A stretch of 47,351 bases of DNA from Flavobacteriales bacterium (GTDB lineage Bacteria > Bacteroidota > Bacteroidia > Flavobacteriales_G > JALEGO01): positions 1 through 47,351 of the forward strand of contig JALEGO010000161.1 in the NCBI GenBank assembly GCA_022763165.1, in the 5' to 3' direction. Positions 1 through 47,351 of this stretch are shown piece after piece. The notes beneath the pieces were generated by a model. The model made no database searches, had not been told where the DNA came from, and worked only from the letters and a program-made list of their open reading frames with translations. Every line of letters begins with the position of its first letter. Within the stretch, counting starts at the first letter, position 1. The translations under genes were made by a program, and so were the position numbers.

Positions 1-648
1 GAGATGTATCGAAATAGTTCACCCTATAATTATGTACTCAACAACCCTCTTAAGTATTCGGACCCTACAGGGATGATGGCAAACCCAGTGAACGGCAATG
101 AGAAGTCAAATGAAAAAAGACATTCCAGTGATGGCCTAAACAAAGCTGTTGATGTGCTCCAAGAAAAGCTAAGCAGAAGTGAAAAAGCATCGAGAGTAAT
201 TGAATCAATAGATAAAAATATTTCAGAAATGTCTTTGCGGGAACTTGAACGAGTTTATGAGGCGAAAAGTGATGCTTTAGACGATGTAGTGGTGAAGATG
301 GATGTTCTAGGCAGCTTTGGAAAATTCGGCTCGTTGGAGACCCTAACCAAGTCTGGAGTTGAGGTATCCTCTGATTTTTACAGGTCGGATGGAACGAGAT
401 ACACGGATTTAGAAATCGTATCGATGGTTAAAGATTTGACATTTTCATTGGCTGTTTTGGCCGATCAAATACCTCATGTGAAGTTGGCAAGAATAAGTCT
501 ATCCACGGGACTGTTTGCTCAACATGTCAGGCTTAGTTTTGAACTCAACAAACTTGAGAGAAGAATACTAAAAATTGACCCTGACTTTTTCGACACCAGA
601 AGTTCTTTTGGAGGAGCCGGAGCCGGAACCAATGACTGGAATAAGTAA
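1..648 (+). CDS. RHS/YD-repeat polymorphic toxin, 3' fragment (5' end lies outside the window)
   Basis: The frame is open from base 1, so the listed Met at 4 is internal. It starts with the RHS core-end motif SPYNYVLNNPLKYSDPTGM (nt 19-75). This is almost identical to SPYNYVMNNPLKFIDPTGM in the large RHS protein at 4882-12192. An unrelated ~190-aa C-terminal extension follows (nt 76-645). Confidence 0.8.
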   Translation, partial: EMYRNSSPYNYVLNNPLKYSDPTGMMANPVNGNEKSNEKRHSSDGLNKAVDVLQEKLSRSEKASRVIESIDKNISEMSLRELERVYEAKSDALDDVVVKMDVLGSFGKFGSLETLTKSGVEVSSDFYRSDGTRYTDLEIVSMVKDLTFSLAVLADQIPHVKLARISLSTGLFAQHVRLSFELNKLERRILKIDPDFFDTRSSFGGAGAGTNDWNK

Positions 649-714
649 ACGTTGCAATTTCCACAGGCAGAAATTACTTAAGGATTTATAATTTTGCTTC
701 ACATTCATTGATAA

Positions 715-2268
715 ATGAGCAAGCAAAGAACCCCCAAAAGAAAATATTTAAAATATATTCTTGTTGGATCCATAGTCACTATATGTGGTATTTGGTATGT
801 AATCAAACAATTTAGCAACGAAAAACAACTTGAAAGATGTTGGGAAAATGTTCAACTGAAACTTGCAGCCCATGATGATTTAGATGCTCTTCTTCGAACT
901 GAACTTGGAGAATTTCAACTTTTGGTAGAACAAAGTTTAGTCATCCGTTCTCAAATGTTGGAAATTGTGAGGGAGTTAAAAGAAACAGAGGACGAACCAA
1001 TCTCCCCGAAAAACCTTGAAATCCTGAAAGAGGGTTCCAAATTTGCCATAGAATTAAGGAATGAATTGTATCGTTTTGCAGAGATGTACGAGTGTGCGAT
1101 TTTGGCTGATGAAAGAGACCTGAAAGTATACAAGATCGAGCCCAGAACGAGAATGAAAGCATTTATGATTTCTTTGGGGGCGGCACTAACCCTTTACGAT
1201 AACTACCTGTTTGGCGCAATGATGTTTGAAGAAGATAAGCGATTAAGGCGTTTAATTGATGACCCGGATAAAGGTTTTGGAGTTGAGGCCAATCAATTAT
1301 TAGAAGTAGTATGGGAGGCCAATTCGATAAGAAAGCAACGGAGAATCAAAAAGGGAATTCAGTTTTTTGAAGAAGAATCTGAAAAAATGGGGGATACATC
1401 TCTGGACAACGATTATGAATATCTCTATACGCTGATACAATCAAGTCCATCATACAACTACTTGAAGTCATTAAGAAAGAGGGATATGGTCAAAAACAAG
1501 TTCGTTTTAATGGGCACGATCACAAGAGATTACATAGCAGAAATGAGAAATGATGGTTTTGATGGAATTAGTAAATTTTTTGGGAACTCTGTTGGTTTAA
1601 TTGAAACGAGAAAAGGCAAACTATATGATAACAAAAAAGTTGCGGAAGAATTGAGAAGTCAGTTACAGCCATTAGATATTTTGTTAGAAAAAACACCATT
1701 TAGATTAACTGATAAACTTATTCCGGGGCATTTTGGGCATGTTGCTATATGGGTTGGGAATGAAGCTGAATTGGTCAATCTTGGATTGTGGGATCATGAG
1801 ATTATAAAGCCTTACCACAATCAAATAAATGCTCAAAACGGGCATAATATAGTTGAGGCCTTAAGGTCTGGCGTTCAATTAAGTTCTTTAGAACATTTTT
1901 TGAATGTGGATGATGTAGCGATATTAAGGCCAATTTTCAGTAAGGAAATGATGAAAGATGAGCAAACTGAGGCTTTACTTTTAGCTTTCAGGCAATTGGG
2001 GAAAGAGTATGACTTCAACTTTGATGTGAATACTACAGAAAAAATAGTATGTTCTGAACTTGCTTATGTTTCATATCCAAGCATAAATTGGCCAACGGAG
2101 AAAACAGTGGGACGACATACAATCAGTCCAGACAATGTTGCTAGATTGTGTTGGGAAGGCATACCTTTAGAGCTCGTAACTTTTTATCATGATGGAACGT
2201 TGGTTCCACAAGAAAAACAATTGGACCTATTAGTGAGATTGATGGATGCTGAAGGCCAAACTAAATGA
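715..2268 (+). CDS. membrane-anchored YiiX/YaeF-like (permuted papain-fold, peptidase C92-type) hydrolase
   Basis: ATG start. N-terminal TM helix YILVGSIVTICGIWYVI. The C-terminal part has the His-before-Cys order of the permuted papain fold: GHFGHVAIWVG ... GKEYDFNFDVNTTEKIVCSELAY (compare E. coli YiiX GKPYDFSFSWSDDRQYCSEVVW). Confidence 0.65.
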   Translation: MSKQRTPKRKYLKYILVGSIVTICGIWYVIKQFSNEKQLERCWENVQLKLAAHDDLDALLRTELGEFQLLVEQSLVIRSQMLEIVRELKETEDEPISPKNLEILKEGSKFAIELRNELYRFAEMYECAILADERDLKVYKIEPRTRMKAFMISLGAALTLYDNYLFGAMMFEEDKRLRRLIDDPDKGFGVEANQLLEVVWEANSIRKQRRIKKGIQFFEEESEKMGDTSLDNDYEYLYTLIQSSPSYNYLKSLRKRDMVKNKFVLMGTITRDYIAEMRNDGFDGISKFFGNSVGLIETRKGKLYDNKKVAEELRSQLQPLDILLEKTPFRLTDKLIPGHFGHVAIWVGNEAELVNLGLWDHEIIKPYHNQINAQNGHNIVEALRSGVQLSSLEHFLNVDDVAILRPIFSKEMMKDEQTEALLLAFRQLGKEYDFNFDVNTTEKIVCSELAYVSYPSINWPTEKTVGRHTISPDNVARLCWEGIPLELVTFYHDGTLVPQEKQLDLLVRLMDAEGQTK

Positions 2269-3458
2269 TTAACTCAGATATTCCCATGGAAGAAGTAGTA
2301 GAAAAACGAACCATGTTTGCATCGAAACTACCTCGGGTTGGTGCTTCAATTTTCAGTAAAATGTCATCCTTGGCAAATCGCCTGGGAGCAATAAATCTTT
2401 CACAGGGCTTTCCTGATTTTCCTTCGGATCAAAAGCTGATTGACTTAGTCAATAAGTATATGCTAGAGGGTAAGAATCAGTATGCTCCAATGACCGGTTT
2501 ACCTAGTCTTTTGGAAAAAATCGCCTTGAAGATGAACAAATCATATCAAAGTGATCTTTACGGGCAAAAGAACATCACAATTACTTCAGGAGCCACTCAG
2601 GCGATTTATACGTGTATCGCAGCCACCATTAATCCTGGTGATGAGGTAATTATTTTTACTCCAGCATATGATTGCTATGCTCCTGCAATTGAGCTTCATG
2701 GAGGAAAAGTCATTGAGGTACCTCTTTATCCACCAGATTATAAAATTGATTGGGATCATGTGAAAGGATGCCTTAACCCAAAGACCAAAATGATCATTAT
2801 TAATACCCCTCACAATCCTTCAGGAACGGTTTTGGAAGAAGTTGATTTTGAGCGATTAACAGAACTTGTGAGAGATACGAATATCCTAGTTTTGAGCGAT
2901 GAGGTTTATGAGCACATTGTATTTGATGAACACTCACATAAGAGTATTGTAGGATACCCTGAGTTATTCGAAAGAAGTTTTGCCACGTTTTCTTTTGGGA
3001 AAACTTTTCACAACACTGGATGGAAAATGGGATATTGTGTGGCTCCAGAGTGGTTGACAAATGAGTTTCGAAAAATCCATCAGTACCTAGTTTTTTCTTG
3101 TAATGCTCCCATTCAATATGCTTTGTCAGACTACATTTCTGATCAGAGTACATACGGTCAAGTGTCTGAAATGTATGAACAAAAAAGAGACCTGTTTTTG
3201 AACGCTTTGGAAGGCTCAAAATTTGAATATATTCCTTCTAAAGGAACATATTTTCAGCTATTAGATTATTCTAATATATCTGACGAGGCTGACACAGAAT
3301 TTGCCGTGAAGCTAACAGAGGAAAAAGGGATTGCATCCATACCAACATCTGTGTTTTATGCTGGGGAAGTAAGTCCAAAGGTGTTGAGGTTTTGTTTTGC
3401 AAAAAAGGAAGAAACATTATTGCAAGCAGCTGACATATTAAGAACGATTGGAAGATGA
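2265..3458 (+). CDS. PLP-dependent class I/II aminotransferase (methionine/kynurenine aminotransferase, YbdL-like)
   Basis: Motifs FASKLPRVGASIFSKMSSLA, INLSQGFPDF, NTPHNPSG, SFGKTF (PLP-lysine context) and LRFCFAK. ATGA overlap with the upstream gene. The start could also be an internal Met (M8 or M17). Confidence 0.85.
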   Translation: MINSDIPMEEVVEKRTMFASKLPRVGASIFSKMSSLANRLGAINLSQGFPDFPSDQKLIDLVNKYMLEGKNQYAPMTGLPSLLEKIALKMNKSYQSDLYGQKNITITSGATQAIYTCIAATINPGDEVIIFTPAYDCYAPAIELHGGKVIEVPLYPPDYKIDWDHVKGCLNPKTKMIIINTPHNPSGTVLEEVDFERLTELVRDTNILVLSDEVYEHIVFDEHSHKSIVGYPELFERSFATFSFGKTFHNTGWKMGYCVAPEWLTNEFRKIHQYLVFSCNAPIQYALSDYISDQSTYGQVSEMYEQKRDLFLNALEGSKFEYIPSKGTYFQLLDYSNISDEADTEFAVKLTEEKGIASIPTSVFYAGEVSPKVLRFCFAKKEETLLQAADILRTIGR

Positions 3459-4369
3459 TTCTTTTTACAACAAAATCCTATGATTATTTAGGAAAGGCAA
3501 TTACGAATTTCAATGATATTCGAGAGGGTAAAATTAGCACAAAGACTTTTGGTGATGGCGAAAAATACCACAAGCTTGAAACAAATGTTGAGGGACAAGA
3601 AACAGTACTTATTGGAGGAACTATAGATGACTCCGAAACTTTAGAATTGTATGATCTGGCTAGCACCTTAATCCACTACGGAGCTTCAGCTTTGACAATA
3701 GTGATTCCTTACTTTGGATACAGCACTATGGAGCGTTCCTCTAAGATAGGGGAAGCTGTTAAAGCCAAGTATAGGGCAAGAATGTTCTCGTCATTACCAA
3801 ACTCTCCAAAAGGAACTAGAATCTTTTTGTTTGACTTACATTCTGAGGGAATTCCATATTACTTTGAGGGTGATTTAAGGCCTTTCCATATCTATTTAAA
3901 AGACATCATACTATCAGAGTGTCTTCAACGATACCCAAACAAAAACTTTGTACTCGGAAGTGTAGATGCAGGTCGTGCAAAGTGGGTTGAGTCCTTAGCT
4001 GAAGAGCTTCAGGTTACTCCAGCATACATATTGAAAAGAAGAACGGAAAAAGGAACGAGCATCACTTCTTTAAACGCGGATGTCAATGGAAAGAATGTCA
4101 TTATTTATGATGATATGATTCGCTCAGGATCAAGTACGGTAAATGCGGCCAAAAGATATAAGGAAGAAGGAGCATCTGAAATTCATGTAATCGCCTCCCA
4201 TGGCTTGTTCACGAAAGGCTGTATCGAACTTATTGATGAGACAGAGAGTATAACCTCAGTCGTTTGCACGGACACGCATCCTGCTTCGCTTCAGGCAACA
4301 AGTAATAAACTAAAAGTCGTTTCAGTTGCTGCCTTAGTGAACGAAAAAATTTCAAAACACATATATTAG
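3455..4369 (+). CDS. divergent ribose-phosphate pyrophosphokinase (PRPP synthetase)-like protein
   Basis: Prs-like layout: FGDGE, VIPYFGYSTMERS (in place of the canonical PY.GYARQDR) and a PRPP-binding loop VIIYDDMIRSGSST. ATGA overlap with the aminotransferase stop. Confidence 0.65.
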   Translation: MILFTTKSYDYLGKAITNFNDIREGKISTKTFGDGEKYHKLETNVEGQETVLIGGTIDDSETLELYDLASTLIHYGASALTIVIPYFGYSTMERSSKIGEAVKAKYRARMFSSLPNSPKGTRIFLFDLHSEGIPYYFEGDLRPFHIYLKDIILSECLQRYPNKNFVLGSVDAGRAKWVESLAEELQVTPAYILKRRTEKGTSITSLNADVNGKNVIIYDDMIRSGSSTVNAAKRYKEEGASEIHVIASHGLFTKGCIELIDETESITSVVCTDTHPASLQATSNKLKVVSVAALVNEKISKHIY

Positions 4370-4387
4370 CAAAAATTATTTTTGACA

Positions 4388-4819
4388 ATGATAATTAAGG
4401 CCATAAAAAATGCCTTCAACATGGCTATTGACCGGGGTTGGAATAAGATTTTTTGGGCAGTTGATATTCATCAGACTGTAATTATACCAAATTACTCAGC
4501 TGCCCAAATACCAACTGAATTTTATCCCAAAGCAAAAGAAGTGCTTCAGGAAATTTCCAAAAGGCCAGACATTACTATGATCATGTATACATGTTCGCAT
4601 CCTCATGAAATCAAACAGTATATTGACTACTTTAACCAAAACGAAATCCTTTTTTCTCATGTGAATGAGAATCCAGAAGTGAAAAATGCGGCTTATGGCT
4701 GCTACGATAAAAAGCCATATTTCAATGTATTATTAGAAGATAAAGCGGGGTTTGATCCTCTTACAGATTGGTTGGCAATTCAAAAGCTAATGAGGAGCAT
4801 TCCGCACTTATCGGACTGA
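4388..4819 (+). CDS. hypothetical protein (possibly a HAD-like fold)
   Basis: The ORF-track start at 4382 is TTG; an ATG lies two codons later at 4388. FWAVDIHQTVI and KPYFNVLLEDKAG weakly resemble HAD motifs I and IV, but the second Asp of DxD is His. Function not supported. Confidence 0.5.
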   Translation: MIIKAIKNAFNMAIDRGWNKIFWAVDIHQTVIIPNYSAAQIPTEFYPKAKEVLQEISKRPDITMIMYTCSHPHEIKQYIDYFNQNEILFSHVNENPEVKNAAYGCYDKKPYFNVLLEDKAGFDPLTDWLAIQKLMRSIPHLSD

Positions 4820-4827
4820 TTTAAATA

Positions 4828-4874
4828 TCCACAACGTTCGTGAAGAATCAATGTTCCCCGTGGAACGTTGTGGA
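4828..4874. terminator. 12-bp perfect inverted repeat between convergent genes (candidate bidirectional terminator)
   Basis: TCCACAACGTTC (4828-4839) pairs with GAACGTTGTGGA (4863-4874). The loop is 23 nt. The element sits exactly between the stops at 4819 (+) and 4882 (-). Confidence 0.45.
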
Positions 4875-4881
4875 ACAAAGG

Positions 4882-7800
4882 TCAATCTTCCAATAACTTA
4901 CCAGTAAGATTGTAATACTTGATTCTTAAGGCTCGTTGCGCCTTTTCAGCGGCTTCTTTTCTTTTAGCGGCTTTGATACCATGAGGGTCATTGATGTCAC
5001 GTCCCATATCAGCCATTCTTGATCTCACATGCGCTCGATTATCACGAAAACTAATCGAGTACCCATCTGATGCATCCCCTTGAATATGACCTAGACCTAA
5101 TTGAACGTTTTCAATTGAAGCAGAAGCGTTTATTGAAAAGAACCTGCCATCTCCTGAGGACAGCGGCACTGGCAAACTGGATGAATACAACTCATAACTG
5201 GCTACCATAGTGCCCTCACTTTGTGTGATAAAAACAGGTCCTGCATGTACCGTGCCTTCTCTGGTCGTAGTTACTTCTCCATCTTTTACAGTTCGGGTAA
5301 GTGTTATTGATCCTCCGGTTGCTACATGGGTTCCACCAAACACTATTTCCGTTTCGCTGGTATTCATCAATCTTATGTTCAAGTAGTTTTCAGTAATTCC
5401 AATGAGCAACTCAATTCCAACAACTTTAAAAGAGGCTCCCAACTCAACTTTTTCGCCAATTCCAAAAGTTCGTACCCCACTCTTTGTATGAGGTCCAGCA
5501 GAGACGTCAAATGCCAGTCTTAGATGAGGCCCGCTAGGAGTTCTACTTTTATTTAAGGCTATAAATGGTTCTGGATCATTGGTTTCTGGAGCCATTCCCG
5601 TTGGGTCAATGAACTTCAGGGGATTGTTCATAACATAATTATAAGGAGACCAATTCAAAAACTCTTCTGCCAAAGGATCAACAGAGCTCCATCTCCCTAT
5701 CGATGGATCGTAAAATCTAGCACCATAATCCAACCAGTTCAACCCAAAAACATCAATATGCTCTTTCATATTATATTGATACTTGTTTTCACTAGTGCCA
5801 ATTTGATTCCAAGAGCCGTTCATGACCATGCCAAAGGGATAGTAATGAATCTCTTCAATTACCTCATTATCAGATTTTTTTATTTCACCATCATTGTTGA
5901 AATCTGCGAAGCGCACTCTAGGGTTTCCTAAATGATCTTTAATATCGTATTCATGAATAAATGAGTTTCCATTAGGAACAGCTCTGCCATCATCATGATA
6001 AATAGCTTCTAATTGACCGTCCAAATACTGTACACTACCGAAGTAAGATTTAACGGACCAGGTGGTGCTATTTTGAGGCTTGGACCATTGTTGCAGCTTT
6101 GTCCCTAAAGCATCATATCGAAACCTGATTTCATTTTGATTGTCATATGATATTAAAGAAGGAAGATTCAAAAAATTATATGACAGAGACATGTTTTTGT
6201 GATCATCTCTTTTCATATTCCCATTAGAATCATATTGATAGTTACCATGAGTTTTGTTAGATTGAAAACCGACTTGTTGGTCGCTTGTTTCTTCAAGCGT
6301 TTCTAACTGAAAATGATCATTGTAATCGTATTTAAGATCATCAATCAACACAGCATTTTCCTTCCTAGTTAGCTGGCTGATATTTCCGCTATTATCATAA
6401 CCAACGGAAACGTCATAATGATTGTTAATTTGCAAATCATCCACCAAACCTTCGCCATATACTGCATTTGTTAGTTGATTGGTATTATTGTATTCAAAAC
6501 CATAGAACTTTACAGTATTTCCGCAACTTGATTGCCATTGGATGCCACTTACATTTCCGTTAAATTGACCACTTACAGCTGTTTCTGCAATAGGATTATT
6601 GTAAAAGAGTTTTTGTGAAAAAAGATCCTTAGGTCCTGGTTGAAAAGTGTTACCTGACTTATTCTTAGTTCCGATAACCGGTTCCGTACCATTCATTGAG
6701 CATCCATTGATACTGTTAATCGCAGTGATCCAATTTCGAATATTATAGGCATAATCAATCTTTTGCAAAAACTTAGACTCTTGAGCATCTGAAGCTCCCA
6801 AAGACTTGCTGATCACCTGATCTTTTTCATTATAATTGAGCTGATTCAACAACACCTTGACCCCATCAATACTTTGATACGTTTTCAATTTTCTACCAAC
6901 ACGGTCATAGACATACTCTTGTTCTATGATTTTGGAGACTAAACCATTTAAGTCAGATCTATGCTTTACTTGAGCTTTTAGCAAATGGCCACTGAAACTG
7001 TAGGCATTGAATGAAACCTCTTCCACCCCAGTAAAATTGGTGTATTTGCTCTGAATTATACGATCTTTATCATCATAGTACATTTTTTTAAAGGTGTACC
7101 CTTCAACATTGCTGGTTCCTTCTTCGAAATAAGCTACTTTACTTGCTGTTAAAAGCCCTTTGCTAGACCTTGTGGGAGTGGCATATGATCCAAGAGGATC
7201 AGGAGAAATGAGTTCAGAAGAAGAAAGCGTACCATTTCTATCCAAATCGTGGTCATCATAAAAATTGATGAGTAACGGTTCAATATTTCCTGAGGGAAAT
7301 GAATTGCTTAAATCATATCCATAAGTGCCTGTACTTCTTGCTGTAAAGAGGCCATCATTGATGCTAGGTAAGGTTGATCCAGAGAAAAGACCTGTAACAG
7401 TTGGTCTATCCAATGCGTCATATTTAGTAAAGGTTTGAACTCCGTTGGGGTCTATCACAAGAACCAACCTTTCTAAACGATCATAATATTGTTGGTATTC
7501 TTCGGTTCCAGGTAAGTCCTTTCTAGCAAGCAGCCCCTGTGCATTGTAAGTGTACTTAAACAGTCCCTTTTTGTAGTTTGAGGCTAAATAATTGTATTGC
7601 CCGTCAACGTTCAATTTATCCATTAGCGTTGCGGGAATAACAACATCAACTCTTCCAAAATCATCATAGAGGGTATATGTTTCTGCATTACCATTTTTCT
7701 TCATGACCAATTGTCCAATGATATTGTGGTATTCAGTTGTGGTATTTCCATTTTCATCATTTACCTCAACAACATGCAAAGTGTTTTCCGGATAAAAACC

Positions 7801-10800
7801 GTTAGACGTGCCCTGCTTAAATATTCGTACCTCATTGGGATAATTTGACCGATAGCTTTGGTCAATGGTATGGTTGGAGCTTATGGACCAGACGCTTCCC
7901 GGAGCAGCTTGATTAAGAGACCTTCCTAAAGGAGAACTCTCTTCTTCACTTTCTGAATAGGCGAAGGCATCAGATACAGAGCCAAAGAAAAGGTTCTGTA
8001 ATAATTTTGCATTGGTAACAAATTGCCCTTGGTTATTTTGCTTGGTAAAGGGCAAGAATGATTTAGGCTGCCTGCCAAGGCTATCATACTCAATGATGGT
8101 AACAACATCTCGTTCATTGATTGAACCGCGCTCAACTATATTCTGAATGGGCCTTACAAAACCATCTTGATAGGAGATTGACTTGACATAGTCATTTGCA
8201 CCAAGGTTATCCAATTGATTCTGTGTTTTAATACCTTCAACAAGAATTTTTTTGGTACTAATAAAGTTTAAAGCTGTTGATTGATCAAAAACATAATCGT
8301 AGACACTTAAAATGTCTTGGTTTTCGTCTCGCTCATATTTCAATCTTTGAAAGAGATCATATTGATAATAAGTAGCGATGTCAGCATCATTACTAATCGA
8401 TAACAACAAATCAGATTCATCATCATAAACAAATGTTTGCATGCGGCTATCAACAGGACCTAGACGGGCATCATCTATTAGACAAGGACCGACTCCAGAC
8501 TTTCTTATAGCGATACTATTTAATGAAGCACTTGCATTGATAGTCGTTTTAAAGTTGACCAAGTTAGTGCTGGCATTTACATGTTCTATGATCTGATTAT
8601 TTAGTAAGATTTCTAAACCTTGACCATTATGCCAAAATGAAACTTCATATGTTCCAGGAGGAAGACTTGTTTTTTCTATCTTGTTGATTTCAAGGGCTTT
8701 TCTTCCGGAGTGCAATGAAGAATTCGTTCTGGTACCTGAAATCTGCCAACCGCCTTCATCTCCTGTTTGCTCGAAACTGGTATATGCCACTTCACTTTGT
8801 AAGGCGTTTTGTACATCTGCGATAGGATATCTACTGTTATTATCCCAAATCATTGTATTGACATTCCCAAAAGTTCTTTTGTACTCGAGCAAATTTGATT
8901 GGACATTATAATCAAGGAATTCCATTTCAGGAACATCTTCATTATAATTCTTATAGTTTGCACTTTTTACAAGGTTAATGCTCCCGTTTTGATCCTCTAT
9001 ATGAGACCCTATAAAATTTGGGAGAGGGCTGGTTAACTCTAATGTCCAAACCGCTTTGCGCAACGGGACACCATGTTGCACTGCATACTGACTGTAAGAT
9101 CCAGAAACCACTTTCGGACTTTGATTGGGTTTTTCGATTAAGGATAGTGTTTCAATTGGAACATTAACATTATAATTCTTCAATTGATATAAGGCTTCCA
9201 CATCTTGGTCAGGACTTCCTTGAAAATCTTGGTATTCAAAGGCATATTTAACTTTATGGGCGTGTTTTGTGCCGTCACTATTATGAACCGTGGTTTGAAT
9301 GGGGTTAGTATGAGCGCCATTCGTTTCATCATATAGGTATTCGGTTATTTTTTCAATGTTGTCAATGGTTTCTTTTTGGGATTTTAAATATACCCACTGG
9401 GAGATGTGTTCATATGATCTATAGGCAACTTCTCTCGTCCACGCAGGGTTCAACACAACATCTCCAGGGTTTTTACCAAAACAAATGTCATGACCAAAGA
9501 CTTCGCAGTCATTGGGATCCACACTTAATGCAAATTCTAATCCATTTTGATCATGCACAGATGAAAACCATATCCCTGACCCTTGGATGAATGGATCGTT
9601 CGGAGAAATGGGCTCTAGAGTCAAGCCACAAGCTCCAAATTGAATATCAACTTCAGTACAAGTATGTAGAACTGCTGCTTGTTGACAAAGACCACCTTGA
9701 ATTCTTTTATCGACCTTCAACCCTATGACTTTTGAGTTATTCAAAGTTTTATCCTCCCTAAAGTCCCAATCGTTCTCTAATGTTCGAACCACAGTGAAGG
9801 AGCCATCTTCATTTTTCCGATAATCAATTTCCTTCAATAGATGACCTCTTTTCCAATCATAGCTCGTTTGTGAAGCATAAGGGAAACCAGTACCACCCTT
9901 GTCCTCATAAAAAGAGAATATCTTTTTCGTTTTACCGCCTTGTGCTTTATGGCCATAGGTTATGGAAACCTCTGGATAAACAACATGACTTCCTCGACTA
10001 CTACCTAGAGGAGCTTTACTAAAGGAACTCAAACCATTGAAAAAGCATTCGTTTGTTGAACATGTTGCATTAAAGAAGATGCCACTAGCTTGTGGTGTAC
10101 CACTGTTGTCACTTCTATAAACAAACAGCCTGTGATCATATCTTGGCATGGTGATGAGCTTCCCGCTAGAACGGTTTGGATTGGAATGATTACTCTGCTT
10201 ATATTCATAAGTGATAAACCTGTCATAGTCATGAGAGCGTCCATCGTAATAATTGATGCTTTTGATCCTTGCTCCTCCAACATGTATTTCGTCTATAGCA
10301 CTTAAAGGGGTTTGGTTTGCAAGGATTGTATTTTGATCCCAACTAAAAGTAACCACTGCATTATCGCCTCTTACCGTTGCTTTGACTTCAATATCATATG
10401 TTCCTGCAGGAAAGTAACGAAGGAATGTTTGAGTTTGTCCATCATTGCTTCCACCACAAGGAAGTGTGGTGTGACATAAGCTTTGACCGGTTTCATGATT
10501 TGTTATTAGAATTTCTCCGTTCCAGTCTCCTGCAACCCAAGTATTTTCTGTCATAACGGTATAATCAACATAAAGAGGATAGGGTATTACGACTTGACCT
10601 GTTCCATGGGATTGAGTGGCATCTCCATCATTGAAAATTCTACCCCTTACAGACACATGCTTGGATTCGTATTGCGCATTGGATTGAGTGATGTTGGCAA
10701 GGCTAAAGGTTCCAACAGAGTTGCACTCATAGTCAAACTCCGTTTCACCGCCAGTTGGATTTTTGATTTTGTAGAGCATCCCTGCAGAAGTGTGTTTGGG

Positions 10801-12192
10801 ATATGCATCTCTATCTGCTCCGTTATATGTTAAGTGTGTGTAAAATCTTTTTGGCAACAGACTTGGGTTGTTGTTTTGGCCATTGTAGAACCCCCAGTGA
10901 TCCTGGGCATAAGAAAGACGTCTTGGAAGCTTTTTGTCATTGTCGATTTCATCCAAATACGAAAAAATGTATGGGGGCTTTGCAGAAGACCCAGCAATTT
11001 CCTTTACAGAATCTAATTTGAGTCTTGTAGAAAGTGTTAGATCATTTTGAGGTCCATTGGCTACAAAATAATCATGATAAAGCTCAAAAGTCTTTAAGAG
11101 GTTGTTTCCGCGATCATAAACTTCAATCTTATCAAGAATTACACCTCCATTCAAATCATCTCTTTGATGATCAGTAATGAATTTTACAAGGAATCCGTTG
11201 GAAGCACTAATTTCATTTAGATGAAATGAATTCGAAGTCTGTCTTGTTTCACACTCTGTTGATTCTGGAGCTGTTTTACAAACTTGCCCTCCGTTTATAT
11301 CATAAGGGTTTGGCGGGTTGTCAAAATACTCATTGGCTGTGATTCCGGAAACGAAATCGACAGTGTGGGGTAAATAGTTTAATTGTATGACATCTTTGTA
11401 AATTGGGTTTTCTATTTTATACAAAAACCATGAAGTTTTATTTTGGGTTGATGGAGGTTGAAAATCAGAAGTACAAGGGCCCTCTGAATTTGCAGTTTCG
11501 TTTGTGCTTATTATGGTTTCTTCAACGTAGATGCCACCAAAGTAATAGATTGTTCCATCCGTATCTGTTATTTTAAAGGCGTTTTCACCAGAACCAAAAG
11601 AAAGGTCTCTTTCAATTTTCAAATCATTCTTTGGGATCAAATGAAGAGTTCCTTGATGATCAAAAACAAATTTTCCTGACTTTCCATTAAAGTTATAGTA
11701 ATAAACATCAGGTTCACCATCTAAATGTCCTCTCATCATTGCTTGGACTTCTGATACATTGTTTCCCATATCGAGGATGGTGCCATCAAAATTGTTGAAA
11801 ACAGCATTGTTTTGATAACCTATAGCCGAAAGGTCGTCATGACCTACAATACTTTTAGTAATGACACCTCCTGCGTTTAAGGACCAACCTAAGCCAATCC
11901 ACGAGGAAACCTCATCCACCTTAATACCGCCAGCATGATAACTTAGCGATAAAGGAAGCTGCAATTTTCTTGACTGGTAGTCATATATAGGAATGGAAAT
12001 ACTTGGTATTCCGGTAAATTCTCCCACCGGAACATCAGCATATTTGGCAAGGGCTGAGGAAGTTGGAGCAGGAGGGATTAGGCTTTTAACAGGGTTTTTA
12101 AAATCTTCTTCTGCTATTTGAGAGCTAACGTTTAGCGTATATAAAATAATGATAAAAAGGTGTACTAATTTGTTTGAGAGTCTGGTTTGCAT
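4882..12192 (-). CDS. secreted SpvB/TcB-like N-terminus + RHS/YD-repeat polymorphic toxin with an unknown C-terminal domain
   Basis: Single ORF of about 2,440 aa. The ORF-track start at 12231 is TTG. The ATG at 12192 gives a clean signal peptide, MQTRLSNKLVHLFIIILYTLNVSSQ. The N-terminus is SpvB-like (LSLSYHAGG...GLGWSL). Many YD repeats follow (YxYDxxGR-type: YTLYDDFGR, TKYDALDRP, YVYDRVGRK, RYDALGTK). The RHS core ends with DYGARFYDPSIGRWSSVDP...PYNYVMNNPLKFIDPTGM. Confidence 0.9.
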   Translation of the reverse strand: MQTRLSNKLVHLFIIILYTLNVSSQIAEEDFKNPVKSLIPPAPTSSALAKYADVPVGEFTGIPSISIPIYDYQSRKLQLPLSLSYHAGGIKVDEVSSWIGLGWSLNAGGVITKSIVGHDDLSAIGYQNNAVFNNFDGTILDMGNNVSEVQAMMRGHLDGEPDVYYYNFNGKSGKFVFDHQGTLHLIPKNDLKIERDLSFGSGENAFKITDTDGTIYYFGGIYVEETIISTNETANSEGPCTSDFQPPSTQNKTSWFLYKIENPIYKDVIQLNYLPHTVDFVSGITANEYFDNPPNPYDINGGQVCKTAPESTECETRQTSNSFHLNEISASNGFLVKFITDHQRDDLNGGVILDKIEVYDRGNNLLKTFELYHDYFVANGPQNDLTLSTRLKLDSVKEIAGSSAKPPYIFSYLDEIDNDKKLPRRLSYAQDHWGFYNGQNNNPSLLPKRFYTHLTYNGADRDAYPKHTSAGMLYKIKNPTGGETEFDYECNSVGTFSLANITQSNAQYESKHVSVRGRIFNDGDATQSHGTGQVVIPYPLYVDYTVMTENTWVAGDWNGEILITNHETGQSLCHTTLPCGGSNDGQTQTFLRYFPAGTYDIEVKATVRGDNAVVTFSWDQNTILANQTPLSAIDEIHVGGARIKSINYYDGRSHDYDRFITYEYKQSNHSNPNRSSGKLITMPRYDHRLFVYRSDNSGTPQASGIFFNATCSTNECFFNGLSSFSKAPLGSSRGSHVVYPEVSITYGHKAQGGKTKKIFSFYEDKGGTGFPYASQTSYDWKRGHLLKEIDYRKNEDGSFTVVRTLENDWDFREDKTLNNSKVIGLKVDKRIQGGLCQQAAVLHTCTEVDIQFGACGLTLEPISPNDPFIQGSGIWFSSVHDQNGLEFALSVDPNDCEVFGHDICFGKNPGDVVLNPAWTREVAYRSYEHISQWVYLKSQKETIDNIEKITEYLYDETNGAHTNPIQTTVHNSDGTKHAHKVKYAFEYQDFQGSPDQDVEALYQLKNYNVNVPIETLSLIEKPNQSPKVVSGSYSQYAVQHGVPLRKAVWTLELTSPLPNFIGSHIEDQNGSINLVKSANYKNYNEDVPEMEFLDYNVQSNLLEYKRTFGNVNTMIWDNNSRYPIADVQNALQSEVAYTSFEQTGDEGGWQISGTRTNSSLHSGRKALEINKIEKTSLPPGTYEVSFWHNGQGLEILLNNQIIEHVNASTNLVNFKTTINASASLNSIAIRKSGVGPCLIDDARLGPVDSRMQTFVYDDESDLLLSISNDADIATYYQYDLFQRLKYERDENQDILSVYDYVFDQSTALNFISTKKILVEGIKTQNQLDNLGANDYVKSISYQDGFVRPIQNIVERGSINERDVVTIIEYDSLGRQPKSFLPFTKQNNQGQFVTNAKLLQNLFFGSVSDAFAYSESEEESSPLGRSLNQAAPGSVWSISSNHTIDQSYRSNYPNEVRIFKQGTSNGFYPENTLHVVEVNDENGNTTTEYHNIIGQLVMKKNGNAETYTLYDDFGRVDVVIPATLMDKLNVDGQYNYLASNYKKGLFKYTYNAQGLLARKDLPGTEEYQQYYDRLERLVLVIDPNGVQTFTKYDALDRPTVTGLFSGSTLPSINDGLFTARSTGTYGYDLSNSFPSGNIEPLLINFYDDHDLDRNGTLSSSELISPDPLGSYATPTRSSKGLLTASKVAYFEEGTSNVEGYTFKKMYYDDKDRIIQSKYTNFTGVEEVSFNAYSFSGHLLKAQVKHRSDLNGLVSKIIEQEYVYDRVGRKLKTYQSIDGVKVLLNQLNYNEKDQVISKSLGASDAQESKFLQKIDYAYNIRNWITAINSINGCSMNGTEPVIGTKNKSGNTFQPGPKDLFSQKLFYNNPIAETAVSGQFNGNVSGIQWQSSCGNTVKFYGFEYNNTNQLTNAVYGEGLVDDLQINNHYDVSVGYDNSGNISQLTRKENAVLIDDLKYDYNDHFQLETLEETSDQQVGFQSNKTHGNYQYDSNGNMKRDDHKNMSLSYNFLNLPSLISYDNQNEIRFRYDALGTKLQQWSKPQNSTTWSVKSYFGSVQYLDGQLEAIYHDDGRAVPNGNSFIHEYDIKDHLGNPRVRFADFNNDGEIKKSDNEVIEEIHYYPFGMVMNGSWNQIGTSENKYQYNMKEHIDVFGLNWLDYGARFYDPSIGRWSSVDPLAEEFLNWSPYNYVMNNPLKFIDPTGMAPETNDPEPFIALNKSRTPSGPHLRLAFDVSAGPHTKSGVRTFGIGEKVELGASFKVVGIELLIGITENYLNIRLMNTSETEIVFGGTHVATGGSITLTRTVKDGEVTTTREGTVHAGPVFITQSEGTMVASYELYSSSLPVPLSSGDGRFFSINASASIENVQLGLGHIQGDASDGYSISFRDNRAHVRSRMADMGRDINDPHGIKAAKRKEAAEKAQRALRIKYYNLTGKLLED
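4885..5592 (-). other. 236-aa variable C-terminal (toxin-position) domain of the RHS protein
   Basis: Starts directly after DPTGM (the codons for IDPTGMA are readable at about 5590-5610 on the minus strand). It is Gly/Thr/Ser-rich and looks beta-rich, and it ends in a basic helix KAAKRKEAAEKAQRALRIKYY. No motif I recognise. Confidence 0.7.
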
Positions 12193-12207
12193 AACTGGGA
12201 TTTTGAG

Positions 12208-12273
12208 CAAAAGTAACCTCAAAAAGACCAACTATTTTGTGAAATTTACCTGGCCCGAACTATCTTTTGTGAA
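12208..12273 (-). promoter_or_regulatory. candidate RHS promoter: TAnnTTTG -7 box plus two upstream direct repeats
   Basis: The minus strand reads CTTCACAAAAGATAGTT (12258-12274) ... TTTCACAAAATAGTT (12230-12244) ... TACTTTTG (12208-12215), then 15 nt, then ATG at 12192. TACTTTTG matches the Bacteroidota -7 consensus TAnnTTTG. Confidence 0.35.
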
Positions 12274-12298
12274 GTGTATTAATTCAGATGTGACGTGT

Positions 12299-13033
12299 TT
12301 AAGTGAGTTCGTTTTCTAAGGATTTAAAGAAAATATCTTTCCTATTTCTTGAGATGGGAAGCTCTACTCCATTCTTTAAAAGAACTTTTAGGTTAGCTTT
12401 AGAGACTTTTTTGATTTGAGATAGGTTAATCATGTAGCTCTTATGAATCCTAAAGAAGCCGAAGCTACCAATGCGTTCGTGAAATTCCTTTAAATTGGCT
12501 GAAGCTGTATATTTAGTATCGTTTATGCAGTGGAAGACGGTGTAGCTCGATAAAGCTTCACAGTAAATAACGTTTTGAGTGGGGACAATATGTAAATCAG
12601 TATTTGTATTGATCAGAATGTTCTTGGTTTTTTGACTGAGGTTTTCAATGAGGGCCTTGAGTTTTACTTTTTGTGCATTATGAAACTGTTCTTCCTGAAC
12701 CTTTTCAAGGGATCTTAACATATCTTTGGTACCCACAGGCTTTAGTAAAAAGTCGAGAGCGCTGAGCTTGAAGGCATCAACAGCATACTTTTCGTATGAA
12801 GTGATAAAAATAACCGCACAGGGCAATGTATCAAGTTTCAAATGGTCAGTTGTCTTGCCATCAGGAAGTTCAACATCTAAAAACAACACATCTGGTTCGA
12901 AAGCATCTATTTTTGCGACTAGCCCCTTGATTTTGTCATGAAAATTGATGTCAACTCCTGGAATGTTTTCACTTAAAATATGTCGTAAATTTTCCCGATG
13001 ATTGGCTTCATCCTCAACTATAAGAATCTTCAT
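12299..13033 (-). CDS. LytTR-family response regulator (REC + LytTR DNA-binding domain)
   Basis: MKILIVEDE...VLFLDVELPDG receiver followed by a LytTR domain (FFRIHKSYMINLSQI). The ORF-track start at 13045 is TTG. The ATG at 13033 gives the canonical MKILIVEDE N-terminus. It overlaps the kinase stop by 20 nt. Confidence 0.85.
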   Translation of the reverse strand: MKILIVEDEANHRENLRHILSENIPGVDINFHDKIKGLVAKIDAFEPDVLFLDVELPDGKTTDHLKLDTLPCAVIFITSYEKYAVDAFKLSALDFLLKPVGTKDMLRSLEKVQEEQFHNAQKVKLKALIENLSQKTKNILINTNTDLHIVPTQNVIYCEALSSYTVFHCINDTKYTASANLKEFHERIGSFGFFRIHKSYMINLSQIKKVSKANLKVLLKNGVELPISRNRKDIFFKSLENELT

Positions 13034-15128
13034 AGTTAAAATCAATTGTGATGTTTGTCTTAAAAATCTTTTCTTGCTGAAGTTGTTCTAATTGTATGTT
13101 GCGGTCATACTTTTGGTTAAAATTATGAATTCTTTCTCTCATAATTTCTGAAGAATAGGATTGATGATCTTTGTTGGACAATTGATTGTAATGATTCACA
13201 ATAATTACTCGAACAAGGTTATTCTCTTTGTCTGATACAATTGTAATCTCAATATGCCCACTTTTATTGTTTAATTCTACTCCATACTTGACAGCATTCT
13301 CAATAAACGGCTGTAATAGCAAAGGAGGAATAAGGACTTCTTCAAATAAGTCGTTTCTTCCTTTGATTTCAAAAGACAATCCTTCGAACCGTTTTTGTAG
13401 CGCATCAAGGTATTGTTCGGCAAAATTGATTTCATCTTCTAAACTCGCAATTTCCAGTCTTGAGAGATCTAAAACCTTTCTTATAAGTTTAGAAAACTCT
13501 ACAATGAGATCTCGGGTTGCCACGTTATTGACATCAATTGCGGCATGAATTGTACCAAGAGCATTAGAAATGAAATGTGGATTTAGTTGTGTGACGAGGA
13601 GCTTATTCTTAGATTCTATATAATCGTATTCTATTTTAAACCTCCTCTTTTGTTCTTTATGTCGTAAAGCACTAAAGATTGAAACGACCAAAATGATTCC
13701 AATAATTAGTATCAAGATGATTTTAATTAAAGTGTTTCTTTTTTCATAATTTTTAGAATCTTCTAAGTCCTGGGCGACCTTAAAATCGGACAACATTGTA
13801 CGCAATTTGTTTTTGAATTCCTCTAATAGCAGTGATTTAATATGTTCGTCTGCATTTATTTTTTCCTTCAACTTTTCAATCGAAGAAAGCTTAGAATAGG
13901 CGCTTTTCCAATTACCCAAAGCCGAATCCGTTTTACAATGAAGCTGGAGGTATTCTAGTTTTTTGTAATTCTCCAGAACGTTTTGAAGAATAGGCCTTTG
14001 AAGGACGGTATTAGCCTTTTGATATTCATTTCTCTGTACAAAAGATTTTGCCTCAAGAATGGTTAGGTTAAAAGAGTCTCCCGGTAAGAGTTTATAGTGT
14101 GCTTTACATGAATCCAACAATTCATAAAAGGCAGCGTAATTGGTCTGATGAAGCCGAATTTCAGCAAGAGCAGTGAGAAATGAGGTTTTTGTTTGCTCGT
14201 TATTCATACGGTCACATAGCGCAAGACCTTTGAAAGCTTGGATTTCTGCATCTTCATATTCTTTCTTTGCTAGATAAATTCTACATGTGGTTGACAGCCA
14301 AAGGAGCCTTTTGAATAGCATTTGATCTGTTAATAAGCCTTCTATATCATCGTAAATGGATAGTGCTTTGTCATAGTCTCTTAAGATGAAATATTTGTTC
14401 GCCATTTTTATTTTTAGATCTACCATAAGATCAGCCGGAGGATCGATCATTGATTCGGCTAAAATATTGGACTCTAAAATATCTTTTAGTGACTTTTCCA
14501 GAAGGTTTTGTCTATGAAAGACTTGGGAGCGATGGTTTAAGGATTTAACAAGGTAGACTGTGTCATGCTTTGTTCTATAGTAGCTAATTATTTCGTTGAG
14601 CTTGTTTAGACTTTGGTCATCATATTCTTCCAATTGAGTCAACTGGAGATAGGGCTGCATTGCTAAATCACGGTCCTCAAGTTCTGAATAGATATTGAAT
14701 GCCTTTAAATAGTTTTGGGCAGAACCATTTTTATCTTTTCTCCTTTTACACTCAACTGCTTTAAAATTGAAATAGCTGGCATGATGCCTTAAGATTTTGT
14801 TTCTTTCGGCTTGTAATAGGCTCGAGTCAGCCAAAAAGGTTCTTATTTGTTCTCCATAGAACTCATTGTATTCTGTCCAGACCTCTATGTCTTTAACTAA
14901 AACAATGATTCTGTGCAGGGCTTCAAGCTGAGTGGTTTTTGTATTTGTTTGATGATAAATAGGCAACAAGGAGTCCAAGACTTGTTGGTCGCCAACATGA
15001 ATTTTAGGAAAAACCAAAGAATCCAGTGAGTGAGAAGCTTTGATTTCAATGTGCAATAGCACCGAAATCAAAACCAAGAATATAAAGCCCCTTCCTAAAA
15101 AAAAACTTTTTAGATTGTAGCAATACAT
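13014..15128 (-). CDS. TPR-repeat sensor histidine kinase, LytS/YehU type
   Basis: Signal/TM segment, a long TPR-like helical-repeat region, a TM helix (LIKIILILIIGIILVVSIFSAL), a His_kinase motif LNPHFISNALGTI and an ATPase region LLLQPFIENAVKYG. Confidence 0.8.
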   Translation of the reverse strand: MYCYNLKSFFLGRGFIFLVLISVLLHIEIKASHSLDSLVFPKIHVGDQQVLDSLLPIYHQTNTKTTQLEALHRIIVLVKDIEVWTEYNEFYGEQIRTFLADSSLLQAERNKILRHHASYFNFKAVECKRRKDKNGSAQNYLKAFNIYSELEDRDLAMQPYLQLTQLEEYDDQSLNKLNEIISYYRTKHDTVYLVKSLNHRSQVFHRQNLLEKSLKDILESNILAESMIDPPADLMVDLKIKMANKYFILRDYDKALSIYDDIEGLLTDQMLFKRLLWLSTTCRIYLAKKEYEDAEIQAFKGLALCDRMNNEQTKTSFLTALAEIRLHQTNYAAFYELLDSCKAHYKLLPGDSFNLTILEAKSFVQRNEYQKANTVLQRPILQNVLENYKKLEYLQLHCKTDSALGNWKSAYSKLSSIEKLKEKINADEHIKSLLLEEFKNKLRTMLSDFKVAQDLEDSKNYEKRNTLIKIILILIIGIILVVSIFSALRHKEQKRRFKIEYDYIESKNKLLVTQLNPHFISNALGTIHAAIDVNNVATRDLIVEFSKLIRKVLDLSRLEIASLEDEINFAEQYLDALQKRFEGLSFEIKGRNDLFEEVLIPPLLLQPFIENAVKYGVELNNKSGHIEITIVSDKENNLVRVIIVNHYNQLSNKDHQSYSSEIMRERIHNFNQKYDRNIQLEQLQQEKIFKTNITIDFNYEDSYS

Positions 15129-15529
15129 TTTAACTCAATAGCAATGGGCGTTGGAAGACTGTTTATTTCAACAGTCGTACGGCAGGGCAGGTTGTCTTTG
15201 AAGTATTCAGCATAAACCTTGTTGTAAGCCTTAAAGTCATCTTTCATATTGGTTAGAAAAACGGTCACATCTACCAAATTTTCCCAGGAAGAGCCTGCAT
15301 CTTCTAGAATCGTTTTAACATTATTGAAGACAGAATGACACTGTTTAACTATGTCGTAACTCATAATATTCCCTTCTGGATCCAATTCTACCCCAGGAAT
15401 TTTTTTTGTGCCTCTTTCTCTTGGACCAACACCGGAGAGAAAAAGAAGGTTTCCCACTTTTCTGGCATGAGGGTAAAGTCCAACAGGTTCTGGAGCTTTG
15501 GTGGATTCAATTATAGATTCTTTAGACAT
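15110..15529 (-). CDS. ridA: RidA/YjgF family reactive-intermediate deaminase
   Basis: Typical length of about 130-140 aa. PYSHARKVGNLLFLSGV-type N-terminus (here LYPHARKVGNLLFLSGVGP) and C-terminal RTTVEINSLPTPIAIELKCIA. Confidence 0.8.
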   Translation of the reverse strand: MSKESIIESTKAPEPVGLYPHARKVGNLLFLSGVGPRERGTKKIPGVELDPEGNIMSYDIVKQCHSVFNNVKTILEDAGSSWENLVDVTVFLTNMKDDFKAYNKVYAEYFKDNLPCRTTVEINSLPTPIAIELKCIATI

Positions 15530-15538
15530 AGCTTAAAA

Positions 15539-16393
15539 TTATGCAACAAATTTATTCAAGATTTGAGAAATCTGACCATAGTATGATCTTCCAAACAATA
15601 TAAGATGAACCAATAGAGGATAGAGATTGAGTAGATCCATTCTATTTTGCCAACCTTTTTCCAAAGGATATACTTGGTTGTAGGCATCATAGAAGGAGCG
15701 GTCAAAACCACCAAAGAGCAGGCTCATGGCGATATCGGCTTCTCTAAGTCCATAATGGCATGCTGGATCAAAGATGAAAGTACCTTTTTCAGCATGAAGA
15801 AAATTGCCACTCCATAGATCACCATGAATCAATGCTGGGGGTTCATCGGGCAAAATATCCTCAAGTTTTTTAGCGAGCTTTTCAAAACGCTCAACATCAC
15901 TTGTTTCAAGGAGTTGATTGCTGAGGCTTTTTCGAATCAATGGATTCAATCTTTCTTCCCAAAAAAAATCGTGAGCAGAATCGTGAGCAGCATTACTTTG
16001 ATCCAAGGTTCCAATAAAGTTGTTATAGCTTAGACCAAACTTCTCATTGGAGGATTGATGCATTTCTGCTAGATCTGTACCAAACTGTTCCCAGTGTTCT
16101 GGAGTTGCTGGAATGGTTGGAATGTATTCCATAAGGAGATAATGATAATCCCTCAGACGACCACCTTTAAAGGGTTTAGGAATATATGGATAGTGTTGTG
16201 ATATTAGATCAAGGTTTTCTTTCTCTTGACTTAAAGCGTTTACTGTTTCGCTATCTTCTAATACTTTAACAAAAAACAGGTGCTGATCCGAACGGACTTT
16301 ATAGGCTTTGCATATGTCGCCCCCAGATACTCTGGAAACTTCATTTAAATTTGCAATACCAATTTCTTTAAGGATGTTGTGTATTGTATCCAA
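15539..16393 (-). CDS. fructosamine kinase family protein
   Basis: VSGGDICKAYKV near the N-terminus. Catalytic HGDLWSGNF and DPACHYG motifs typical of the fructosamine-3-kinase/APH fold. The start is TTG, the first start codon after an in-frame stop; there is no nearby ATG. Confidence 0.8.
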   Translation of the reverse strand: MDTIHNILKEIGIANLNEVSRVSGGDICKAYKVRSDQHLFFVKVLEDSETVNALSQEKENLDLISQHYPYIPKPFKGGRLRDYHYLLMEYIPTIPATPEHWEQFGTDLAEMHQSSNEKFGLSYNNFIGTLDQSNAAHDSAHDFFWEERLNPLIRKSLSNQLLETSDVERFEKLAKKLEDILPDEPPALIHGDLWSGNFLHAEKGTFIFDPACHYGLREADIAMSLLFGGFDRSFYDAYNQVYPLEKGWQNRMDLLNLYPLLVHLILFGRSYYGQISQILNKFVA

Positions 16394-16423
16394 TTCAAAT
16401 TTTTATAAAAGTAAACATCAAAG

Positions 16424-18373
16424 ATGAAAAGTATTGTCACTGCGCTGCTTCTTTTTATTTCATTGAGCTTATGGTCAAACAATTATCAAACGCTTATTGA
16501 TAGCCTGTTGAAGGCAAAACCTCAAGCCAAGAACAACTACGAAAAATTTAAATGGAATTTACATTATGCTCGATATCAGGAGGTAGCGGATAGCCAATAT
16601 TTGTATTTAAGCCAAGCAAAAAAACTGGCTGATGAATTGAAGAGAGATTCGTGTTTTGGACAATTGTATTCTACTAGAGGGGGTTTATCTTTTTATGCAG
16701 GTGAATATGATAGTGCTGTTTATTATTATTCTCATAGCGCGATCTACAACAGAAAGAACAATGATAGTCTCAAAATTTCCGAAAACCTTTTTGGAATAGG
16801 TTCTTCATTGTTACAAAAAAAAGAACTTGAAAACGCCCTTGACACCTTGCTTCTGGCCCTTGAAATACGAAAAAAGTTCAACCCTGAAACTGTAGGAGAA
16901 GTTTTGAACGGCATTGGTTTGGCTTTCCTCTATAACACGGACTACAGGAATGCAGAGGAATACTTTAGTCAGTTTATTCAGGACTATGAATCTCGTGATT
17001 TAGATGTTCAACAAAAAACAAAACTATCCTACGGGTATACGAATTTAGGTGTTTGTTTGATGTACACACAAAGGAGAGATAGTGGTTTGCATTACTTTCT
17101 CAAAGCTTATGAGTTAAGAAAAGAAATAGGCAATAGAAACCTCATATTTGATGCTGCATACAACCTTTGTCTGAACTATGTAAATGTTGAACAATATGAC
17201 AACAGTTTAATATTTCTAGCTAAACTTGAAAATGAATTTTCAGACATACTTCCAGAGGAAACCAAAGACTATTTAATCAACATAAAATCGTTTTGCTATA
17301 TTGGCTTGGAGCGCTTTGAAGAGGGTATAGCACTTGCAAGAGAATATATCAAAAAACCTCACACGGACAGGTTATCACAATTATCAGATCATTATGTATT
17401 GATGGATGAAGCTTTTAGGAAAATGGGTAAATACGATTCTGCCCATCACTATGCTAGAAAAATGATAGCGCTGAAAGACACAATCTATATGGGTCAATTG
17501 GAAAACCAACTCATTGATAGTCGTGAAAAGCATGAGGCTGAGAAAAAAGAGAATGAAAATCTACTGTTGCGACAAGAGCAGCTTTTGAAAAATGCGAAAA
17601 TCGCTTCTCAAAGAGGCACAATCTATGCTGTGGTAATTGGGGGTCTTATTTTAATAATTGCTGCTGTAGTGCTTCTTTACAGGAATAGAATTAAGATGGC
17701 CTTAACAAAGTCAGAACTTGAAAAAACTAGAATTCAAGCTGAGAAGGAAGCGGCCGTTTTGGAGCAAAAAGCCTTAACATCTCAAATTAACACGCACTTT
17801 TTATTCAACACTTTGGCTGAGGCGAAATCCATGGTTCAAAAAAATAAAATTGAGGAAGCCGCCAATTGCATTGCACAAACGTGCAAATTAATTAGAGTAA
17901 CACTTGAGAATGCAACCGAAACAAAAGTGACTTTAGAAGATGAGGTGGAATGCCTGAGAAGCTATCTAGAACTTCATCAATTGATGAGGAAAAATGATTT
18001 CAAATTTGAGATTAAAATAGATGAGAGCATTGATCCTGAGAATATACTGATTCCGCCCATGTTAGTTCAACCGTTTTTGGAAAATTCAATCGTTCATGGT
18101 TTAGGTGAAAACACACAAAAAGAAGGGAAGATTGATTTATTTTTTAATGCAAAGGGAGAACATGAACTGGAGTGTATCATTCAGGATAATGGAACCACCA
18201 TTGCAAAAAAGGAATTTAACCCATATAAAAAGAAATCCTTAGGAGTTCCAATAACGCAAGCGAGATTGGCCAATAATAACAAGGAAAGAAACATACCTTT
18301 TGAGATTGACATTCAAAGATTGATTTCCGGAACCGAGGTTAAATTTTCTATTGGCATGGAGCCGGCTTTTTAG
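16424..18373 (+). CDS. orphan TPR-repeat sensor histidine kinase, LytS/YehU type
   Basis: Signal peptide, TPR-like repeats, TM helix (IYAVVIGGLILIIAAVVLL), INTHFLFNTLAEA and MLVQPFLENSIVHG. Same architecture as 13014-15128, but no adjacent regulator. Confidence 0.8.
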   Translation: MKSIVTALLLFISLSLWSNNYQTLIDSLLKAKPQAKNNYEKFKWNLHYARYQEVADSQYLYLSQAKKLADELKRDSCFGQLYSTRGGLSFYAGEYDSAVYYYSHSAIYNRKNNDSLKISENLFGIGSSLLQKKELENALDTLLLALEIRKKFNPETVGEVLNGIGLAFLYNTDYRNAEEYFSQFIQDYESRDLDVQQKTKLSYGYTNLGVCLMYTQRRDSGLHYFLKAYELRKEIGNRNLIFDAAYNLCLNYVNVEQYDNSLIFLAKLENEFSDILPEETKDYLINIKSFCYIGLERFEEGIALAREYIKKPHTDRLSQLSDHYVLMDEAFRKMGKYDSAHHYARKMIALKDTIYMGQLENQLIDSREKHEAEKKENENLLLRQEQLLKNAKIASQRGTIYAVVIGGLILIIAAVVLLYRNRIKMALTKSELEKTRIQAEKEAAVLEQKALTSQINTHFLFNTLAEAKSMVQKNKIEEAANCIAQTCKLIRVTLENATETKVTLEDEVECLRSYLELHQLMRKNDFKFEIKIDESIDPENILIPPMLVQPFLENSIVHGLGENTQKEGKIDLFFNAKGEHELECIIQDNGTTIAKKEFNPYKKKSLGVPITQARLANNNKERNIPFEIDIQRLISGTEVKFSIGMEPAF

Positions 18374-18374
18374 C

Positions 18375-18980
18375 TTATTTCAGTTTATAATTTACCCCTA
18401 TTCCAAAACTCATTTTTCCATCAGGTTCCCCAGCGAATAGTCCTGCTAAAAAACCTAAACCACTATCCACTTGTTTCCATGAGTTGTTCATTGAAAGTTG
18501 TATGCTAAGTCTTTCTTTAACCTTGCACCCAAGTAATAACCTGCTTCCATAATCAAACAAGAATTGACTTGACTTAAAATCTCTATTTATTTCAAATAAT
18601 TCGTTTTTAAAATTCCCTTTGGTAAAGGCATGATAGGCTCCGAAGTAGCCCTCAATTGAAAAAATCATTTTTTTAAAAAAGGAAATCTTAGGACCTGTAT
18701 AAAACCTCAAGTGATTATCGGCAGTGAACCCTTTGGTTTGAGAAAATTGCCCATCGATTCTTTCTGATCCAATAAAGGAGGAGTAACTGAAGGCACTAAG
18801 GACGCTCATTTTATTGGTTTGAAACCAGAGGTGATTCATTTTAAGCTGTAGCCCATAATCCCCACCTCCTGAGCCGAGTTCAAAAGAAACTTCTACGTTG
18901 TCAATCAACGGTTTAGACTCATCTTGTGCCAATACGATATTAGACAAAACAAAGCCAAGAAGACATAGTATAATTTTCAT
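18375..18980 (-). CDS. hypothetical secreted protein, possibly an outer-membrane beta-barrel
   Basis: Signal peptide MKIILCLLGFVLSNIVLAQ. Alternating hydrophobic pattern and a Gly/aromatic-rich C-terminus (FGIGVNYKLK). 4-nt overlap with the upstream esterase gene. Confidence 0.55.
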   Translation of the reverse strand: MKIILCLLGFVLSNIVLAQDESKPLIDNVEVSFELGSGGGDYGLQLKMNHLWFQTNKMSVLSAFSYSSFIGSERIDGQFSQTKGFTADNHLRFYTGPKISFFKKMIFSIEGYFGAYHAFTKGNFKNELFEINRDFKSSQFLFDYGSRLLLGCKVKERLSIQLSMNNSWKQVDSGLGFLAGLFAGEPDGKMSFGIGVNYKLK

Positions 18981-19801
18981 TGAAAGATAAATTTTAGACC
19001 AGAATGAAATCCACTTTTAGCACTATGAAGGTGTCCTCCGCTATACCTTTCTTTGAGGTAGTTTAGGTTGCTATAATTATGGTTTATGATTCTTTCATCT
19101 AATTCATCCAAGAGAGCATTTGCTTCAACCCCTTCTTGCTCACCTATTCCGAGGTATAAACTAAAGGGCAAATTGGCATTTGCATCATCTGCGACTTGCT
19201 CCATTTCGATTATTTCTAAATTCGACCACCATAAAGATGGACTTAGCGCTATGACATTACTAAAAAGAGGGTCTTCTCGAAACTTAAACATTTGAAACAA
19301 GCAGAAGTAAGCGCTTAAAGAATGCCCCATTAAAGCGCGATTGTTATGGTCAACGGAATAGTTTTGCTCAATCAGGGGAATCAGTTCCTCTTTGAGGAAA
19401 TCATAAAAAAGTAAGCCGCCACCACCAATCTCTGTACCATCAGATGAAGAGTGTATCGGATAGGTTAAGTCAATTTCGCGCAATTCTTCTATTGCTGCTA
19501 AATTATTCAATGAAAAAGGGTATTCTTCGTAAAAAACTCCAACAAGGATTACTTGAAAAGAATCATGCTCTTTCAAAATATTCGCAACATCGTTAAAATG
19601 ATAATAGCCATCTAGTAAATAGGCTACGGGGTAAGTTTTGTTTACATCATAAGCCTCAGGCAGAATTACTTTTAATTCATAGTTCTCTTTAGTAAAGGAT
19701 GAGTTGATTATGTGCACATTTTCTGGCGACACTTCAAAAGTCTCTTTTTTACAGGAGCTCACCACTAACAGTAATCCGATTGCAATTATTGATTTGTTCA
19801 T
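18977..19801 (-). CDS. alpha/beta-hydrolase esterase lipoprotein (putative esterase family)
   Basis: GHSLSAYF nucleophile elbow (GxSxG). The ORF-track start at 19819 is TTG. The ATG at 19801 gives a lipoprotein signal, MNKSIIAIGLLLVVSSC. Confidence 0.7.
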   Translation of the reverse strand: MNKSIIAIGLLLVVSSCKKETFEVSPENVHIINSSFTKENYELKVILPEAYDVNKTYPVAYLLDGYYHFNDVANILKEHDSFQVILVGVFYEEYPFSLNNLAAIEELREIDLTYPIHSSSDGTEIGGGGLLFYDFLKEELIPLIEQNYSVDHNNRALMGHSLSAYFCLFQMFKFREDPLFSNVIALSPSLWWSNLEIIEMEQVADDANANLPFSLYLGIGEQEGVEANALLDELDERIINHNYSNLNYLKERYSGGHLHSAKSGFHSGLKFIFQ

Positions 19802-19930
19802 GTTTGAACTTTTTTTCAAGTCAATACTATGACGTCAATTTAGCCCTTGTAAGAGTTAGAATCAATACTTTGTGGGAGACAAATGGGAGATATTGTAAAA
19901 GGGCGGCCTGTGACCTTTCATTTCTAATGC

Positions 19931-22900
19931 TTATCGTGAGTTTGAAACGACAAGCTTTCCCTTAAACAATAGGCCTTCTTTTGTCTCTGCCACCAGAATA
20001 TATGACCCCGTTTTCAGGTGACTTACAACTACTGTTTTAAGTTCTCTATTGATGGATATTTCATCGACCATTATCCCATTCATATCTAACACCTGAACAC
20101 TTACTAAATCAGAGTTCATTGTGGCTCCGAATGCTTTTCTTTCACCAATTACATTGACCTTATGGGTTGCAGGATTTGGATATATGACTAGGCTTCTATC
20201 ACCCACTAAATGTATATCATTTCGAATAGTATTGACTGTGGTATTTGTAATGATGTAATCATTAAAGTCAAACTGGATATGCGCCTTATTGTTGACCCAT
20301 GATTCATTCGCCAATCCTTTTTTGGGTTGAATGGAGAATTGCACAAAACCATGACTTTGTGGCTCATTGGAAACACTATCTGGAAGATTGATCCCTTCAA
20401 AAATCCAAGTGACGACACTTCCATCAATTGTATATCTTCCCTTATGGCTTGAATTCTTAATTATCAAAGTATTGAGATCTAGATTTTCAGATAATGTATC
20501 AATCACAATAACACGCCAAGCCGGATAATTTCCAACATTTTGAAATCGAATCTTGTAATGTAAGGTATCCACCTCTGTGATGTAACCTTTAGCTGTAATT
20601 CCAATAGGGAATACTAGTTTGTCGTTAGGATCAACAGCGCCTACTATTTCGGAACTCATAGCTAATTGATTATCCTGGAGACTGCATTCATTTCCACTTG
20701 ATTCAACACTTCCGGATAGTGTCACCGTTTTACTCAAATCAGCGTACAAATCAACCGAATCCTCCATGCTTATTAAGATGCTCTTTCCAATTTCAAGACT
20801 ATCGAAAAACCAGCTATAAGTTGTATCTGAAACCGTAAAGCTGCTATCACTGCTCACAATACTTAGCTCAGCAGGTACTTCTAATATAAACTCAACATTA
20901 TAAGCCGTTTGGCTTCCATTATTTGTAATTAAAGAGGTCAATAAGTTTCTAAATCCTCTTCTGTACGCAGTTACGCCTATATCTAGTTTTAAATCCACCC
21001 CTACGCAAGAAGGAACAATGGCAATATCGTTATCGCAAGTACCGTTTAAATTCTCTGTATTGATTGTGAGAATACCACAGCTTTTAGACCAAATACCTTC
21101 TTCCACAAATGCAACATCGTAAAGACCATCCGTTACATAAATTGAGAATAGGCCCGTATCATTGGCTGCTACAACACTATTCCCTATTTGAACCGACTGT
21201 TGCCCCACAACATTTTCATTGGCATCAAAAACACAATTGCCATTCTCATCATGAAAAATCTTACCACACAACCTGGTTCCCACAGGTTCTTCTATTTCAT
21301 AGCATGTGTTCAGGCCAGCTGGATCGTAAGATTGCACCACTCCTGAAGGCCACTGCACAATGATGGAATCAATACTTGTTGCATTCCCTAAGCCAAAGTA
21401 AGTTCTAGAAGAATTTTGCCCTCCGAGTCCAGCGATCTGCGTTCCAATCTCTCTGGTAATCCATCTTTTTCCCCCATTGATTTCCGCTTTCACTTTGACT
21501 TTAGCGCCTAAACCCTGCTTATTCGATTGCGTGCCGCTTAACTTCATGCAAATCCAACTTAAACACTGGCCTTTGCTATTTGCGAAGAAGACGTTTGACC
21601 CACTTGAATGTTCTGCCATATACAAATCTAAGTCCCCATCGCGATCATAATCAGCCCAAGTATTGCTAAAAAAGTCTCCTTCAATTCTACTGATATCATT
21701 GTCCAATTTATTGAATTGTCCCGCTCCATCATTCGCGTAGAAGAAGCTCTTTTGATTTTGATCATTTGAAATCACTAGATCCAGATCCCCATCATTATCA
21801 AAGTCTATAAAGTTTGCTGTATGAGAATGCCCTTTATCATTTGAAACAATGCTATTTTGAACGAGACTAAAATCCATATTACCCTGATTTATGAAGAGAG
21901 CATTTTGCTGATCACTTGCGTTACAAAGCACCACATCAAAATCACCATCATTATCTATATCTCCCCAGGCAGAAGTAGTTGTATTAAATCCGCTTAAAGC
22001 TAAAGGATGGTTATCTAGTTTCTCGAAATTGGTGTTACCAAGGTTTCGGTAAACACTATTAGCCTGACCATTGGTATTGCATACCAAAAGATCTAAATCT
22101 CCGTCTGCATCCATATCAGTCCAATGTCCTGTTACGGAGTACTGAGCTTCTTGGCTGATGATATTATCAATTTCTGTAAATGTGCCATCTCCATTGTTTT
22201 TGTAAAGCAAATTGTATTTGGTAGGCATAAAGTCCGCAACAAAAAGATCAAGATATCCGTCATTGTCAAAATCACCCCAAGCACCTGCATGAGAATAACC
22301 CGAATGCCCTGTTATCACTCCATCGTTAACCAAGGTAAAGTTGCCAGCCCCATCGTTGGAGTATAGTTGATTTACGGAAGATGTATTGTTTGCTAAGAAA
22401 ACATCTAAATCGCCATCATTGTCATAATCTGCCCATGACCCAGAGACGGTTCCTCCATTCGTGTTCGTCAAAGCATTCTGCACTTGAGAGAATGTGCCAT
22501 CACCATTATTCACCATCAATTTATTTGGAGCGCCATCCGAATAATTAGGTAAAAACACATCCTCATATCCATCATTATTAATATCGGTCCAACTTACACT
22601 CCAATTGTTTTCAGATATTCCAGTAAGGCCCGCTACACTAACTTCTTCAAACTTGATATTCGGGTCGAATGCTAAGTTGATGTTCTGTAAAGCTTGACCG
22701 CATGAGGAATAACCAGAAATACTATTTACAATGTGGTCTCCAGACTGAAAATTATCTTCAAGTATTACGTTGAATTTTAATTTTAAGCGATTTGAATCTA
22801 AGTCTAGAACACCTGGTAGACCACGGTCTTTTAAACGATTATTTATTTGATTAAAGTCAAATGTGTATTCATTATTATTTACACTTGGATCGGATACGGA

Positions 22901-25900
22901 TGTATAATTTCCAGTCAATGGATACTTCAATTTTGCGGAACCAGCTTGGTAACTTATTCTGTCTAATCCTGGTGTACTAAGGCTTAATGAAATATCTTGC
23001 ACGATAGAAAATTGAACACTTGCAATTTCTACTTCGACTTCAACAATAGGACTGCAATCATTTCCTACTGTTTTGCCATATAAAACAGCTTGCAATTCAG
23101 CAGGCTTTGGTTCAATAAAAAGATCAACTTTAGAATAAGAACACTTGAAACTCGAAAAATCATTTGGCAAACCTGAGCATTCATAACCTGCATAAAACTC
23201 AATATTATCATAGGAACAATTAGAATAATTGGCTTGGACCTGTAGGTTCGTACTGTTTACATTTCCGACTATATAAATATCGTTTTGTTTGACTAGTTCT
23301 TGACCTGTTGCAAGATCTACAACTCTTAAAATATTAATATTAGATGAGGGAGATGTGATATGAACCCAAGCATTATCAACACTACTGCCGTTAGTTGAAA
23401 GAGCTACATTCCATTTAGCCACTTTTTCTACCCCATCTATTTTGGGATTTTGACTGTTGATGCTTAAAGTTCTTGGTTTGAACCTTATATTATCTTGCCC
23501 TGTAGTTATGGTTTCAGTTCCATAACCAAGATGTTCATGTTTATTGAAAATAAAAGTCCAAGGCATCGATTGAAAGACATTGTTTGGCACGTCACAACTG
23601 GGAGCAACTTTAATATATATTGTTCCGGAAAAGCCATCATCACTAAATTCAAACGTTCCTCCGTTTTCCTTATATAAACTTTCAATATCAAACTTTAAAT
23701 AATTGCTTTGGCTGTAGTAAGGTTGAATAGGGTTTATCGTTTGTGTTGCAGACTGGTTCGTTTTTTTAGTTCTGTACTGTCTTATGTAGGCGCTCTCTAT
23801 AGCATAATGCATGGGCACCACTGTTTCTATTTCTTTTAGGTGTGCCCAAGAACGATATTCAAAAGGAAAAAGATTTCCACCTTGATAATTTGAACAACAA
23901 TCTCCAACGCTAAAGTGAAAATCCTGGGTAATCGTTTTAGAGCATCCTGAAATCGTAATGTTTTGATTACCGCTTACTCCAAAGAAATAACCAATAAGGG
24001 TTATGCGATCTCTGTAAGTATTGCAACCATACTTATCAGCGCTGTTGGTTGGGTTTGCGACTGAAGACAAATAGAATTCATTATTAACTGTTACTTCTTC
24101 TACTTGACCTCCAATGTTTCCAGTTACTTTGTAAATAGGCTCCAAGATAATAGAGTCTCCTGTTTCATAATCAACCCCAGCGAAACAAGAGTTGCTTAAA
24201 CTAAAGTCATAAGTAAAGGTTCTGGTAGAACCATTGTCTGCATAGTTCACAGGAATATTATTGCAGTTTAAATACGTCTGAGAGCTGGCATCGTAGTATT
24301 TTAATTCGCAACTAATTGCACTGAGATTCACTCCTAGAGGAAACGTAGAACTGGCATATCCTTTGGACCAAGCAATGTTATTAGGGTTTTCAATAACCCC
24401 CGAAAAGGTAGACTGTATAGTATCTCCATACATCGCACGATTCAATTTGATTTTAGAAAAGTCCAAGCCGCCAGAGTTGTCGGAAAGTCCATCTTCATTA
24501 TTATCTGGCAGACCTAGACTTGTTCTTTTTATATCAAATGATTTAAATACAATTCCTCCATTAGTACATGATCCTGGACAATGCAAATAGACATCCACAC
24601 TTTCGGTGCAACTCATGGGGATCTCACAAACTTGTTGGCATGTTGTATCTGCGATGTAATATGTATCAAAATCGACCCACTTCACTCCAGACGCTCCAAC
24701 GCTGCAATTGCCTTTAAGACCAACATTGACCTCGGATTTAGGAATTGTAAATGGCGCTGTCAAGAAGTAATTAGCGGTTAGTATTCTTGTATTAGGATCA
24801 TAATCAAGATCCTCATGGCTCCATAAAGTAGCTCCACTGGTAAAAGTCAAATCATTTGGGTTACCTGTCCAATCCAATCCTTGTGGTAATGTGAATTTTA
24901 ATCTATAATGCGCTCCTTGTCCTTCAGGAATTGTATTGGTAAGACTTGAAATGATGTAAGTGAAATACTCAACTTCGCTATCATGAATATCCGTAGGAGA
25001 TTCAGTGAAAAAGTTGAGGGTGTTTGAATTTACTCCTTGCCCAATGCCATCTTTCTGATAAGAATTAGTTTGACAAACATCTTCGTAGGTAACATCATAT
25101 CCCCATCCCATTATTTTTTTAGGCGAGCAGTCATCAATACAACACCTGTATGTCTTCCATCTCAAATAAATTTTGTTTCCAGGATCGATTCGAGGTAAAC
25201 TCAAAGTCACTTTTCCTGTTGGATTGCCGCTCATGCATGCCATAGCATTACCATTAATAATAGCCTGAGGAGAAATGACATTCCAGCTATTATTATCTAT
25301 ACTTATTTCAATATCCGAATGATCTAAATGAACAGCTACTGAAGGGTCAAAGCCATTTCCAGAACTATTGAATACATCTAAAACCACATTTTCAGCTATA
25401 CCTTGACCTGTATTGGATAAAGTTAGTTCTTGCAAACTTCCTTCATTGATGGAAAAACAGCTTTGGATATCATCATTCGCTGATACACTTAGCTTAGGTG
25501 TATTTAGATTGATCGTAACATGTGCTGTGGTGGATGTTACTTGGCAACTCGTAGTGTTTCCATCTGTCCAGGAAGCTTCTATGTCAGAGCTAATAGTCGT
25601 TGTTTGACAAGCAAATCCTTCTAAGGTTTGTGTGATTATTATACTCTCATTCTTATCGAAGAAAGCATCATTATTTCCTATCCCGTTAAAATCACTTCCA
25701 GTTAAGTTAAGAACATTATTTGATAGGGATCCGATACTTGCTGAGTTCCAAGAAAGGCCAGTACCATGAACATCGGATAAGGTAAAAGCATTCAATCTTC
25801 CATTACCACCATTGATAATTTTAATTGTTCTGGTAAACGTTTCACCAGATTGAATCGTTTTCTGATTGGGACTGACAGATATAATGGTCAAAGCAGGGTA

Positions 25901-26347
25901 CAATAAATTGTATGAGGATGATGTCTTAGCTTCAACCTCCTGATTATTAGACAAGAAAGCAATTTTATTTCTTAAAACCGCTCCACTTTGAACGGCGCTC
26001 ATAGCATTGCAATCAGCTGTATAGGAAATGATGAAATTCAGACTCTCAGCCGTATTTAAATTTCCGCTAACACTAAATGTAATGATCCCATTGTTTGCAT
26101 TTAACATTGAGATTCTGCCCGCATCATTGCCAGTTAAAAAGCTATAGCTAACTCCTGTTGGTAATTCTAATTCTAATGTCATGTTGGAATAATTTACAGC
26201 ACCCTCATTTTCAAGTTGCACAGCCATATTCGACTGTGCTCCAAAGAGATCCAAATTTTGATCTGGAGTCAAAGTAATGTCAACACTTTGAGCATTGATT
26301 GCTATTCCAAGTATAAATAGTAAGTATGATGTTATTAATTTCTTCAT
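19931..26347 (-). CDS. 2,138-aa T9SS-secreted FG-GAP/VCBS beta-propeller + ASPIC/UnbV adhesin-like surface protein
   Basis: Signal peptide MKKLITSYLLFILGIAINAQS. Seven DxDxDGDxD FG-GAP/VCBS calcium-loop repeats (DINNDGYEDV, DYDNDGDLDV, DFDNDGYLDL, DMDADGDLDL, DIDNDGDFDV, DFDNDGDLDL, DYDRDGDLDL; about nt 21610-22640). An ASPIC/UnbV-like segment follows (GLGAKVKVKA...FGLGNA). The C-terminal 87 aa (19934-20194) begin LVIYPNPATHKVNV, typical of a T9SS sorting domain. Confidence 0.85.
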   Translation of the reverse strand: MKKLITSYLLFILGIAINAQSVDITLTPDQNLDLFGAQSNMAVQLENEGAVNYSNMTLELELPTGVSYSFLTGNDAGRISMLNANNGIITFSVSGNLNTAESLNFIISYTADCNAMSAVQSGAVLRNKIAFLSNNQEVEAKTSSSYNLLYPALTIISVSPNQKTIQSGETFTRTIKIINGGNGRLNAFTLSDVHGTGLSWNSASIGSLSNNVLNLTGSDFNGIGNNDAFFDKNESIIITQTLEGFACQTTTISSDIEASWTDGNTTSCQVTSTTAHVTINLNTPKLSVSANDDIQSCFSINEGSLQELTLSNTGQGIAENVVLDVFNSSGNGFDPSVAVHLDHSDIEISIDNNSWNVISPQAIINGNAMACMSGNPTGKVTLSLPRIDPGNKIYLRWKTYRCCIDDCSPKKIMGWGYDVTYEDVCQTNSYQKDGIGQGVNSNTLNFFTESPTDIHDSEVEYFTYIISSLTNTIPEGQGAHYRLKFTLPQGLDWTGNPNDLTFTSGATLWSHEDLDYDPNTRILTANYFLTAPFTIPKSEVNVGLKGNCSVGASGVKWVDFDTYYIADTTCQQVCEIPMSCTESVDVYLHCPGSCTNGGIVFKSFDIKRTSLGLPDNNEDGLSDNSGGLDFSKIKLNRAMYGDTIQSTFSGVIENPNNIAWSKGYASSTFPLGVNLSAISCELKYYDASSQTYLNCNNIPVNYADNGSTRTFTYDFSLSNSCFAGVDYETGDSIILEPIYKVTGNIGGQVEEVTVNNEFYLSSVANPTNSADKYGCNTYRDRITLIGYFFGVSGNQNITISGCSKTITQDFHFSVGDCCSNYQGGNLFPFEYRSWAHLKEIETVVPMHYAIESAYIRQYRTKKTNQSATQTINPIQPYYSQSNYLKFDIESLYKENGGTFEFSDDGFSGTIYIKVAPSCDVPNNVFQSMPWTFIFNKHEHLGYGTETITTGQDNIRFKPRTLSINSQNPKIDGVEKVAKWNVALSTNGSSVDNAWVHITSPSSNINILRVVDLATGQELVKQNDIYIVGNVNSTNLQVQANYSNCSYDNIEFYAGYECSGLPNDFSSFKCSYSKVDLFIEPKPAELQAVLYGKTVGNDCSPIVEVEVEIASVQFSIVQDISLSLSTPGLDRISYQAGSAKLKYPLTGNYTSVSDPSVNNNEYTFDFNQINNRLKDRGLPGVLDLDSNRLKLKFNVILEDNFQSGDHIVNSISGYSSCGQALQNINLAFDPNIKFEEVSVAGLTGISENNWSVSWTDINNDGYEDVFLPNYSDGAPNKLMVNNGDGTFSQVQNALTNTNGGTVSGSWADYDNDGDLDVFLANNTSSVNQLYSNDGAGNFTLVNDGVITGHSGYSHAGAWGDFDNDGYLDLFVADFMPTKYNLLYKNNGDGTFTEIDNIISQEAQYSVTGHWTDMDADGDLDLLVCNTNGQANSVYRNLGNTNFEKLDNHPLALSGFNTTTSAWGDIDNDGDFDVVLCNASDQQNALFINQGNMDFSLVQNSIVSNDKGHSHTANFIDFDNDGDLDLVISNDQNQKSFFYANDGAGQFNKLDNDISRIEGDFFSNTWADYDRDGDLDLYMAEHSSGSNVFFANSKGQCLSWICMKLSGTQSNKQGLGAKVKVKAEINGGKRWITREIGTQIAGLGGQNSSRTYFGLGNATSIDSIIVQWPSGVVQSYDPAGLNTCYEIEEPVGTRLCGKIFHDENGNCVFDANENVVGQQSVQIGNSVVAANDTGLFSIYVTDGLYDVAFVEEGIWSKSCGILTINTENLNGTCDNDIAIVPSCVGVDLKLDIGVTAYRRGFRNLLTSLITNNGSQTAYNVEFILEVPAELSIVSSDSSFTVSDTTYSWFFDSLEIGKSILISMEDSVDLYADLSKTVTLSGSVESSGNECSLQDNQLAMSSEIVGAVDPNDKLVFPIGITAKGYITEVDTLHYKIRFQNVGNYPAWRVIVIDTLSENLDLNTLIIKNSSHKGRYTIDGSVVTWIFEGINLPDSVSNEPQSHGFVQFSIQPKKGLANESWVNNKAHIQFDFNDYIITNTTVNTIRNDIHLVGDRSLVIYPNPATHKVNVIGERKAFGATMNSDLVSVQVLDMNGIMVDEISINRELKTVVVSHLKTGSYILVAETKEGLLFKGKLVVSNSR

Positions 26348-26373
26348 AATATTTCTTAATTACATACCTCTTA

Positions 26374-26388
26374 ACTTAAATAGTGCCA
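26374..26388 (-). promoter_or_regulatory. sigma54-like -24 element (perfect TGGCAC) upstream of the adhesin gene; poor -12
   Basis: The minus strand reads TGGCACTATTTAAGT. The GG lies 90 nt from the first base of the palindrome at 26477, close to the 88-89 nt seen at four other units. The -12 position lacks GC, so this is tentative. Confidence 0.3.
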
Positions 26389-26443
26389 TTATTACAAAGC
26401 GCTGCAAGACAGTTTTTTAGGTGTTTCTTGAGCGAACGTCACC

Positions 26444-26477
26444 CTCTATTAATGAGATTATTTTCTCAAATTGAGAA
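26444..26477 (-). promoter_or_regulatory. composite operator/UAS copy 1: palindrome TTCTCAAATTGAGAA plus 19-bp extension
   Basis: Perfect 15-bp palindrome at 26463-26477. The extension reads AATAATCTCATTAATAGAG on the minus strand (26462 down to 26444), so it points toward the adhesin gene. It matches copy 4 (AAGAATCTTATTCATAGAG) at 16 of 19 positions. Confidence 0.6.
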
Positions 26478-26486
26478 CATTTTAGA

Positions 26487-26495
26487 ATTGAGAAC
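26487..26495 (+). promoter_or_regulatory. extra half-site ATTGAGAAC (direct repeat of 26470-26478) just upstream of the activator gene
   Basis: ATTGAGAAC occurs twice, 17 nt apart, at 26470-26478 and 26487-26495. The second copy overlaps a TAGAATTG box (one mismatch to TAnnTTTG) about 17 nt before the ATG at 26508. Confidence 0.35.
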
Positions 26496-26507
26496 GTAAA
26501 GAAGCTC

Positions 26508-27860
26508 ATGAGTATGAATAAGATATTTGTTGTAGAAGATGATAGGTTTTATGGATCCCTTTTGAAACATCATCTGGAATTGAACCCTGATAATGAGGTC
26601 GTGTTATTTGAACATGCTGGAGATTGTTTGAAAAGACTACAGGAAAAACCTATGGCTATTACACTGGACTACAGTTTACCAGGGATAAGTGGATCAGAAG
26701 CTTTGAAGGCCATAAAGAGGATCGATCCTGATATTCCAGTGATAATGATTTCTGGGCAGGAGGATGTGAAAACGGCAATTAATCTATTGAAAGATGGCGC
26801 TTATGATTATTTGCTTAAGGATGATGATACAAAGGATCGACTATGGAATGCTATGATCAATATTGGAAAACGCAAAGAATTAGAGACTAGAGTTGAGCAT
26901 CTTGAACAAGAAGTAGAGCAGAAATTTCAATTTGACAAAAGTATTATCGGCAACAGTCCAGTATTACAAGACGTTTTCCGCTTATTGAATAAAGCGGTCA
27001 AAGCACCTATTACGGTTTCGATTACTGGAGAGACTGGAACAGGTAAAGAAGTAGCAGCCAAAGCAATTCACTTTAACTCGAATAGAAAAAAGAAACCTTT
27101 CGTGCCAGTAAATATGGCTGCTATACCTTCGGAGCTTATTGAAAGTGAGTTATTTGGCTATGAGAAAGGGGCTTTCACAGGAGCAAATGCTAGAAAAATT
27201 GGAAAATTTGAGGAGGCAAATGGAGGAACAATTTTTTTGGATGAAATTGCAGAAATGCCATTACCGATGCAATCTAAGCTCTTACGAGTTTTGCAAGAAG
27301 AAGAGGTAACCAGACTCGGTGGAAATGGAACTGTAAAAATTGATGTTAGGATCATATGCGCCACCCACAGAAATTTGGCGGAGGAGGTGGAGAAAGGTAA
27401 ATTCAGAGAGGACCTTTATTATAGATTACTGGGGCTACCGATTGAATTGCCACCCCTGAGGGATAGAGACAATGACATCTTAATCCTAGCCAAGTATTTC
27501 CTTGATGCTTTTTCTAAGAAAAATAAGATGGGAGCCTTGAAACTAGATAAAATGGCCCAAGACAAATTAATGAGCTACCCGTTTCCCGGGAATATCCGAG
27601 AGTTAAAAGCATTGATTGAGTTGGCTGCCGTGATGACAGATGATAATATCATTCGAGAAGAAGACATCACATTCAGATCCAAGGATGGGGTGGGAGACAT
27701 GATGCTTAAAGAAAGATCAATGAAGGATTACTCGCGCATGATTGTGGAGCATTTTCTCAAGAAATATCATAATGATATTAAAAAAGTAGCAGCTGTTTTA
27801 GACATCGGGGTTTCCTCAATCTACAGAATGATTCAGCAGGGAGAGATTGAGTCTAAATAA
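26508..27860 (+). CDS. sigma54-dependent NtrC-family response regulator (REC + AAA+ sigma54-interaction + Fis-type HTH)
   Basis: Receiver IFVVEDD...ITLDYSLPG. Walker A GETGTGKE. Sigma54-contact loop ESELFGYEKGAFTGA (GAFTGA at nt 27168-27185). Walker B GGTIFLDEI. C-terminal HTH DIKKVAAVLDIGVSSIYRMIQQG. Confidence 0.9.
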   Translation: MSMNKIFVVEDDRFYGSLLKHHLELNPDNEVVLFEHAGDCLKRLQEKPMAITLDYSLPGISGSEALKAIKRIDPDIPVIMISGQEDVKTAINLLKDGAYDYLLKDDDTKDRLWNAMINIGKRKELETRVEHLEQEVEQKFQFDKSIIGNSPVLQDVFRLLNKAVKAPITVSITGETGTGKEVAAKAIHFNSNRKKKPFVPVNMAAIPSELIESELFGYEKGAFTGANARKIGKFEEANGGTIFLDEIAEMPLPMQSKLLRVLQEEEVTRLGGNGTVKIDVRIICATHRNLAEEVEKGKFREDLYYRLLGLPIELPPLRDRDNDILILAKYFLDAFSKKNKMGALKLDKMAQDKLMSYPFPGNIRELKALIELAAVMTDDNIIREEDITFRSKDGVGDMMLKERSMKDYSRMIVEHFLKKYHNDIKKVAAVLDIGVSSIYRMIQQGEIESK

Positions 27861-28032
27861 TGCATTGACTTGAACAATAGTTGCAGCATTTAGTTATTAA
27901 ATCAGAATTCTAAAAATTGGACAATCTGTCTCAAAACGAGAAAAACACAACGAACAACAAATTTTATATCTCTTATAATCAGATTTTTATGAATTGGGCT
28001 TGATTTGTGATACCTCCAGAATAAACAGAATT

Positions 28033-28449
28033 ATGAAAGCAAAAACAGTAAATAAAGAAATCTTTTTAGTAGATGATGACCCAATGTGTCTTGAGGTGCT
28101 AAAATATCAACTTCATGAATTGAAAGGGTACAAGATTAGTGTATTTCAATCAGCAGAAGAATGTTTAAAACAAATTCATAGAAAGCCTGAATTTATCATT
28201 CTCGATTTTAATTTAGATGGAATGATTGAAACCAATATGGATGGACACCAGGCCTTAGGTTTGATCCATAACTATAATAAAAATATCGAAGTGATTTTTA
28301 TTTCTGGAGAACACAACTTCGAATTATTAGAAGTGTATGAGAAGTTTAGATCCGTTGAATTTTTGGTGAAGGAAGGGTTTGGGTCACCTATAATTAAAGA
28401 TTATATTGAATCAAGGATTCAATCAAAATACCCAAAATATATTGCTTAA
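28033..28449 (+). CDS. stand-alone response-regulator receiver (CheY-like)
   Basis: EIFLVDDDP...FIILDFNLDG...VIFISG. The ORF-track start at 27994 is TTG; the ATG at 28033 gives MKAKTVNKEIFLVDDD. Its stop overlaps the H-NOX start (TAATG at 28447-28451). Confidence 0.8.
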   Translation: MKAKTVNKEIFLVDDDPMCLEVLKYQLHELKGYKISVFQSAEECLKQIHRKPEFIILDFNLDGMIETNMDGHQALGLIHNYNKNIEVIFISGEHNFELLEVYEKFRSVEFLVKEGFGSPIIKDYIESRIQSKYPKYIA

Positions 28450-28991
28450 TGTACGGAATTGTAAATAAGGGCGTTCAATCTTTGGTTACGGATAATTGGG
28501 GAGATGAAATGTGGTCCAATATACTTGAGGACAGCAAAATAGAAGTTGACCTTTTTCTAAGTAATGAAATATATGATGATGAGATTACATACAAGTTGGC
28601 GATAAGTGCATCCAAACTCTTGGATGTTTCTGTAGGAGATGTTTTGTATGAATTTGGAAAGCATTGGGTACTTAAAACATCAATAAAGCACTACGGTAAG
28701 TTAATGGAGTCAGGAGGAGCAAACCTTAAGGATTTCCTCATTAATTTACCCAACTTTCATAGCAGGGTCATGTTAATTTTCCCAAAGATTACTCCTCCAG
28801 AATTTAAAGTAACACAGATAGAAGAGAATTCACTTCACTTACATTACTTCTCAAAACGAGAAGGCTTGAAAGAATTTGTAAGAGGTATCGTGAAAGGGTT
28901 GGGTACGATGTTCGAAACACCTGTAGAGATTGAATTAGTGGAAGACAGAGATGCAGGAGATGATCATGAAGTATTCAAAATCACTTGGTAA
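28449..28991 (+). CDS. hnoX: H-NOX (heme nitric oxide/oxygen-binding, HNOB) sensor protein, sGC-beta/Nostoc type
   Basis: N-terminus MYGIVNKGVQSLV (compare sGC beta1 MYGFVNHALELLV and Nostoc MYGLVNKAIQDMI). IYDDEITYKL..SASKLL. Proximal His in NLPNFHSRV (His104, nt 28758-28760). Heme-propionate motif YxSxR in LHYFSKREGL (nt 28845-28859). Length 180 aa. Confidence 0.9.
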   Translation: MYGIVNKGVQSLVTDNWGDEMWSNILEDSKIEVDLFLSNEIYDDEITYKLAISASKLLDVSVGDVLYEFGKHWVLKTSIKHYGKLMESGGANLKDFLINLPNFHSRVMLIFPKITPPEFKVTQIEENSLHLHYFSKREGLKEFVRGIVKGLGTMFETPVEIELVEDRDAGDDHEVFKITW

Positions 28992-29003
28992 AATTAAAGC
29001 TTG

Positions 29004-32000
29004 ATGGCTCAGCTGAATGATCAAAACTTGGAACGTCTCTTTCCTTTTTACTTTGTTATCGATCAAAATTTAACGATTACTCGATTTGGGAGGGGACTGG
29101 AAAAACTTGCAGGAGACACCAGAGGGAAGAGTTTTGAAGAAGTATTTCAAGTTGATCGGCCTAAAAGCTTGGCATTGAAGTTTGAGGCTTTTCATGAATA
29201 TCTCAATCAGATTTTCCTCATTGAGCTTAAGAATATTCAAGGTCAAACTGTCCTTTTAAAAGGGCAATTCGTAGAAACTGATCAAAAGGAACTTTTATTT
29301 GCAGGTTCTCCCTGGCTCACTAGTGTCGAGGAAATGAGCGAAAAAGGGTTATTGATCACAGACTTTGCATTGCATGATTCCACGGCAGATCTATTGCAAA
29401 TTTTGAAAACACAGGAAATTACCAATCAAGACTTACAGGAATTAGCACATGTTCTTAAAGCCAAAACGAAAGAATTAAAAGAAGCGCAGAAAATACTGTC
29501 AGAAAATCAAAGAAAATATGTTCAGCTGGTGGAAGAAGCGAGTGATATGATATTCACTGTTGATACTGATGGGAATTGTACATATGTGAATGATATTGCC
29601 TCCAAGATCGTAGGGTATCCTATGGAAGAACTAATTGGAATGCCATTTCATCAATTGGTAAGGGAAGATTATTTACCCAAAGTGGCCAAGTTCTACACCA
29701 AGCATTTTTCGGAAAAGCTCGATACATCATATTTTGAATTTCCGATCGTGACTAAATTTCAATCTGAACTGTGGGTTGGTCAAAATGTGAAAGCACTCTT
29801 TGAAAATGGAAAAATCACGGGTTTTCATTGTATTGCTCGAGATATTTCAAAGCTAAAAATACAGGAAGAACGAATTAAAAGGTTAGCTAAATTTCCTGAT
29901 GAAAACCCAAATCCAGTTCTAAGGGCAACTTACTCGGGCGATATATTGTATCATAATCCTTCAAGTAAGTACCTTCTAAAACTTTTGGATATTAATGACT
30001 CCAATAAACTCCCTAAACCCATTTTAGACGCGATTAATCAAATATCTGAGGAACATATAGAAATACAACTAGATTTATCCAATGCTACTTTTTCTTTCTC
30101 TTTAGCAAAGATTGAGGAATTTGAATATGTGAATATATACGCTAAAGATATCACTGACTTAAAAAGAGCTTCCCAAAAAATTGATGAACAAAAGGATTTC
30201 TATGAAAGTATTTTAAATAATATTCCTTCAGATATTGTGGCTTTTGATAAGGACCATCGATATTCATTTGTTAACCCAGTAGCAGTAAAAAATGAGGAAA
30301 TCAGGAAATGGCTCATTGGTAAAAACGATTTTGAATACTGTGAATATCGCAACAAGCCAATATCTCTTGCGGAAGCTAGAAAAGCCAAATTTGAAGAAGT
30401 AAAAAAACGCAAGGAAACCATAGAATGGGAAGAAAACTTTAATGGTCAATTTCAATTGAGGAAAATGAGTCCAGTCTATGATGATAATGGTCAGTTGAAA
30501 ATGGTCATGGGTTATGGAGTGGATGTCACCAACATAAAAGAAGCCGAACAGGAAATTAAGGCCCAAGAAGAAAAATTCAGAACGGTCTTTGACCAATCGA
30601 ATGATGGAATTATCCTACATGATTTCAGAGGAGTCATATTAGATGTCAACGACAGATTGTGTGAAATGCTAGATTATTCAAAGAAGGAGATTCTTGCGCT
30701 AAACATCCTGGATTTACATCCATCCTCTGAACTCAAAAAATCAGAAGAATCATTTCTTCGCATCGCTCAGAAAGGTTATGATAATTTCGAAATCTTATTC
30801 AAAAAAGCAAATAGATCAGCCATAGAAGCTGAGGTATCGGCAAGTATCATTGAGATTAAAGGAAAGAAATATATTCAAGGAACCATTCGTGACATTACGC
30901 TACGGAAGTCTACGGAAAGACAGATGATTGAAGCGAAAGATTTGGCTGAAAATGCAGTCAAAGCCAGAGAAAACTTTTTGGCCAACATGAGCCATGAGAT
31001 ACGCACACCAATGAATGCCATTTTAGGTATGAGCAAATTATTGCAAAGTGATAAAAACACTGAAAAAGAGGCACGTTATCTCAAAAGCATTAGAGGGTCA
31101 GCCCAGAATCTACTAGTCATCATCAACGACATTCTTGATTTTTCTAAAATAGATTCTGGTAAATTGGAATTTGAAAATGTAGGTTTCAAAATCAAAGACC
31201 TCGTTAGTCAGGTGGTGTCTACAAATGAATACCGCGTGACAGAGAAAGATATCGTTTTAAAAATGGAGTTTGATGCCGCTATTGATGATCAATTGGTGTG
31301 CTTGGGGGATCCAACTCGACTAACGCAAATTCTTACAAACTTAATCGGAAATGCAGTAAAATTCACCGAGAAAGGAGAAGTGTTGATTTTAGTGGATGTA
31401 CTTGAAAATACGGGTACCAATATACAGTTGCGTTTCACCGTTCATGACACCGGTATTGGTATTCCAGAAAGTAAAATTGACAAGATTTTTGAAGGGTTCA
31501 GCCAAGCAGATTCTAGCACAACAAGAAGGTATGGTGGAACGGGCTTGGGACTCTCTATCACTCGCAAATTGATCTTGCTCCAAGGTGGTGGAATTCGCGT
31601 ACACAGTGTAGAAGGTCAGGGTTCTGATTTCATTGTGAGGTTAGGATACCAAATAGGTTCAGGAAACGATTTGCCATCAGATCATCATAAGGAAATAGTT
31701 GCGGATTTGTCTGGCATGAAAGTCTTGTTGGTAGAAGACAATAAAATAAATCAATTCTTTGCAACAAGCTTAATGGAACCCTGGGGATTAAAAATCTCCA
31801 TTGCAAACAATGGTAAAGAGGCTGTTGAACTTGTTGGGAAAGAGTCTTTTGACCTCATTCTAATGGATATTCAAATGCCAGTAATGGATGGAATGGAAGC
31901 AACAAAAAAGATTCGAGATGAGTTGAAGATCAAAACACCGATTATCGCATTGACAGCCAATGCGATCAAAGGTGATGAAGAAAAGTATTTAGCCATCGGA

Positions 32001-32486
32001 ATGGATGATTATTTGTCTAAACCTTTTGAAGCAGAAGATCTAAATCAGAAAATCACCAAGTATATGAGCAAGTTGTCAGAAACACATGTTGAGAATGATG
32101 CTCTATTTGTTGAAATAGATTCTGAATTACAACCGCTGTTCGATTTAACCAAGTTGAAGAAACAAGCTACTGGAAACATGGTTTTTGTGAATAAGATGGT
32201 GAAGCTGTTTTTAGAAGAAACCCCTCCCTCCCTAAAAACTCTAGAATTATCTTTGAAAGAAGGTAATTGGGAAAGGGTCAAGGCTATCGTTCATAAAATG
32301 AAACCTTCCTTTAAGATTTTGGGAATCAAACATTGGGAGGATCAAATGCCTGTTCTTGAAAAATGGGCAGATCAAATGTCTGAAGAGAATAAAGAGGGTG
32401 AACTCATAGAATCCATTCAAGACTTGTTAAAGCAAATGCCTTACGTTTTACAGCAGATGAAGGATTACTTAGAGTCTCAAAACTGA
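29004..32486 (+). CDS. hybrid sensor histidine kinase: HNOBA + multiple PAS + HisKA + HATPase + REC + Hpt
   Basis: The ATG at 29004 follows the TTG at 29001. The N-terminal ~160 aa (about 29030-29500) resemble the sGC H-NOX-associated (HNOBA) domain: LFPFYFVIDQNLTITRFGRGLEKL..., LLKGQF, LLFAGSPW, GLLITDFALHDSTADLL (sGC beta1: FPFHIIFDRDLVVTQCG, LKGQM, ILFLCSPS, GLYLSDIPLHDATRDLV). About four PAS-like modules follow. H-box FLANMSHEIRTPMNAILG (His at 30993-30995). N/G boxes NLIGNAVKFT and DTGIGI..GGTGLGL. Receiver KVLLVEDN..DLILMDIQMPVMDG (Asp at 31866-31868). Hpt AIVHKMKPSFKILG (His at 32292-32294). Confidence 0.9.
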   Translation: MAQLNDQNLERLFPFYFVIDQNLTITRFGRGLEKLAGDTRGKSFEEVFQVDRPKSLALKFEAFHEYLNQIFLIELKNIQGQTVLLKGQFVETDQKELLFAGSPWLTSVEEMSEKGLLITDFALHDSTADLLQILKTQEITNQDLQELAHVLKAKTKELKEAQKILSENQRKYVQLVEEASDMIFTVDTDGNCTYVNDIASKIVGYPMEELIGMPFHQLVREDYLPKVAKFYTKHFSEKLDTSYFEFPIVTKFQSELWVGQNVKALFENGKITGFHCIARDISKLKIQEERIKRLAKFPDENPNPVLRATYSGDILYHNPSSKYLLKLLDINDSNKLPKPILDAINQISEEHIEIQLDLSNATFSFSLAKIEEFEYVNIYAKDITDLKRASQKIDEQKDFYESILNNIPSDIVAFDKDHRYSFVNPVAVKNEEIRKWLIGKNDFEYCEYRNKPISLAEARKAKFEEVKKRKETIEWEENFNGQFQLRKMSPVYDDNGQLKMVMGYGVDVTNIKEAEQEIKAQEEKFRTVFDQSNDGIILHDFRGVILDVNDRLCEMLDYSKKEILALNILDLHPSSELKKSEESFLRIAQKGYDNFEILFKKANRSAIEAEVSASIIEIKGKKYIQGTIRDITLRKSTERQMIEAKDLAENAVKARENFLANMSHEIRTPMNAILGMSKLLQSDKNTEKEARYLKSIRGSAQNLLVIINDILDFSKIDSGKLEFENVGFKIKDLVSQVVSTNEYRVTEKDIVLKMEFDAAIDDQLVCLGDPTRLTQILTNLIGNAVKFTEKGEVLILVDVLENTGTNIQLRFTVHDTGIGIPESKIDKIFEGFSQADSSTTRRYGGTGLGLSITRKLILLQGGGIRVHSVEGQGSDFIVRLGYQIGSGNDLPSDHHKEIVADLSGMKVLLVEDNKINQFFATSLMEPWGLKISIANNGKEAVELVGKESFDLILMDIQMPVMDGMEATKKIRDELKIKTPIIALTANAIKGDEEKYLAIGMDDYLSKPFEAEDLNQKITKYMSKLSETHVENDALFVEIDSELQPLFDLTKLKKQATGNMVFVNKMVKLFLEETPPSLKTLELSLKEGNWERVKAIVHKMKPSFKILGIKHWEDQMPVLEKWADQMSEENKEGELIESIQDLLKQMPYVLQQMKDYLESQN

Positions 32487-32489
32487 TTG

Positions 32490-32505
32490 GCCGTCTCTGC
32501 ACGGC
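32490..32505 (+). terminator. weak hairpin after the hybrid kinase gene
   Basis: GCCGT-ctctgc-ACGGC: 5-bp GC-rich stem with a 6-nt loop, 4 nt after the stop. The downstream T-tract is only weak. Confidence 0.25.
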
Positions 32506-32543
32506 ATTCTGTAAGAATCGAATTTTGCATTGGCAATATTATC

Positions 32544-32577
32544 CTCTCAAATTGAGAATCTAGTCTATTTCATAGAA
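32544..32577 (+). promoter_or_regulatory. composite operator/UAS copy 3: CTCTCAAATTGAGAA plus extension
   Basis: 13 of 15 central bases form a perfect palindrome. The extension TCTAGTCTATTTCATAGAA shares the invariant positions A19, C22, T23, T30, G32 and A33 with the other copies. Confidence 0.6.
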
Positions 32578-32630
32578 TTCCGAGATGATTTTTAATTGTT
32601 AAACATCACATTATCAAACAATTAATATTT

Positions 32631-32646
32631 GGGCACCAATTTGGCA
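32631..32646 (+). promoter_or_regulatory. candidate sigma54 promoter (-24/-12) for the REC-wza-wzc operon
   Basis: GGGCACCAATTTGGCA compared with the consensus TGGCACG-N4-TTGCW. GGCAC is present, the -12 GC has the correct 10-nt spacing, and there is one mismatch in TTGC. The GG lies 88 nt from the palindrome start. The ATG at 32668 is about 22 nt downstream. Confidence 0.5.
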
Positions 32647-32667
32647 TTTCACCAATAAACAAAACTA

Positions 32668-33159
32668 ATGTTTATGGAAAAGTCAAAAGTATTTATAGTT
32701 GAAGATGACCCATTTTACAGAGAAATGGTAGTCAATGAATTATCAAAAGACAAGAGCCTTGTTTTGGAGTCCTTTGACAATGGAACGGATTTTAAGAATA
32801 ATTTATACAAAAATCCGGATGTCGTTTTGATGGATTATGGTTTAGAGGATTCAGATGGATTAGCATTATTGAGAGAAATAAAAGGATTAAATCCAAACAT
32901 TGAGGTGATCTTTCTGTCAGCTCAGGAGAAGTTACAGGTAGCGATAAATTCACTGAAGTACGGAGCATTCGACTACATCACTAAAAATGATGCTGCCTTA
33001 TCTCGTTTATTGCCAACCATTAATCGAATTTTCACCATTAAGAATGCTCTATTGACTCAAAAACAATTTAAGCGATTCAAAATTGGAGCCATCGTCTTTT
33101 TTGCTGTACTAATTAGTCTTCTCGCTGCCATCGAAGTAGTAAAACCTGAATTATTGTAA
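32668..33159 (+). CDS. membrane tail-anchored response-regulator receiver (REC + single C-terminal TM helix)
   Basis: VFIVEDDP...VVLMDYGLEDSDG (Asp56, nt 32833-32835)...VIFLSA...K..AFDYITK. Then IGAIVFFAVLISLLAAIEVV (aa 139-158, nt 33082-33141) and only 5 more residues. There is no output domain. It is the first gene of the export operon. Confidence 0.8.
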   Translation: MFMEKSKVFIVEDDPFYREMVVNELSKDKSLVLESFDNGTDFKNNLYKNPDVVLMDYGLEDSDGLALLREIKGLNPNIEVIFLSAQEKLQVAINSLKYGAFDYITKNDAALSRLLPTINRIFTIKNALLTQKQFKRFKIGAIVFFAVLISLLAAIEVVKPELL

Positions 33160-33160
33160 A

Positions 33161-33883
33161 ATGAGATATTTATTCTACATAGTTATTCTATTCTGTGCTT
33201 CAGGTTGTGCCTATCAAAACATGATGCAAACACAAAGTGCTAGACCTATCTCAGATTTGAATTATGATTCTGCTTATTATCAAATCCGAAAAGATGATAA
33301 GATCAGTTTGAGCGTATGGAACCATGATGATCTGAGCATCGGATCTCTTTATGGTATTTATAATTCAAATGAGGTATACGGCAAGTGGGTTCTTGTGGAT
33401 GAAGCTGGAGAAGTAACTTTACCCAGAATCGGCTCCGTTAAAATTGAAGGTTTAAGCATCAAAGAAGCAGAAGACACGATCGTAAAAAGGCTCGCCAACC
33501 TAATTGTTGATCCAATCGTGAAACTTAAGGTCTTAAACCGGTCTGTTACAGTTTTGGGTGAAGTCAGGAACCCCGGAAGCTTTCCTTTGGAAAAAGAGAA
33601 ACATTATTTGCTGGAGATCATTGGCAAGAGCGGAGGCTTGGAATTTTATGCGGATAAAAGTTCTGTCAAACTGGTGCGACTATCAAAGGATGGCCCTGTA
33701 GAATATCAAATTGATTTAACTAAAGGAGAAGAGCTAGCCAAAACAAATGTGTTGTTGCAAAATGGAGATGTGATTTACGTGCCTACTCGAAAAGGAAAAA
33801 ATCTCGATAAAAAAGCCCCAACCTTAATTCCCTTCACTAGTGTCGTTACTGCTATTGTATTAGTCTTAACAGTTGTAAAATAA
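33161..33883 (+). CDS. wza: polysaccharide export outer-membrane protein (Wza-like; Poly_export + SLBB)
   Basis: Lipoprotein-type signal LFCASGC. Poly_export-like YQIRKDDKISLSVW and GEVTLPRIGSVKIEGLSIKEAE. SLBB-like VTVLGEVRNPGSFPL and NGDVIYVP. Confidence 0.8.
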   Translation: MRYLFYIVILFCASGCAYQNMMQTQSARPISDLNYDSAYYQIRKDDKISLSVWNHDDLSIGSLYGIYNSNEVYGKWVLVDEAGEVTLPRIGSVKIEGLSIKEAEDTIVKRLANLIVDPIVKLKVLNRSVTVLGEVRNPGSFPLEKEKHYLLEIIGKSGGLEFYADKSSVKLVRLSKDGPVEYQIDLTKGEELAKTNVLLQNGDVIYVPTRKGKNLDKKAPTLIPFTSVVTAIVLVLTVVK

Positions 33884-36186
33884 TGAATGATTCACAAAAT
33901 ATTAAACGGCTACTTTTACCACTTTTAAAAGGAATTCCATTTCTGGCTATTCTTTTGGTTGTGGCACTTTTTGCAGCTTATCGTTATGCAAAAATCATGG
34001 TCCCTAAGTACCAGTCCATCACTAAAATTAAGTTAGACCATACCGATCATGGAATATCAAGTTCCAATCTCTATAAGGATTTTGATGTCTTTGCGCACGT
34101 CAACAAGGTAAAGGCAGAGGAAGAATTACTCACCTCCAATGTGCTCATCAAGAAGGCTATACAAGCTCTAGGAAGCAATATTAAGGTCTTTCGCATTGGA
34201 GAGTTCAGAAAATCAGAGTTGTACGATGAGTCACCCATCATCATCCAATTTGACACTTGCCCTGTGAATTTCTATAACAAAGAAATCTATGTAGAAATTT
34301 TAGATGAAGAATACTTCAGCATATCTGAGCTCAAAGCTAAAAACGGACAGCGTTGTCAATTCGGTGAGGAAATCTTTTTATCAGGGGCAAAGTTGAGAAT
34401 TGTACTAAACCGAGATTTAATTGATGGAAGAGCCGACTTCCACTTACAAGATTTGTATTCATTCAAAATTCAAAATGAAATGTCTCAAGTTGCGGACATA
34501 AAGTCCAGGTTGGATGTGCAAGCCGTTGATAAAGATGTGGCTGTATTGAGATTGGTTTATGAAGATGAAGTGCCTACAAGAGCTGCTGAGTTCGTGAATA
34601 CTTTGGCTGAAGCATACATTAAAGATTATGTAGAACACAGAACCGAATCAGCTTCCATAACAGTTGATTTTATTGATTCTCAATTAGATGCTGTAAAGTC
34701 TAAATTACGGAAATCAGAAAGTAGAATAGAATCTTACCGACTAGATAAAAACATCATCAACACTCGCCAAGAAACTGAAACCGATTTAAGAAAAATATCA
34801 CAACTAAAAATTCAACTGGCCAACCTTGAAATGAATCAGGCTGCATTGGATTCTCTTGTATTTTATATTCAATCGGAGCAGGTAGACTTTTTGAATAAGG
34901 CACCAAATTTTGAAGCATTCAATGATTTGCTTTCAACAGAATTGGTGAAACAAATCAAAGCTGCTAGAGCCGAAAAAAGAGAAGTGCTTTTAAAGTATAC
35001 GCCAGGATCGGATGAGGTACAACTTGTCGAACAGAAAATTCAGGATCTGGTGAATTACTTAAAAGAAAGCATTAACAATACGCGTAAAAACATAAGGATC
35101 AAAAGAAAGCAAATTGACAATGCCATTATCGCTTCAGAAAAGGTTTTTGAAGGTTTACCAACAAAAGAAAAGGAAATGATGATCATGGAAAGAGACTTCC
35201 AACTGAACCAAAAAGTATACAACTTCTTAACCGAAAAAAGAACAGAAGCGGCTATTGTGGCGAATGCTAATATGGCCTTTCATAGAATCATCGAAAAAGC
35301 AGAAATTCCGAAAGAATCTGTAACAATTAAGTCTACCTTTTTGATGGTTCTTAGTGGATTCTTAGCATTAGTATTTGGTATCGCAATCATCTACTTAAAA
35401 GAATATGTGAAAGGAACCGTAAACTCAAGAGATCAAATTGAGCAGGGTTCGACTGTTCCGGTAGCAGGAATCATTAAGAAGAATGGTAGTGACCAAGAGG
35501 GACATTTCATCGACTTGGCTTCCAGTTTGTATCTAAAGAAAAAAGTAAACGATTCATTGAAAATCGCACTTACCTCTTCTATTTCAGGAGAAGGAAAATC
35601 ATACGTTACAGCGCATTTAGGAAAAGCTTTTGCGAAATTAGGATATCGTACCCTATTGATAGACTTCAATAGTTATAGTCCTAGTTTGCACAGAAAATTT
35701 GAAGTACAAAACACAATTGATTTACGACTTATTAATGAAGAATCAGTTGATAAAAATGAACTGATAACAAATATTTCTGAGCATCTCGATTTGATAACCA
35801 ATCAGGGTGGGCAGAATATCAATGGAGGTATTTTACATCATAAAAGATTTGCTTCAAATTTTGAGGTTATTGTTCAGGACTATGACATTGTGATCATTGA
35901 TACGCCTGCCAGTGCGTTATCACCTGATGCCATGGCTTTAATGCAAAAGGCTGATTTGAGTTTGTATTTATTCAAAGCTGGATATACGAGAAAGCAATAT
36001 TTATTAAATCCAGACCTTATTGCTGAGGAATATGGCATAAACAACATGATGACCTTGCTTAATGGGGCACATAAAGCAATGAATTTCAATGGAAATTATA
36101 CAGGCAGTTCGTACTCCTATAAATTGAAGAATGAGAACCTCAAAGGTCGTATTTCAAGATATATCAGATCATATATAAAGGCATGA
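33883..36186 (+). CDS. wzc: Wzc/GumC-type polysaccharide co-polymerase with a C-terminal BY-kinase-like P-loop domain
   Basis: Two TM helices flank a long coiled periplasmic Wzz-like region. Walker A SSISGEGKSYV. Walker B YDIVIIDTPA. C-terminal Tyr-rich tail NGNYTGSSYSYKL...RYIRSYIKA (about 36088-36183). TAATG overlap with wza. Confidence 0.8.
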   Translation: MNDSQNIKRLLLPLLKGIPFLAILLVVALFAAYRYAKIMVPKYQSITKIKLDHTDHGISSSNLYKDFDVFAHVNKVKAEEELLTSNVLIKKAIQALGSNIKVFRIGEFRKSELYDESPIIIQFDTCPVNFYNKEIYVEILDEEYFSISELKAKNGQRCQFGEEIFLSGAKLRIVLNRDLIDGRADFHLQDLYSFKIQNEMSQVADIKSRLDVQAVDKDVAVLRLVYEDEVPTRAAEFVNTLAEAYIKDYVEHRTESASITVDFIDSQLDAVKSKLRKSESRIESYRLDKNIINTRQETETDLRKISQLKIQLANLEMNQAALDSLVFYIQSEQVDFLNKAPNFEAFNDLLSTELVKQIKAARAEKREVLLKYTPGSDEVQLVEQKIQDLVNYLKESINNTRKNIRIKRKQIDNAIIASEKVFEGLPTKEKEMMIMERDFQLNQKVYNFLTEKRTEAAIVANANMAFHRIIEKAEIPKESVTIKSTFLMVLSGFLALVFGIAIIYLKEYVKGTVNSRDQIEQGSTVPVAGIIKKNGSDQEGHFIDLASSLYLKKKVNDSLKIALTSSISGEGKSYVTAHLGKAFAKLGYRTLLIDFNSYSPSLHRKFEVQNTIDLRLINEESVDKNELITNISEHLDLITNQGGQNINGGILHHKRFASNFEVIVQDYDIVIIDTPASALSPDAMALMQKADLSLYLFKAGYTRKQYLLNPDLIAEEYGINNMMTLLNGAHKAMNFNGNYTGSSYSYKLKNENLKGRISRYIRSYIKA

Positions 36187-37448
36187 TGAAACGAGTCACA
36201 CATATTATTCCGGCCAGGTTTCAGGCTTATGTAGACCAAGGGCTAATCAGTGGAGTAAGCTTCTTGCTAACCATTATCCTGGCTCGGTTACTGGGTGTAG
36301 AAGGTTTCGGTGTTTTCTCCTTTATTTATTTAGTCCTATTATTTATGAGCAGTATTCATCAGGCGCTCATAATAAAACCCATGATGACCTCATTCGATGA
36401 ACAAGGAGAAGACTATGAACTTGAGTTAAAATTCATGAATTCGATAGTAGTTTCAGTTCTGGCTATAGTTTCAGTAATCTTTTTATTGTTAACAAGCCAA
36501 TTAAGTGATGATTACAACTTATCAGTAATCGACTGCTTGAGTGCAGGAGCTTTTATTTTCAGTTTCTTACAATTTGATTTTACCAGGAAGTTATCCTACA
36601 CAAAGGATCAAATAAATTTGGCCTTACCTAAGAGTTTATTATTCGTTTTAATGTTGCCTTTGACTCTTGGCCTTTCATATTTATTCCTTGAACCTAATAT
36701 CACAAATGTTCTTTGTTCAATAGCTGTCGCTTATTTATTGAAAGCTGGAATAAAACTCAGAAAGCTAAGTGTTGCCACCAAAGTATTCAGCCACCATTGG
36801 CAAGAAGGAAAATGGCTTTTAGCTACTTCAATTCTTCAATGGACCTCAGGAAATTACTATTTGGTTATGGCTGCAGGTGTTTTAGGCCCGGCAGCCTTAG
36901 GTGTATTTAGAATCGTTCAAAGTCTCGTAGGTTTATTAAATGTATTGATGCTCATTTTGGAAAATGTCTTGCCTCGTCAACTCTCAAAAGTTGAGAATTC
37001 TTTCTCATTTTTAGAATTGACCCAGTTGGTTTGGGGCAAAATTAAGGGGCCTTTTCTTTTGCTTTCTGGTGCAGTGTTTGTGCTTTCTATTGGCGCTGAA
37101 ACCCTTATGAATGTTGTATATGGTGAAAACTATGATCAGTCGAACACCTTGATTCTACCACTGGCATTGATGTATTTCCTGGTCTTTGCCGGCACTGTAT
37201 TTGCCATTATCTCCAGAGTGATAAAGACAACTAAATATACCTTTTTGATTTACATATTAAATACCGTTTTGGCATTAGTCCTTGCGCGTCCATTGGTTAA
37301 TTCATTTGGCCTACTTGGCGTGATTATTGGCCTTTATACTTCCCAAATTTTGTGCATACTTATCTATGCTATCACTACTTATAAAGCTCTTCAGAATCAA
37401 GCTGTCAATACACAAATAAAAACTGAGCCTGGGCTCATAAAAAAATGA
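36183..37448 (+). CDS. wzx: Wzx-type oligosaccharide flippase (polysaccharide biosynthesis protein, MOP superfamily)
   Basis: 421 aa and about 12 predicted hydrophobic helices. The position between wzc and the GT/wzy genes fits. ATGA overlaps at both ends. Confidence 0.65.
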   Translation: MMKRVTHIIPARFQAYVDQGLISGVSFLLTIILARLLGVEGFGVFSFIYLVLLFMSSIHQALIIKPMMTSFDEQGEDYELELKFMNSIVVSVLAIVSVIFLLLTSQLSDDYNLSVIDCLSAGAFIFSFLQFDFTRKLSYTKDQINLALPKSLLFVLMLPLTLGLSYLFLEPNITNVLCSIAVAYLLKAGIKLRKLSVATKVFSHHWQEGKWLLATSILQWTSGNYYLVMAAGVLGPAALGVFRIVQSLVGLLNVLMLILENVLPRQLSKVENSFSFLELTQLVWGKIKGPFLLLSGAVFVLSIGAETLMNVVYGENYDQSNTLILPLALMYFLVFAGTVFAIISRVIKTTKYTFLIYILNTVLALVLARPLVNSFGLLGVIIGLYTSQILCILIYAITTYKALQNQAVNTQIKTEPGLIKK

Positions 37449-38560
37449 ATAAAATGAAAATTATACACATCGTATTAGGAAAAGCCAACCCAAATAGAAT
37501 GAATGGAGTCAACAAAGTAGTAAACAGTTTGATTTCAAATCAAAAAACATTGGGTTATGATGCTGAACTTTGGGGCATTACGCATAACCTAGAAATGAAT
37601 TTTCCAAAAAGAAATTATACCACAAGATTATTCCCTGCTACTCGCAATAAATTTAGAATCTCAAAAGAATTAAAAAGTGCCCTGCTTGACTTGAAGTCTG
37701 AAGTTTCTGTTCATTTGCACGGTGGATTTATAATTGAGAATTACCATATTGCTAAAATATTGAATCGTCTAGGAATTCATTACATATATACTCCACACGG
37801 GGCGTATAACAAAGTGGCGCTGCAAAAAAGTAAATGGCTCAAGAAGGTTTATTTCAAATTCATTGAGTCATTTGTAGCAGAAAAAGCGGGCAAAATTCAT
37901 TTTATTGGCGAAAGTGAAAAATTGCACGCCCAAAATCTACTGAAGAATGATAAACTATCTCTGATACCGAATGGTCAGGCTTTGAGTAATGTCTTTAGAA
38001 TCAAAAATAAAGAGGAAAAGACCACATTTGGTTTCTGTGGACGAATTGATATTCACACCAAGGGTTTGGATAAAGTATTGACAGCCTTGCAAGAATTGAA
38101 ATCCAAAGAAAAATTCCAGTTCTGGATTATTGGTGATGGTGGAGAAATGGACAAATTGAAGCAGCTGGTCGTTGAAATGGCCCTTGAGGATATTGTAGTC
38201 TTTAAAGGTGCACTTTTTGGTGAAGATAAAATGAAAGTACTTGGACTGCTTGATGCTTTTGTTTTAGCGTCAAGAAACGAAGGGTTGCCGGGCGCAGTAT
38301 TGGAAGCTGCTTCTTTAGGGGTTCCAGCAATTGTAAGTCAAGAAACCAATATGGGTACTTATATTTCTAATTTCAGATCTGGTTTCGTTCTGAAGGAGAA
38401 TACTGTAACAGAACTGGTTCATAAAATGCAGAAAATGATCATGCTGAAAAATTCAGAAGGCATGAAACAACTTGAGGCCAATGCTTTGCATATGGTGAAA
38501 ATGCAGTTCTCATGGCTAGATATTGCTGAAAAGACAGTAAGGATGTATCGTGCTGCTTAA
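37445..38560 (+). CDS. glycosyltransferase family 4 (GT-B fold)
   Basis: N-terminus KIIHIVLGKANPNRMNGVNKVV and C-terminal E-x7-E region SRNEGLPGAVLEAASLGVPAIVS. Confidence 0.8.
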   Translation: MNKMKIIHIVLGKANPNRMNGVNKVVNSLISNQKTLGYDAELWGITHNLEMNFPKRNYTTRLFPATRNKFRISKELKSALLDLKSEVSVHLHGGFIIENYHIAKILNRLGIHYIYTPHGAYNKVALQKSKWLKKVYFKFIESFVAEKAGKIHFIGESEKLHAQNLLKNDKLSLIPNGQALSNVFRIKNKEEKTTFGFCGRIDIHTKGLDKVLTALQELKSKEKFQFWIIGDGGEMDKLKQLVVEMALEDIVVFKGALFGEDKMKVLGLLDAFVLASRNEGLPGAVLEAASLGVPAIVSQETNMGTYISNFRSGFVLKENTVTELVHKMQKMIMLKNSEGMKQLEANALHMVKMQFSWLDIAEKTVRMYRAA

Positions 38561-38581
38561 ATATTCAATTTTATCATTCTC

Positions 38582-39865
38582 ATGAGGAATTTCTCAAATA
38601 AAAAGTACACGAACAAGGTTCTATTGTTGCTTTTGATGGTTCTGTTTTTCAAAATTCTTGGCTATTTCACTTTGTCAGAGAATATTGTGATTACGAGGCT
38701 TTTGAAGGTTGGTATGAGAGTGGGGATGACTGGTTGTGTGATATTATTATACAGGAATATGGTCAGCAAAGGCTGGGTGCCGACATTTCAGTATCGAAAT
38801 ATGTTGGCCGTATTTTTGTATTGTGGCTATTTGGGTTTAGGTCTATTATCCTTACTATGGTCTACAAATAAAGGGTACTCTGCTTTACAATGGGTGATGA
38901 ACTTCGAGAGTTTCATTTTTGCTCTTTATTTCATTCAAGCAGCTTTGTTGATCAAAAAATACGGTGAAATTGTTTTTAGGTTTTCTAAAGTATTTATGTA
39001 TTCCGTTTTTATGGTGTTATTGATTTTTGTTGTTGGTGTATTTGTGGATCCTGATACTTTCTACAGACTAACACATGGAGGTGAAGAAGCCAGACTAGGT
39101 GGGTATATGATGAACCCAAATGAACTAGGTATGTTAGCGGTGGCTGGAATTGGTGCTTGGATGATGGAATTTCGGGAAGAGCATGGTAAACGCAGGCTTT
39201 GGCTGTTGCTTCCATTTGGAGTTATGTTTTATGCTTTAATATTAACAGGCTCAAGATCGTCCATGATCGGATTTCTATTAATCGTATTCTATCTTATTAA
39301 CCAATCTAAAAAGAGAGGTTTGAAAATTGCCATCTATGTTGGAATGTTTTTTTCAGTGCCTGTCATTGTCCAGACTATATTCATCAAACAAGGGGACTTG
39401 CAAGAAGTACTGAGTATGACTGGAAGATTGCCTTTTTGGACAGCTTTGCTCACAGAAGGGCTGCCTAAAGAACCAATGTTCGGTTTTGGCTACATGAGAA
39501 TTGCTTATGGTGAGTCCTTTCAAAGTCTTAATACTTATGCCGGTAAAATGACGCACAATACCTTTATCCAGGTCCTAATGAATCTCGGTATTGTTGGTTT
39601 TTTCACTGTAGTCCTTCAAATGGCAGCTACAATTAGAGGTTTTAAAAAAATGAAAGATAGAATACGCAAGACTTTCTTCTTTGCCTTATTTATTCCAATT
39701 ACGATCAACTCCTTTACTGAGTTCGGTATATTTGGAGAAGCCAATTTTGGAATTCTGTTCTATCAATTGCTCATTTTTTGGGTGGTGATTTATTATAATG
39801 ATAAGCTTAGTCTTAAGCAAAGAGCCCAATTGAGATTTTATAAAGGATCAAGACAGGTCATTTAA
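38582..39865 (+). CDS. wzy: Wzy-type O-antigen/EPS polymerase (O-antigen ligase-like membrane protein)
   Basis: 427 aa and polytopic (about 10-12 helices). Central loop with ILTGSRSSMIGFLL and the periplasmic-loop pattern typical of the Wzy_C family. Confidence 0.6.
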   Translation: MRNFSNKKYTNKVLLLLLMVLFFKILGYFTLSENIVITRLLKVGMRVGMTGCVILLYRNMVSKGWVPTFQYRNMLAVFLYCGYLGLGLLSLLWSTNKGYSALQWVMNFESFIFALYFIQAALLIKKYGEIVFRFSKVFMYSVFMVLLIFVVGVFVDPDTFYRLTHGGEEARLGGYMMNPNELGMLAVAGIGAWMMEFREEHGKRRLWLLLPFGVMFYALILTGSRSSMIGFLLIVFYLINQSKKRGLKIAIYVGMFFSVPVIVQTIFIKQGDLQEVLSMTGRLPFWTALLTEGLPKEPMFGFGYMRIAYGESFQSLNTYAGKMTHNTFIQVLMNLGIVGFFTVVLQMAATIRGFKKMKDRIRKTFFFALFIPITINSFTEFGIFGEANFGILFYQLLIFWVVIYYNDKLSLKQRAQLRFYKGSRQVI

Positions 39866-39900
39866 ACACGAGATATTTAATCAAATTAGGTCTGCGTTTT

Positions 39901-39934
39901 TTCTCAAAATGAGAAAAGAATCTTATTCATAGAG
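39901..39934 (+). promoter_or_regulatory. composite operator/UAS copy 4: TTCTCAAAATGAGAA plus extension
   Basis: One mismatch to the palindrome. The extension AAGAATCTTATTCATAGAG is itself an imperfect dyad (TCTTAT..ATAGA). A further CTCAACTGAGAA dyad lies at 39940-39951. Confidence 0.6.
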
Positions 39935-39987
39935 AAACCCTCAACTGAGAATTTCCTAACCACTTGTTTTACAAGACGTTATAATCT

Positions 39988-40003
39988 TGGCGTCCTTTTC
40001 GCT
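39988..40003 (+). promoter_or_regulatory. candidate sigma54 promoter for the three-domain kinase gene
   Basis: TGGCGTCCTTTTCGCT: TGGC..N..CGCT with GG and GC at canonical spacing. The GG lies exactly 88 nt from the palindrome start, the same as copy 3. The ATG at 40025 is 22 nt downstream. Confidence 0.45.
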
Positions 40004-40024
40004 TTATTAGAGACAAATGAATAA

Positions 40025-42673
40025 ATGATGAAAGCGAAAGTTCAAAGCACAGATGTAGAAATATTACTAAAAGCCTATTTTCCAAAAGATATTCAACTTT
40101 TCATTTTTGATCCATCACAAATAATGGATTGGAATGACGGAGCTTTTAAAGATTATAATAATTGCTCCTTCGAAGCACCTAAAGTATTGGTGAACTTTGG
40201 TAGAAGAACTGCTTATTGTAACGGATATAATTTGAATGAGTTTGATTACATTTTGGACTTTGGAAAATGTAGAAAAAATCAACTGAGAAAAACAAGCTTC
40301 AACAGTTTGAATAATCCGGACGGCTCTCTAAGGTGGCTGTTTCCAAAGTCTTTGAAGAGACCTACATTCTTATCGCTTTATAATTCAGACAGTTTAAAAG
40401 CAAAAATATTGTGTCTTTTGCTTCCAATTTTATATGTTCTTGGACTTAAATCACTCTTTTCGCATCGATCCATTCATATATATCACAGATTTCCGTTAAA
40501 GATTCATCAAGCATTCAAAGGAATTCATTTTGAAAACCATTCCTTATTTACAGGCACTCCAGGGCCCAATAGGAAATTAGTTTTTGAACTCAATAATCAT
40601 TTTAAGACAACTCATTTTATCAAAGTTCCATTAAATAGAGATTCATTGAACTTGATTCAAAGAGAAAAGAGAATGTTGCGCAAGTTGAAATCACTTGATT
40701 TAAAACATGTTGAAATACCAAAACTATTACAATTAGAAGAGGAGAATATTCAGGTTATAGAAAATAATCAAAATACCTCAAAAGTTAGCGGAAATTGGAC
40801 CAAGGCACATACGGATTTTTTAGCTGAGGTTTATGAAAAGTCTACGGTATTGGACAAGGTTGAATACAGCTTTTTCTATGAAATTATTCAAACGAATCTG
40901 CTGAACCTAGAACGAAACGGAACGAAGTTGGATAAACTGAAAAGCCTGATACCTCAATTGCGAGAACTATTTGATCAATTACCTAAATATAAGCAAGTGC
41001 CTTTGGGGATTGCCCATAAGGATTTTACGCCCTGGAATATTTTGAATACTCCCAATGGCCTTTATGTATATGATTGGGAATTTGGTTCTTCTCAAACACC
41101 CTTGTTGTTTGATTTCTTCCATTTCCATTTCCAATCTGAAATTATGCAGGGGAATAAAGATTTCCATTCCATCAAATCCAAGATGGATCAGGAACTAAAT
41201 CAAGCTGAAATACAGAATTTGATTGAAAAACATGACATAGATGTAGCGCTACATTTAGAATTATATATGTTATACCAAATAGGCTATTACGGTGTGTTGT
41301 ACAGCCGACAAATAGAATGTCATGAACAGGTATTCTGGCAACTCGAAGTTTGGTCACAAGCTCTTGAAGAATTAATTAAAGGAAAAGTACCCAATCAAAA
41401 ACAACAGTTCATTTATGAATTGTGCAATGCTGTTCACGATACCAGATATGCCTGGTTGAAGCATGCCGGGATATCAATTCACAACTTTCCTGAAAATTCA
41501 GATATTGATTTGGCAGTATTGCTTGAAGATGGTGAAGGGATCATAAGATTATGTGAGAACAGTCCTTACGTACAGCGAGTATTGGTGAGTAGAAAATCTT
41601 ATATGAAAAAGGTGGAACTCTTTTTTAAAGAGGGCAGCTATCTCAGCCTAGACTTGATTCATGAGTTCAAAAGAAAATCACAAAGGATGATGGATATCAA
41701 ACCTTTATTGAGATCCGTTACTAGAAATGAAGAGGGTATACTGATTCCTGATGTGAGGTTTGACATGGAGTATATGATGTGCTTTTATAATTTGAATAAT
41801 GCCCATATTCCAAGTAAATACTGTCATTGGTTTGGAAGACAGTCATTTTCAGATAAAGAACGAACGAACAATTATTTAATGTCTAAATACAGACTGAATT
41901 TGAAAGAGTTAAATCAGATTTTGTCTGGAGAAAGTAAAGGTTCTTTGAACAGTCTTCGGATGAATTTAGATTGGAAAGAACGATTCAGCGGATATATCAA
42001 CTATGCAGCAGATACGATCAAAAGTATCTGGAAATCGGAGGGTATGTTAATTACGTTTTCTGGAGTAGATGGAGCAGGAAAAAGCACTGTTTTGGAAAAT
42101 TTGAAGGAGAAATTGCAAAGCAAATACAGAAAAGAAGTGGTAGTATTGCGACACCGACCTTCAATTTTACCTATTCTAAGTGCTTGGAAATACGGAAAAG
42201 ATAAGGCGGAAAAAATGGCAGTTTCAACATTGCCGAGAACGGGGAATAACAATAGCTTATTATCATCAGTCCTTAGATATACTTATTATCTAGCGGATTA
42301 TATCATAGGACAGTGGGCAGTAAGGTTCAAATATTTATCCAGAGGTAAAATTGTCTTGTACGATCGCTACTATTTCGATTTTATTGTGGATGGAAAAAGA
42401 AGCAATTTGGATTTACCCAATTGGTTTACAAAAATGGCTTATCGATTTATTGATAAACCAAAACTCAACTTCTTTTTATACGCCAAACCTCAGGTTATTT
42501 TAGAACGAAAGCAGGAATTGGACGAGCAGTCAATAATTCATCTGACAAGCAAGTATCAAAACTTGTTTCTAGACTTATCAAAAAAGGAAGATGCAACTTA
42601 TATCAGTATTGAAAATGTAGACTTGAACCGAACATTGAACAAGCTGGAAAGGCAGTACGCTGAAGCGGCATAA
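40025..42673 (+). CDS. three-domain fusion: APH/choline-kinase-like phosphotransferase + nucleotidyltransferase-like domain + thymidylate-kinase-like P-loop kinase
   Basis: The APH catalytic loop HKDFTPWN (nt 41015-41038) followed by VYDWEF matches the HxDxxxxN...D(W/F)E signature. The middle region has SDIDLAVLLEDGEG (about 41498-41518) and LSLDLIHEF, like uncharacterised NTase-fold domains (DIDLLV...lDlH). The C-terminus has ITFSGVDGAGKST (P-loop, nt 42062-42088), LYDRYYFD and a lid-like region, as in dTMP-kinase-family proteins. Confidence 0.6.
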   Translation: MMKAKVQSTDVEILLKAYFPKDIQLFIFDPSQIMDWNDGAFKDYNNCSFEAPKVLVNFGRRTAYCNGYNLNEFDYILDFGKCRKNQLRKTSFNSLNNPDGSLRWLFPKSLKRPTFLSLYNSDSLKAKILCLLLPILYVLGLKSLFSHRSIHIYHRFPLKIHQAFKGIHFENHSLFTGTPGPNRKLVFELNNHFKTTHFIKVPLNRDSLNLIQREKRMLRKLKSLDLKHVEIPKLLQLEEENIQVIENNQNTSKVSGNWTKAHTDFLAEVYEKSTVLDKVEYSFFYEIIQTNLLNLERNGTKLDKLKSLIPQLRELFDQLPKYKQVPLGIAHKDFTPWNILNTPNGLYVYDWEFGSSQTPLLFDFFHFHFQSEIMQGNKDFHSIKSKMDQELNQAEIQNLIEKHDIDVALHLELYMLYQIGYYGVLYSRQIECHEQVFWQLEVWSQALEELIKGKVPNQKQQFIYELCNAVHDTRYAWLKHAGISIHNFPENSDIDLAVLLEDGEGIIRLCENSPYVQRVLVSRKSYMKKVELFFKEGSYLSLDLIHEFKRKSQRMMDIKPLLRSVTRNEEGILIPDVRFDMEYMMCFYNLNNAHIPSKYCHWFGRQSFSDKERTNNYLMSKYRLNLKELNQILSGESKGSLNSLRMNLDWKERFSGYINYAADTIKSIWKSEGMLITFSGVDGAGKSTVLENLKEKLQSKYRKEVVVLRHRPSILPILSAWKYGKDKAEKMAVSTLPRTGNNNSLLSSVLRYTYYLADYIIGQWAVRFKYLSRGKIVLYDRYYFDFIVDGKRSNLDLPNWFTKMAYRFIDKPKLNFFLYAKPQVILERKQELDEQSIIHLTSKYQNLFLDLSKKEDATYISIENVDLNRTLNKLERQYAEAA

Positions 42674-42692
42674 TACATAATACAAGAGAATC

Positions 42693-43409
42693 ATGAAAAA
42701 AATAATAGAAAAGATCATTAGGTTTCGTAATCCCAATTTTGAATTCGATTCAAATGTTTCGATGGGGATGGTTTTATCTCTTGTATTTGATAAAGGAATA
42801 GGCATCTTCCGAGGGATATTAAAAAAACCATTCTTGAATGAATTAGGAAAGTTGACAGTATTCGGAAAGTCTGTCAAAATAATATGCGGACCCAAAATCA
42901 GTATTGGCGACTATGTGAAAATTGGTTCCTATTGCAAACTTAGTGGGTTGGGAATAGAAGGATTAAGCATTGGAGATGCTTCAGGGATAGGAGATCACAG
43001 CCAAATTGTAGTATCCACTTCTCTTGATAACCTAGGGGAAGGCATTCGAATAGGTAACAATGTGGGAATAGGTGAATTTGCCTATTTAGGAGGTGCTGGA
43101 GGACTAGAAATTGGAGATGAATGCATTATTGGACAATACTTTAGTTGCCACCCTGAGAATCATAATTTTCATGATGTTTCCAAATCTATCCGTTGGCAAG
43201 GAACCACCCGTAAAGGGATAAAAATAGGTCGGAACTGCTGGATCGGATCCAAGGTGACGATCTTAGATGATGTGACGATTGGAGACAATTGTGTGATTGC
43301 GGCAGGTGCCGTGGTAACCAAGAGCATGCCAGCCAATTCTGTGATCGGAGGAGTCCCAGCTAAAGTGCTTAAATCTATTGTGGATCCTTTAGCACTTAAG
43401 GCAGCATGA
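42693..43409 (+). CDS. hexapeptide-repeat (left-handed beta-helix) O-acetyltransferase
   Basis: Repeated [LIV]G-x4 hexapeptides: IGDYVKIGSYCKL, IGNNVGIGEFAYL, IGRNCWIGSKVTILDDVTIGDNCVIAAGAVV, then VIGGVPAKVLK. Confidence 0.8.
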   Translation: MKKIIEKIIRFRNPNFEFDSNVSMGMVLSLVFDKGIGIFRGILKKPFLNELGKLTVFGKSVKIICGPKISIGDYVKIGSYCKLSGLGIEGLSIGDASGIGDHSQIVVSTSLDNLGEGIRIGNNVGIGEFAYLGGAGGLEIGDECIIGQYFSCHPENHNFHDVSKSIRWQGTTRKGIKIGRNCWIGSKVTILDDVTIGDNCVIAAGAVVTKSMPANSVIGGVPAKVLKSIVDPLALKAA

Positions 43410-43433
43410 GACTCCGTTTTGACTTTTTTAAAT

Positions 43434-43467
43434 TTCTCAATTTGAGAAAGCAATCTTAAAAATGGAA
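43434..43467 (+). promoter_or_regulatory. composite operator/UAS copy 5: TTCTCAATTTGAGAA plus extension
   Basis: Perfect palindrome with centre T. Extension AGCAATCTTAAAAATGGAA. Confidence 0.55.
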
Positions 43468-43521
43468 TAATCTTTAAAGCTGAAAGACCACAAGGATCAA
43501 TAAATCAATTACTTGCGGAAA

Positions 43522-43537
43522 AGGCACGCTTATTTCA
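43522..43537 (+). promoter_or_regulatory. sigma54-like element (good -24, atypical -12 TTTC)
   Basis: AGGCACGCTTATTTCA. GGCACG is perfect, but the -12 reads TTTC instead of TTGC. The GG lies 89 nt from the palindrome start. It is only about 12 nt before the ATG at 43549, so the leader would be very short. Confidence 0.3.
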
Positions 43538-43548
43538 ATAGAGCAATT

Positions 43549-44814
43549 ATGAAGACAATACTAGCAACAACATATGCTGTGAATCCTTACAAGGGTTCAG
43601 AAGACGGCATGGGATGGAACTTTATCTTGCAAATAGCCAAAGAGCACAAGGTAATTGCTATAACCAGGGAGAATAATAAAGAAGCCATTGAAAAATATCA
43701 GCGAGAAAACGCTGACTGTAGATATCAAAATATACAATTCGAATATTTTGATTTGCCCTACTGGATGCGATTTTGGAAAAGGGGTCAGAGAGGGGCTATG
43801 CTGTATTTTTATCTATGGCAGTTTTTCTTACCTATAATGGTAATTAAAAGAAAACTACATTTCGATGTCGCACATAATGTGAACTTTCATAATGATTGGA
43901 CAGCCTCCTTTTTATGGCTGTTAGGTAAACCTTTTGTTTGGGGACCAACAGGTCATCACCCTAAAATACCAAAAACATACTTGAAAGAAGCAACCAGAAA
44001 AGAACGACTCAAGGAACAAATAACTTGGATTTTAAAGAAAATGTTTTGGTCACTCGATCCATTTTTGAAAATCACAAAGTGGAAAGCAAAGCACATTTTC
44101 TGCATGAATTCTGAAGTCGAACAAGTACTTGGATTGAAGGAAAACTGGAGTATTCTTCCTTCTGTAGCATGTGAGCAAGGGTCAGTTCTAAGTTCAAAAA
44201 ACAAAGGGAAATTCACAGTGCTTTCAGTAGGCCGGTTTGTGCCACTTAAAGGGTTTGATGTGACCATAAAGTCATTTGCGCAATTGATCAAAGACAATGC
44301 TATTGACGATGCGGAATTGGTTCTTGTAGGGAAGGGTCCTATGAAGAAGCGTTTGCAGGCGATTATTGATCAGGAGGGCATAAAAGATAAAGTTCGATTA
44401 ATAGATTGGATTGAAAGAGATCAATTGAAGGCGCTTTACACAGTGTCGGATGTGTTTCTGTTTCCTTCCCACGAAGGCGCAGGAATGGTGGTAGCGGAGG
44501 CAATGAGTTATGGATTGCCAGTGCTTTGTTTTGACAACTCGGGACCTGGTGAGTTTATTTCAGTACAAAGTGGTATAAAAGTTCCTTATTCGAACTATGA
44601 TGAGTCCATCTATAAGTTTGCAGCTGCGCTGGAGCTGCTTTATCGGGATATCAATTACAGAGATACCCTTGCTTACAACGCGCAGAGAGAATATGCAGAA
44701 AGACTCACCTGGGATCATAAAGGTGAAATCTTGGCCAAAGTATATGATCGTGTCTTACAGTCACAAAAACCAGTCACTACAATGTCTCCTAAATTAAGTC
44801 AGTCATTGCGTTAG
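43549..44814 (+). CDS. glycosyltransferase family 4 (GT-B fold)
   Basis: The ORF-track start at 43513 is TTG. The ATG at 43549 gives MKTILATTYAVNPYKGSEDGMGWN. The E-x7-E region is SHEGAGMVVAEAMSYGLPVLCFDNSGPGEFI. Confidence 0.8.
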   Translation: MKTILATTYAVNPYKGSEDGMGWNFILQIAKEHKVIAITRENNKEAIEKYQRENADCRYQNIQFEYFDLPYWMRFWKRGQRGAMLYFYLWQFFLPIMVIKRKLHFDVAHNVNFHNDWTASFLWLLGKPFVWGPTGHHPKIPKTYLKEATRKERLKEQITWILKKMFWSLDPFLKITKWKAKHIFCMNSEVEQVLGLKENWSILPSVACEQGSVLSSKNKGKFTVLSVGRFVPLKGFDVTIKSFAQLIKDNAIDDAELVLVGKGPMKKRLQAIIDQEGIKDKVRLIDWIERDQLKALYTVSDVFLFPSHEGAGMVVAEAMSYGLPVLCFDNSGPGEFISVQSGIKVPYSNYDESIYKFAAALELLYRDINYRDTLAYNAQREYAERLTWDHKGEILAKVYDRVLQSQKPVTTMSPKLSQSLR

Positions 44815-44831
44815 GGATAGCAGCAGCAATC

Positions 44832-44846
44832 ATTTCAATTTGAGTA
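44832..44846 (+). promoter_or_regulatory. degenerate copy of the palindrome (ATTTCAATTTGAGTA)
   Basis: Three mismatches to TTCTCAATTTGAGAA. A second dyad, TCAAATTGA, lies at 44850-44858. A GGAAC-N5-AAAC element begins 87 nt downstream (44919). Weak. Confidence 0.25.
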
Positions 44847-44941
44847 AGATCAAATTGAAGAATTGTCACGAATAGCCCGACCCCAATCTGAGTTGATCTG
44901 AAAACTTGGTAGATTGGGGGAACGCCCAAAACAAGAATAAA

Positions 44942-46042
44942 ATGAAACGATTAAATGTATTATTCGTGCATCTTTTCAACGATTTTAGTGGAAGTCCTTT
45001 AGTCTTGAAAAATGTTGTCACAGGATTGAAAGGTGAAGTAAGTGCCTCTTTGATTACCTCAAACAGCGAAGGTTTTTTATCAAATCTTGAAGTGGATTAC
45101 TATCCTTTTAAGTACACTTTTAAGCGAAACAAATGGCTACGCTTACTTGAATTTCTGATAGCGCAGTGGAAGATTTTCTTTGTGATGATTAACATGAAAA
45201 CGAAAATGGATGTTTGTTATGTGAACACAATCCTGCCATTTGGCGCGGCTTTAGCAGCCAAATTAAAGGGGATAAAAGTGATTTATCATGTGCATGAGAC
45301 ATCCGTGAAGCCTGAAGTATTGAAGAAACTGTTATTGTTTATGGTACAATTCACAGCAGACGAAATAATCTATGTATCTCATTTCCTTGCCAAAAGGGAA
45401 GCTATTTCGGAGGTTAAATCTAGAGTGGTGTACAATGCCTTATCAAAGGAATTTCTAGCTAGAATCGAAAAAGGCAAAGCCCGTAACCGTAAACAAATTT
45501 TGATGTTGAGTTCATTAAAACACTATAAAGGAATTGATCAGTTTGTGGCTCTAGCCAAAAGACTACCACAATTCAATTTTGATTTGGTTGTGAATGCAAG
45601 TTATACTGAAATGGGTGATTATTTTAGTGATCAAAATTTTCCTGAGAACCTGTATCTCTATGATGCTCAGGAAGAGGTGCATCCTTTTTATGCCAATGCG
45701 GATTTAGTGTTAAATCTGTCCATTCCCGATTTATGGCAGGAAACCTTTGGGATGACTGCCTTGGAAGCCATGGCTCATGGCATTCCTGTGATTGTTCCTC
45801 CGGTTGGAGGTATTGCAGAGATCATTGATAATGGAATTCAAGGTCTTCAAATTGATGCAAGAAACTTAGGCGCTTTGATGCATGGTGTTTGTTCAATTCT
45901 GGAAGACCCAAAGGAGTATGATTTGATGTCGAAGGCAGCATATTTTAAATCCAAACTTTTTTCAATAGAAGAACAAATCCGACAGGTTCGACAAATATTA
46001 GACATACATCCGCGTCAACAACGGGAAATACTAGCTGCTTAA
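44942..46042 (+). CDS. glycosyltransferase family 4/1 (GT-B fold)
   Basis: The ORF-track start at 44906 is TTG. The ATG at 44942 gives MKRLNVLFVHLFNDFSGSP. C-terminal motif QETFGMTALEAMAHGIPVIVPPVGGIAEII. Confidence 0.8.
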   Translation: MKRLNVLFVHLFNDFSGSPLVLKNVVTGLKGEVSASLITSNSEGFLSNLEVDYYPFKYTFKRNKWLRLLEFLIAQWKIFFVMINMKTKMDVCYVNTILPFGAALAAKLKGIKVIYHVHETSVKPEVLKKLLLFMVQFTADEIIYVSHFLAKREAISEVKSRVVYNALSKEFLARIEKGKARNRKQILMLSSLKHYKGIDQFVALAKRLPQFNFDLVVNASYTEMGDYFSDQNFPENLYLYDAQEEVHPFYANADLVLNLSIPDLWQETFGMTALEAMAHGIPVIVPPVGGIAEIIDNGIQGLQIDARNLGALMHGVCSILEDPKEYDLMSKAAYFKSKLFSIEEQIRQVRQILDIHPRQQREILAA

Positions 46043-46044
46043 AA

Positions 46045-46078
46045 TTCTCAATTTGAGAAAACACGCTCGTATTTAGAA
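46045..46078 (+). promoter_or_regulatory. composite operator/UAS copy 7: TTCTCAATTTGAGAA plus extension
   Basis: Perfect palindrome starting 3 nt after the stop of the preceding GT gene. Extension AACACGCTCGTATTTAGAA. Confidence 0.55.
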
Positions 46079-46132
46079 AATCAAATAGGCAGCCCCTTAT
46101 ATAACAACATGTAAGTCAAGTAATTAAATGTT

Positions 46133-46148
46133 TGGAATGATCTTTTCA
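46133..46148 (+). promoter_or_regulatory. sigma54-like element (TGG..., atypical -12 TTTC)
   Basis: TGGAATGATCTTTTCA. The GG lies 89 nt from the palindrome start, the same as copy 5. The -12 is TTTC, as in copy 5. The ATG at 46181 is 33 nt downstream. Confidence 0.3.
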
Positions 46149-46180
46149 ACATCCAGTTTAAATTTAGAAAATGAACAAAG

Positions 46181-47351
46181 TAGCAATAATCGGAACAGTT
46201 GGGGTGCCAGCCAATTATGGAGGATTTGAGACCTTGGCCCATCAGCTGGTGATGCAATTGTCTGGAAAATTTGATATGACTGTGTATTGCAGCAAAAAGA
46301 ACTACACAAAAGACGAGCGCATTAATGAATTTAATGGAGCTCGTTTGAAATATTTGCCATTCAGTGCGAATGGCATTCAAAGCATCATTTATGATATTGT
46401 ATCTATACTACATGCATTGTTTTATGCGGATACAATGATTATTCTGGGTGTTTCAGGAGGTTTGATTATCCCTTTTGTCAGATTATTTACCAAAAAGACC
46501 ATCATTGTAAATATTGATGGATTGGAATGGAGAAGAGCGAAATGGAATAGATGGGTGAAGAAGTTTTTAAAACTCTCAGAGCAATTGGCGGTAAAATATT
46601 CTCATGCTGATGTAACCGACAATGAAGCCATTAAAGAGTATACAAGTGTCCATTACGAAACATTAAGTCATCTAATTGAGTATGGATCTGATCATGTTGC
46701 GAAACAGGAACTGGAGCCAGCGGATGTGTTGAAATATCATTTTTTACACAATGACTATGCTTTTGGCGTGTGTAGGATTGAGCCAGAGAATAACATACAT
46801 ATTATCCTAGAAGCATTTTCGAAGAGCCCTTTCAAAACTTTGGTTTTTGTTGGGAATTGGAACAACAGTGAATATGGAAAAGACTTGAAAGCGAAATATA
46901 GTGAATTTGAGAATTTACATCTTTTGGACCCTATTTATGATCAGAAGCAGCTAGATAAATTGAGATCTAATTGCAGTATCTATATCCATGGACACAGTGC
47001 TGGAGGAACCAATCCATCCTTGGTTGAGGCCATGTATTTGGGGTTACCCATTGTTGCCTTTAGAGTCGTATATAATGCTATTACCACTGAACATAAAGCC
47101 ATATATTTCTCTGACAGTGAAGACTTAATTCATAAACTGAATTTACCCAAAGAGTCATATGAAATAAATGGCTTGGTCATGAAATCTATTGCAAACAGAA
47201 GATATACCTGGAACAAGATTGCTGGAAAATATGAGCGTTTGATCCTTGCGTTTGAACACAACTATCAAAAAAGCGGTCTATTCTCTGATTTTCAGAAATA
47301 TTCGCATGCTGAATTACAATTGAGAGGAATAGCTCATTTAAAGCATACAAC
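46181..47351 (+). CDS. glycosyltransferase (GT4 with DUF1972-type N-terminus), 3' end outside the window
   Basis: Absent from the ORF track because there is no stop in the window. My translation from the ATG at 46181 is open for 390 codons to the window end: MNKVAIIGTVGVPANYGGFETLAHQLV...NIDGLEWRRAKWN...VCRIEPENNIHIILEAF...HGHSAGGTNPSLVEAMYLGLPIVAF. The IGTxGxPxxYGGFET start is typical of DUF1972 glycosyltransferases in capsule/O-antigen loci. Confidence 0.8.

Follow-up and report, generated by a model that had tools for sequence, protein, structure and literature searches.

A palindrome reiterated across the EPS/adhesin island of the window (the whole stretch of DNA analyzed, 47,351 nucleotides) probably serves as enhancer (UAS) for a dedicated sigma-54 regulon, and the protein that docks on it is most likely the sigma-54 activator encoded by the island itself. 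All the computational tests able to separate a UAS/sigma-54 code from chance or a generic repeat favored the UAS/sigma-54 code. From the sequence, we infer rpoN dependence, the transcription start sites, and binding by the activator. Because related Bacteroidota show this arrangement of palindrome, bending-protein-like box, and promoter again, we regard it as a genuine regulatory switch, though one of a fairly conventional kind.

Distribution of the palindrome

The first-pass annotation placed five near-perfect palindromes exclusively between genes in the right-hand 21 kb, and a mismatch scan of the window with TTCTCAAWTTGAGAA confirmed every coordinate. The copies lie at 26463..26477 (copy 1, TTCTCAATTTGAGAA, minus strand, 0 mismatches, the distal site in the divergent adhesin/activator intergenic region) and, on the plus strand, at 32544..32558 (copy 2, CTCTCAAATTGAGAA, 1 mismatch), 39901..39915 (copy 3, TTCTCAAAATGAGAA, 1 mismatch), 43434..43448 (copy 4, TTCTCAATTTGAGAA, 0 mismatches), and 46045..46059 (copy 5, TTCTCAATTTGAGAA, 0 mismatches, 2 nt beyond the stop codon that ends the upstream GT gene). 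All five are intergenic, and none occurs left of 26 kb. Two extra matches with two mismatches, at 28848 and 37002, fall inside coding sequence. At two mismatches or fewer, the window thus holds seven matches versus 0.66 expected, and at least seven were found in 0 of 100 shuffles.

Degenerate copies had been proposed at 27928 and 44832, and only the former stood. The site at 27928..27942 (GTCTCAAAACGAGAA, plus strand), upstream of the REC1, H-NOX, HK operon, has three mismatches but is supported by synteny, with perfect or one-mismatch palindromes at this position in the relatives L085 (10683) and L086 (11352); its GG, however, lies at +69 and not at +88 to +90, which puts it in a short-spacing class. 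For the site at 44832 (three mismatches, no downstream box, no GG-N10-G), a regulatory role is not supported. Beside copy 1, a third, degenerate site, TTCTCAATTCTAAAA (12/15; 26480..26494, minus strand), lies toward the activator gene, some 20 bp short of its start codon, where it is likely autoregulatory; in L086, a palindrome lies 31 bp before the activator gene.

Architecture of the candidate promoters

The 19-bp extension that accompanies each palindrome appears to be a second, weaker activator-type site. It forms a weaker TCT-N7-AGA repeat 19 bp from the palindrome, on the promoter-proximal side, with the same outer triplets as the strong 15-bp repeat (core TCT-N7-AGA inside TTCTCAAWTTGAGAA). 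These second sites were mapped to 26444..26462 (copy 1, minus strand, centre 19 bp from the palindrome centre) and, on the plus strand, to 32559..32577 (copy 2, gTCTatttcatAGAa), 39916..39934 (copy 3, aTCTtattcatAGAg), 43449..43467 (copy 4, aTCTtaaaaatGGAa), and 46060..46078 (copy 5, cGCTcgtatttAGAa), the last two with one triplet mismatch each. The positions previously reported as invariant (A19, C22, T23, T30, G32, and A33) are exactly the invariant columns of the five-copy alignment.

About 35 bp beyond the weaker repeat, toward the promoter, we found a WATCAANNNNTTR-type box, absent from the first-pass annotation, that matches the IHF consensus WATCAAnnnnTTR and, in most promoters, precedes the GG by 7 nt. 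It is perfect at 32612..32624 (TATCAAACAATTA, preceding its GG by 7 nt) and 43503..43515 (AATCAATTACTTG), carries one mismatch at 27977..27989 (AATCAGATTTTTA) and 46114..46126 (AGTCAAGTAATTA), and takes a variant form at 39969..39981 (TTACAAGACGTTA), all on the plus strand; the 'TTACAA' of this variant is also present at the orthologous kinase promoter of L095 and L096. In related loci, perfect WATCAANNNNTTR boxes that lie no more than 220 bp from a palindrome occur at offsets of 50-51 and 68-70 only (nine unique sites, with a GG at box+20/21 in 7/9), while 1.37 Mb of control loci gave just two such boxes, at random offsets. Bacteroidota lack IHF-beta and have just an 'IHF-alpha-like' clade (bioRxiv 10.1101/2024.06.24.600358).

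The layout then reads box, exactly 7 nt, a TGGCAC-type -24 element, and a -12 element, T-rich and closing with G(C/A/T), 10 nt after the GG. Candidate -24/-12 promoters lie at 26372..26388 (TGGCACTATTTAAGTTA, minus strand) for the T9SS FG-GAP adhesin gene (ATG 26347) and, on the plus strand, at 27996..28012 (GGGCTTGATTTGTGATA) for REC1 (ATG 28033), H-NOX, and HK; at 32631..32647 (GGGCACCAATTTGGCAT) for REC2-wza-wzc-wzx-GT4-wzy (ATG 32668); at 39988..40004 (TGGCGTCCTTTTCGCTT) for an 882-aa kinase-like gene and a hexapeptide acyltransferase (ATG 40025); at 43522..43538 (AGGCACGCTTATTTCAA, T and not G at canonical -13) for GT4b (ATG 43549); and at 46133..46149 (TGGAATGATCTTTTCAA) for a DUF1972 glycosyltransferase (ATG 46171). 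The -24 'TGGAATG' of the last also occurs in F. psychrophilum clpB and in the orthologous promoter of L094. Remeasured from the first palindrome base, the GG offsets of copies 1 to 5 are 90 (minus strand), 88, 88, 89, and 89, as had been claimed, and the quoted GG-N10 motif strings match the sequence. The claimed distance of 12-33 nt from motif to start codon needed correction: it is 11-26 nt after the 15-nt motif, with ATG 43549 replacing the ORF-finder TTG 43513.

A generic sigma-54 PWM gives 9.1-11.2 bits to four of the five boxes. Since at least 9.1 bits is attained at only ~34 of 94,702 window positions, four such boxes within a 3-nt span would arise by chance at ~1e-11 by our own arithmetic; the window promoters score no higher than many coding-sequence matches. 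Across 21 candidate promoters the consensus is TGGCAC-N-TTTTTGCAT, that is, the canonical TGGCAC...TTGCA, with G at canonical -13 in 17/21, a result that is partly circular because some GG anchors were picked with the -12 position in view. T replaces the near-invariant G at -13 in copies 4 and 5 and in L085_REC2. Unusual -12 bases had led the first-pass annotation to call the promoter class unproven. This caveat is largely removed because TSS-mapped F. psychrophilum sigma-54 promoters, a T9SS adhesin operon among them, read GG-N10-GT or GA (PMC9723704); odd -12 bases are normal for Bacteroidota.

Conservation in related loci

Five syntenic Cytophagales-like loci were compared: L085/L092 (Flammeovirgaceae MAG), L086/L093, L094, L095 (Fulvivirga sediminis), and L096 (strain SCSIO 12741). 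Their proteins are ~45-62% identical, and palindromes recur at orthologous intergenic positions (activator to H-NOX, HK to REC-wza, wzy to kinase, and GT to DUF1972-GT), the orthologous promoters retaining the palindrome and a GGCA(C/T) box while the remaining intergenic DNA is unalignable. A non-syntenic Ekhidna locus (L001) has the kinase-activator pair without EPS genes, and the same palindrome at both its promoters. The proposal of a dedicated sigma-54 regulon is supported by this retention of palindrome, GGCA(C/T) box, and spacing in the five syntenic loci and the Ekhidna locus.

Palindrome-to-GG distances fall into two classes that differ by the 19-bp inter-site distance: 88-90 (window copies 1 to 5, L085_HNOX, L092_GTd, L094_REC2, L096_REC2, and L096_GTd) and 68-72 (window 27928, L086_HNOX, L094_GTd, both L001 promoters, and L095_GTd). 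Membership of the T9SS adhesin in the regulon, also claimed previously, is clearly seen in the window itself and only there: no palindrome was found in the L085 adhesin/activator region and no -24 box on the L086 adhesin side, so adhesin control is not conserved in L085/L086.

The activator, its presumed input, and a proposed mechanism

The island-encoded activator previously reported at 26508-27860 was confirmed. Pfam, translation, and alignment give a bEBP at 26514..27860 (plus strand) with REC (PF00072), an AAA+ sigma-54 interaction domain (PF00158), an AAA lid (PF25601), and a C-terminal Fis-type HTH; GAFTGA and the HTH 'LDIGVSSIYRM' are visible in translation and alignment. Database gene models use the second Met (26514 vs 26508), giving 448 aa. 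This protein is the presumed binder of the palindromes. By Pfam, 28449..32486 (plus strand) encodes an H-NOX sensor (28449-28991) and an HNOBA-PAS-HisKA-HATPase-REC-Hpt hybrid kinase (29001-32486), presumably the signal input to the activator; in L085, L086, and L096, too, these two genes come after the activator.

If the first G of the GG is placed at about -26, by analogy with F. psychrophilum, the two repeats would be centered near -108 and -89. The H-NOX/hybrid-kinase/Hpt relay would phosphorylate the adjacent REC-AAA+-HTH activator, which would bind the repeats as dimers and then assemble into an active oligomer. Its contact with sigma-54 RNA polymerase, closed at the -24/-12 promoter, may be helped by an architectural protein at the box or by intrinsic curvature of the AT-rich DNA, and the activator would then drive open-complex formation. 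The units controlled would be the T9SS FG-GAP adhesin, the REC1-H-NOX-kinase operon (feedback), REC2-wza-wzc-wzx-GT-wzy, the kinase-like/acyltransferase pair, GT4b(-GT4c), and the DUF1972 glycosyltransferase. Sites 20-50 bp before its start codon probably allow the activator to autoregulate.

Alternative explanations

FleQ and VpsR of proteobacteria act as conventional activators or repressors at ordinary sigmaA promoters. It is unlikely, though conceivable, that the island activator or a close relative does likewise from the palindromes, the GG boxes being incidental. Such action would fit the L086 REC2-wza upstream region, where tandem palindromes stand without any GG dinucleotide, the three promoters lacking the -13 G (copies 4 and 5 and L085_REC2), and a PWM that does not discriminate. 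An exact Bacteroidetes sigmaA -7 box (TAnnTTTG), TAnnTTGY, or SM5 box was found in none of the six units scanned; one-mismatch TAnnTTTG matches overlap the TTTGG of copies 2, 3, and 5 but are at background frequency. The intact GAFTGA and a GG at fixed distance in ~20 promoters of seven genomes, with the consensus TGGCAC...TTGCA, also speak against sigmaA. Equally improbable in our judgment is that the promoters depend on sigma-54 while a different protein, for example a regulator encoded outside the window, binds the palindrome and the activator uses other sites. Activator homologues in other contexts (L081-L084; 63% identity), with nearly the same recognition helix, have no palindrome nearby; the F. 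sediminis palindrome differs (TTCCATnnnAYGGAA) with no obvious matching change in a similar HTH; and L094 has palindromes but no activator gene within 4 kb upstream of its REC-wza operon. Yet the palindrome accompanies the kinase-activator pair even without EPS genes (both promoters of Ekhidna L001; L006), -108/-89 is a normal enhancer position, and the right-hand 21 kb encodes no other DNA-binding regulator.

That the repeats are non-regulatory (duplicated intergenic cassette relics, REP-like elements, or terminator hairpins) is already disfavored and very improbable. Three copies do begin 2-36 bp past an upstream stop codon, and the palindrome is able to fold into a hairpin of 6-10 bp, but the stability of these hairpins is just -3.6 to -8 kcal/mol, with A-runs, not U-runs, after them. 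Their z-scores are unremarkable in 4/5 (-0.6 to -1.3; copy 3, at -8 kcal/mol, has -2.4), terminator-like sites are at chance level, and the elements have no Rfam match. Moreover, copies within the window are restricted to the island, and across genomes the blocks keep their positions at 45-62% protein identity while the spacer DNA between them is unconserved.

Comparison with known systems

NtrC-type enhancers with IHF assistance are known from E. coli glnAp2/glnHp2, Klebsiella nifH, and Pseudomonas Pu. The proposed sigma-54 enhancer resembles them in its tandem dyad sites ~80-140 bp upstream of -24/-12, its intervening IHF-consensus site, and the overlap of sites with the promoter of the activator's own gene. 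It differs in that the sites are 19 bp apart centre to centre, a non-integral number of helical turns, and in that the spacing between the IHF-like box and the -24 element, which it abuts, hardly varies.

Within the same phylum, the TSS-mapped sigma-54 (SM4) regulon of F. psychrophilum (PMC9723704) has promoters of the same form, TGGCA[C/T]-N-T-rich-G[T/A], and includes the T9SS adhesin/gliding operon remFG-sprCDBF; the copy 1 promoter TGGCACTATTTAAGTTA is near-identical in form to the validated remF promoter TTGGCACGATTTTAGTTGTG. In that study, no enhancer or activator is assigned to these promoters, the WATCAANNNNTTR box is absent from the five SM4 promoters compared, and EPS genes are tied to the SM5 motif, not to sigma-54. 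In Vibrio harveyi/parahaemolyticus, the H-NOX-HqsK-LuxU-LuxO pathway likewise leads from an H-NOX-controlled hybrid kinase through a phosphorelay to a sigma-54 activator, but its output is Qrr sRNAs and quorum sensing rather than a polysaccharide locus, without an enhancer reiterated across a biosynthetic island (PMC6759604, PMC12369376).

The closest known analogue appears to be the Vibrio fischeri syp locus, in which each of the four operons under the bEBP SypG and sigma-54 has its own syp enhancer and HnoX-HahK conveys NO input (PMC10162802, PMC12369376). Both are polysaccharide biosynthesis/export loci divided into several transcription units, each unit having a reiterated enhancer and a sigma-54 promoter (candidate in the island), with one locus-encoded REC-AAA+-HTH activator, likened by architecture, fed by hybrid kinases with Hpt relays, one of them H-NOX-controlled. 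The syp locus belongs to Vibrionaceae and the island to Bacteroidota, and the syp enhancer is apparently unrelated in sequence to the island palindrome. The island further differs in having the H-NOX/kinase operon inside the regulon and adjoining the activator, a co-regulated T9SS adhesin, and an IHF-consensus-like box fixed 7 nt from the -24 element.

Organization of the island and of its dyad elements

The island begins with a minus-strand gene for a 2138-aa T9SS-tail/FG-GAP adhesin (19931-26347), followed by the genes for an enhancer-binding protein with REC, AAA+ (GAFTGA), and HTH domains (the activator, 26514-27860), REC1 (ATG at 28033), an H-NOX protein (starting at 28449), and a hybrid kinase of HNOBA-PAS-HisKA-HATPase-REC-Hpt architecture (29001). 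Downstream lie the operon of REC2, wza, wzc, wzx, GT4, and wzy (starting at 32668), the genes for an 882-aa kinase-like protein (40025-42673) and a hexapeptide acyltransferase (42693), and three glycosyltransferase genes, GT4b (43549), GT4c (44906), and a DUF1972 glycosyltransferase (46171). For REC1 and GT4b, the mechanical ORF starts are TTG codons (27994 and 43513) that would overlap the predicted promoters, and the in-frame ATGs at 28033 and 43549 suit both the promoter positions and the usual protein lengths. The left half of the window encodes a 2449-aa RHS/DUF6443 protein (4882-12231, minus strand) and, at 12299-15128 (minus) and 16424-18373 (plus), a LytTR response regulator with its His_kinase partner and a TPR-His_kinase protein; no palindrome was found at any of these genes.

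The palindrome TTCTCAAWTTGAGAA is perfect at 26463 (copy c1, minus strand), 43434 (c4), and 46045 (c5) and carries one mismatch at 32544 (c2) and 39901 (c3); as the first-pass annotation had reported, each of the five good copies sits between genes, and none is found outside the right-hand 21 kb of the window. With up to two mismatches allowed, the window holds 7 matches against 0.66 expected, a number that no shuffle reached, and the two further matches at this threshold (28848 and 37002) fall within genes. Aligning the five regions recovered exactly the positions that had been called invariant in the 19-bp extension, the stretch promoter-proximal to the palindrome, and the GG boxes lie at the offsets originally read (90, 88, 88, 89, and 89 for c1 to c5) with the same sequences. 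The extension did not survive as a motif of a separate kind, as it repeats the outer triplets and the spacing of the palindrome (TCT-N7-AGA), intact in c1, c2, and c3, whereas c4 and c5 each mismatch at one triplet. Its center lies 19 bp promoter-proximal to that of the palindrome, and the two centers precede the GG by 81-83 and 62-64 bp. At c1, there is a third, degenerate site on the activator-gene side (26480-26494). The supposed degenerate copy at 44832 has neither box nor promoter; it probably does not mark a unit of its own, and cotranscription of GT4c with GT4b is therefore likely.

Identification of related loci

For the proteins of the window, no close relatives are on record; the closest match to the activator is 65% identical. 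The best full-length activator homologs (P0004 and P0006, 63% identity) lie in unrelated contexts with no palindrome nearby. Synteny was predicted not by whole-protein identity but by a common HTH motif, LDIGVSSIYRM, and by following the homologs that share it we reached L085 (a Flammeovirgaceae MAG) and L086, both syntenic. Homologs of wzy, of which there are 1650 at E ≤ 1e-10 (the best 120 of the 1650 being 50-62% identical), added three more loci, L094, L095 (Fulvivirga sediminis, Cytophagales), and L096 (strain SCSIO 12741, complete genome CP073749.1), together with extensions of L085 and L086 (L092 and L093, respectively). Proteins of the syntenic loci are 45-62% identical, and the intergenic DNA is unalignable. 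Other searches were less productive: an exact-pattern metagenome scan with the 32-nt composite gave no match, the C-terminal HTH alignment run against metagenomes gave five loci, none of them syntenic, and the full-length activator alignment run against the genome collection gave, among the matches listed, mostly paralogs from other phyla, picked up through generic AAA+ motifs, and at least eight Bacteroidota loci.

The H-NOX heme sensor and HNOBA hybrid kinase pair (28449-32486 in the window) adjoins the activator in L085, L086, and L096 as well. The kinase-like protein, which gave only weak thymidylate-kinase-like and APH matches, is about 820-885 aa long across relatives, with counterparts in the three syntenic loci that reach past wzy (L094, 12238-14895; L095, 11402-13867; L096, 11446-14091). 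Where found, its gene invariably comes after wzy, under an enhancer and a promoter of its own; it was not found after wzy in L092 or L093.

Dyad sites and their phasing are conserved at orthologous promoters

Dyad sites are kept at orthologous promoters in L085/L092, L086/L093, L094, and L096, and also in the nonsyntenic Ekhidna locus L001. Palindromes lie between the activator and H-NOX genes in L085 (10683, perfect) and L086 (11352), between the hybrid kinase gene and REC2-wza in L085 (15249), L086 (14456), L094 (3897), and L096 (3992), between wzy and the kinase-like gene in L094 (12090) and L096 (11306/11322), and between the preceding glycosyltransferase gene and that of the DUF1972 glycosyltransferase in L092 (13151), L094 (18053), and L096 (17203). 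In the relatives, the palindromic form of the second site is often clearer (TCTCAAAATGA in L086, TTCTCTATCCAAGAGA in L094, TCTCTAACATAGA in L096). No palindrome lies beside the adhesin gene in L085. The Ekhidna locus has a kinase-activator pair without EPS genes, and both of its promoters carry the palindrome, the box described below, and GGCA.

The distance from palindrome to GG is 88-90 at ten promoters in four genomes and 68-72 at six promoters. The gap between these classes equals the 19-bp intersite spacing, which places the strong palindrome of the short class at the proximal position. Because box offsets are fixed near the palindromes of related loci and random in controls, this comparison of sequences shows that selection acts on the phasing and that recent duplication within one genome does not account for it. 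In F. sediminis, the sites are kept with a changed sequence, TTCCATnnnAYGGAA instead of TTCTCAnnnTGAGAA (4141, 11277, and 16914), a change that looks like a natural specificity switch; the activator gene there (19310-20656) closes the EPS cluster at its 3′ end and is accompanied by a PAS kinase, with no H-NOX. Upstream of distant Bacteroidota activator orthologs (L002, upstream of 2358; L005, upstream of 10001), we observed half-site-like repeats, such as AATGAGA direct repeats and TTCTCAAAAT...AAATTGAGGAA about 17 nt apart, which may be variant site architectures.

The candidate promoters resemble sigma-54 promoters

Sigma-54 promoters have an invariant GG at -24 and G(C) at -12 (GG-N10-GC; consensus TGGCAC/TTGCW), initiate transcription about 11-13 nt past the -12 element, and absolutely require both rpoN and an activator. 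For 21 candidate promoters from the window and its relatives, the consensus, TGGCAC-N-TTTTTGCAT (T-GG-C-A-C-...-T-T-T-T-T-G-C-A-T), is by sequence the canonical sigma-54 form. A G at the canonical -13 position (GG-N10-G) is present in 17 of the 21, some of whose GG anchors were picked with the -12 position in view, and the next base is C in seven of these 17, A in seven, and T in three. The orthologous promoters of F. sediminis are near-canonical (TGGCACTTTGTTGGCA and TGGCACAAATTGGGCA, of the form TGGCAC-N5-(T/G)GGCA). A window scan with an approximate, generic sigma-54 PWM could not tell the candidates apart from coding-sequence noise and served for the background rate only: four of the five boxes scored 9.1-11.2 bits, in the range of many coding-sequence matches, and, of about 95,000 positions in the window, only about 34 reached 9.1 bits. 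Four matches of at least 9.1 bits within 3 nt are nonetheless far beyond chance (about 1e-11 by our arithmetic), although the scores themselves are unremarkable. No rpoN gene is present in the 47-kb window.

In the window, the -12 bases are GC at c2 and c3, GT at c1, GA at the unit of 27928, and TC, hence not G, at c4 and c5. The worry raised at first pass, that TTTC or AAGT stands where TTGC is expected, is mostly answered by Flavobacterium psychrophilum, whose genome encodes one sigma-54 (PMC9723704), so that the phylum can carry this factor. Its sigma-54 promoters, TSS-mapped and partly validated by mutagenesis, include, among those seen in PMC9723704 Table S2, TTGGCACGATTTTAGTTG (remF), TTGGCATAATTTCTGAAA (groS), TTGGAATAACAATTGACG (clpB), and two with TTTGT; these read GT or GA, indicating that GG-N10-G(T/A) is normal in Bacteroidota, as far as these entries go. 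What remains of the worry is the T at -13 in c4, c5, and the REC2-wza promoter of L085. The c1 promoter of the T9SS adhesin (26372-26388, minus strand; ATGGCACTATTTAAGTTA / ATGGCACTATTTAAGTTAAG) is almost the remF promoter of F. psychrophilum, TTGGCACGATTTTAGTTGTG, a mutagenesis-validated sigma-54 promoter that drives the SprB adhesin operon remFG-sprCDBF (PMC9723704).

A sigmaA reading was rejected: none of the six window units has an exact TAnnTTTG -7 box, nor was an exact match to the SM5 variant TAnnTTGY found upstream of the starts of any of the six, and one-mismatch matches are at background (about 10 per kb per strand). There are exceptions to the pattern. Before REC2-wza in L086 (14456-14600, the same stretch as L093 3734-3878), tandem palindromes are followed by no GG in the 144 nt up to the ATG, which makes a sigma-54 -24 box impossible there.

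An IHF-consensus-like box at a rigid distance from the GG

Overlooked at first pass, a 13-nt element matching the E. coli IHF consensus WATCAANNNNTTR begins 20 nt before the GG and thus ends 7 nt short of it, and such rigid spacing is unusual. It is perfect at c2 and c4, has one mismatch at c5 and at 27928 and two at c3 (a TTACAA variant), and is poor at c1; the distance from GG to box is 33 nt at the REC2-wza promoter of L085 and 30 nt at the kinase-like gene of L094, instead of 20. Counted without bias within 220 bp of palindromes in related loci, perfect WATCAANNNNTTR boxes occur at nine unique sites, at offsets of 50-51 and 68-70 only, whereas 1.37 Mb of unrelated activator loci gave 41 palindrome-like matches with only two boxes nearby, at random offsets.

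Could the box be a general feature of Bacteroidota sigma-54 promoters? It was not seen in five F. psychrophilum SM4 promoters examined (PMC9723704), which, within that sample, rules this reading out and makes the box regulon-specific. Nor is it favored as an extra activator half-site, as the kinase promoter of F. sediminis keeps a TTACAA... box though its palindrome has changed, and a separate factor is therefore the better reading. A preprint reports that Bacteroidetes possess an IHF-alpha-like clade found only there and no IHF-beta, and it calls the sequence specificity of that clade untested (bioRxiv 10.1101/2024.06.24.600358); since, in addition, the window ORFs scanned include no HU/IHF gene, we term the element an IHF-consensus-like box and not an IHF site. 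An IHF-alpha-like protein is an obvious candidate binder, and the rigidly placed box offers concrete candidate sites for the preprint's question of whether such a protein binds sequence-specifically.

The adjacent activator as candidate binder of the palindrome

The activator gene of the island encodes, as first annotated, an AAA+ sigma-54 interaction domain with an intact GAFTGA and a C-terminal HTH. Sites of bacterial enhancer-binding proteins are dyad-symmetric and lie roughly 80-150 bp before the promoter. In favor of this activator as the binder, no other DNA-binding regulator has its gene in the right-hand 21 kb, the palindrome accompanies the kinase-activator pair into non-EPS contexts (L001 and L006), and the sites, at about -108 and -89, occupy the usual enhancer position. 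Against certainty on this point stand the 63%-identity homologs elsewhere that have no palindrome nearby, and the use of TTCCATnnnAYGGAA by F. sediminis with a similar HTH. That the two half-sites changed symmetrically in F. sediminis is consistent with a site that is bound by a dimeric protein and evolves along with it. The palindrome was also considered as a terminator or hairpin, but its hairpins reach only -3.6 to -8 kcal/mol with stems followed by A-runs, and the window has 11 intrinsic-terminator-like sites against 11.9 expected, none at a palindrome. A dispersed REP-like repeat is rejected by the confinement of the copies, within the window, to the island, and the element matched no Rfam family.

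Palindromic sites lie about 20-50 bp before the activator start (26463-26494 in the window) and 31 bp before it in L086 (9955-9969), which suggests autoregulation; L085 has no such site before its activator gene.

Proposed mechanism and comparison with the syp system

In the model we propose, a diatomic gas would be sensed by H-NOX, which in turn would modulate the hybrid kinase; phosphate would then pass via Hpt to the REC domain of the activator. Activator dimers would then occupy the distal and proximal sites, which are evident in the sequence, and the box, possibly with an architectural protein, would help to bring the oligomer to sigma-54 polymerase at -24/-12, in a geometry that the sequence does show. 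Six units would thereby be switched on jointly, including the sensor operon itself, giving feedback, and, in the window genome, the adhesin. More speculatively, and with real doubt, the WATCAANNNNTTR box 7 nt upstream of the GG in at least five Cytophagales-like genomes might be a natural, sequence-specific site of the Bacteroidota-only IHF-alpha-like protein, which would work without IHF-beta as an architectural partner of sigma-54 polymerase in a fixed geometry and would form with the activator an NO/H-NOX-responsive switch for EPS and T9SS adhesin production in Bacteroidota.

The regulation of EPS and T9SS adhesins in environmental Bacteroidota is largely unknown; to our knowledge, neither a functional study of H-NOX signaling nor sigma-54 regulation of EPS has been described in this phylum. 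In this locus and its relatives, the full circuit is laid out in a form open to testing: a sensor and its hybrid kinase, the sigma-54 activator with its enhancer, the architectural box, the promoter, and after these a widely conserved Wzx/Wzy EPS cluster. Its cultured carriers, F. sediminis and strain SCSIO 12741, make experiments possible.

The closest known system is the syp locus of Vibrio fischeri, an 18-gene polysaccharide locus of four operons controlled by sigma-54, the bEBP SypG, and a reiterated syp enhancer, whose kinases include HnoX-HahK (PMC10162802, PMC12369376). As read from sequence for the window, both appear to be polysaccharide loci with several candidate sigma-54 promoters, a reiterated enhancer ahead of each, a REC-type bEBP encoded in the locus, and input from H-NOX and a kinase. 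Unlike syp, the window system belongs to Bacteroidota and has a conserved IHF-consensus-like box. The two are likened by architecture alone, and we claim an analogy, not membership or homology; by this analogy, the island is conceptually a phylum-shifted counterpart of syp/SypG and no new kind of mechanism.

What the first reader, a model, noticed from the sequence alone, without database searches (positions are those of the whole stretch)
28033..32486. sGC-like H-NOX heme sensor plus HNOBA-containing hybrid histidine kinase embedded in a Bacteroidota EPS locus
Seen in sequence: the 180-aa protein at 28449-28991 has the H-NOX hallmarks: MYGxVN start, proximal His104 in NLPNFHSRV, and YxSxR as Y133/S135/R137. 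It aligns by eye along its length with the sGC beta1 and Nostoc H-NOX domains. The position matching sGC Ile145 (and, in turn, the O2-stabilising distal Tyr of Thermoanaerobacter H-NOX) appears to be Phe143. That would predict NO rather than O2 selectivity. The next gene, 12 nt later, starts with a domain resembling the sGC H-NOX-associated (HNOBA) PAS-like domain. It continues through about four PAS modules into HisKA-HATPase-REC-Hpt. Established knowledge: H-NOX proteins control partner kinases or cyclases. In Shewanella and Vibrio the H-NOX/HnoK system feeds several receivers that tune c-di-GMP and biofilm. HNOB/HNOBA gene pairs were first noted in cyanobacteria. Inference: this window contains no GGDEF, EAL or HD-GYP domain. 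Instead the sensor pair is flanked by a sigma54 activator and capsule/EPS export genes. This suggests an NO (or other diatomic gas) -> phosphorelay -> sigma54 -> matrix production pathway that bypasses c-di-GMP.
Basis: partly seen in the sequence, partly recalled or inferred. Interest (0 to 1): 0.8.

Follow-up and report, generated by a model that had tools for sequence, protein, structure and literature searches.

The report
H-NOX sensor wired to EPS locus
A Bacteroidota gene cluster for surface polysaccharide and a giant adhesin carries its own nitric-oxide-type heme sensor, kinase and sigma-54 switch; every part is a known kind and the same logic is already proven in Vibrio fischeri, but this compact version, including an apparent swap of the sensor cassette, has not been studied.

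Summary
The 28449-28991 protein is a full-length H-NOX (PF07700, E=7.6e-48; 40% identical to Nostoc H-NOX). It has His104 and Y133/S135/R137 and lacks the distal H-bond triad. The next gene encodes HNOBA-PAS-HisKA-HATPase-REC-Hpt. No c-di-GMP domain occurs in the window.

In related Bacteroidota loci the sensor pair sits next to either a sigma-54 or a LytTR regulator, never both (15 vs 31 of 53). In the window, a palindrome (TTCTCAA-N-TTGAGAA) precedes five transcription units of the EPS/adhesin locus. Each copy is followed 74-76 nt later by a -24/-12-like element. Operator type co-varies with the regulator's recognition helix. Two loci chosen only for that helix (L086, L087) share the operator and the whole locus backbone, but carry a different H-NOX lineage and a kinase without HNOBA. 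That suggests a sensor-cassette swap.

The logic (NO, H-NOX, kinase, sigma-54 activator, EPS) is already established in Vibrio fischeri (HnoX-HahK-SypG-syp). This is therefore a new variant of a known kind. Heme binding, ligand, sign of regulation and phosphotransfer remain untested.

The parts
19931..26347 (-). Giant secreted surface protein (2138 aa): FG-GAP repeats, UnbV_ASPIC, DUF11, DUF7619 and a T9SS C-terminal sorting domain. Putative regulon member, divergent from the sigma-54 regulator gene.
   Evidence: Pfam. Orthologs at 45-46% identity over 99% of length occupy the same position in L086 and L087.
26373..26388 (-). -24/-12-like element TGGCACtatttAAGTT facing the adhesin gene, with its GG 76 nt from the palindrome. 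The -12 part is weak.
26464..26476 (.). Operator palindrome TCTCAAATTGAGA (exact) in the adhesin|sigma54RR gap.
26508..27860 (+). Sigma-54-dependent response regulator (REC-AAA+-HTH, 450 aa): Asp54, Walker A at 174, GAFTGA 221-226, Walker B at 243, recognition helix LDIGVSSIYRM.
   Evidence: Pfam PF00158 E=6.6e-72. Motifs. HTH comparison.
27929..27941 (.). Degenerate operator copy TCTCAAAACGAGA (2 mismatches) upstream of REC1/H-NOX. No recognisable -24/-12 element follows it.
   Evidence: The homologous gap in L086 and L087 holds an exact and a 1-mismatch copy.
28033..28449 (+). REC1, a single-domain receiver (138 aa from the ATG; a TTG at 27994 is also possible). Its stop overlaps the H-NOX start (TAATG).
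   Evidence: Pfam. Junction. No ortholog in 85 related loci.
28449..28991 (+). H-NOX heme sensor of the sGC/Nostoc type (180 aa).
29001..32486 (+). Hybrid histidine kinase: HNOBA(PAS+coiled coil)-PAS modules-HisKA(His665)-HATPase-REC(Asp956)-Hpt(His1098).
32545..32557 (.). Operator palindrome (exact) upstream of the REC-TM/Wza operon, followed about 20 bp later by a second TCT-N8-AGA half-site pair.
32631..32646 (+). -24/-12 element GGGCACcaattTGGCA (GG-N10-GC), 74 nt after the palindrome and 21 nt before the ATG. It is the only exact GGCAC-N5-TKGCW match in the window.
32668..33159 (+). REC-TM: a receiver domain with a C-terminal membrane anchor (about 139-157). First gene of the export operon.
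   Evidence: Pfam. Hydropathy. Anchored orthologs in L086 and L087; soluble ones in L051, L075 and L022.
33161..39865 (+). Wza-like exporter, Wzc-like co-polymerase/tyrosine kinase, flippase, GT4 and Wzy-like polymerase. Tightly packed genes, apparently one operon with REC-TM.
   Evidence: Pfam. Junction.
39902..40003 (+). Operator TCTCAAAATGAGA (1 mismatch) plus TGGCGTcctttTCGCT (GG-N10-GC) 74 nt later.
40025..43409 (+). APH-like/thymidylate-kinase-like protein (882 aa) and a hexapeptide acyltransferase.
   Evidence: Pfam. The same pair occurs in L051.
43435..43537 (+). Operator (exact) plus AGGCACgcttaTTTCA 75 nt later. The likely true start of the GT1 gene is the ATG at 43549.
43549..46042 (+). 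Two GT1-family glycosyltransferases, with a degenerate operator copy between them at 44833.
46046..46148 (+). Operator (exact) plus TGGAATgatctTTTCA 75 nt later.
46171..47351 (+). DUF1972/GT1 glycosyltransferase that runs off the end of the window.

Best explanation
This is a self-contained gas-sensing phosphorelay built into the gene cluster it controls.

Sensor and relay:
- The 180-aa H-NOX binds heme through His104, with the propionates held by Y133/S135/R137.
- Its apolar distal pocket (V9, W73, F143) suggests it senses NO, or possibly CO, rather than O2.
- It is co-translated with, and acts in trans on, the HNOBA (PAS plus coiled-coil) N-terminus of the neighbouring hybrid kinase. This is the same H-NOX/PAS/coiled-coil module that soluble guanylate cyclase uses in cis.
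- The kinase autophosphorylates on His665 and relays phosphate via Asp956 and Hpt His1098.
- The proposed acceptor is Asp54 of the adjacent sigma-54 enhancer-binding regulator. The single-domain receivers REC1 and membrane-anchored REC-TM probably act as branch points or phosphate sinks.

Output:
- The phosphorylated regulator is proposed to bind tandem TTCTCAA-N-TTGAGAA operators and activate -24/-12 promoters about 75 nt downstream.
- The genes downstream are the T9SS giant adhesin, the REC-TM-Wza-Wzc-flippase-GT-Wzy operon, and three further EPS biosynthesis units.
- The gas signal would thus set production of surface matrix.

Shown: domain content, catalytic residues, synteny, the operator/promoter grammar and the helix/operator co-variation.

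Inferred: heme and NO binding, the H-NOX-kinase contact, phosphotransfer specificity, that the palindrome is bound by this regulator, and sigma-54 dependence.

The sign is unknown. All characterised H-NOX/kinase pairs are inhibited by NO (my own knowledge of the family, not tested here), which would make NO turn matrix off.
For: Sensor and kinase:
- Domain and residue evidence.
- W73, H104, Y133, S135, R137 and F143 are invariant in 18 Bacteroidota homologs.
- An HNOBA gene lies immediately downstream of H-NOX in 79 of 80 species-representative loci.
- Genes are translationally coupled.

Link to the regulator:
- Outputs are mutually exclusive: 15 sigma-54 only, 31 LytTR only, 0 both.

Operator and promoter in the window:
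- Palindrome: 17 matches at up to 2 mismatches versus 4.3 expected, with 0 of 100 shuffles reaching that.
- The five best copies all lie in the 3.1% of the window that is intergenic (P about 3e-8).
- GG-N10-[GT][CT] sits at offset 74-76 in 5 of 5 sites, against a background of 0.06 per site (P about 8e-7; pattern defined post hoc). Alignment A3.

Related loci:
- Sigma-54-class loci use TTCCA-W5-TGGAA instead: 23 exact copies in 21 such loci and 0 in 59 loci without the regulator.
- These operators often occur in tandem 18-20 bp apart and are followed by TGGYAY-N5-TTGNT.

Co-variation:
- Most of the 21 regulators in TTCCA-operator loci have the helix GKSTIYKM. A few differ slightly (L051, L075, L080); none has the window's helix.
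- The window has GVSSIYRM.
- The only two other GVSSIYRM proteins among the 120 best hits lie in loci with the window-type operator, no TTCCA operator, and the same adhesin-regulator-H-NOX-kinase-REC-TM-Wza-Wzc-flippase-GT4-Wzy backbone.
- Three regulators with other helices lie in unrelated contexts.

EPS link:
- In L051, EPS genes flank the sensor module on both sides.

Precedent:
- V. fischeri NO/HnoX-HahK-SypG-syp.
Against: - No experiment supports any step. rpoN is not in the window.
- Only 2 of the 5 window promoters have a canonical GG-N10-GC. The others have TC or GT at -12.
- The degenerate operator before the REC1/H-NOX operon has no recognisable -24/-12 element.
- In L087 the gap before REC has tandem operators but no GG at all downstream.
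- The offset pattern was defined after looking at the data.
- The sigma-54 regulator belongs to a very large family (at least 7998 hits at E<=1e-60), many of them orphans in unrelated contexts. Adjacency alone is therefore weak evidence.
- The EPS-embedded arrangement is rare: 2 of 57 evaluable loci of this H-NOX lineage.
- The closest H-NOX relatives (67% identity) pair with a LytTR regulator.
- Several PAS modules lie between HNOBA and the kinase core, so other signals may dominate.
Confidence: 0.62

Rival explanations
1. The sensor pair and the EPS regulon are neighbours but not one pathway. The H-NOX/kinase pair signals only to REC1 and/or REC-TM, or to a distant regulator. The sigma-54 regulator would then be phosphorylated by a different kinase.
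For: - The regulator family is huge and often orphan.
- The window holds three candidate receivers besides the regulator.
- The closest H-NOX relatives use a LytTR regulator, and the window has a LytTR regulator at 12299-13045.
Against: - Sigma-54 and LytTR neighbours are mutually exclusive across 53 loci.
- The regulator-H-NOX-kinase order is conserved across two H-NOX lineages.
- Operator copies sit in front of the H-NOX operon itself in most sigma-54-class loci.
- The window's LytTR regulator overlaps its own PF06580 kinase gene 16 kb away.
Confidence: 0.15
2. The palindromes are not enhancer sites for the sigma-54 regulator. They could be operators of another transcription factor, or weak RNA hairpins/terminators after genes, with the downstream promoters of the ordinary Bacteroidota sigma-A type.
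For: - Several copies lie just after stop codons (for example, 46046 starts 4 nt after the stop).
- They can form 5-10 bp hairpins of -3.6 to -8 kcal/mol.
- Three of the five -12 elements are non-canonical.
- The L087 REC gap lacks any GG.
Against: - The hairpins are weak and AT-rich, and the terminator scan did not flag them.
- Spacing to a GG element is fixed at 74-76 nt, in the direction of the next gene, at 5 of 5 sites.
- The related TTCCA operator occurs strictly with the regulator: 23 copies versus 0.
- Helix/operator co-variation was predicted and then met in L086 and L087.
- Tandem sites two helical turns apart are typical of enhancer-binding proteins (the comparison rests on my knowledge of the family).
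Confidence: 0.13
3. The H-NOX does not report NO. It would sense CO, the cellular redox state or heme availability, or O2 weakly, so the locus would respond to oxygen or redox conditions and not to NO.
For: - The closest solved relative, Nostoc H-NOX, has been crystallised with both NO and CO bound (my own knowledge of the entries listed).
- V. cholerae H-NOX can act as a heme-free redox sensor (PMC7108781 abstract).
- No NO-metabolism gene is present in the window.
Against: - The distal pocket lacks all three H-bond residues that stabilise O2 in Tt H-NOX.
- The heme-ligating His and the YxSxR motif are invariant in the clade.
- Characterised H-NOX proteins with an apolar pocket are NO sensors (established knowledge).
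Confidence: 0.2

Closest known systems
Cyanobacterial H-NOX / HNOBA-histidine-kinase gene pair (Nostoc sp. PCC 7120 Alr2278 H-NOX; Nostoc punctiforme kinase H-NOXA domain, PDB 2P04)
   Same: - Stand-alone sGC-like H-NOX (40% identity, full length, E=4e-42).
- It is followed by a kinase whose N-terminus is an HNOBA/PAS domain (E=4e-13 to 2P04).
- Same heme ligands and an apolar distal pocket.
   Different: - Different phylum.
- Here the kinase is a hybrid with REC and Hpt.
- The pair is embedded, together with a sigma-54 regulator, in an EPS/adhesin locus.
- To my knowledge the physiological output of the cyanobacterial pair is not established.
Vibrio fischeri HnoX-HahK -> SypF(Hpt)/LuxU -> SypG (sigma-54 activator) -> syp polysaccharide locus
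   Same: - An NO-type H-NOX encoded next to a kinase.
- A phosphorelay through an Hpt domain to a REC-AAA+-HTH sigma-54 activator.
- The activator binds an enhancer upstream of several operons of an EPS locus.
- An additional REC protein (SypE) is encoded in the locus (PMC12369376, PMC8738867).
   Different: - In V. fischeri, hnoX-hahK is unlinked to syp and signals through a separate hybrid kinase.
- Here the sensor, the relay (its own REC-Hpt), the regulator and the targets are contiguous.
- HahK is not reported to carry HNOBA, and the H-NOX there is the classical proteobacterial type.
- Orthology of the EPS genes to syp genes was not tested.
- A T9SS adhesin appears to be co-regulated here.
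Shewanella oneidensis / Vibrio cholerae HnoX-HnoK multi-receiver network (HnoB, HnoC, HnoD)
   Same: One H-NOX-controlled kinase with several receiver proteins encoded nearby, controlling biofilm.
   Different: - The outputs there are c-di-GMP enzymes (EAL, degenerate HD-GYP) and a transcription factor.
- No such domain occurs in this window.
- The kinase there has no HNOBA.
Vibrio harveyi/parahaemolyticus H-NOX-HqsK -> LuxU -> LuxO
   Same: An H-NOX-regulated kinase feeding, through an Hpt, a sigma-54-dependent REC-AAA+ regulator (PMC6759604; LuxO role from PMC12369376).
   Different: The output there is a quorum-sensing small RNA, not an EPS locus. The components are dispersed, and the Hpt is a separate protein.
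Animal soluble guanylate cyclase (H-NOX-PAS/HNOBA-coiled coil-cyclase)
   Same: - The same sensor module: H-NOX 35% identical to human beta1.
- Kinase residues 12-176 align to alpha1 PAS plus coiled coil (E=1e-15).
   Different: - The module is split over two proteins.
- The output is a histidine kinase reached through further PAS modules, not a cyclase.

Membership tests
H-NOX (HNOB, PF07700) | Full-length match to the family profile above the curated threshold | tested here: met
   162.9 bits versus a cut-off of 25.5; model positions 1-162 of 163. E=4e-42 to Nostoc H-NOX structures.
H-NOX (HNOB, PF07700) | Proximal heme-ligating His and the YxSxR propionate-binding motif | tested here: met
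   H104 and Y133/S135/R137 align with H105 and Y135/S137/R139 of sGC beta1. They are invariant in alignments A1 and A2.
H-NOX (HNOB, PF07700) | Binds heme b and forms an Fe(II)-NO complex | not testable with these tools
   Needs expression and UV-vis spectroscopy.
NO-selective (non-O2-binding) H-NOX subclass | Absence of the distal Trp9/Asn74/Tyr140 (Tt numbering) hydrogen-bond network | tested here: met
   V9, W73 and F143 occupy those columns.
HNOBA-containing sensor kinase partnered with H-NOX (Nostoc type) | HNOBA (PF07701) PAS plus coiled coil at the N-terminus of the kinase | tested here: met
   92.8 bits (102.6 on the isolated N-terminus) versus a cut-off of 23.4, with model coverage to position 204 of 216. 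Hits to 2P04 and to sGC alpha1/beta1.
HNOBA-containing sensor kinase partnered with H-NOX (Nostoc type) | The gene lies immediately next to a stand-alone H-NOX gene, and the pairing is conserved | tested here: met
   A 9-12 nt gap. The pairing holds in 79 of 80 species-representative loci.
HNOBA-containing sensor kinase partnered with H-NOX (Nostoc type) | Intact kinase and phosphorelay residues | tested here: met
   His665, N/G1/G2 boxes, Asp956 and Hpt His1098.
HNOBA-containing sensor kinase partnered with H-NOX (Nostoc type) | Kinase activity modulated by the ligation state of H-NOX | not testable with these tools
   Needs an in vitro autophosphorylation assay.
Sigma-54 enhancer-binding response regulator (NtrC class) | REC with a phospho-acceptor Asp, an AAA+ domain with GAFTGA, and a C-terminal HTH | tested here: met
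   PF00158 E=6.6e-72; Asp54, GAFTGA 221-226, Walker A and B. The HTH appears only as a weak PF12728 match. No NCBIfam equivalog reaches its cut-off.
Sigma-54 enhancer-dependent regulon (Syp-like logic) | Repeated enhancer (UAS) upstream of several operons of the locus | tested here: met
   Five intergenic palindromes with 0-1 mismatch; enrichment and position statistics. Co-variation with the recognition helix.
Sigma-54 enhancer-dependent regulon (Syp-like logic) | -24 GG / -12 GC promoter downstream of each enhancer | tested here: inconclusive
   A GG is present at a fixed offset at 5 of 5 sites, but a canonical GC at -12 at only 2 of 5. Related loci show TGGYAY-N5-TTGNT. L087 lacks one before REC.
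Sigma-54 enhancer-dependent regulon (Syp-like logic) | Transcription depends on rpoN and on the regulator | not testable with these tools
   rpoN is not in the window. Needs mutants or transcription start site mapping.
V. fischeri syp locus (orthology) | Structural and regulatory genes orthologous to sypA-R | not tested
   Only functional analogy is claimed. No comparison with syp sequences was made.
HnoX/HnoK c-di-GMP network (Shewanella/Vibrio) | Receiver proteins with EAL, HD-GYP or GGDEF output domains | tested here: not met
   No such domain in any gene of the window. The rest of the genome was not seen.

The most novel reading that the evidence does not exclude
Two evolutionarily distant H-NOX sensor cassettes are interchangeable inputs to one conserved sigma-54/EPS/T9SS-adhesin regulon. 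One is the sGC-type H-NOX with an HNOBA kinase (window, L051, L075). The other is the classical Shewanella/Kordia-type H-NOX with an HNOBA-less kinase (L086, L087). In the window, the sGC-type cassette would have replaced the classical one on a Flammeovirgaceae-like backbone. If so, the HNOBA kinase is controlled in trans through the same PAS/coiled-coil mechanism as soluble guanylate cyclase, possibly with NO activating rather than inhibiting. The locus would then be a minimal bacterial model of sGC signal transmission with a transcriptional read-out.
Probability: 0.3. Interest if true: 0.72.

Novelty: new variant of a known kind. Interest (0 to 1): 0.55.

Why it matters
- In the searchable library I found no paper that characterises an H-NOX pathway in Bacteroidota. 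Only 6 papers mention both terms, and the one I read names the phylum only in a list of phyla.
- To my knowledge no physiological output is known for any sGC-like H-NOX/HNOBA kinase pair, including the Nostoc proteins used as structural models of sGC.
- This locus offers a complete, compact and testable circuit: sensor, kinase, regulator, a predicted 15-bp operator, predicted promoters, and visible outputs (polysaccharide and a giant adhesin).
- The natural cassette swap between two H-NOX lineages on the same backbone is a ready-made comparison for how H-NOX proteins talk to kinases.
- It also extends the NO-controls-matrix theme, via sigma-54 rather than c-di-GMP, from Vibrio to an abundant environmental phylum.

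Tried and rejected
- The sigma-70 promoter and intrinsic terminator scan of 26.3-46.3 kb was at background level (77 found vs 67.5 expected; 11 vs 11.2), so it says nothing here.
- A loose TGGCAC-N5-TTGCW search with 2 mismatches was not enriched over the whole window (31 vs 20.7; 2 of 100 shuffles reach it). Promoter calls therefore rest on position relative to the palindrome, not on motif counts.
- The exact window palindrome is absent from the first 80 loci. This led to the discovery of the alternative TTCCA-N5-TGGAA operator rather than to a dead end.
- A strict regex for -24/-12 after TTCCA operators caught only some sites. Reading the sequences was needed.
- NCBIfam gave no equivalog-level name for any of the five proteins.
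- Iyer et al. 2003, the founding HNOB/HNOBA paper, could not be retrieved. Statements about it rest on my own knowledge and on PMC1592074 and PMC2828450.
- I considered and rejected the idea that the REC membrane anchor is unique to the window. It is absent from the L051/L075/L022 orthologs but present in L086 and L087.
- The LytTR regulator at 12299-13045 is unlikely to be the kinase's partner, because it overlaps its own kinase gene.
- No structure prediction, representative-library search or metagenome scan was run. Sequence-level matches to solved structures were already decisive, and the organism has no close relatives in the databases (best H-NOX hit 67% identity).

Full report
**1. The observation**

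The 180-aa product of 28449-28991 matches Pfam HNOB (PF07700) over essentially the whole model (E=7.6e-48). Its best solved relatives are the Nostoc sp. Alr2278 H-NOX (E=4e-42, residues 1-179) and human sGC beta1 (E=1e-31). Thermoanaerobacter and Kordia H-NOX score only about 1e-6.

I verified my recalled Tt H-NOX and sGC beta1 sequences as identical to PDB 1U4H and 5MNW and aligned them with the window protein. The results:
- H104 is the proximal His.
- Y133/S135/R137 is the YxSxR motif.
- F143 sits in the column of sGC Ile145, Ns Met144 and Tt Tyr140.
- V9 and W73 replace Tt Trp9 and Asn74.

These residues are invariant in 18 Bacteroidota homologs.

The next gene starts at TTG 29001 or ATG 29004, the latter 12 nt after the H-NOX stop. 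It encodes:
- HNOBA (E=2.8e-26; 2.8e-29 on the isolated N-terminus, reaching model position 204 of 216).
- PAS modules: two confident, one marginal, and one PAS-sized stretch without a Pfam hit.
- HisKA, HATPase, REC and Hpt.

Its first 180 residues hit the PAS plus coiled-coil region of sGC alpha1 and the H-NOXA domain of the Nostoc punctiforme kinase (2P04). His665, the N/G1/G2 boxes, Asp956 and Hpt His1098 are all present.

None of the plausible genes in the window has a GGDEF, EAL or HD-GYP domain.

**2. Surroundings**

- Upstream is a REC-AAA+-HTH sigma-54 activator with Asp54, GAFTGA and Walker motifs.
- Next comes a single-domain receiver, REC1, whose stop codon overlaps the H-NOX start (TAATG).
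- Downstream of the kinase is a receiver with a C-terminal membrane anchor (REC-TM). One nucleotide later come Wza, Wzc, flippase, GT4 and Wzy genes.
- After those come an APH/thymidylate-kinase-like protein, an acyltransferase and three glycosyltransferases.
- Divergent from the regulator gene is a 2138-aa protein with FG-GAP, UnbV, DUF11 and DUF7619 domains and a T9SS sorting domain.

**3. Who else has it**

The H-NOX has 1585 database relatives at E<=1e-10. None is more than 67% identical, and many are annotated 'heme NO-binding domain-containing protein' from Flavobacterium, Saprospiraceae and other Bacteroidota. In a species-representative genome set, 363 genomes encode a relative. The best 80 loci are essentially all Bacteroidota.

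In 79 of these 80 loci an HNOBA gene directly follows H-NOX. The sGC-like pair is therefore a common, already-annotated Bacteroidota module.

The output varies. Of 53 loci evaluable on both sides:
- 15 have the sigma-54 regulator upstream.
- 31 have a REC-LytTR regulator downstream.
- None has both, and 7 have neither (domain checks).

This mutual exclusivity is the best available evidence that the neighbouring regulator is the kinase's cognate output.

The EPS block follows the module in only 2 of 57 evaluable loci (L051, L075). In L051 the same EPS gene set (APH/Tmk-like, hexapeptide transferase, GT1, DUF1972, then REC-Wza-Wzc-flippase-GT4-Wzy) lies on both sides of the sensor module.

**4. 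A regulon grammar in the window**

The palindrome TCTCAA-N-TTGAGA (15 bp with its flanking T and A) occurs at these positions:
- Exactly at 26464, 32545, 43435 and 46046.
- With one mismatch at 39902.
- Degenerately, in intergenic gaps, at 27929 and 44833.

That is 17 matches at up to 2 mismatches against 4.3 expected, with 0 of 100 shuffles reaching it. The five best copies all fall in the 3.1% of the window that is intergenic (P about 3e-8).

Each of the five is followed, 74-76 nt after its end and in the direction of the next gene, by a GG-N10-[GT][CT] element. The start codon follows 15-25 nt later:

| Downstream gene | Element |
|---|---|
| Adhesin (minus strand) | TGGCACtatttAAGTT |
| REC-TM/Wza | GGGCACcaattTGGCA |
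| APH/Tmk-like | TGGCGTcctttTCGCT |
| GT1 | AGGCACgcttaTTTCA |
| DUF1972 GT | TGGAATgatctTTTCA |

The background for such an element at that offset is 0.06 per site, so 5 of 5 has P about 8e-7. The pattern was defined post hoc. Only two of the five have the canonical GC at -12.

The alignment of the five regions shows a second TCT-N8-AGA half-site pair about 20 bp after the first.

**5. The same grammar elsewhere, with a different operator**

Loci with the sigma-54 regulator carry TTCCA-W5-TGGAA instead: 23 exact copies in 21 such loci (363 kb), none in 59 loci without the regulator (860 kb), and none in the window.

The copies sit at recurrent places: upstream of the regulator gene, upstream of the (FIST-)H-NOX operon, and upstream of the REC gene after the kinase. 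They are often in tandem 18-20 bp apart. They are followed by an IHF-like TTGATWATCAA element and then TGGYAY-N5-TTGNT close to the start codon (the IHF consensus is recalled from memory).

In most of these 21 regulators the recognition helix reads LDIGKSTIYKM. A few differ slightly (L051, L075, L080), and none has the window's helix. The window's reads LDIGVSSIYRM.

**6. A prediction that was met**

Among the 120 best database relatives of the regulator, only two (P0181, P0225) share LDIGVSSIYRM. I fetched their contigs, L086 (a Flammeovirgaceae MAG) and L087.
- Both have the window-type operator in the regulator|H-NOX gap: exact in L086 and one mismatch in L087.
- Neither has a TTCCA operator.
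- GG-N10-GC elements lie 74 and 58 nt downstream.
- Both have the same backbone: giant FG-GAP/DUF7619 protein (45-46% identity over 99% of length), regulator (62%), H-NOX, hybrid kinase, membrane-anchored REC (43-46%), Wza (49-53%), Wzc (44-45%), flippase, GT4 and Wzy.

Three regulators with other helices (P0124, P0126, P0172) lie in unrelated contexts. Helix and operator thus co-vary across 24 loci. This argues that this regulator reads the palindrome.

As evidence against, the L087 gap before REC has tandem operators but no GG downstream.

**7. A sensor-cassette swap**

In L086 and L087 the H-NOX is only 25-26% identical to the window's. It belongs to the Shewanella woodyi / Kordia type (6OCV 5e-41, 6BDE 1e-40).

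The kinase there has no HNOBA. Even so, its core is 42% identical to window residues 505-1161, and its residues 63-196 match window residues 292-425.

Conversely, L051 and L075 share the window's H-NOX type (58-60%) but have more distant backbone genes.

The window therefore combines an L086-like backbone with the sGC-type H-NOX/HNOBA cassette. Whichever way the exchange went, two H-NOX lineages occupy the same slot of the same regulon. This strengthens the functional link between H-NOX sensing and this locus.

**8. Mechanism**

The most likely mechanism is this. NO, or another diatomic ligand, binds the H-NOX. The H-NOX changes the activity of the HNOBA kinase in trans. Phosphate flows His665 to Asp956 to His1098 to Asp54 of the sigma-54 activator. 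The activator binds the tandem palindromes and opens -24/-12 promoters of the adhesin gene and the EPS operons. REC1 and REC-TM are likely branch or sink receivers.

The sign is unknown. Characterised H-NOX/kinase pairs are inhibited by NO, whereas sGC is activated (my own knowledge of the families, not tested here).

I put about 0.6 on the whole chain. The sensor-kinase identity is more certain (about 0.9). The regulator-operator-EPS link is about 0.7.

**9. Comparison with what is known**

- The gene pair itself is the known cyanobacterial HNOB/HNOBA arrangement (2P04; PMC2828450; PMC1592074).
- The pathway logic is known from Vibrio fischeri. There, NO-bound HnoX inhibits HahK, which signals via SypF and/or LuxU to the sigma-54 activator SypG. 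SypG binds a syp enhancer and turns on the syp polysaccharide locus. The REC protein SypE acts post-transcriptionally (PMC12369376; PMC8738867).
- Sigma-54 control of EPS genes is a general theme (PMC3162934).

What is new here:
- The phylum.
- The use of the sGC-like HNOBA pair.
- The physical integration of sensor, relay, regulator and targets in one locus.
- The co-regulated T9SS adhesin.
- The explicit operator/promoter grammar.
- The cassette swap.

Only 6 papers in the library mention both H-NOX and Bacteroidetes. The one I read only lists the phylum among those that have H-NOX.

**10. Verdict**

- 'Bypass of c-di-GMP' cannot be tested from this window.
- Novelty: a new variant of a known kind. 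Interest: moderate (0.55).

Noticed in passing
window 4882-12231 (-): A 2449-aa protein with DUF6443 and RHS repeats, which looks like a polymorphic toxin or contact-dependent effector. Its neighbouring small ORFs were not examined.
   Followed up: no
window 40025-42673 (+); L051 517-2838: An 882-aa protein combining an APH-like kinase fold with a thymidylate-kinase-like P-loop domain sits inside the EPS cluster, with its own operator and promoter. A 773-aa counterpart lies in the L051 EPS cluster. Its role in polysaccharide synthesis is unknown.
   Followed up: partly
L039 8838-9977 and 11 other sigma-54-class loci: A FIST-domain protein is encoded between the sigma-54 regulator and H-NOX in 12 of 21 sigma-54-class loci, downstream of the operator. 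It may be a second sensory input to the same operon. The window has REC1 in that slot instead.
   Followed up: partly
window 28033-28449 (+): REC1, translationally coupled to H-NOX, has an unusually long loop after the phospho-acceptor Asp (ILDFNLDGMIETNMDGH) and no ortholog in 85 related loci.
   Followed up: partly
L022, L036, L043, L051, L068, L075, L077, L078 intergenic regions; window about 32598-32611: A palindromic TTGATWATCAA element (containing WATCAA-N4-TTR, IHF-like by recalled consensus) lies between the operator and the -24/-12 element in many sigma-54-class loci. The window's REC-TM promoter region has TATCAAacaaTTA at the same relative place.
   Followed up: partly
L017 7220-9891 and 10001-13021: A Saprospiraceae MAG appears to carry two tandem copies of a 180-aa ORF followed by a kinase, possibly a duplicated H-NOX/kinase pair. 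The first copy was not checked against Pfam.
   Followed up: no
L015, L004 and other Flavobacterium loci: A third wiring occurs in Flavobacterium: REC, H-NOX, an HNOBA-PAS kinase without REC, a separate Hpt protein, and REC-LytTR. In contrast, the window's closest H-NOX relatives (L081-L085) have a hybrid kinase followed directly by REC-LytTR.
   Followed up: partly
window 12299-15128 (-) and 16424-18373 (+): The window holds a LytTR response regulator overlapping a PF06580 kinase gene, plus a separate TPR-PF06580 kinase. These look like ordinary Bacteroidota two-component systems unrelated to the finding.
   Followed up: no
window 43513 and 44906: The mechanical TTG starts of the two GT1 ORFs overlap or come too close to the predicted promoter elements. 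ATG 43549 and ATG 44942 are more plausible starts.
   Followed up: partly
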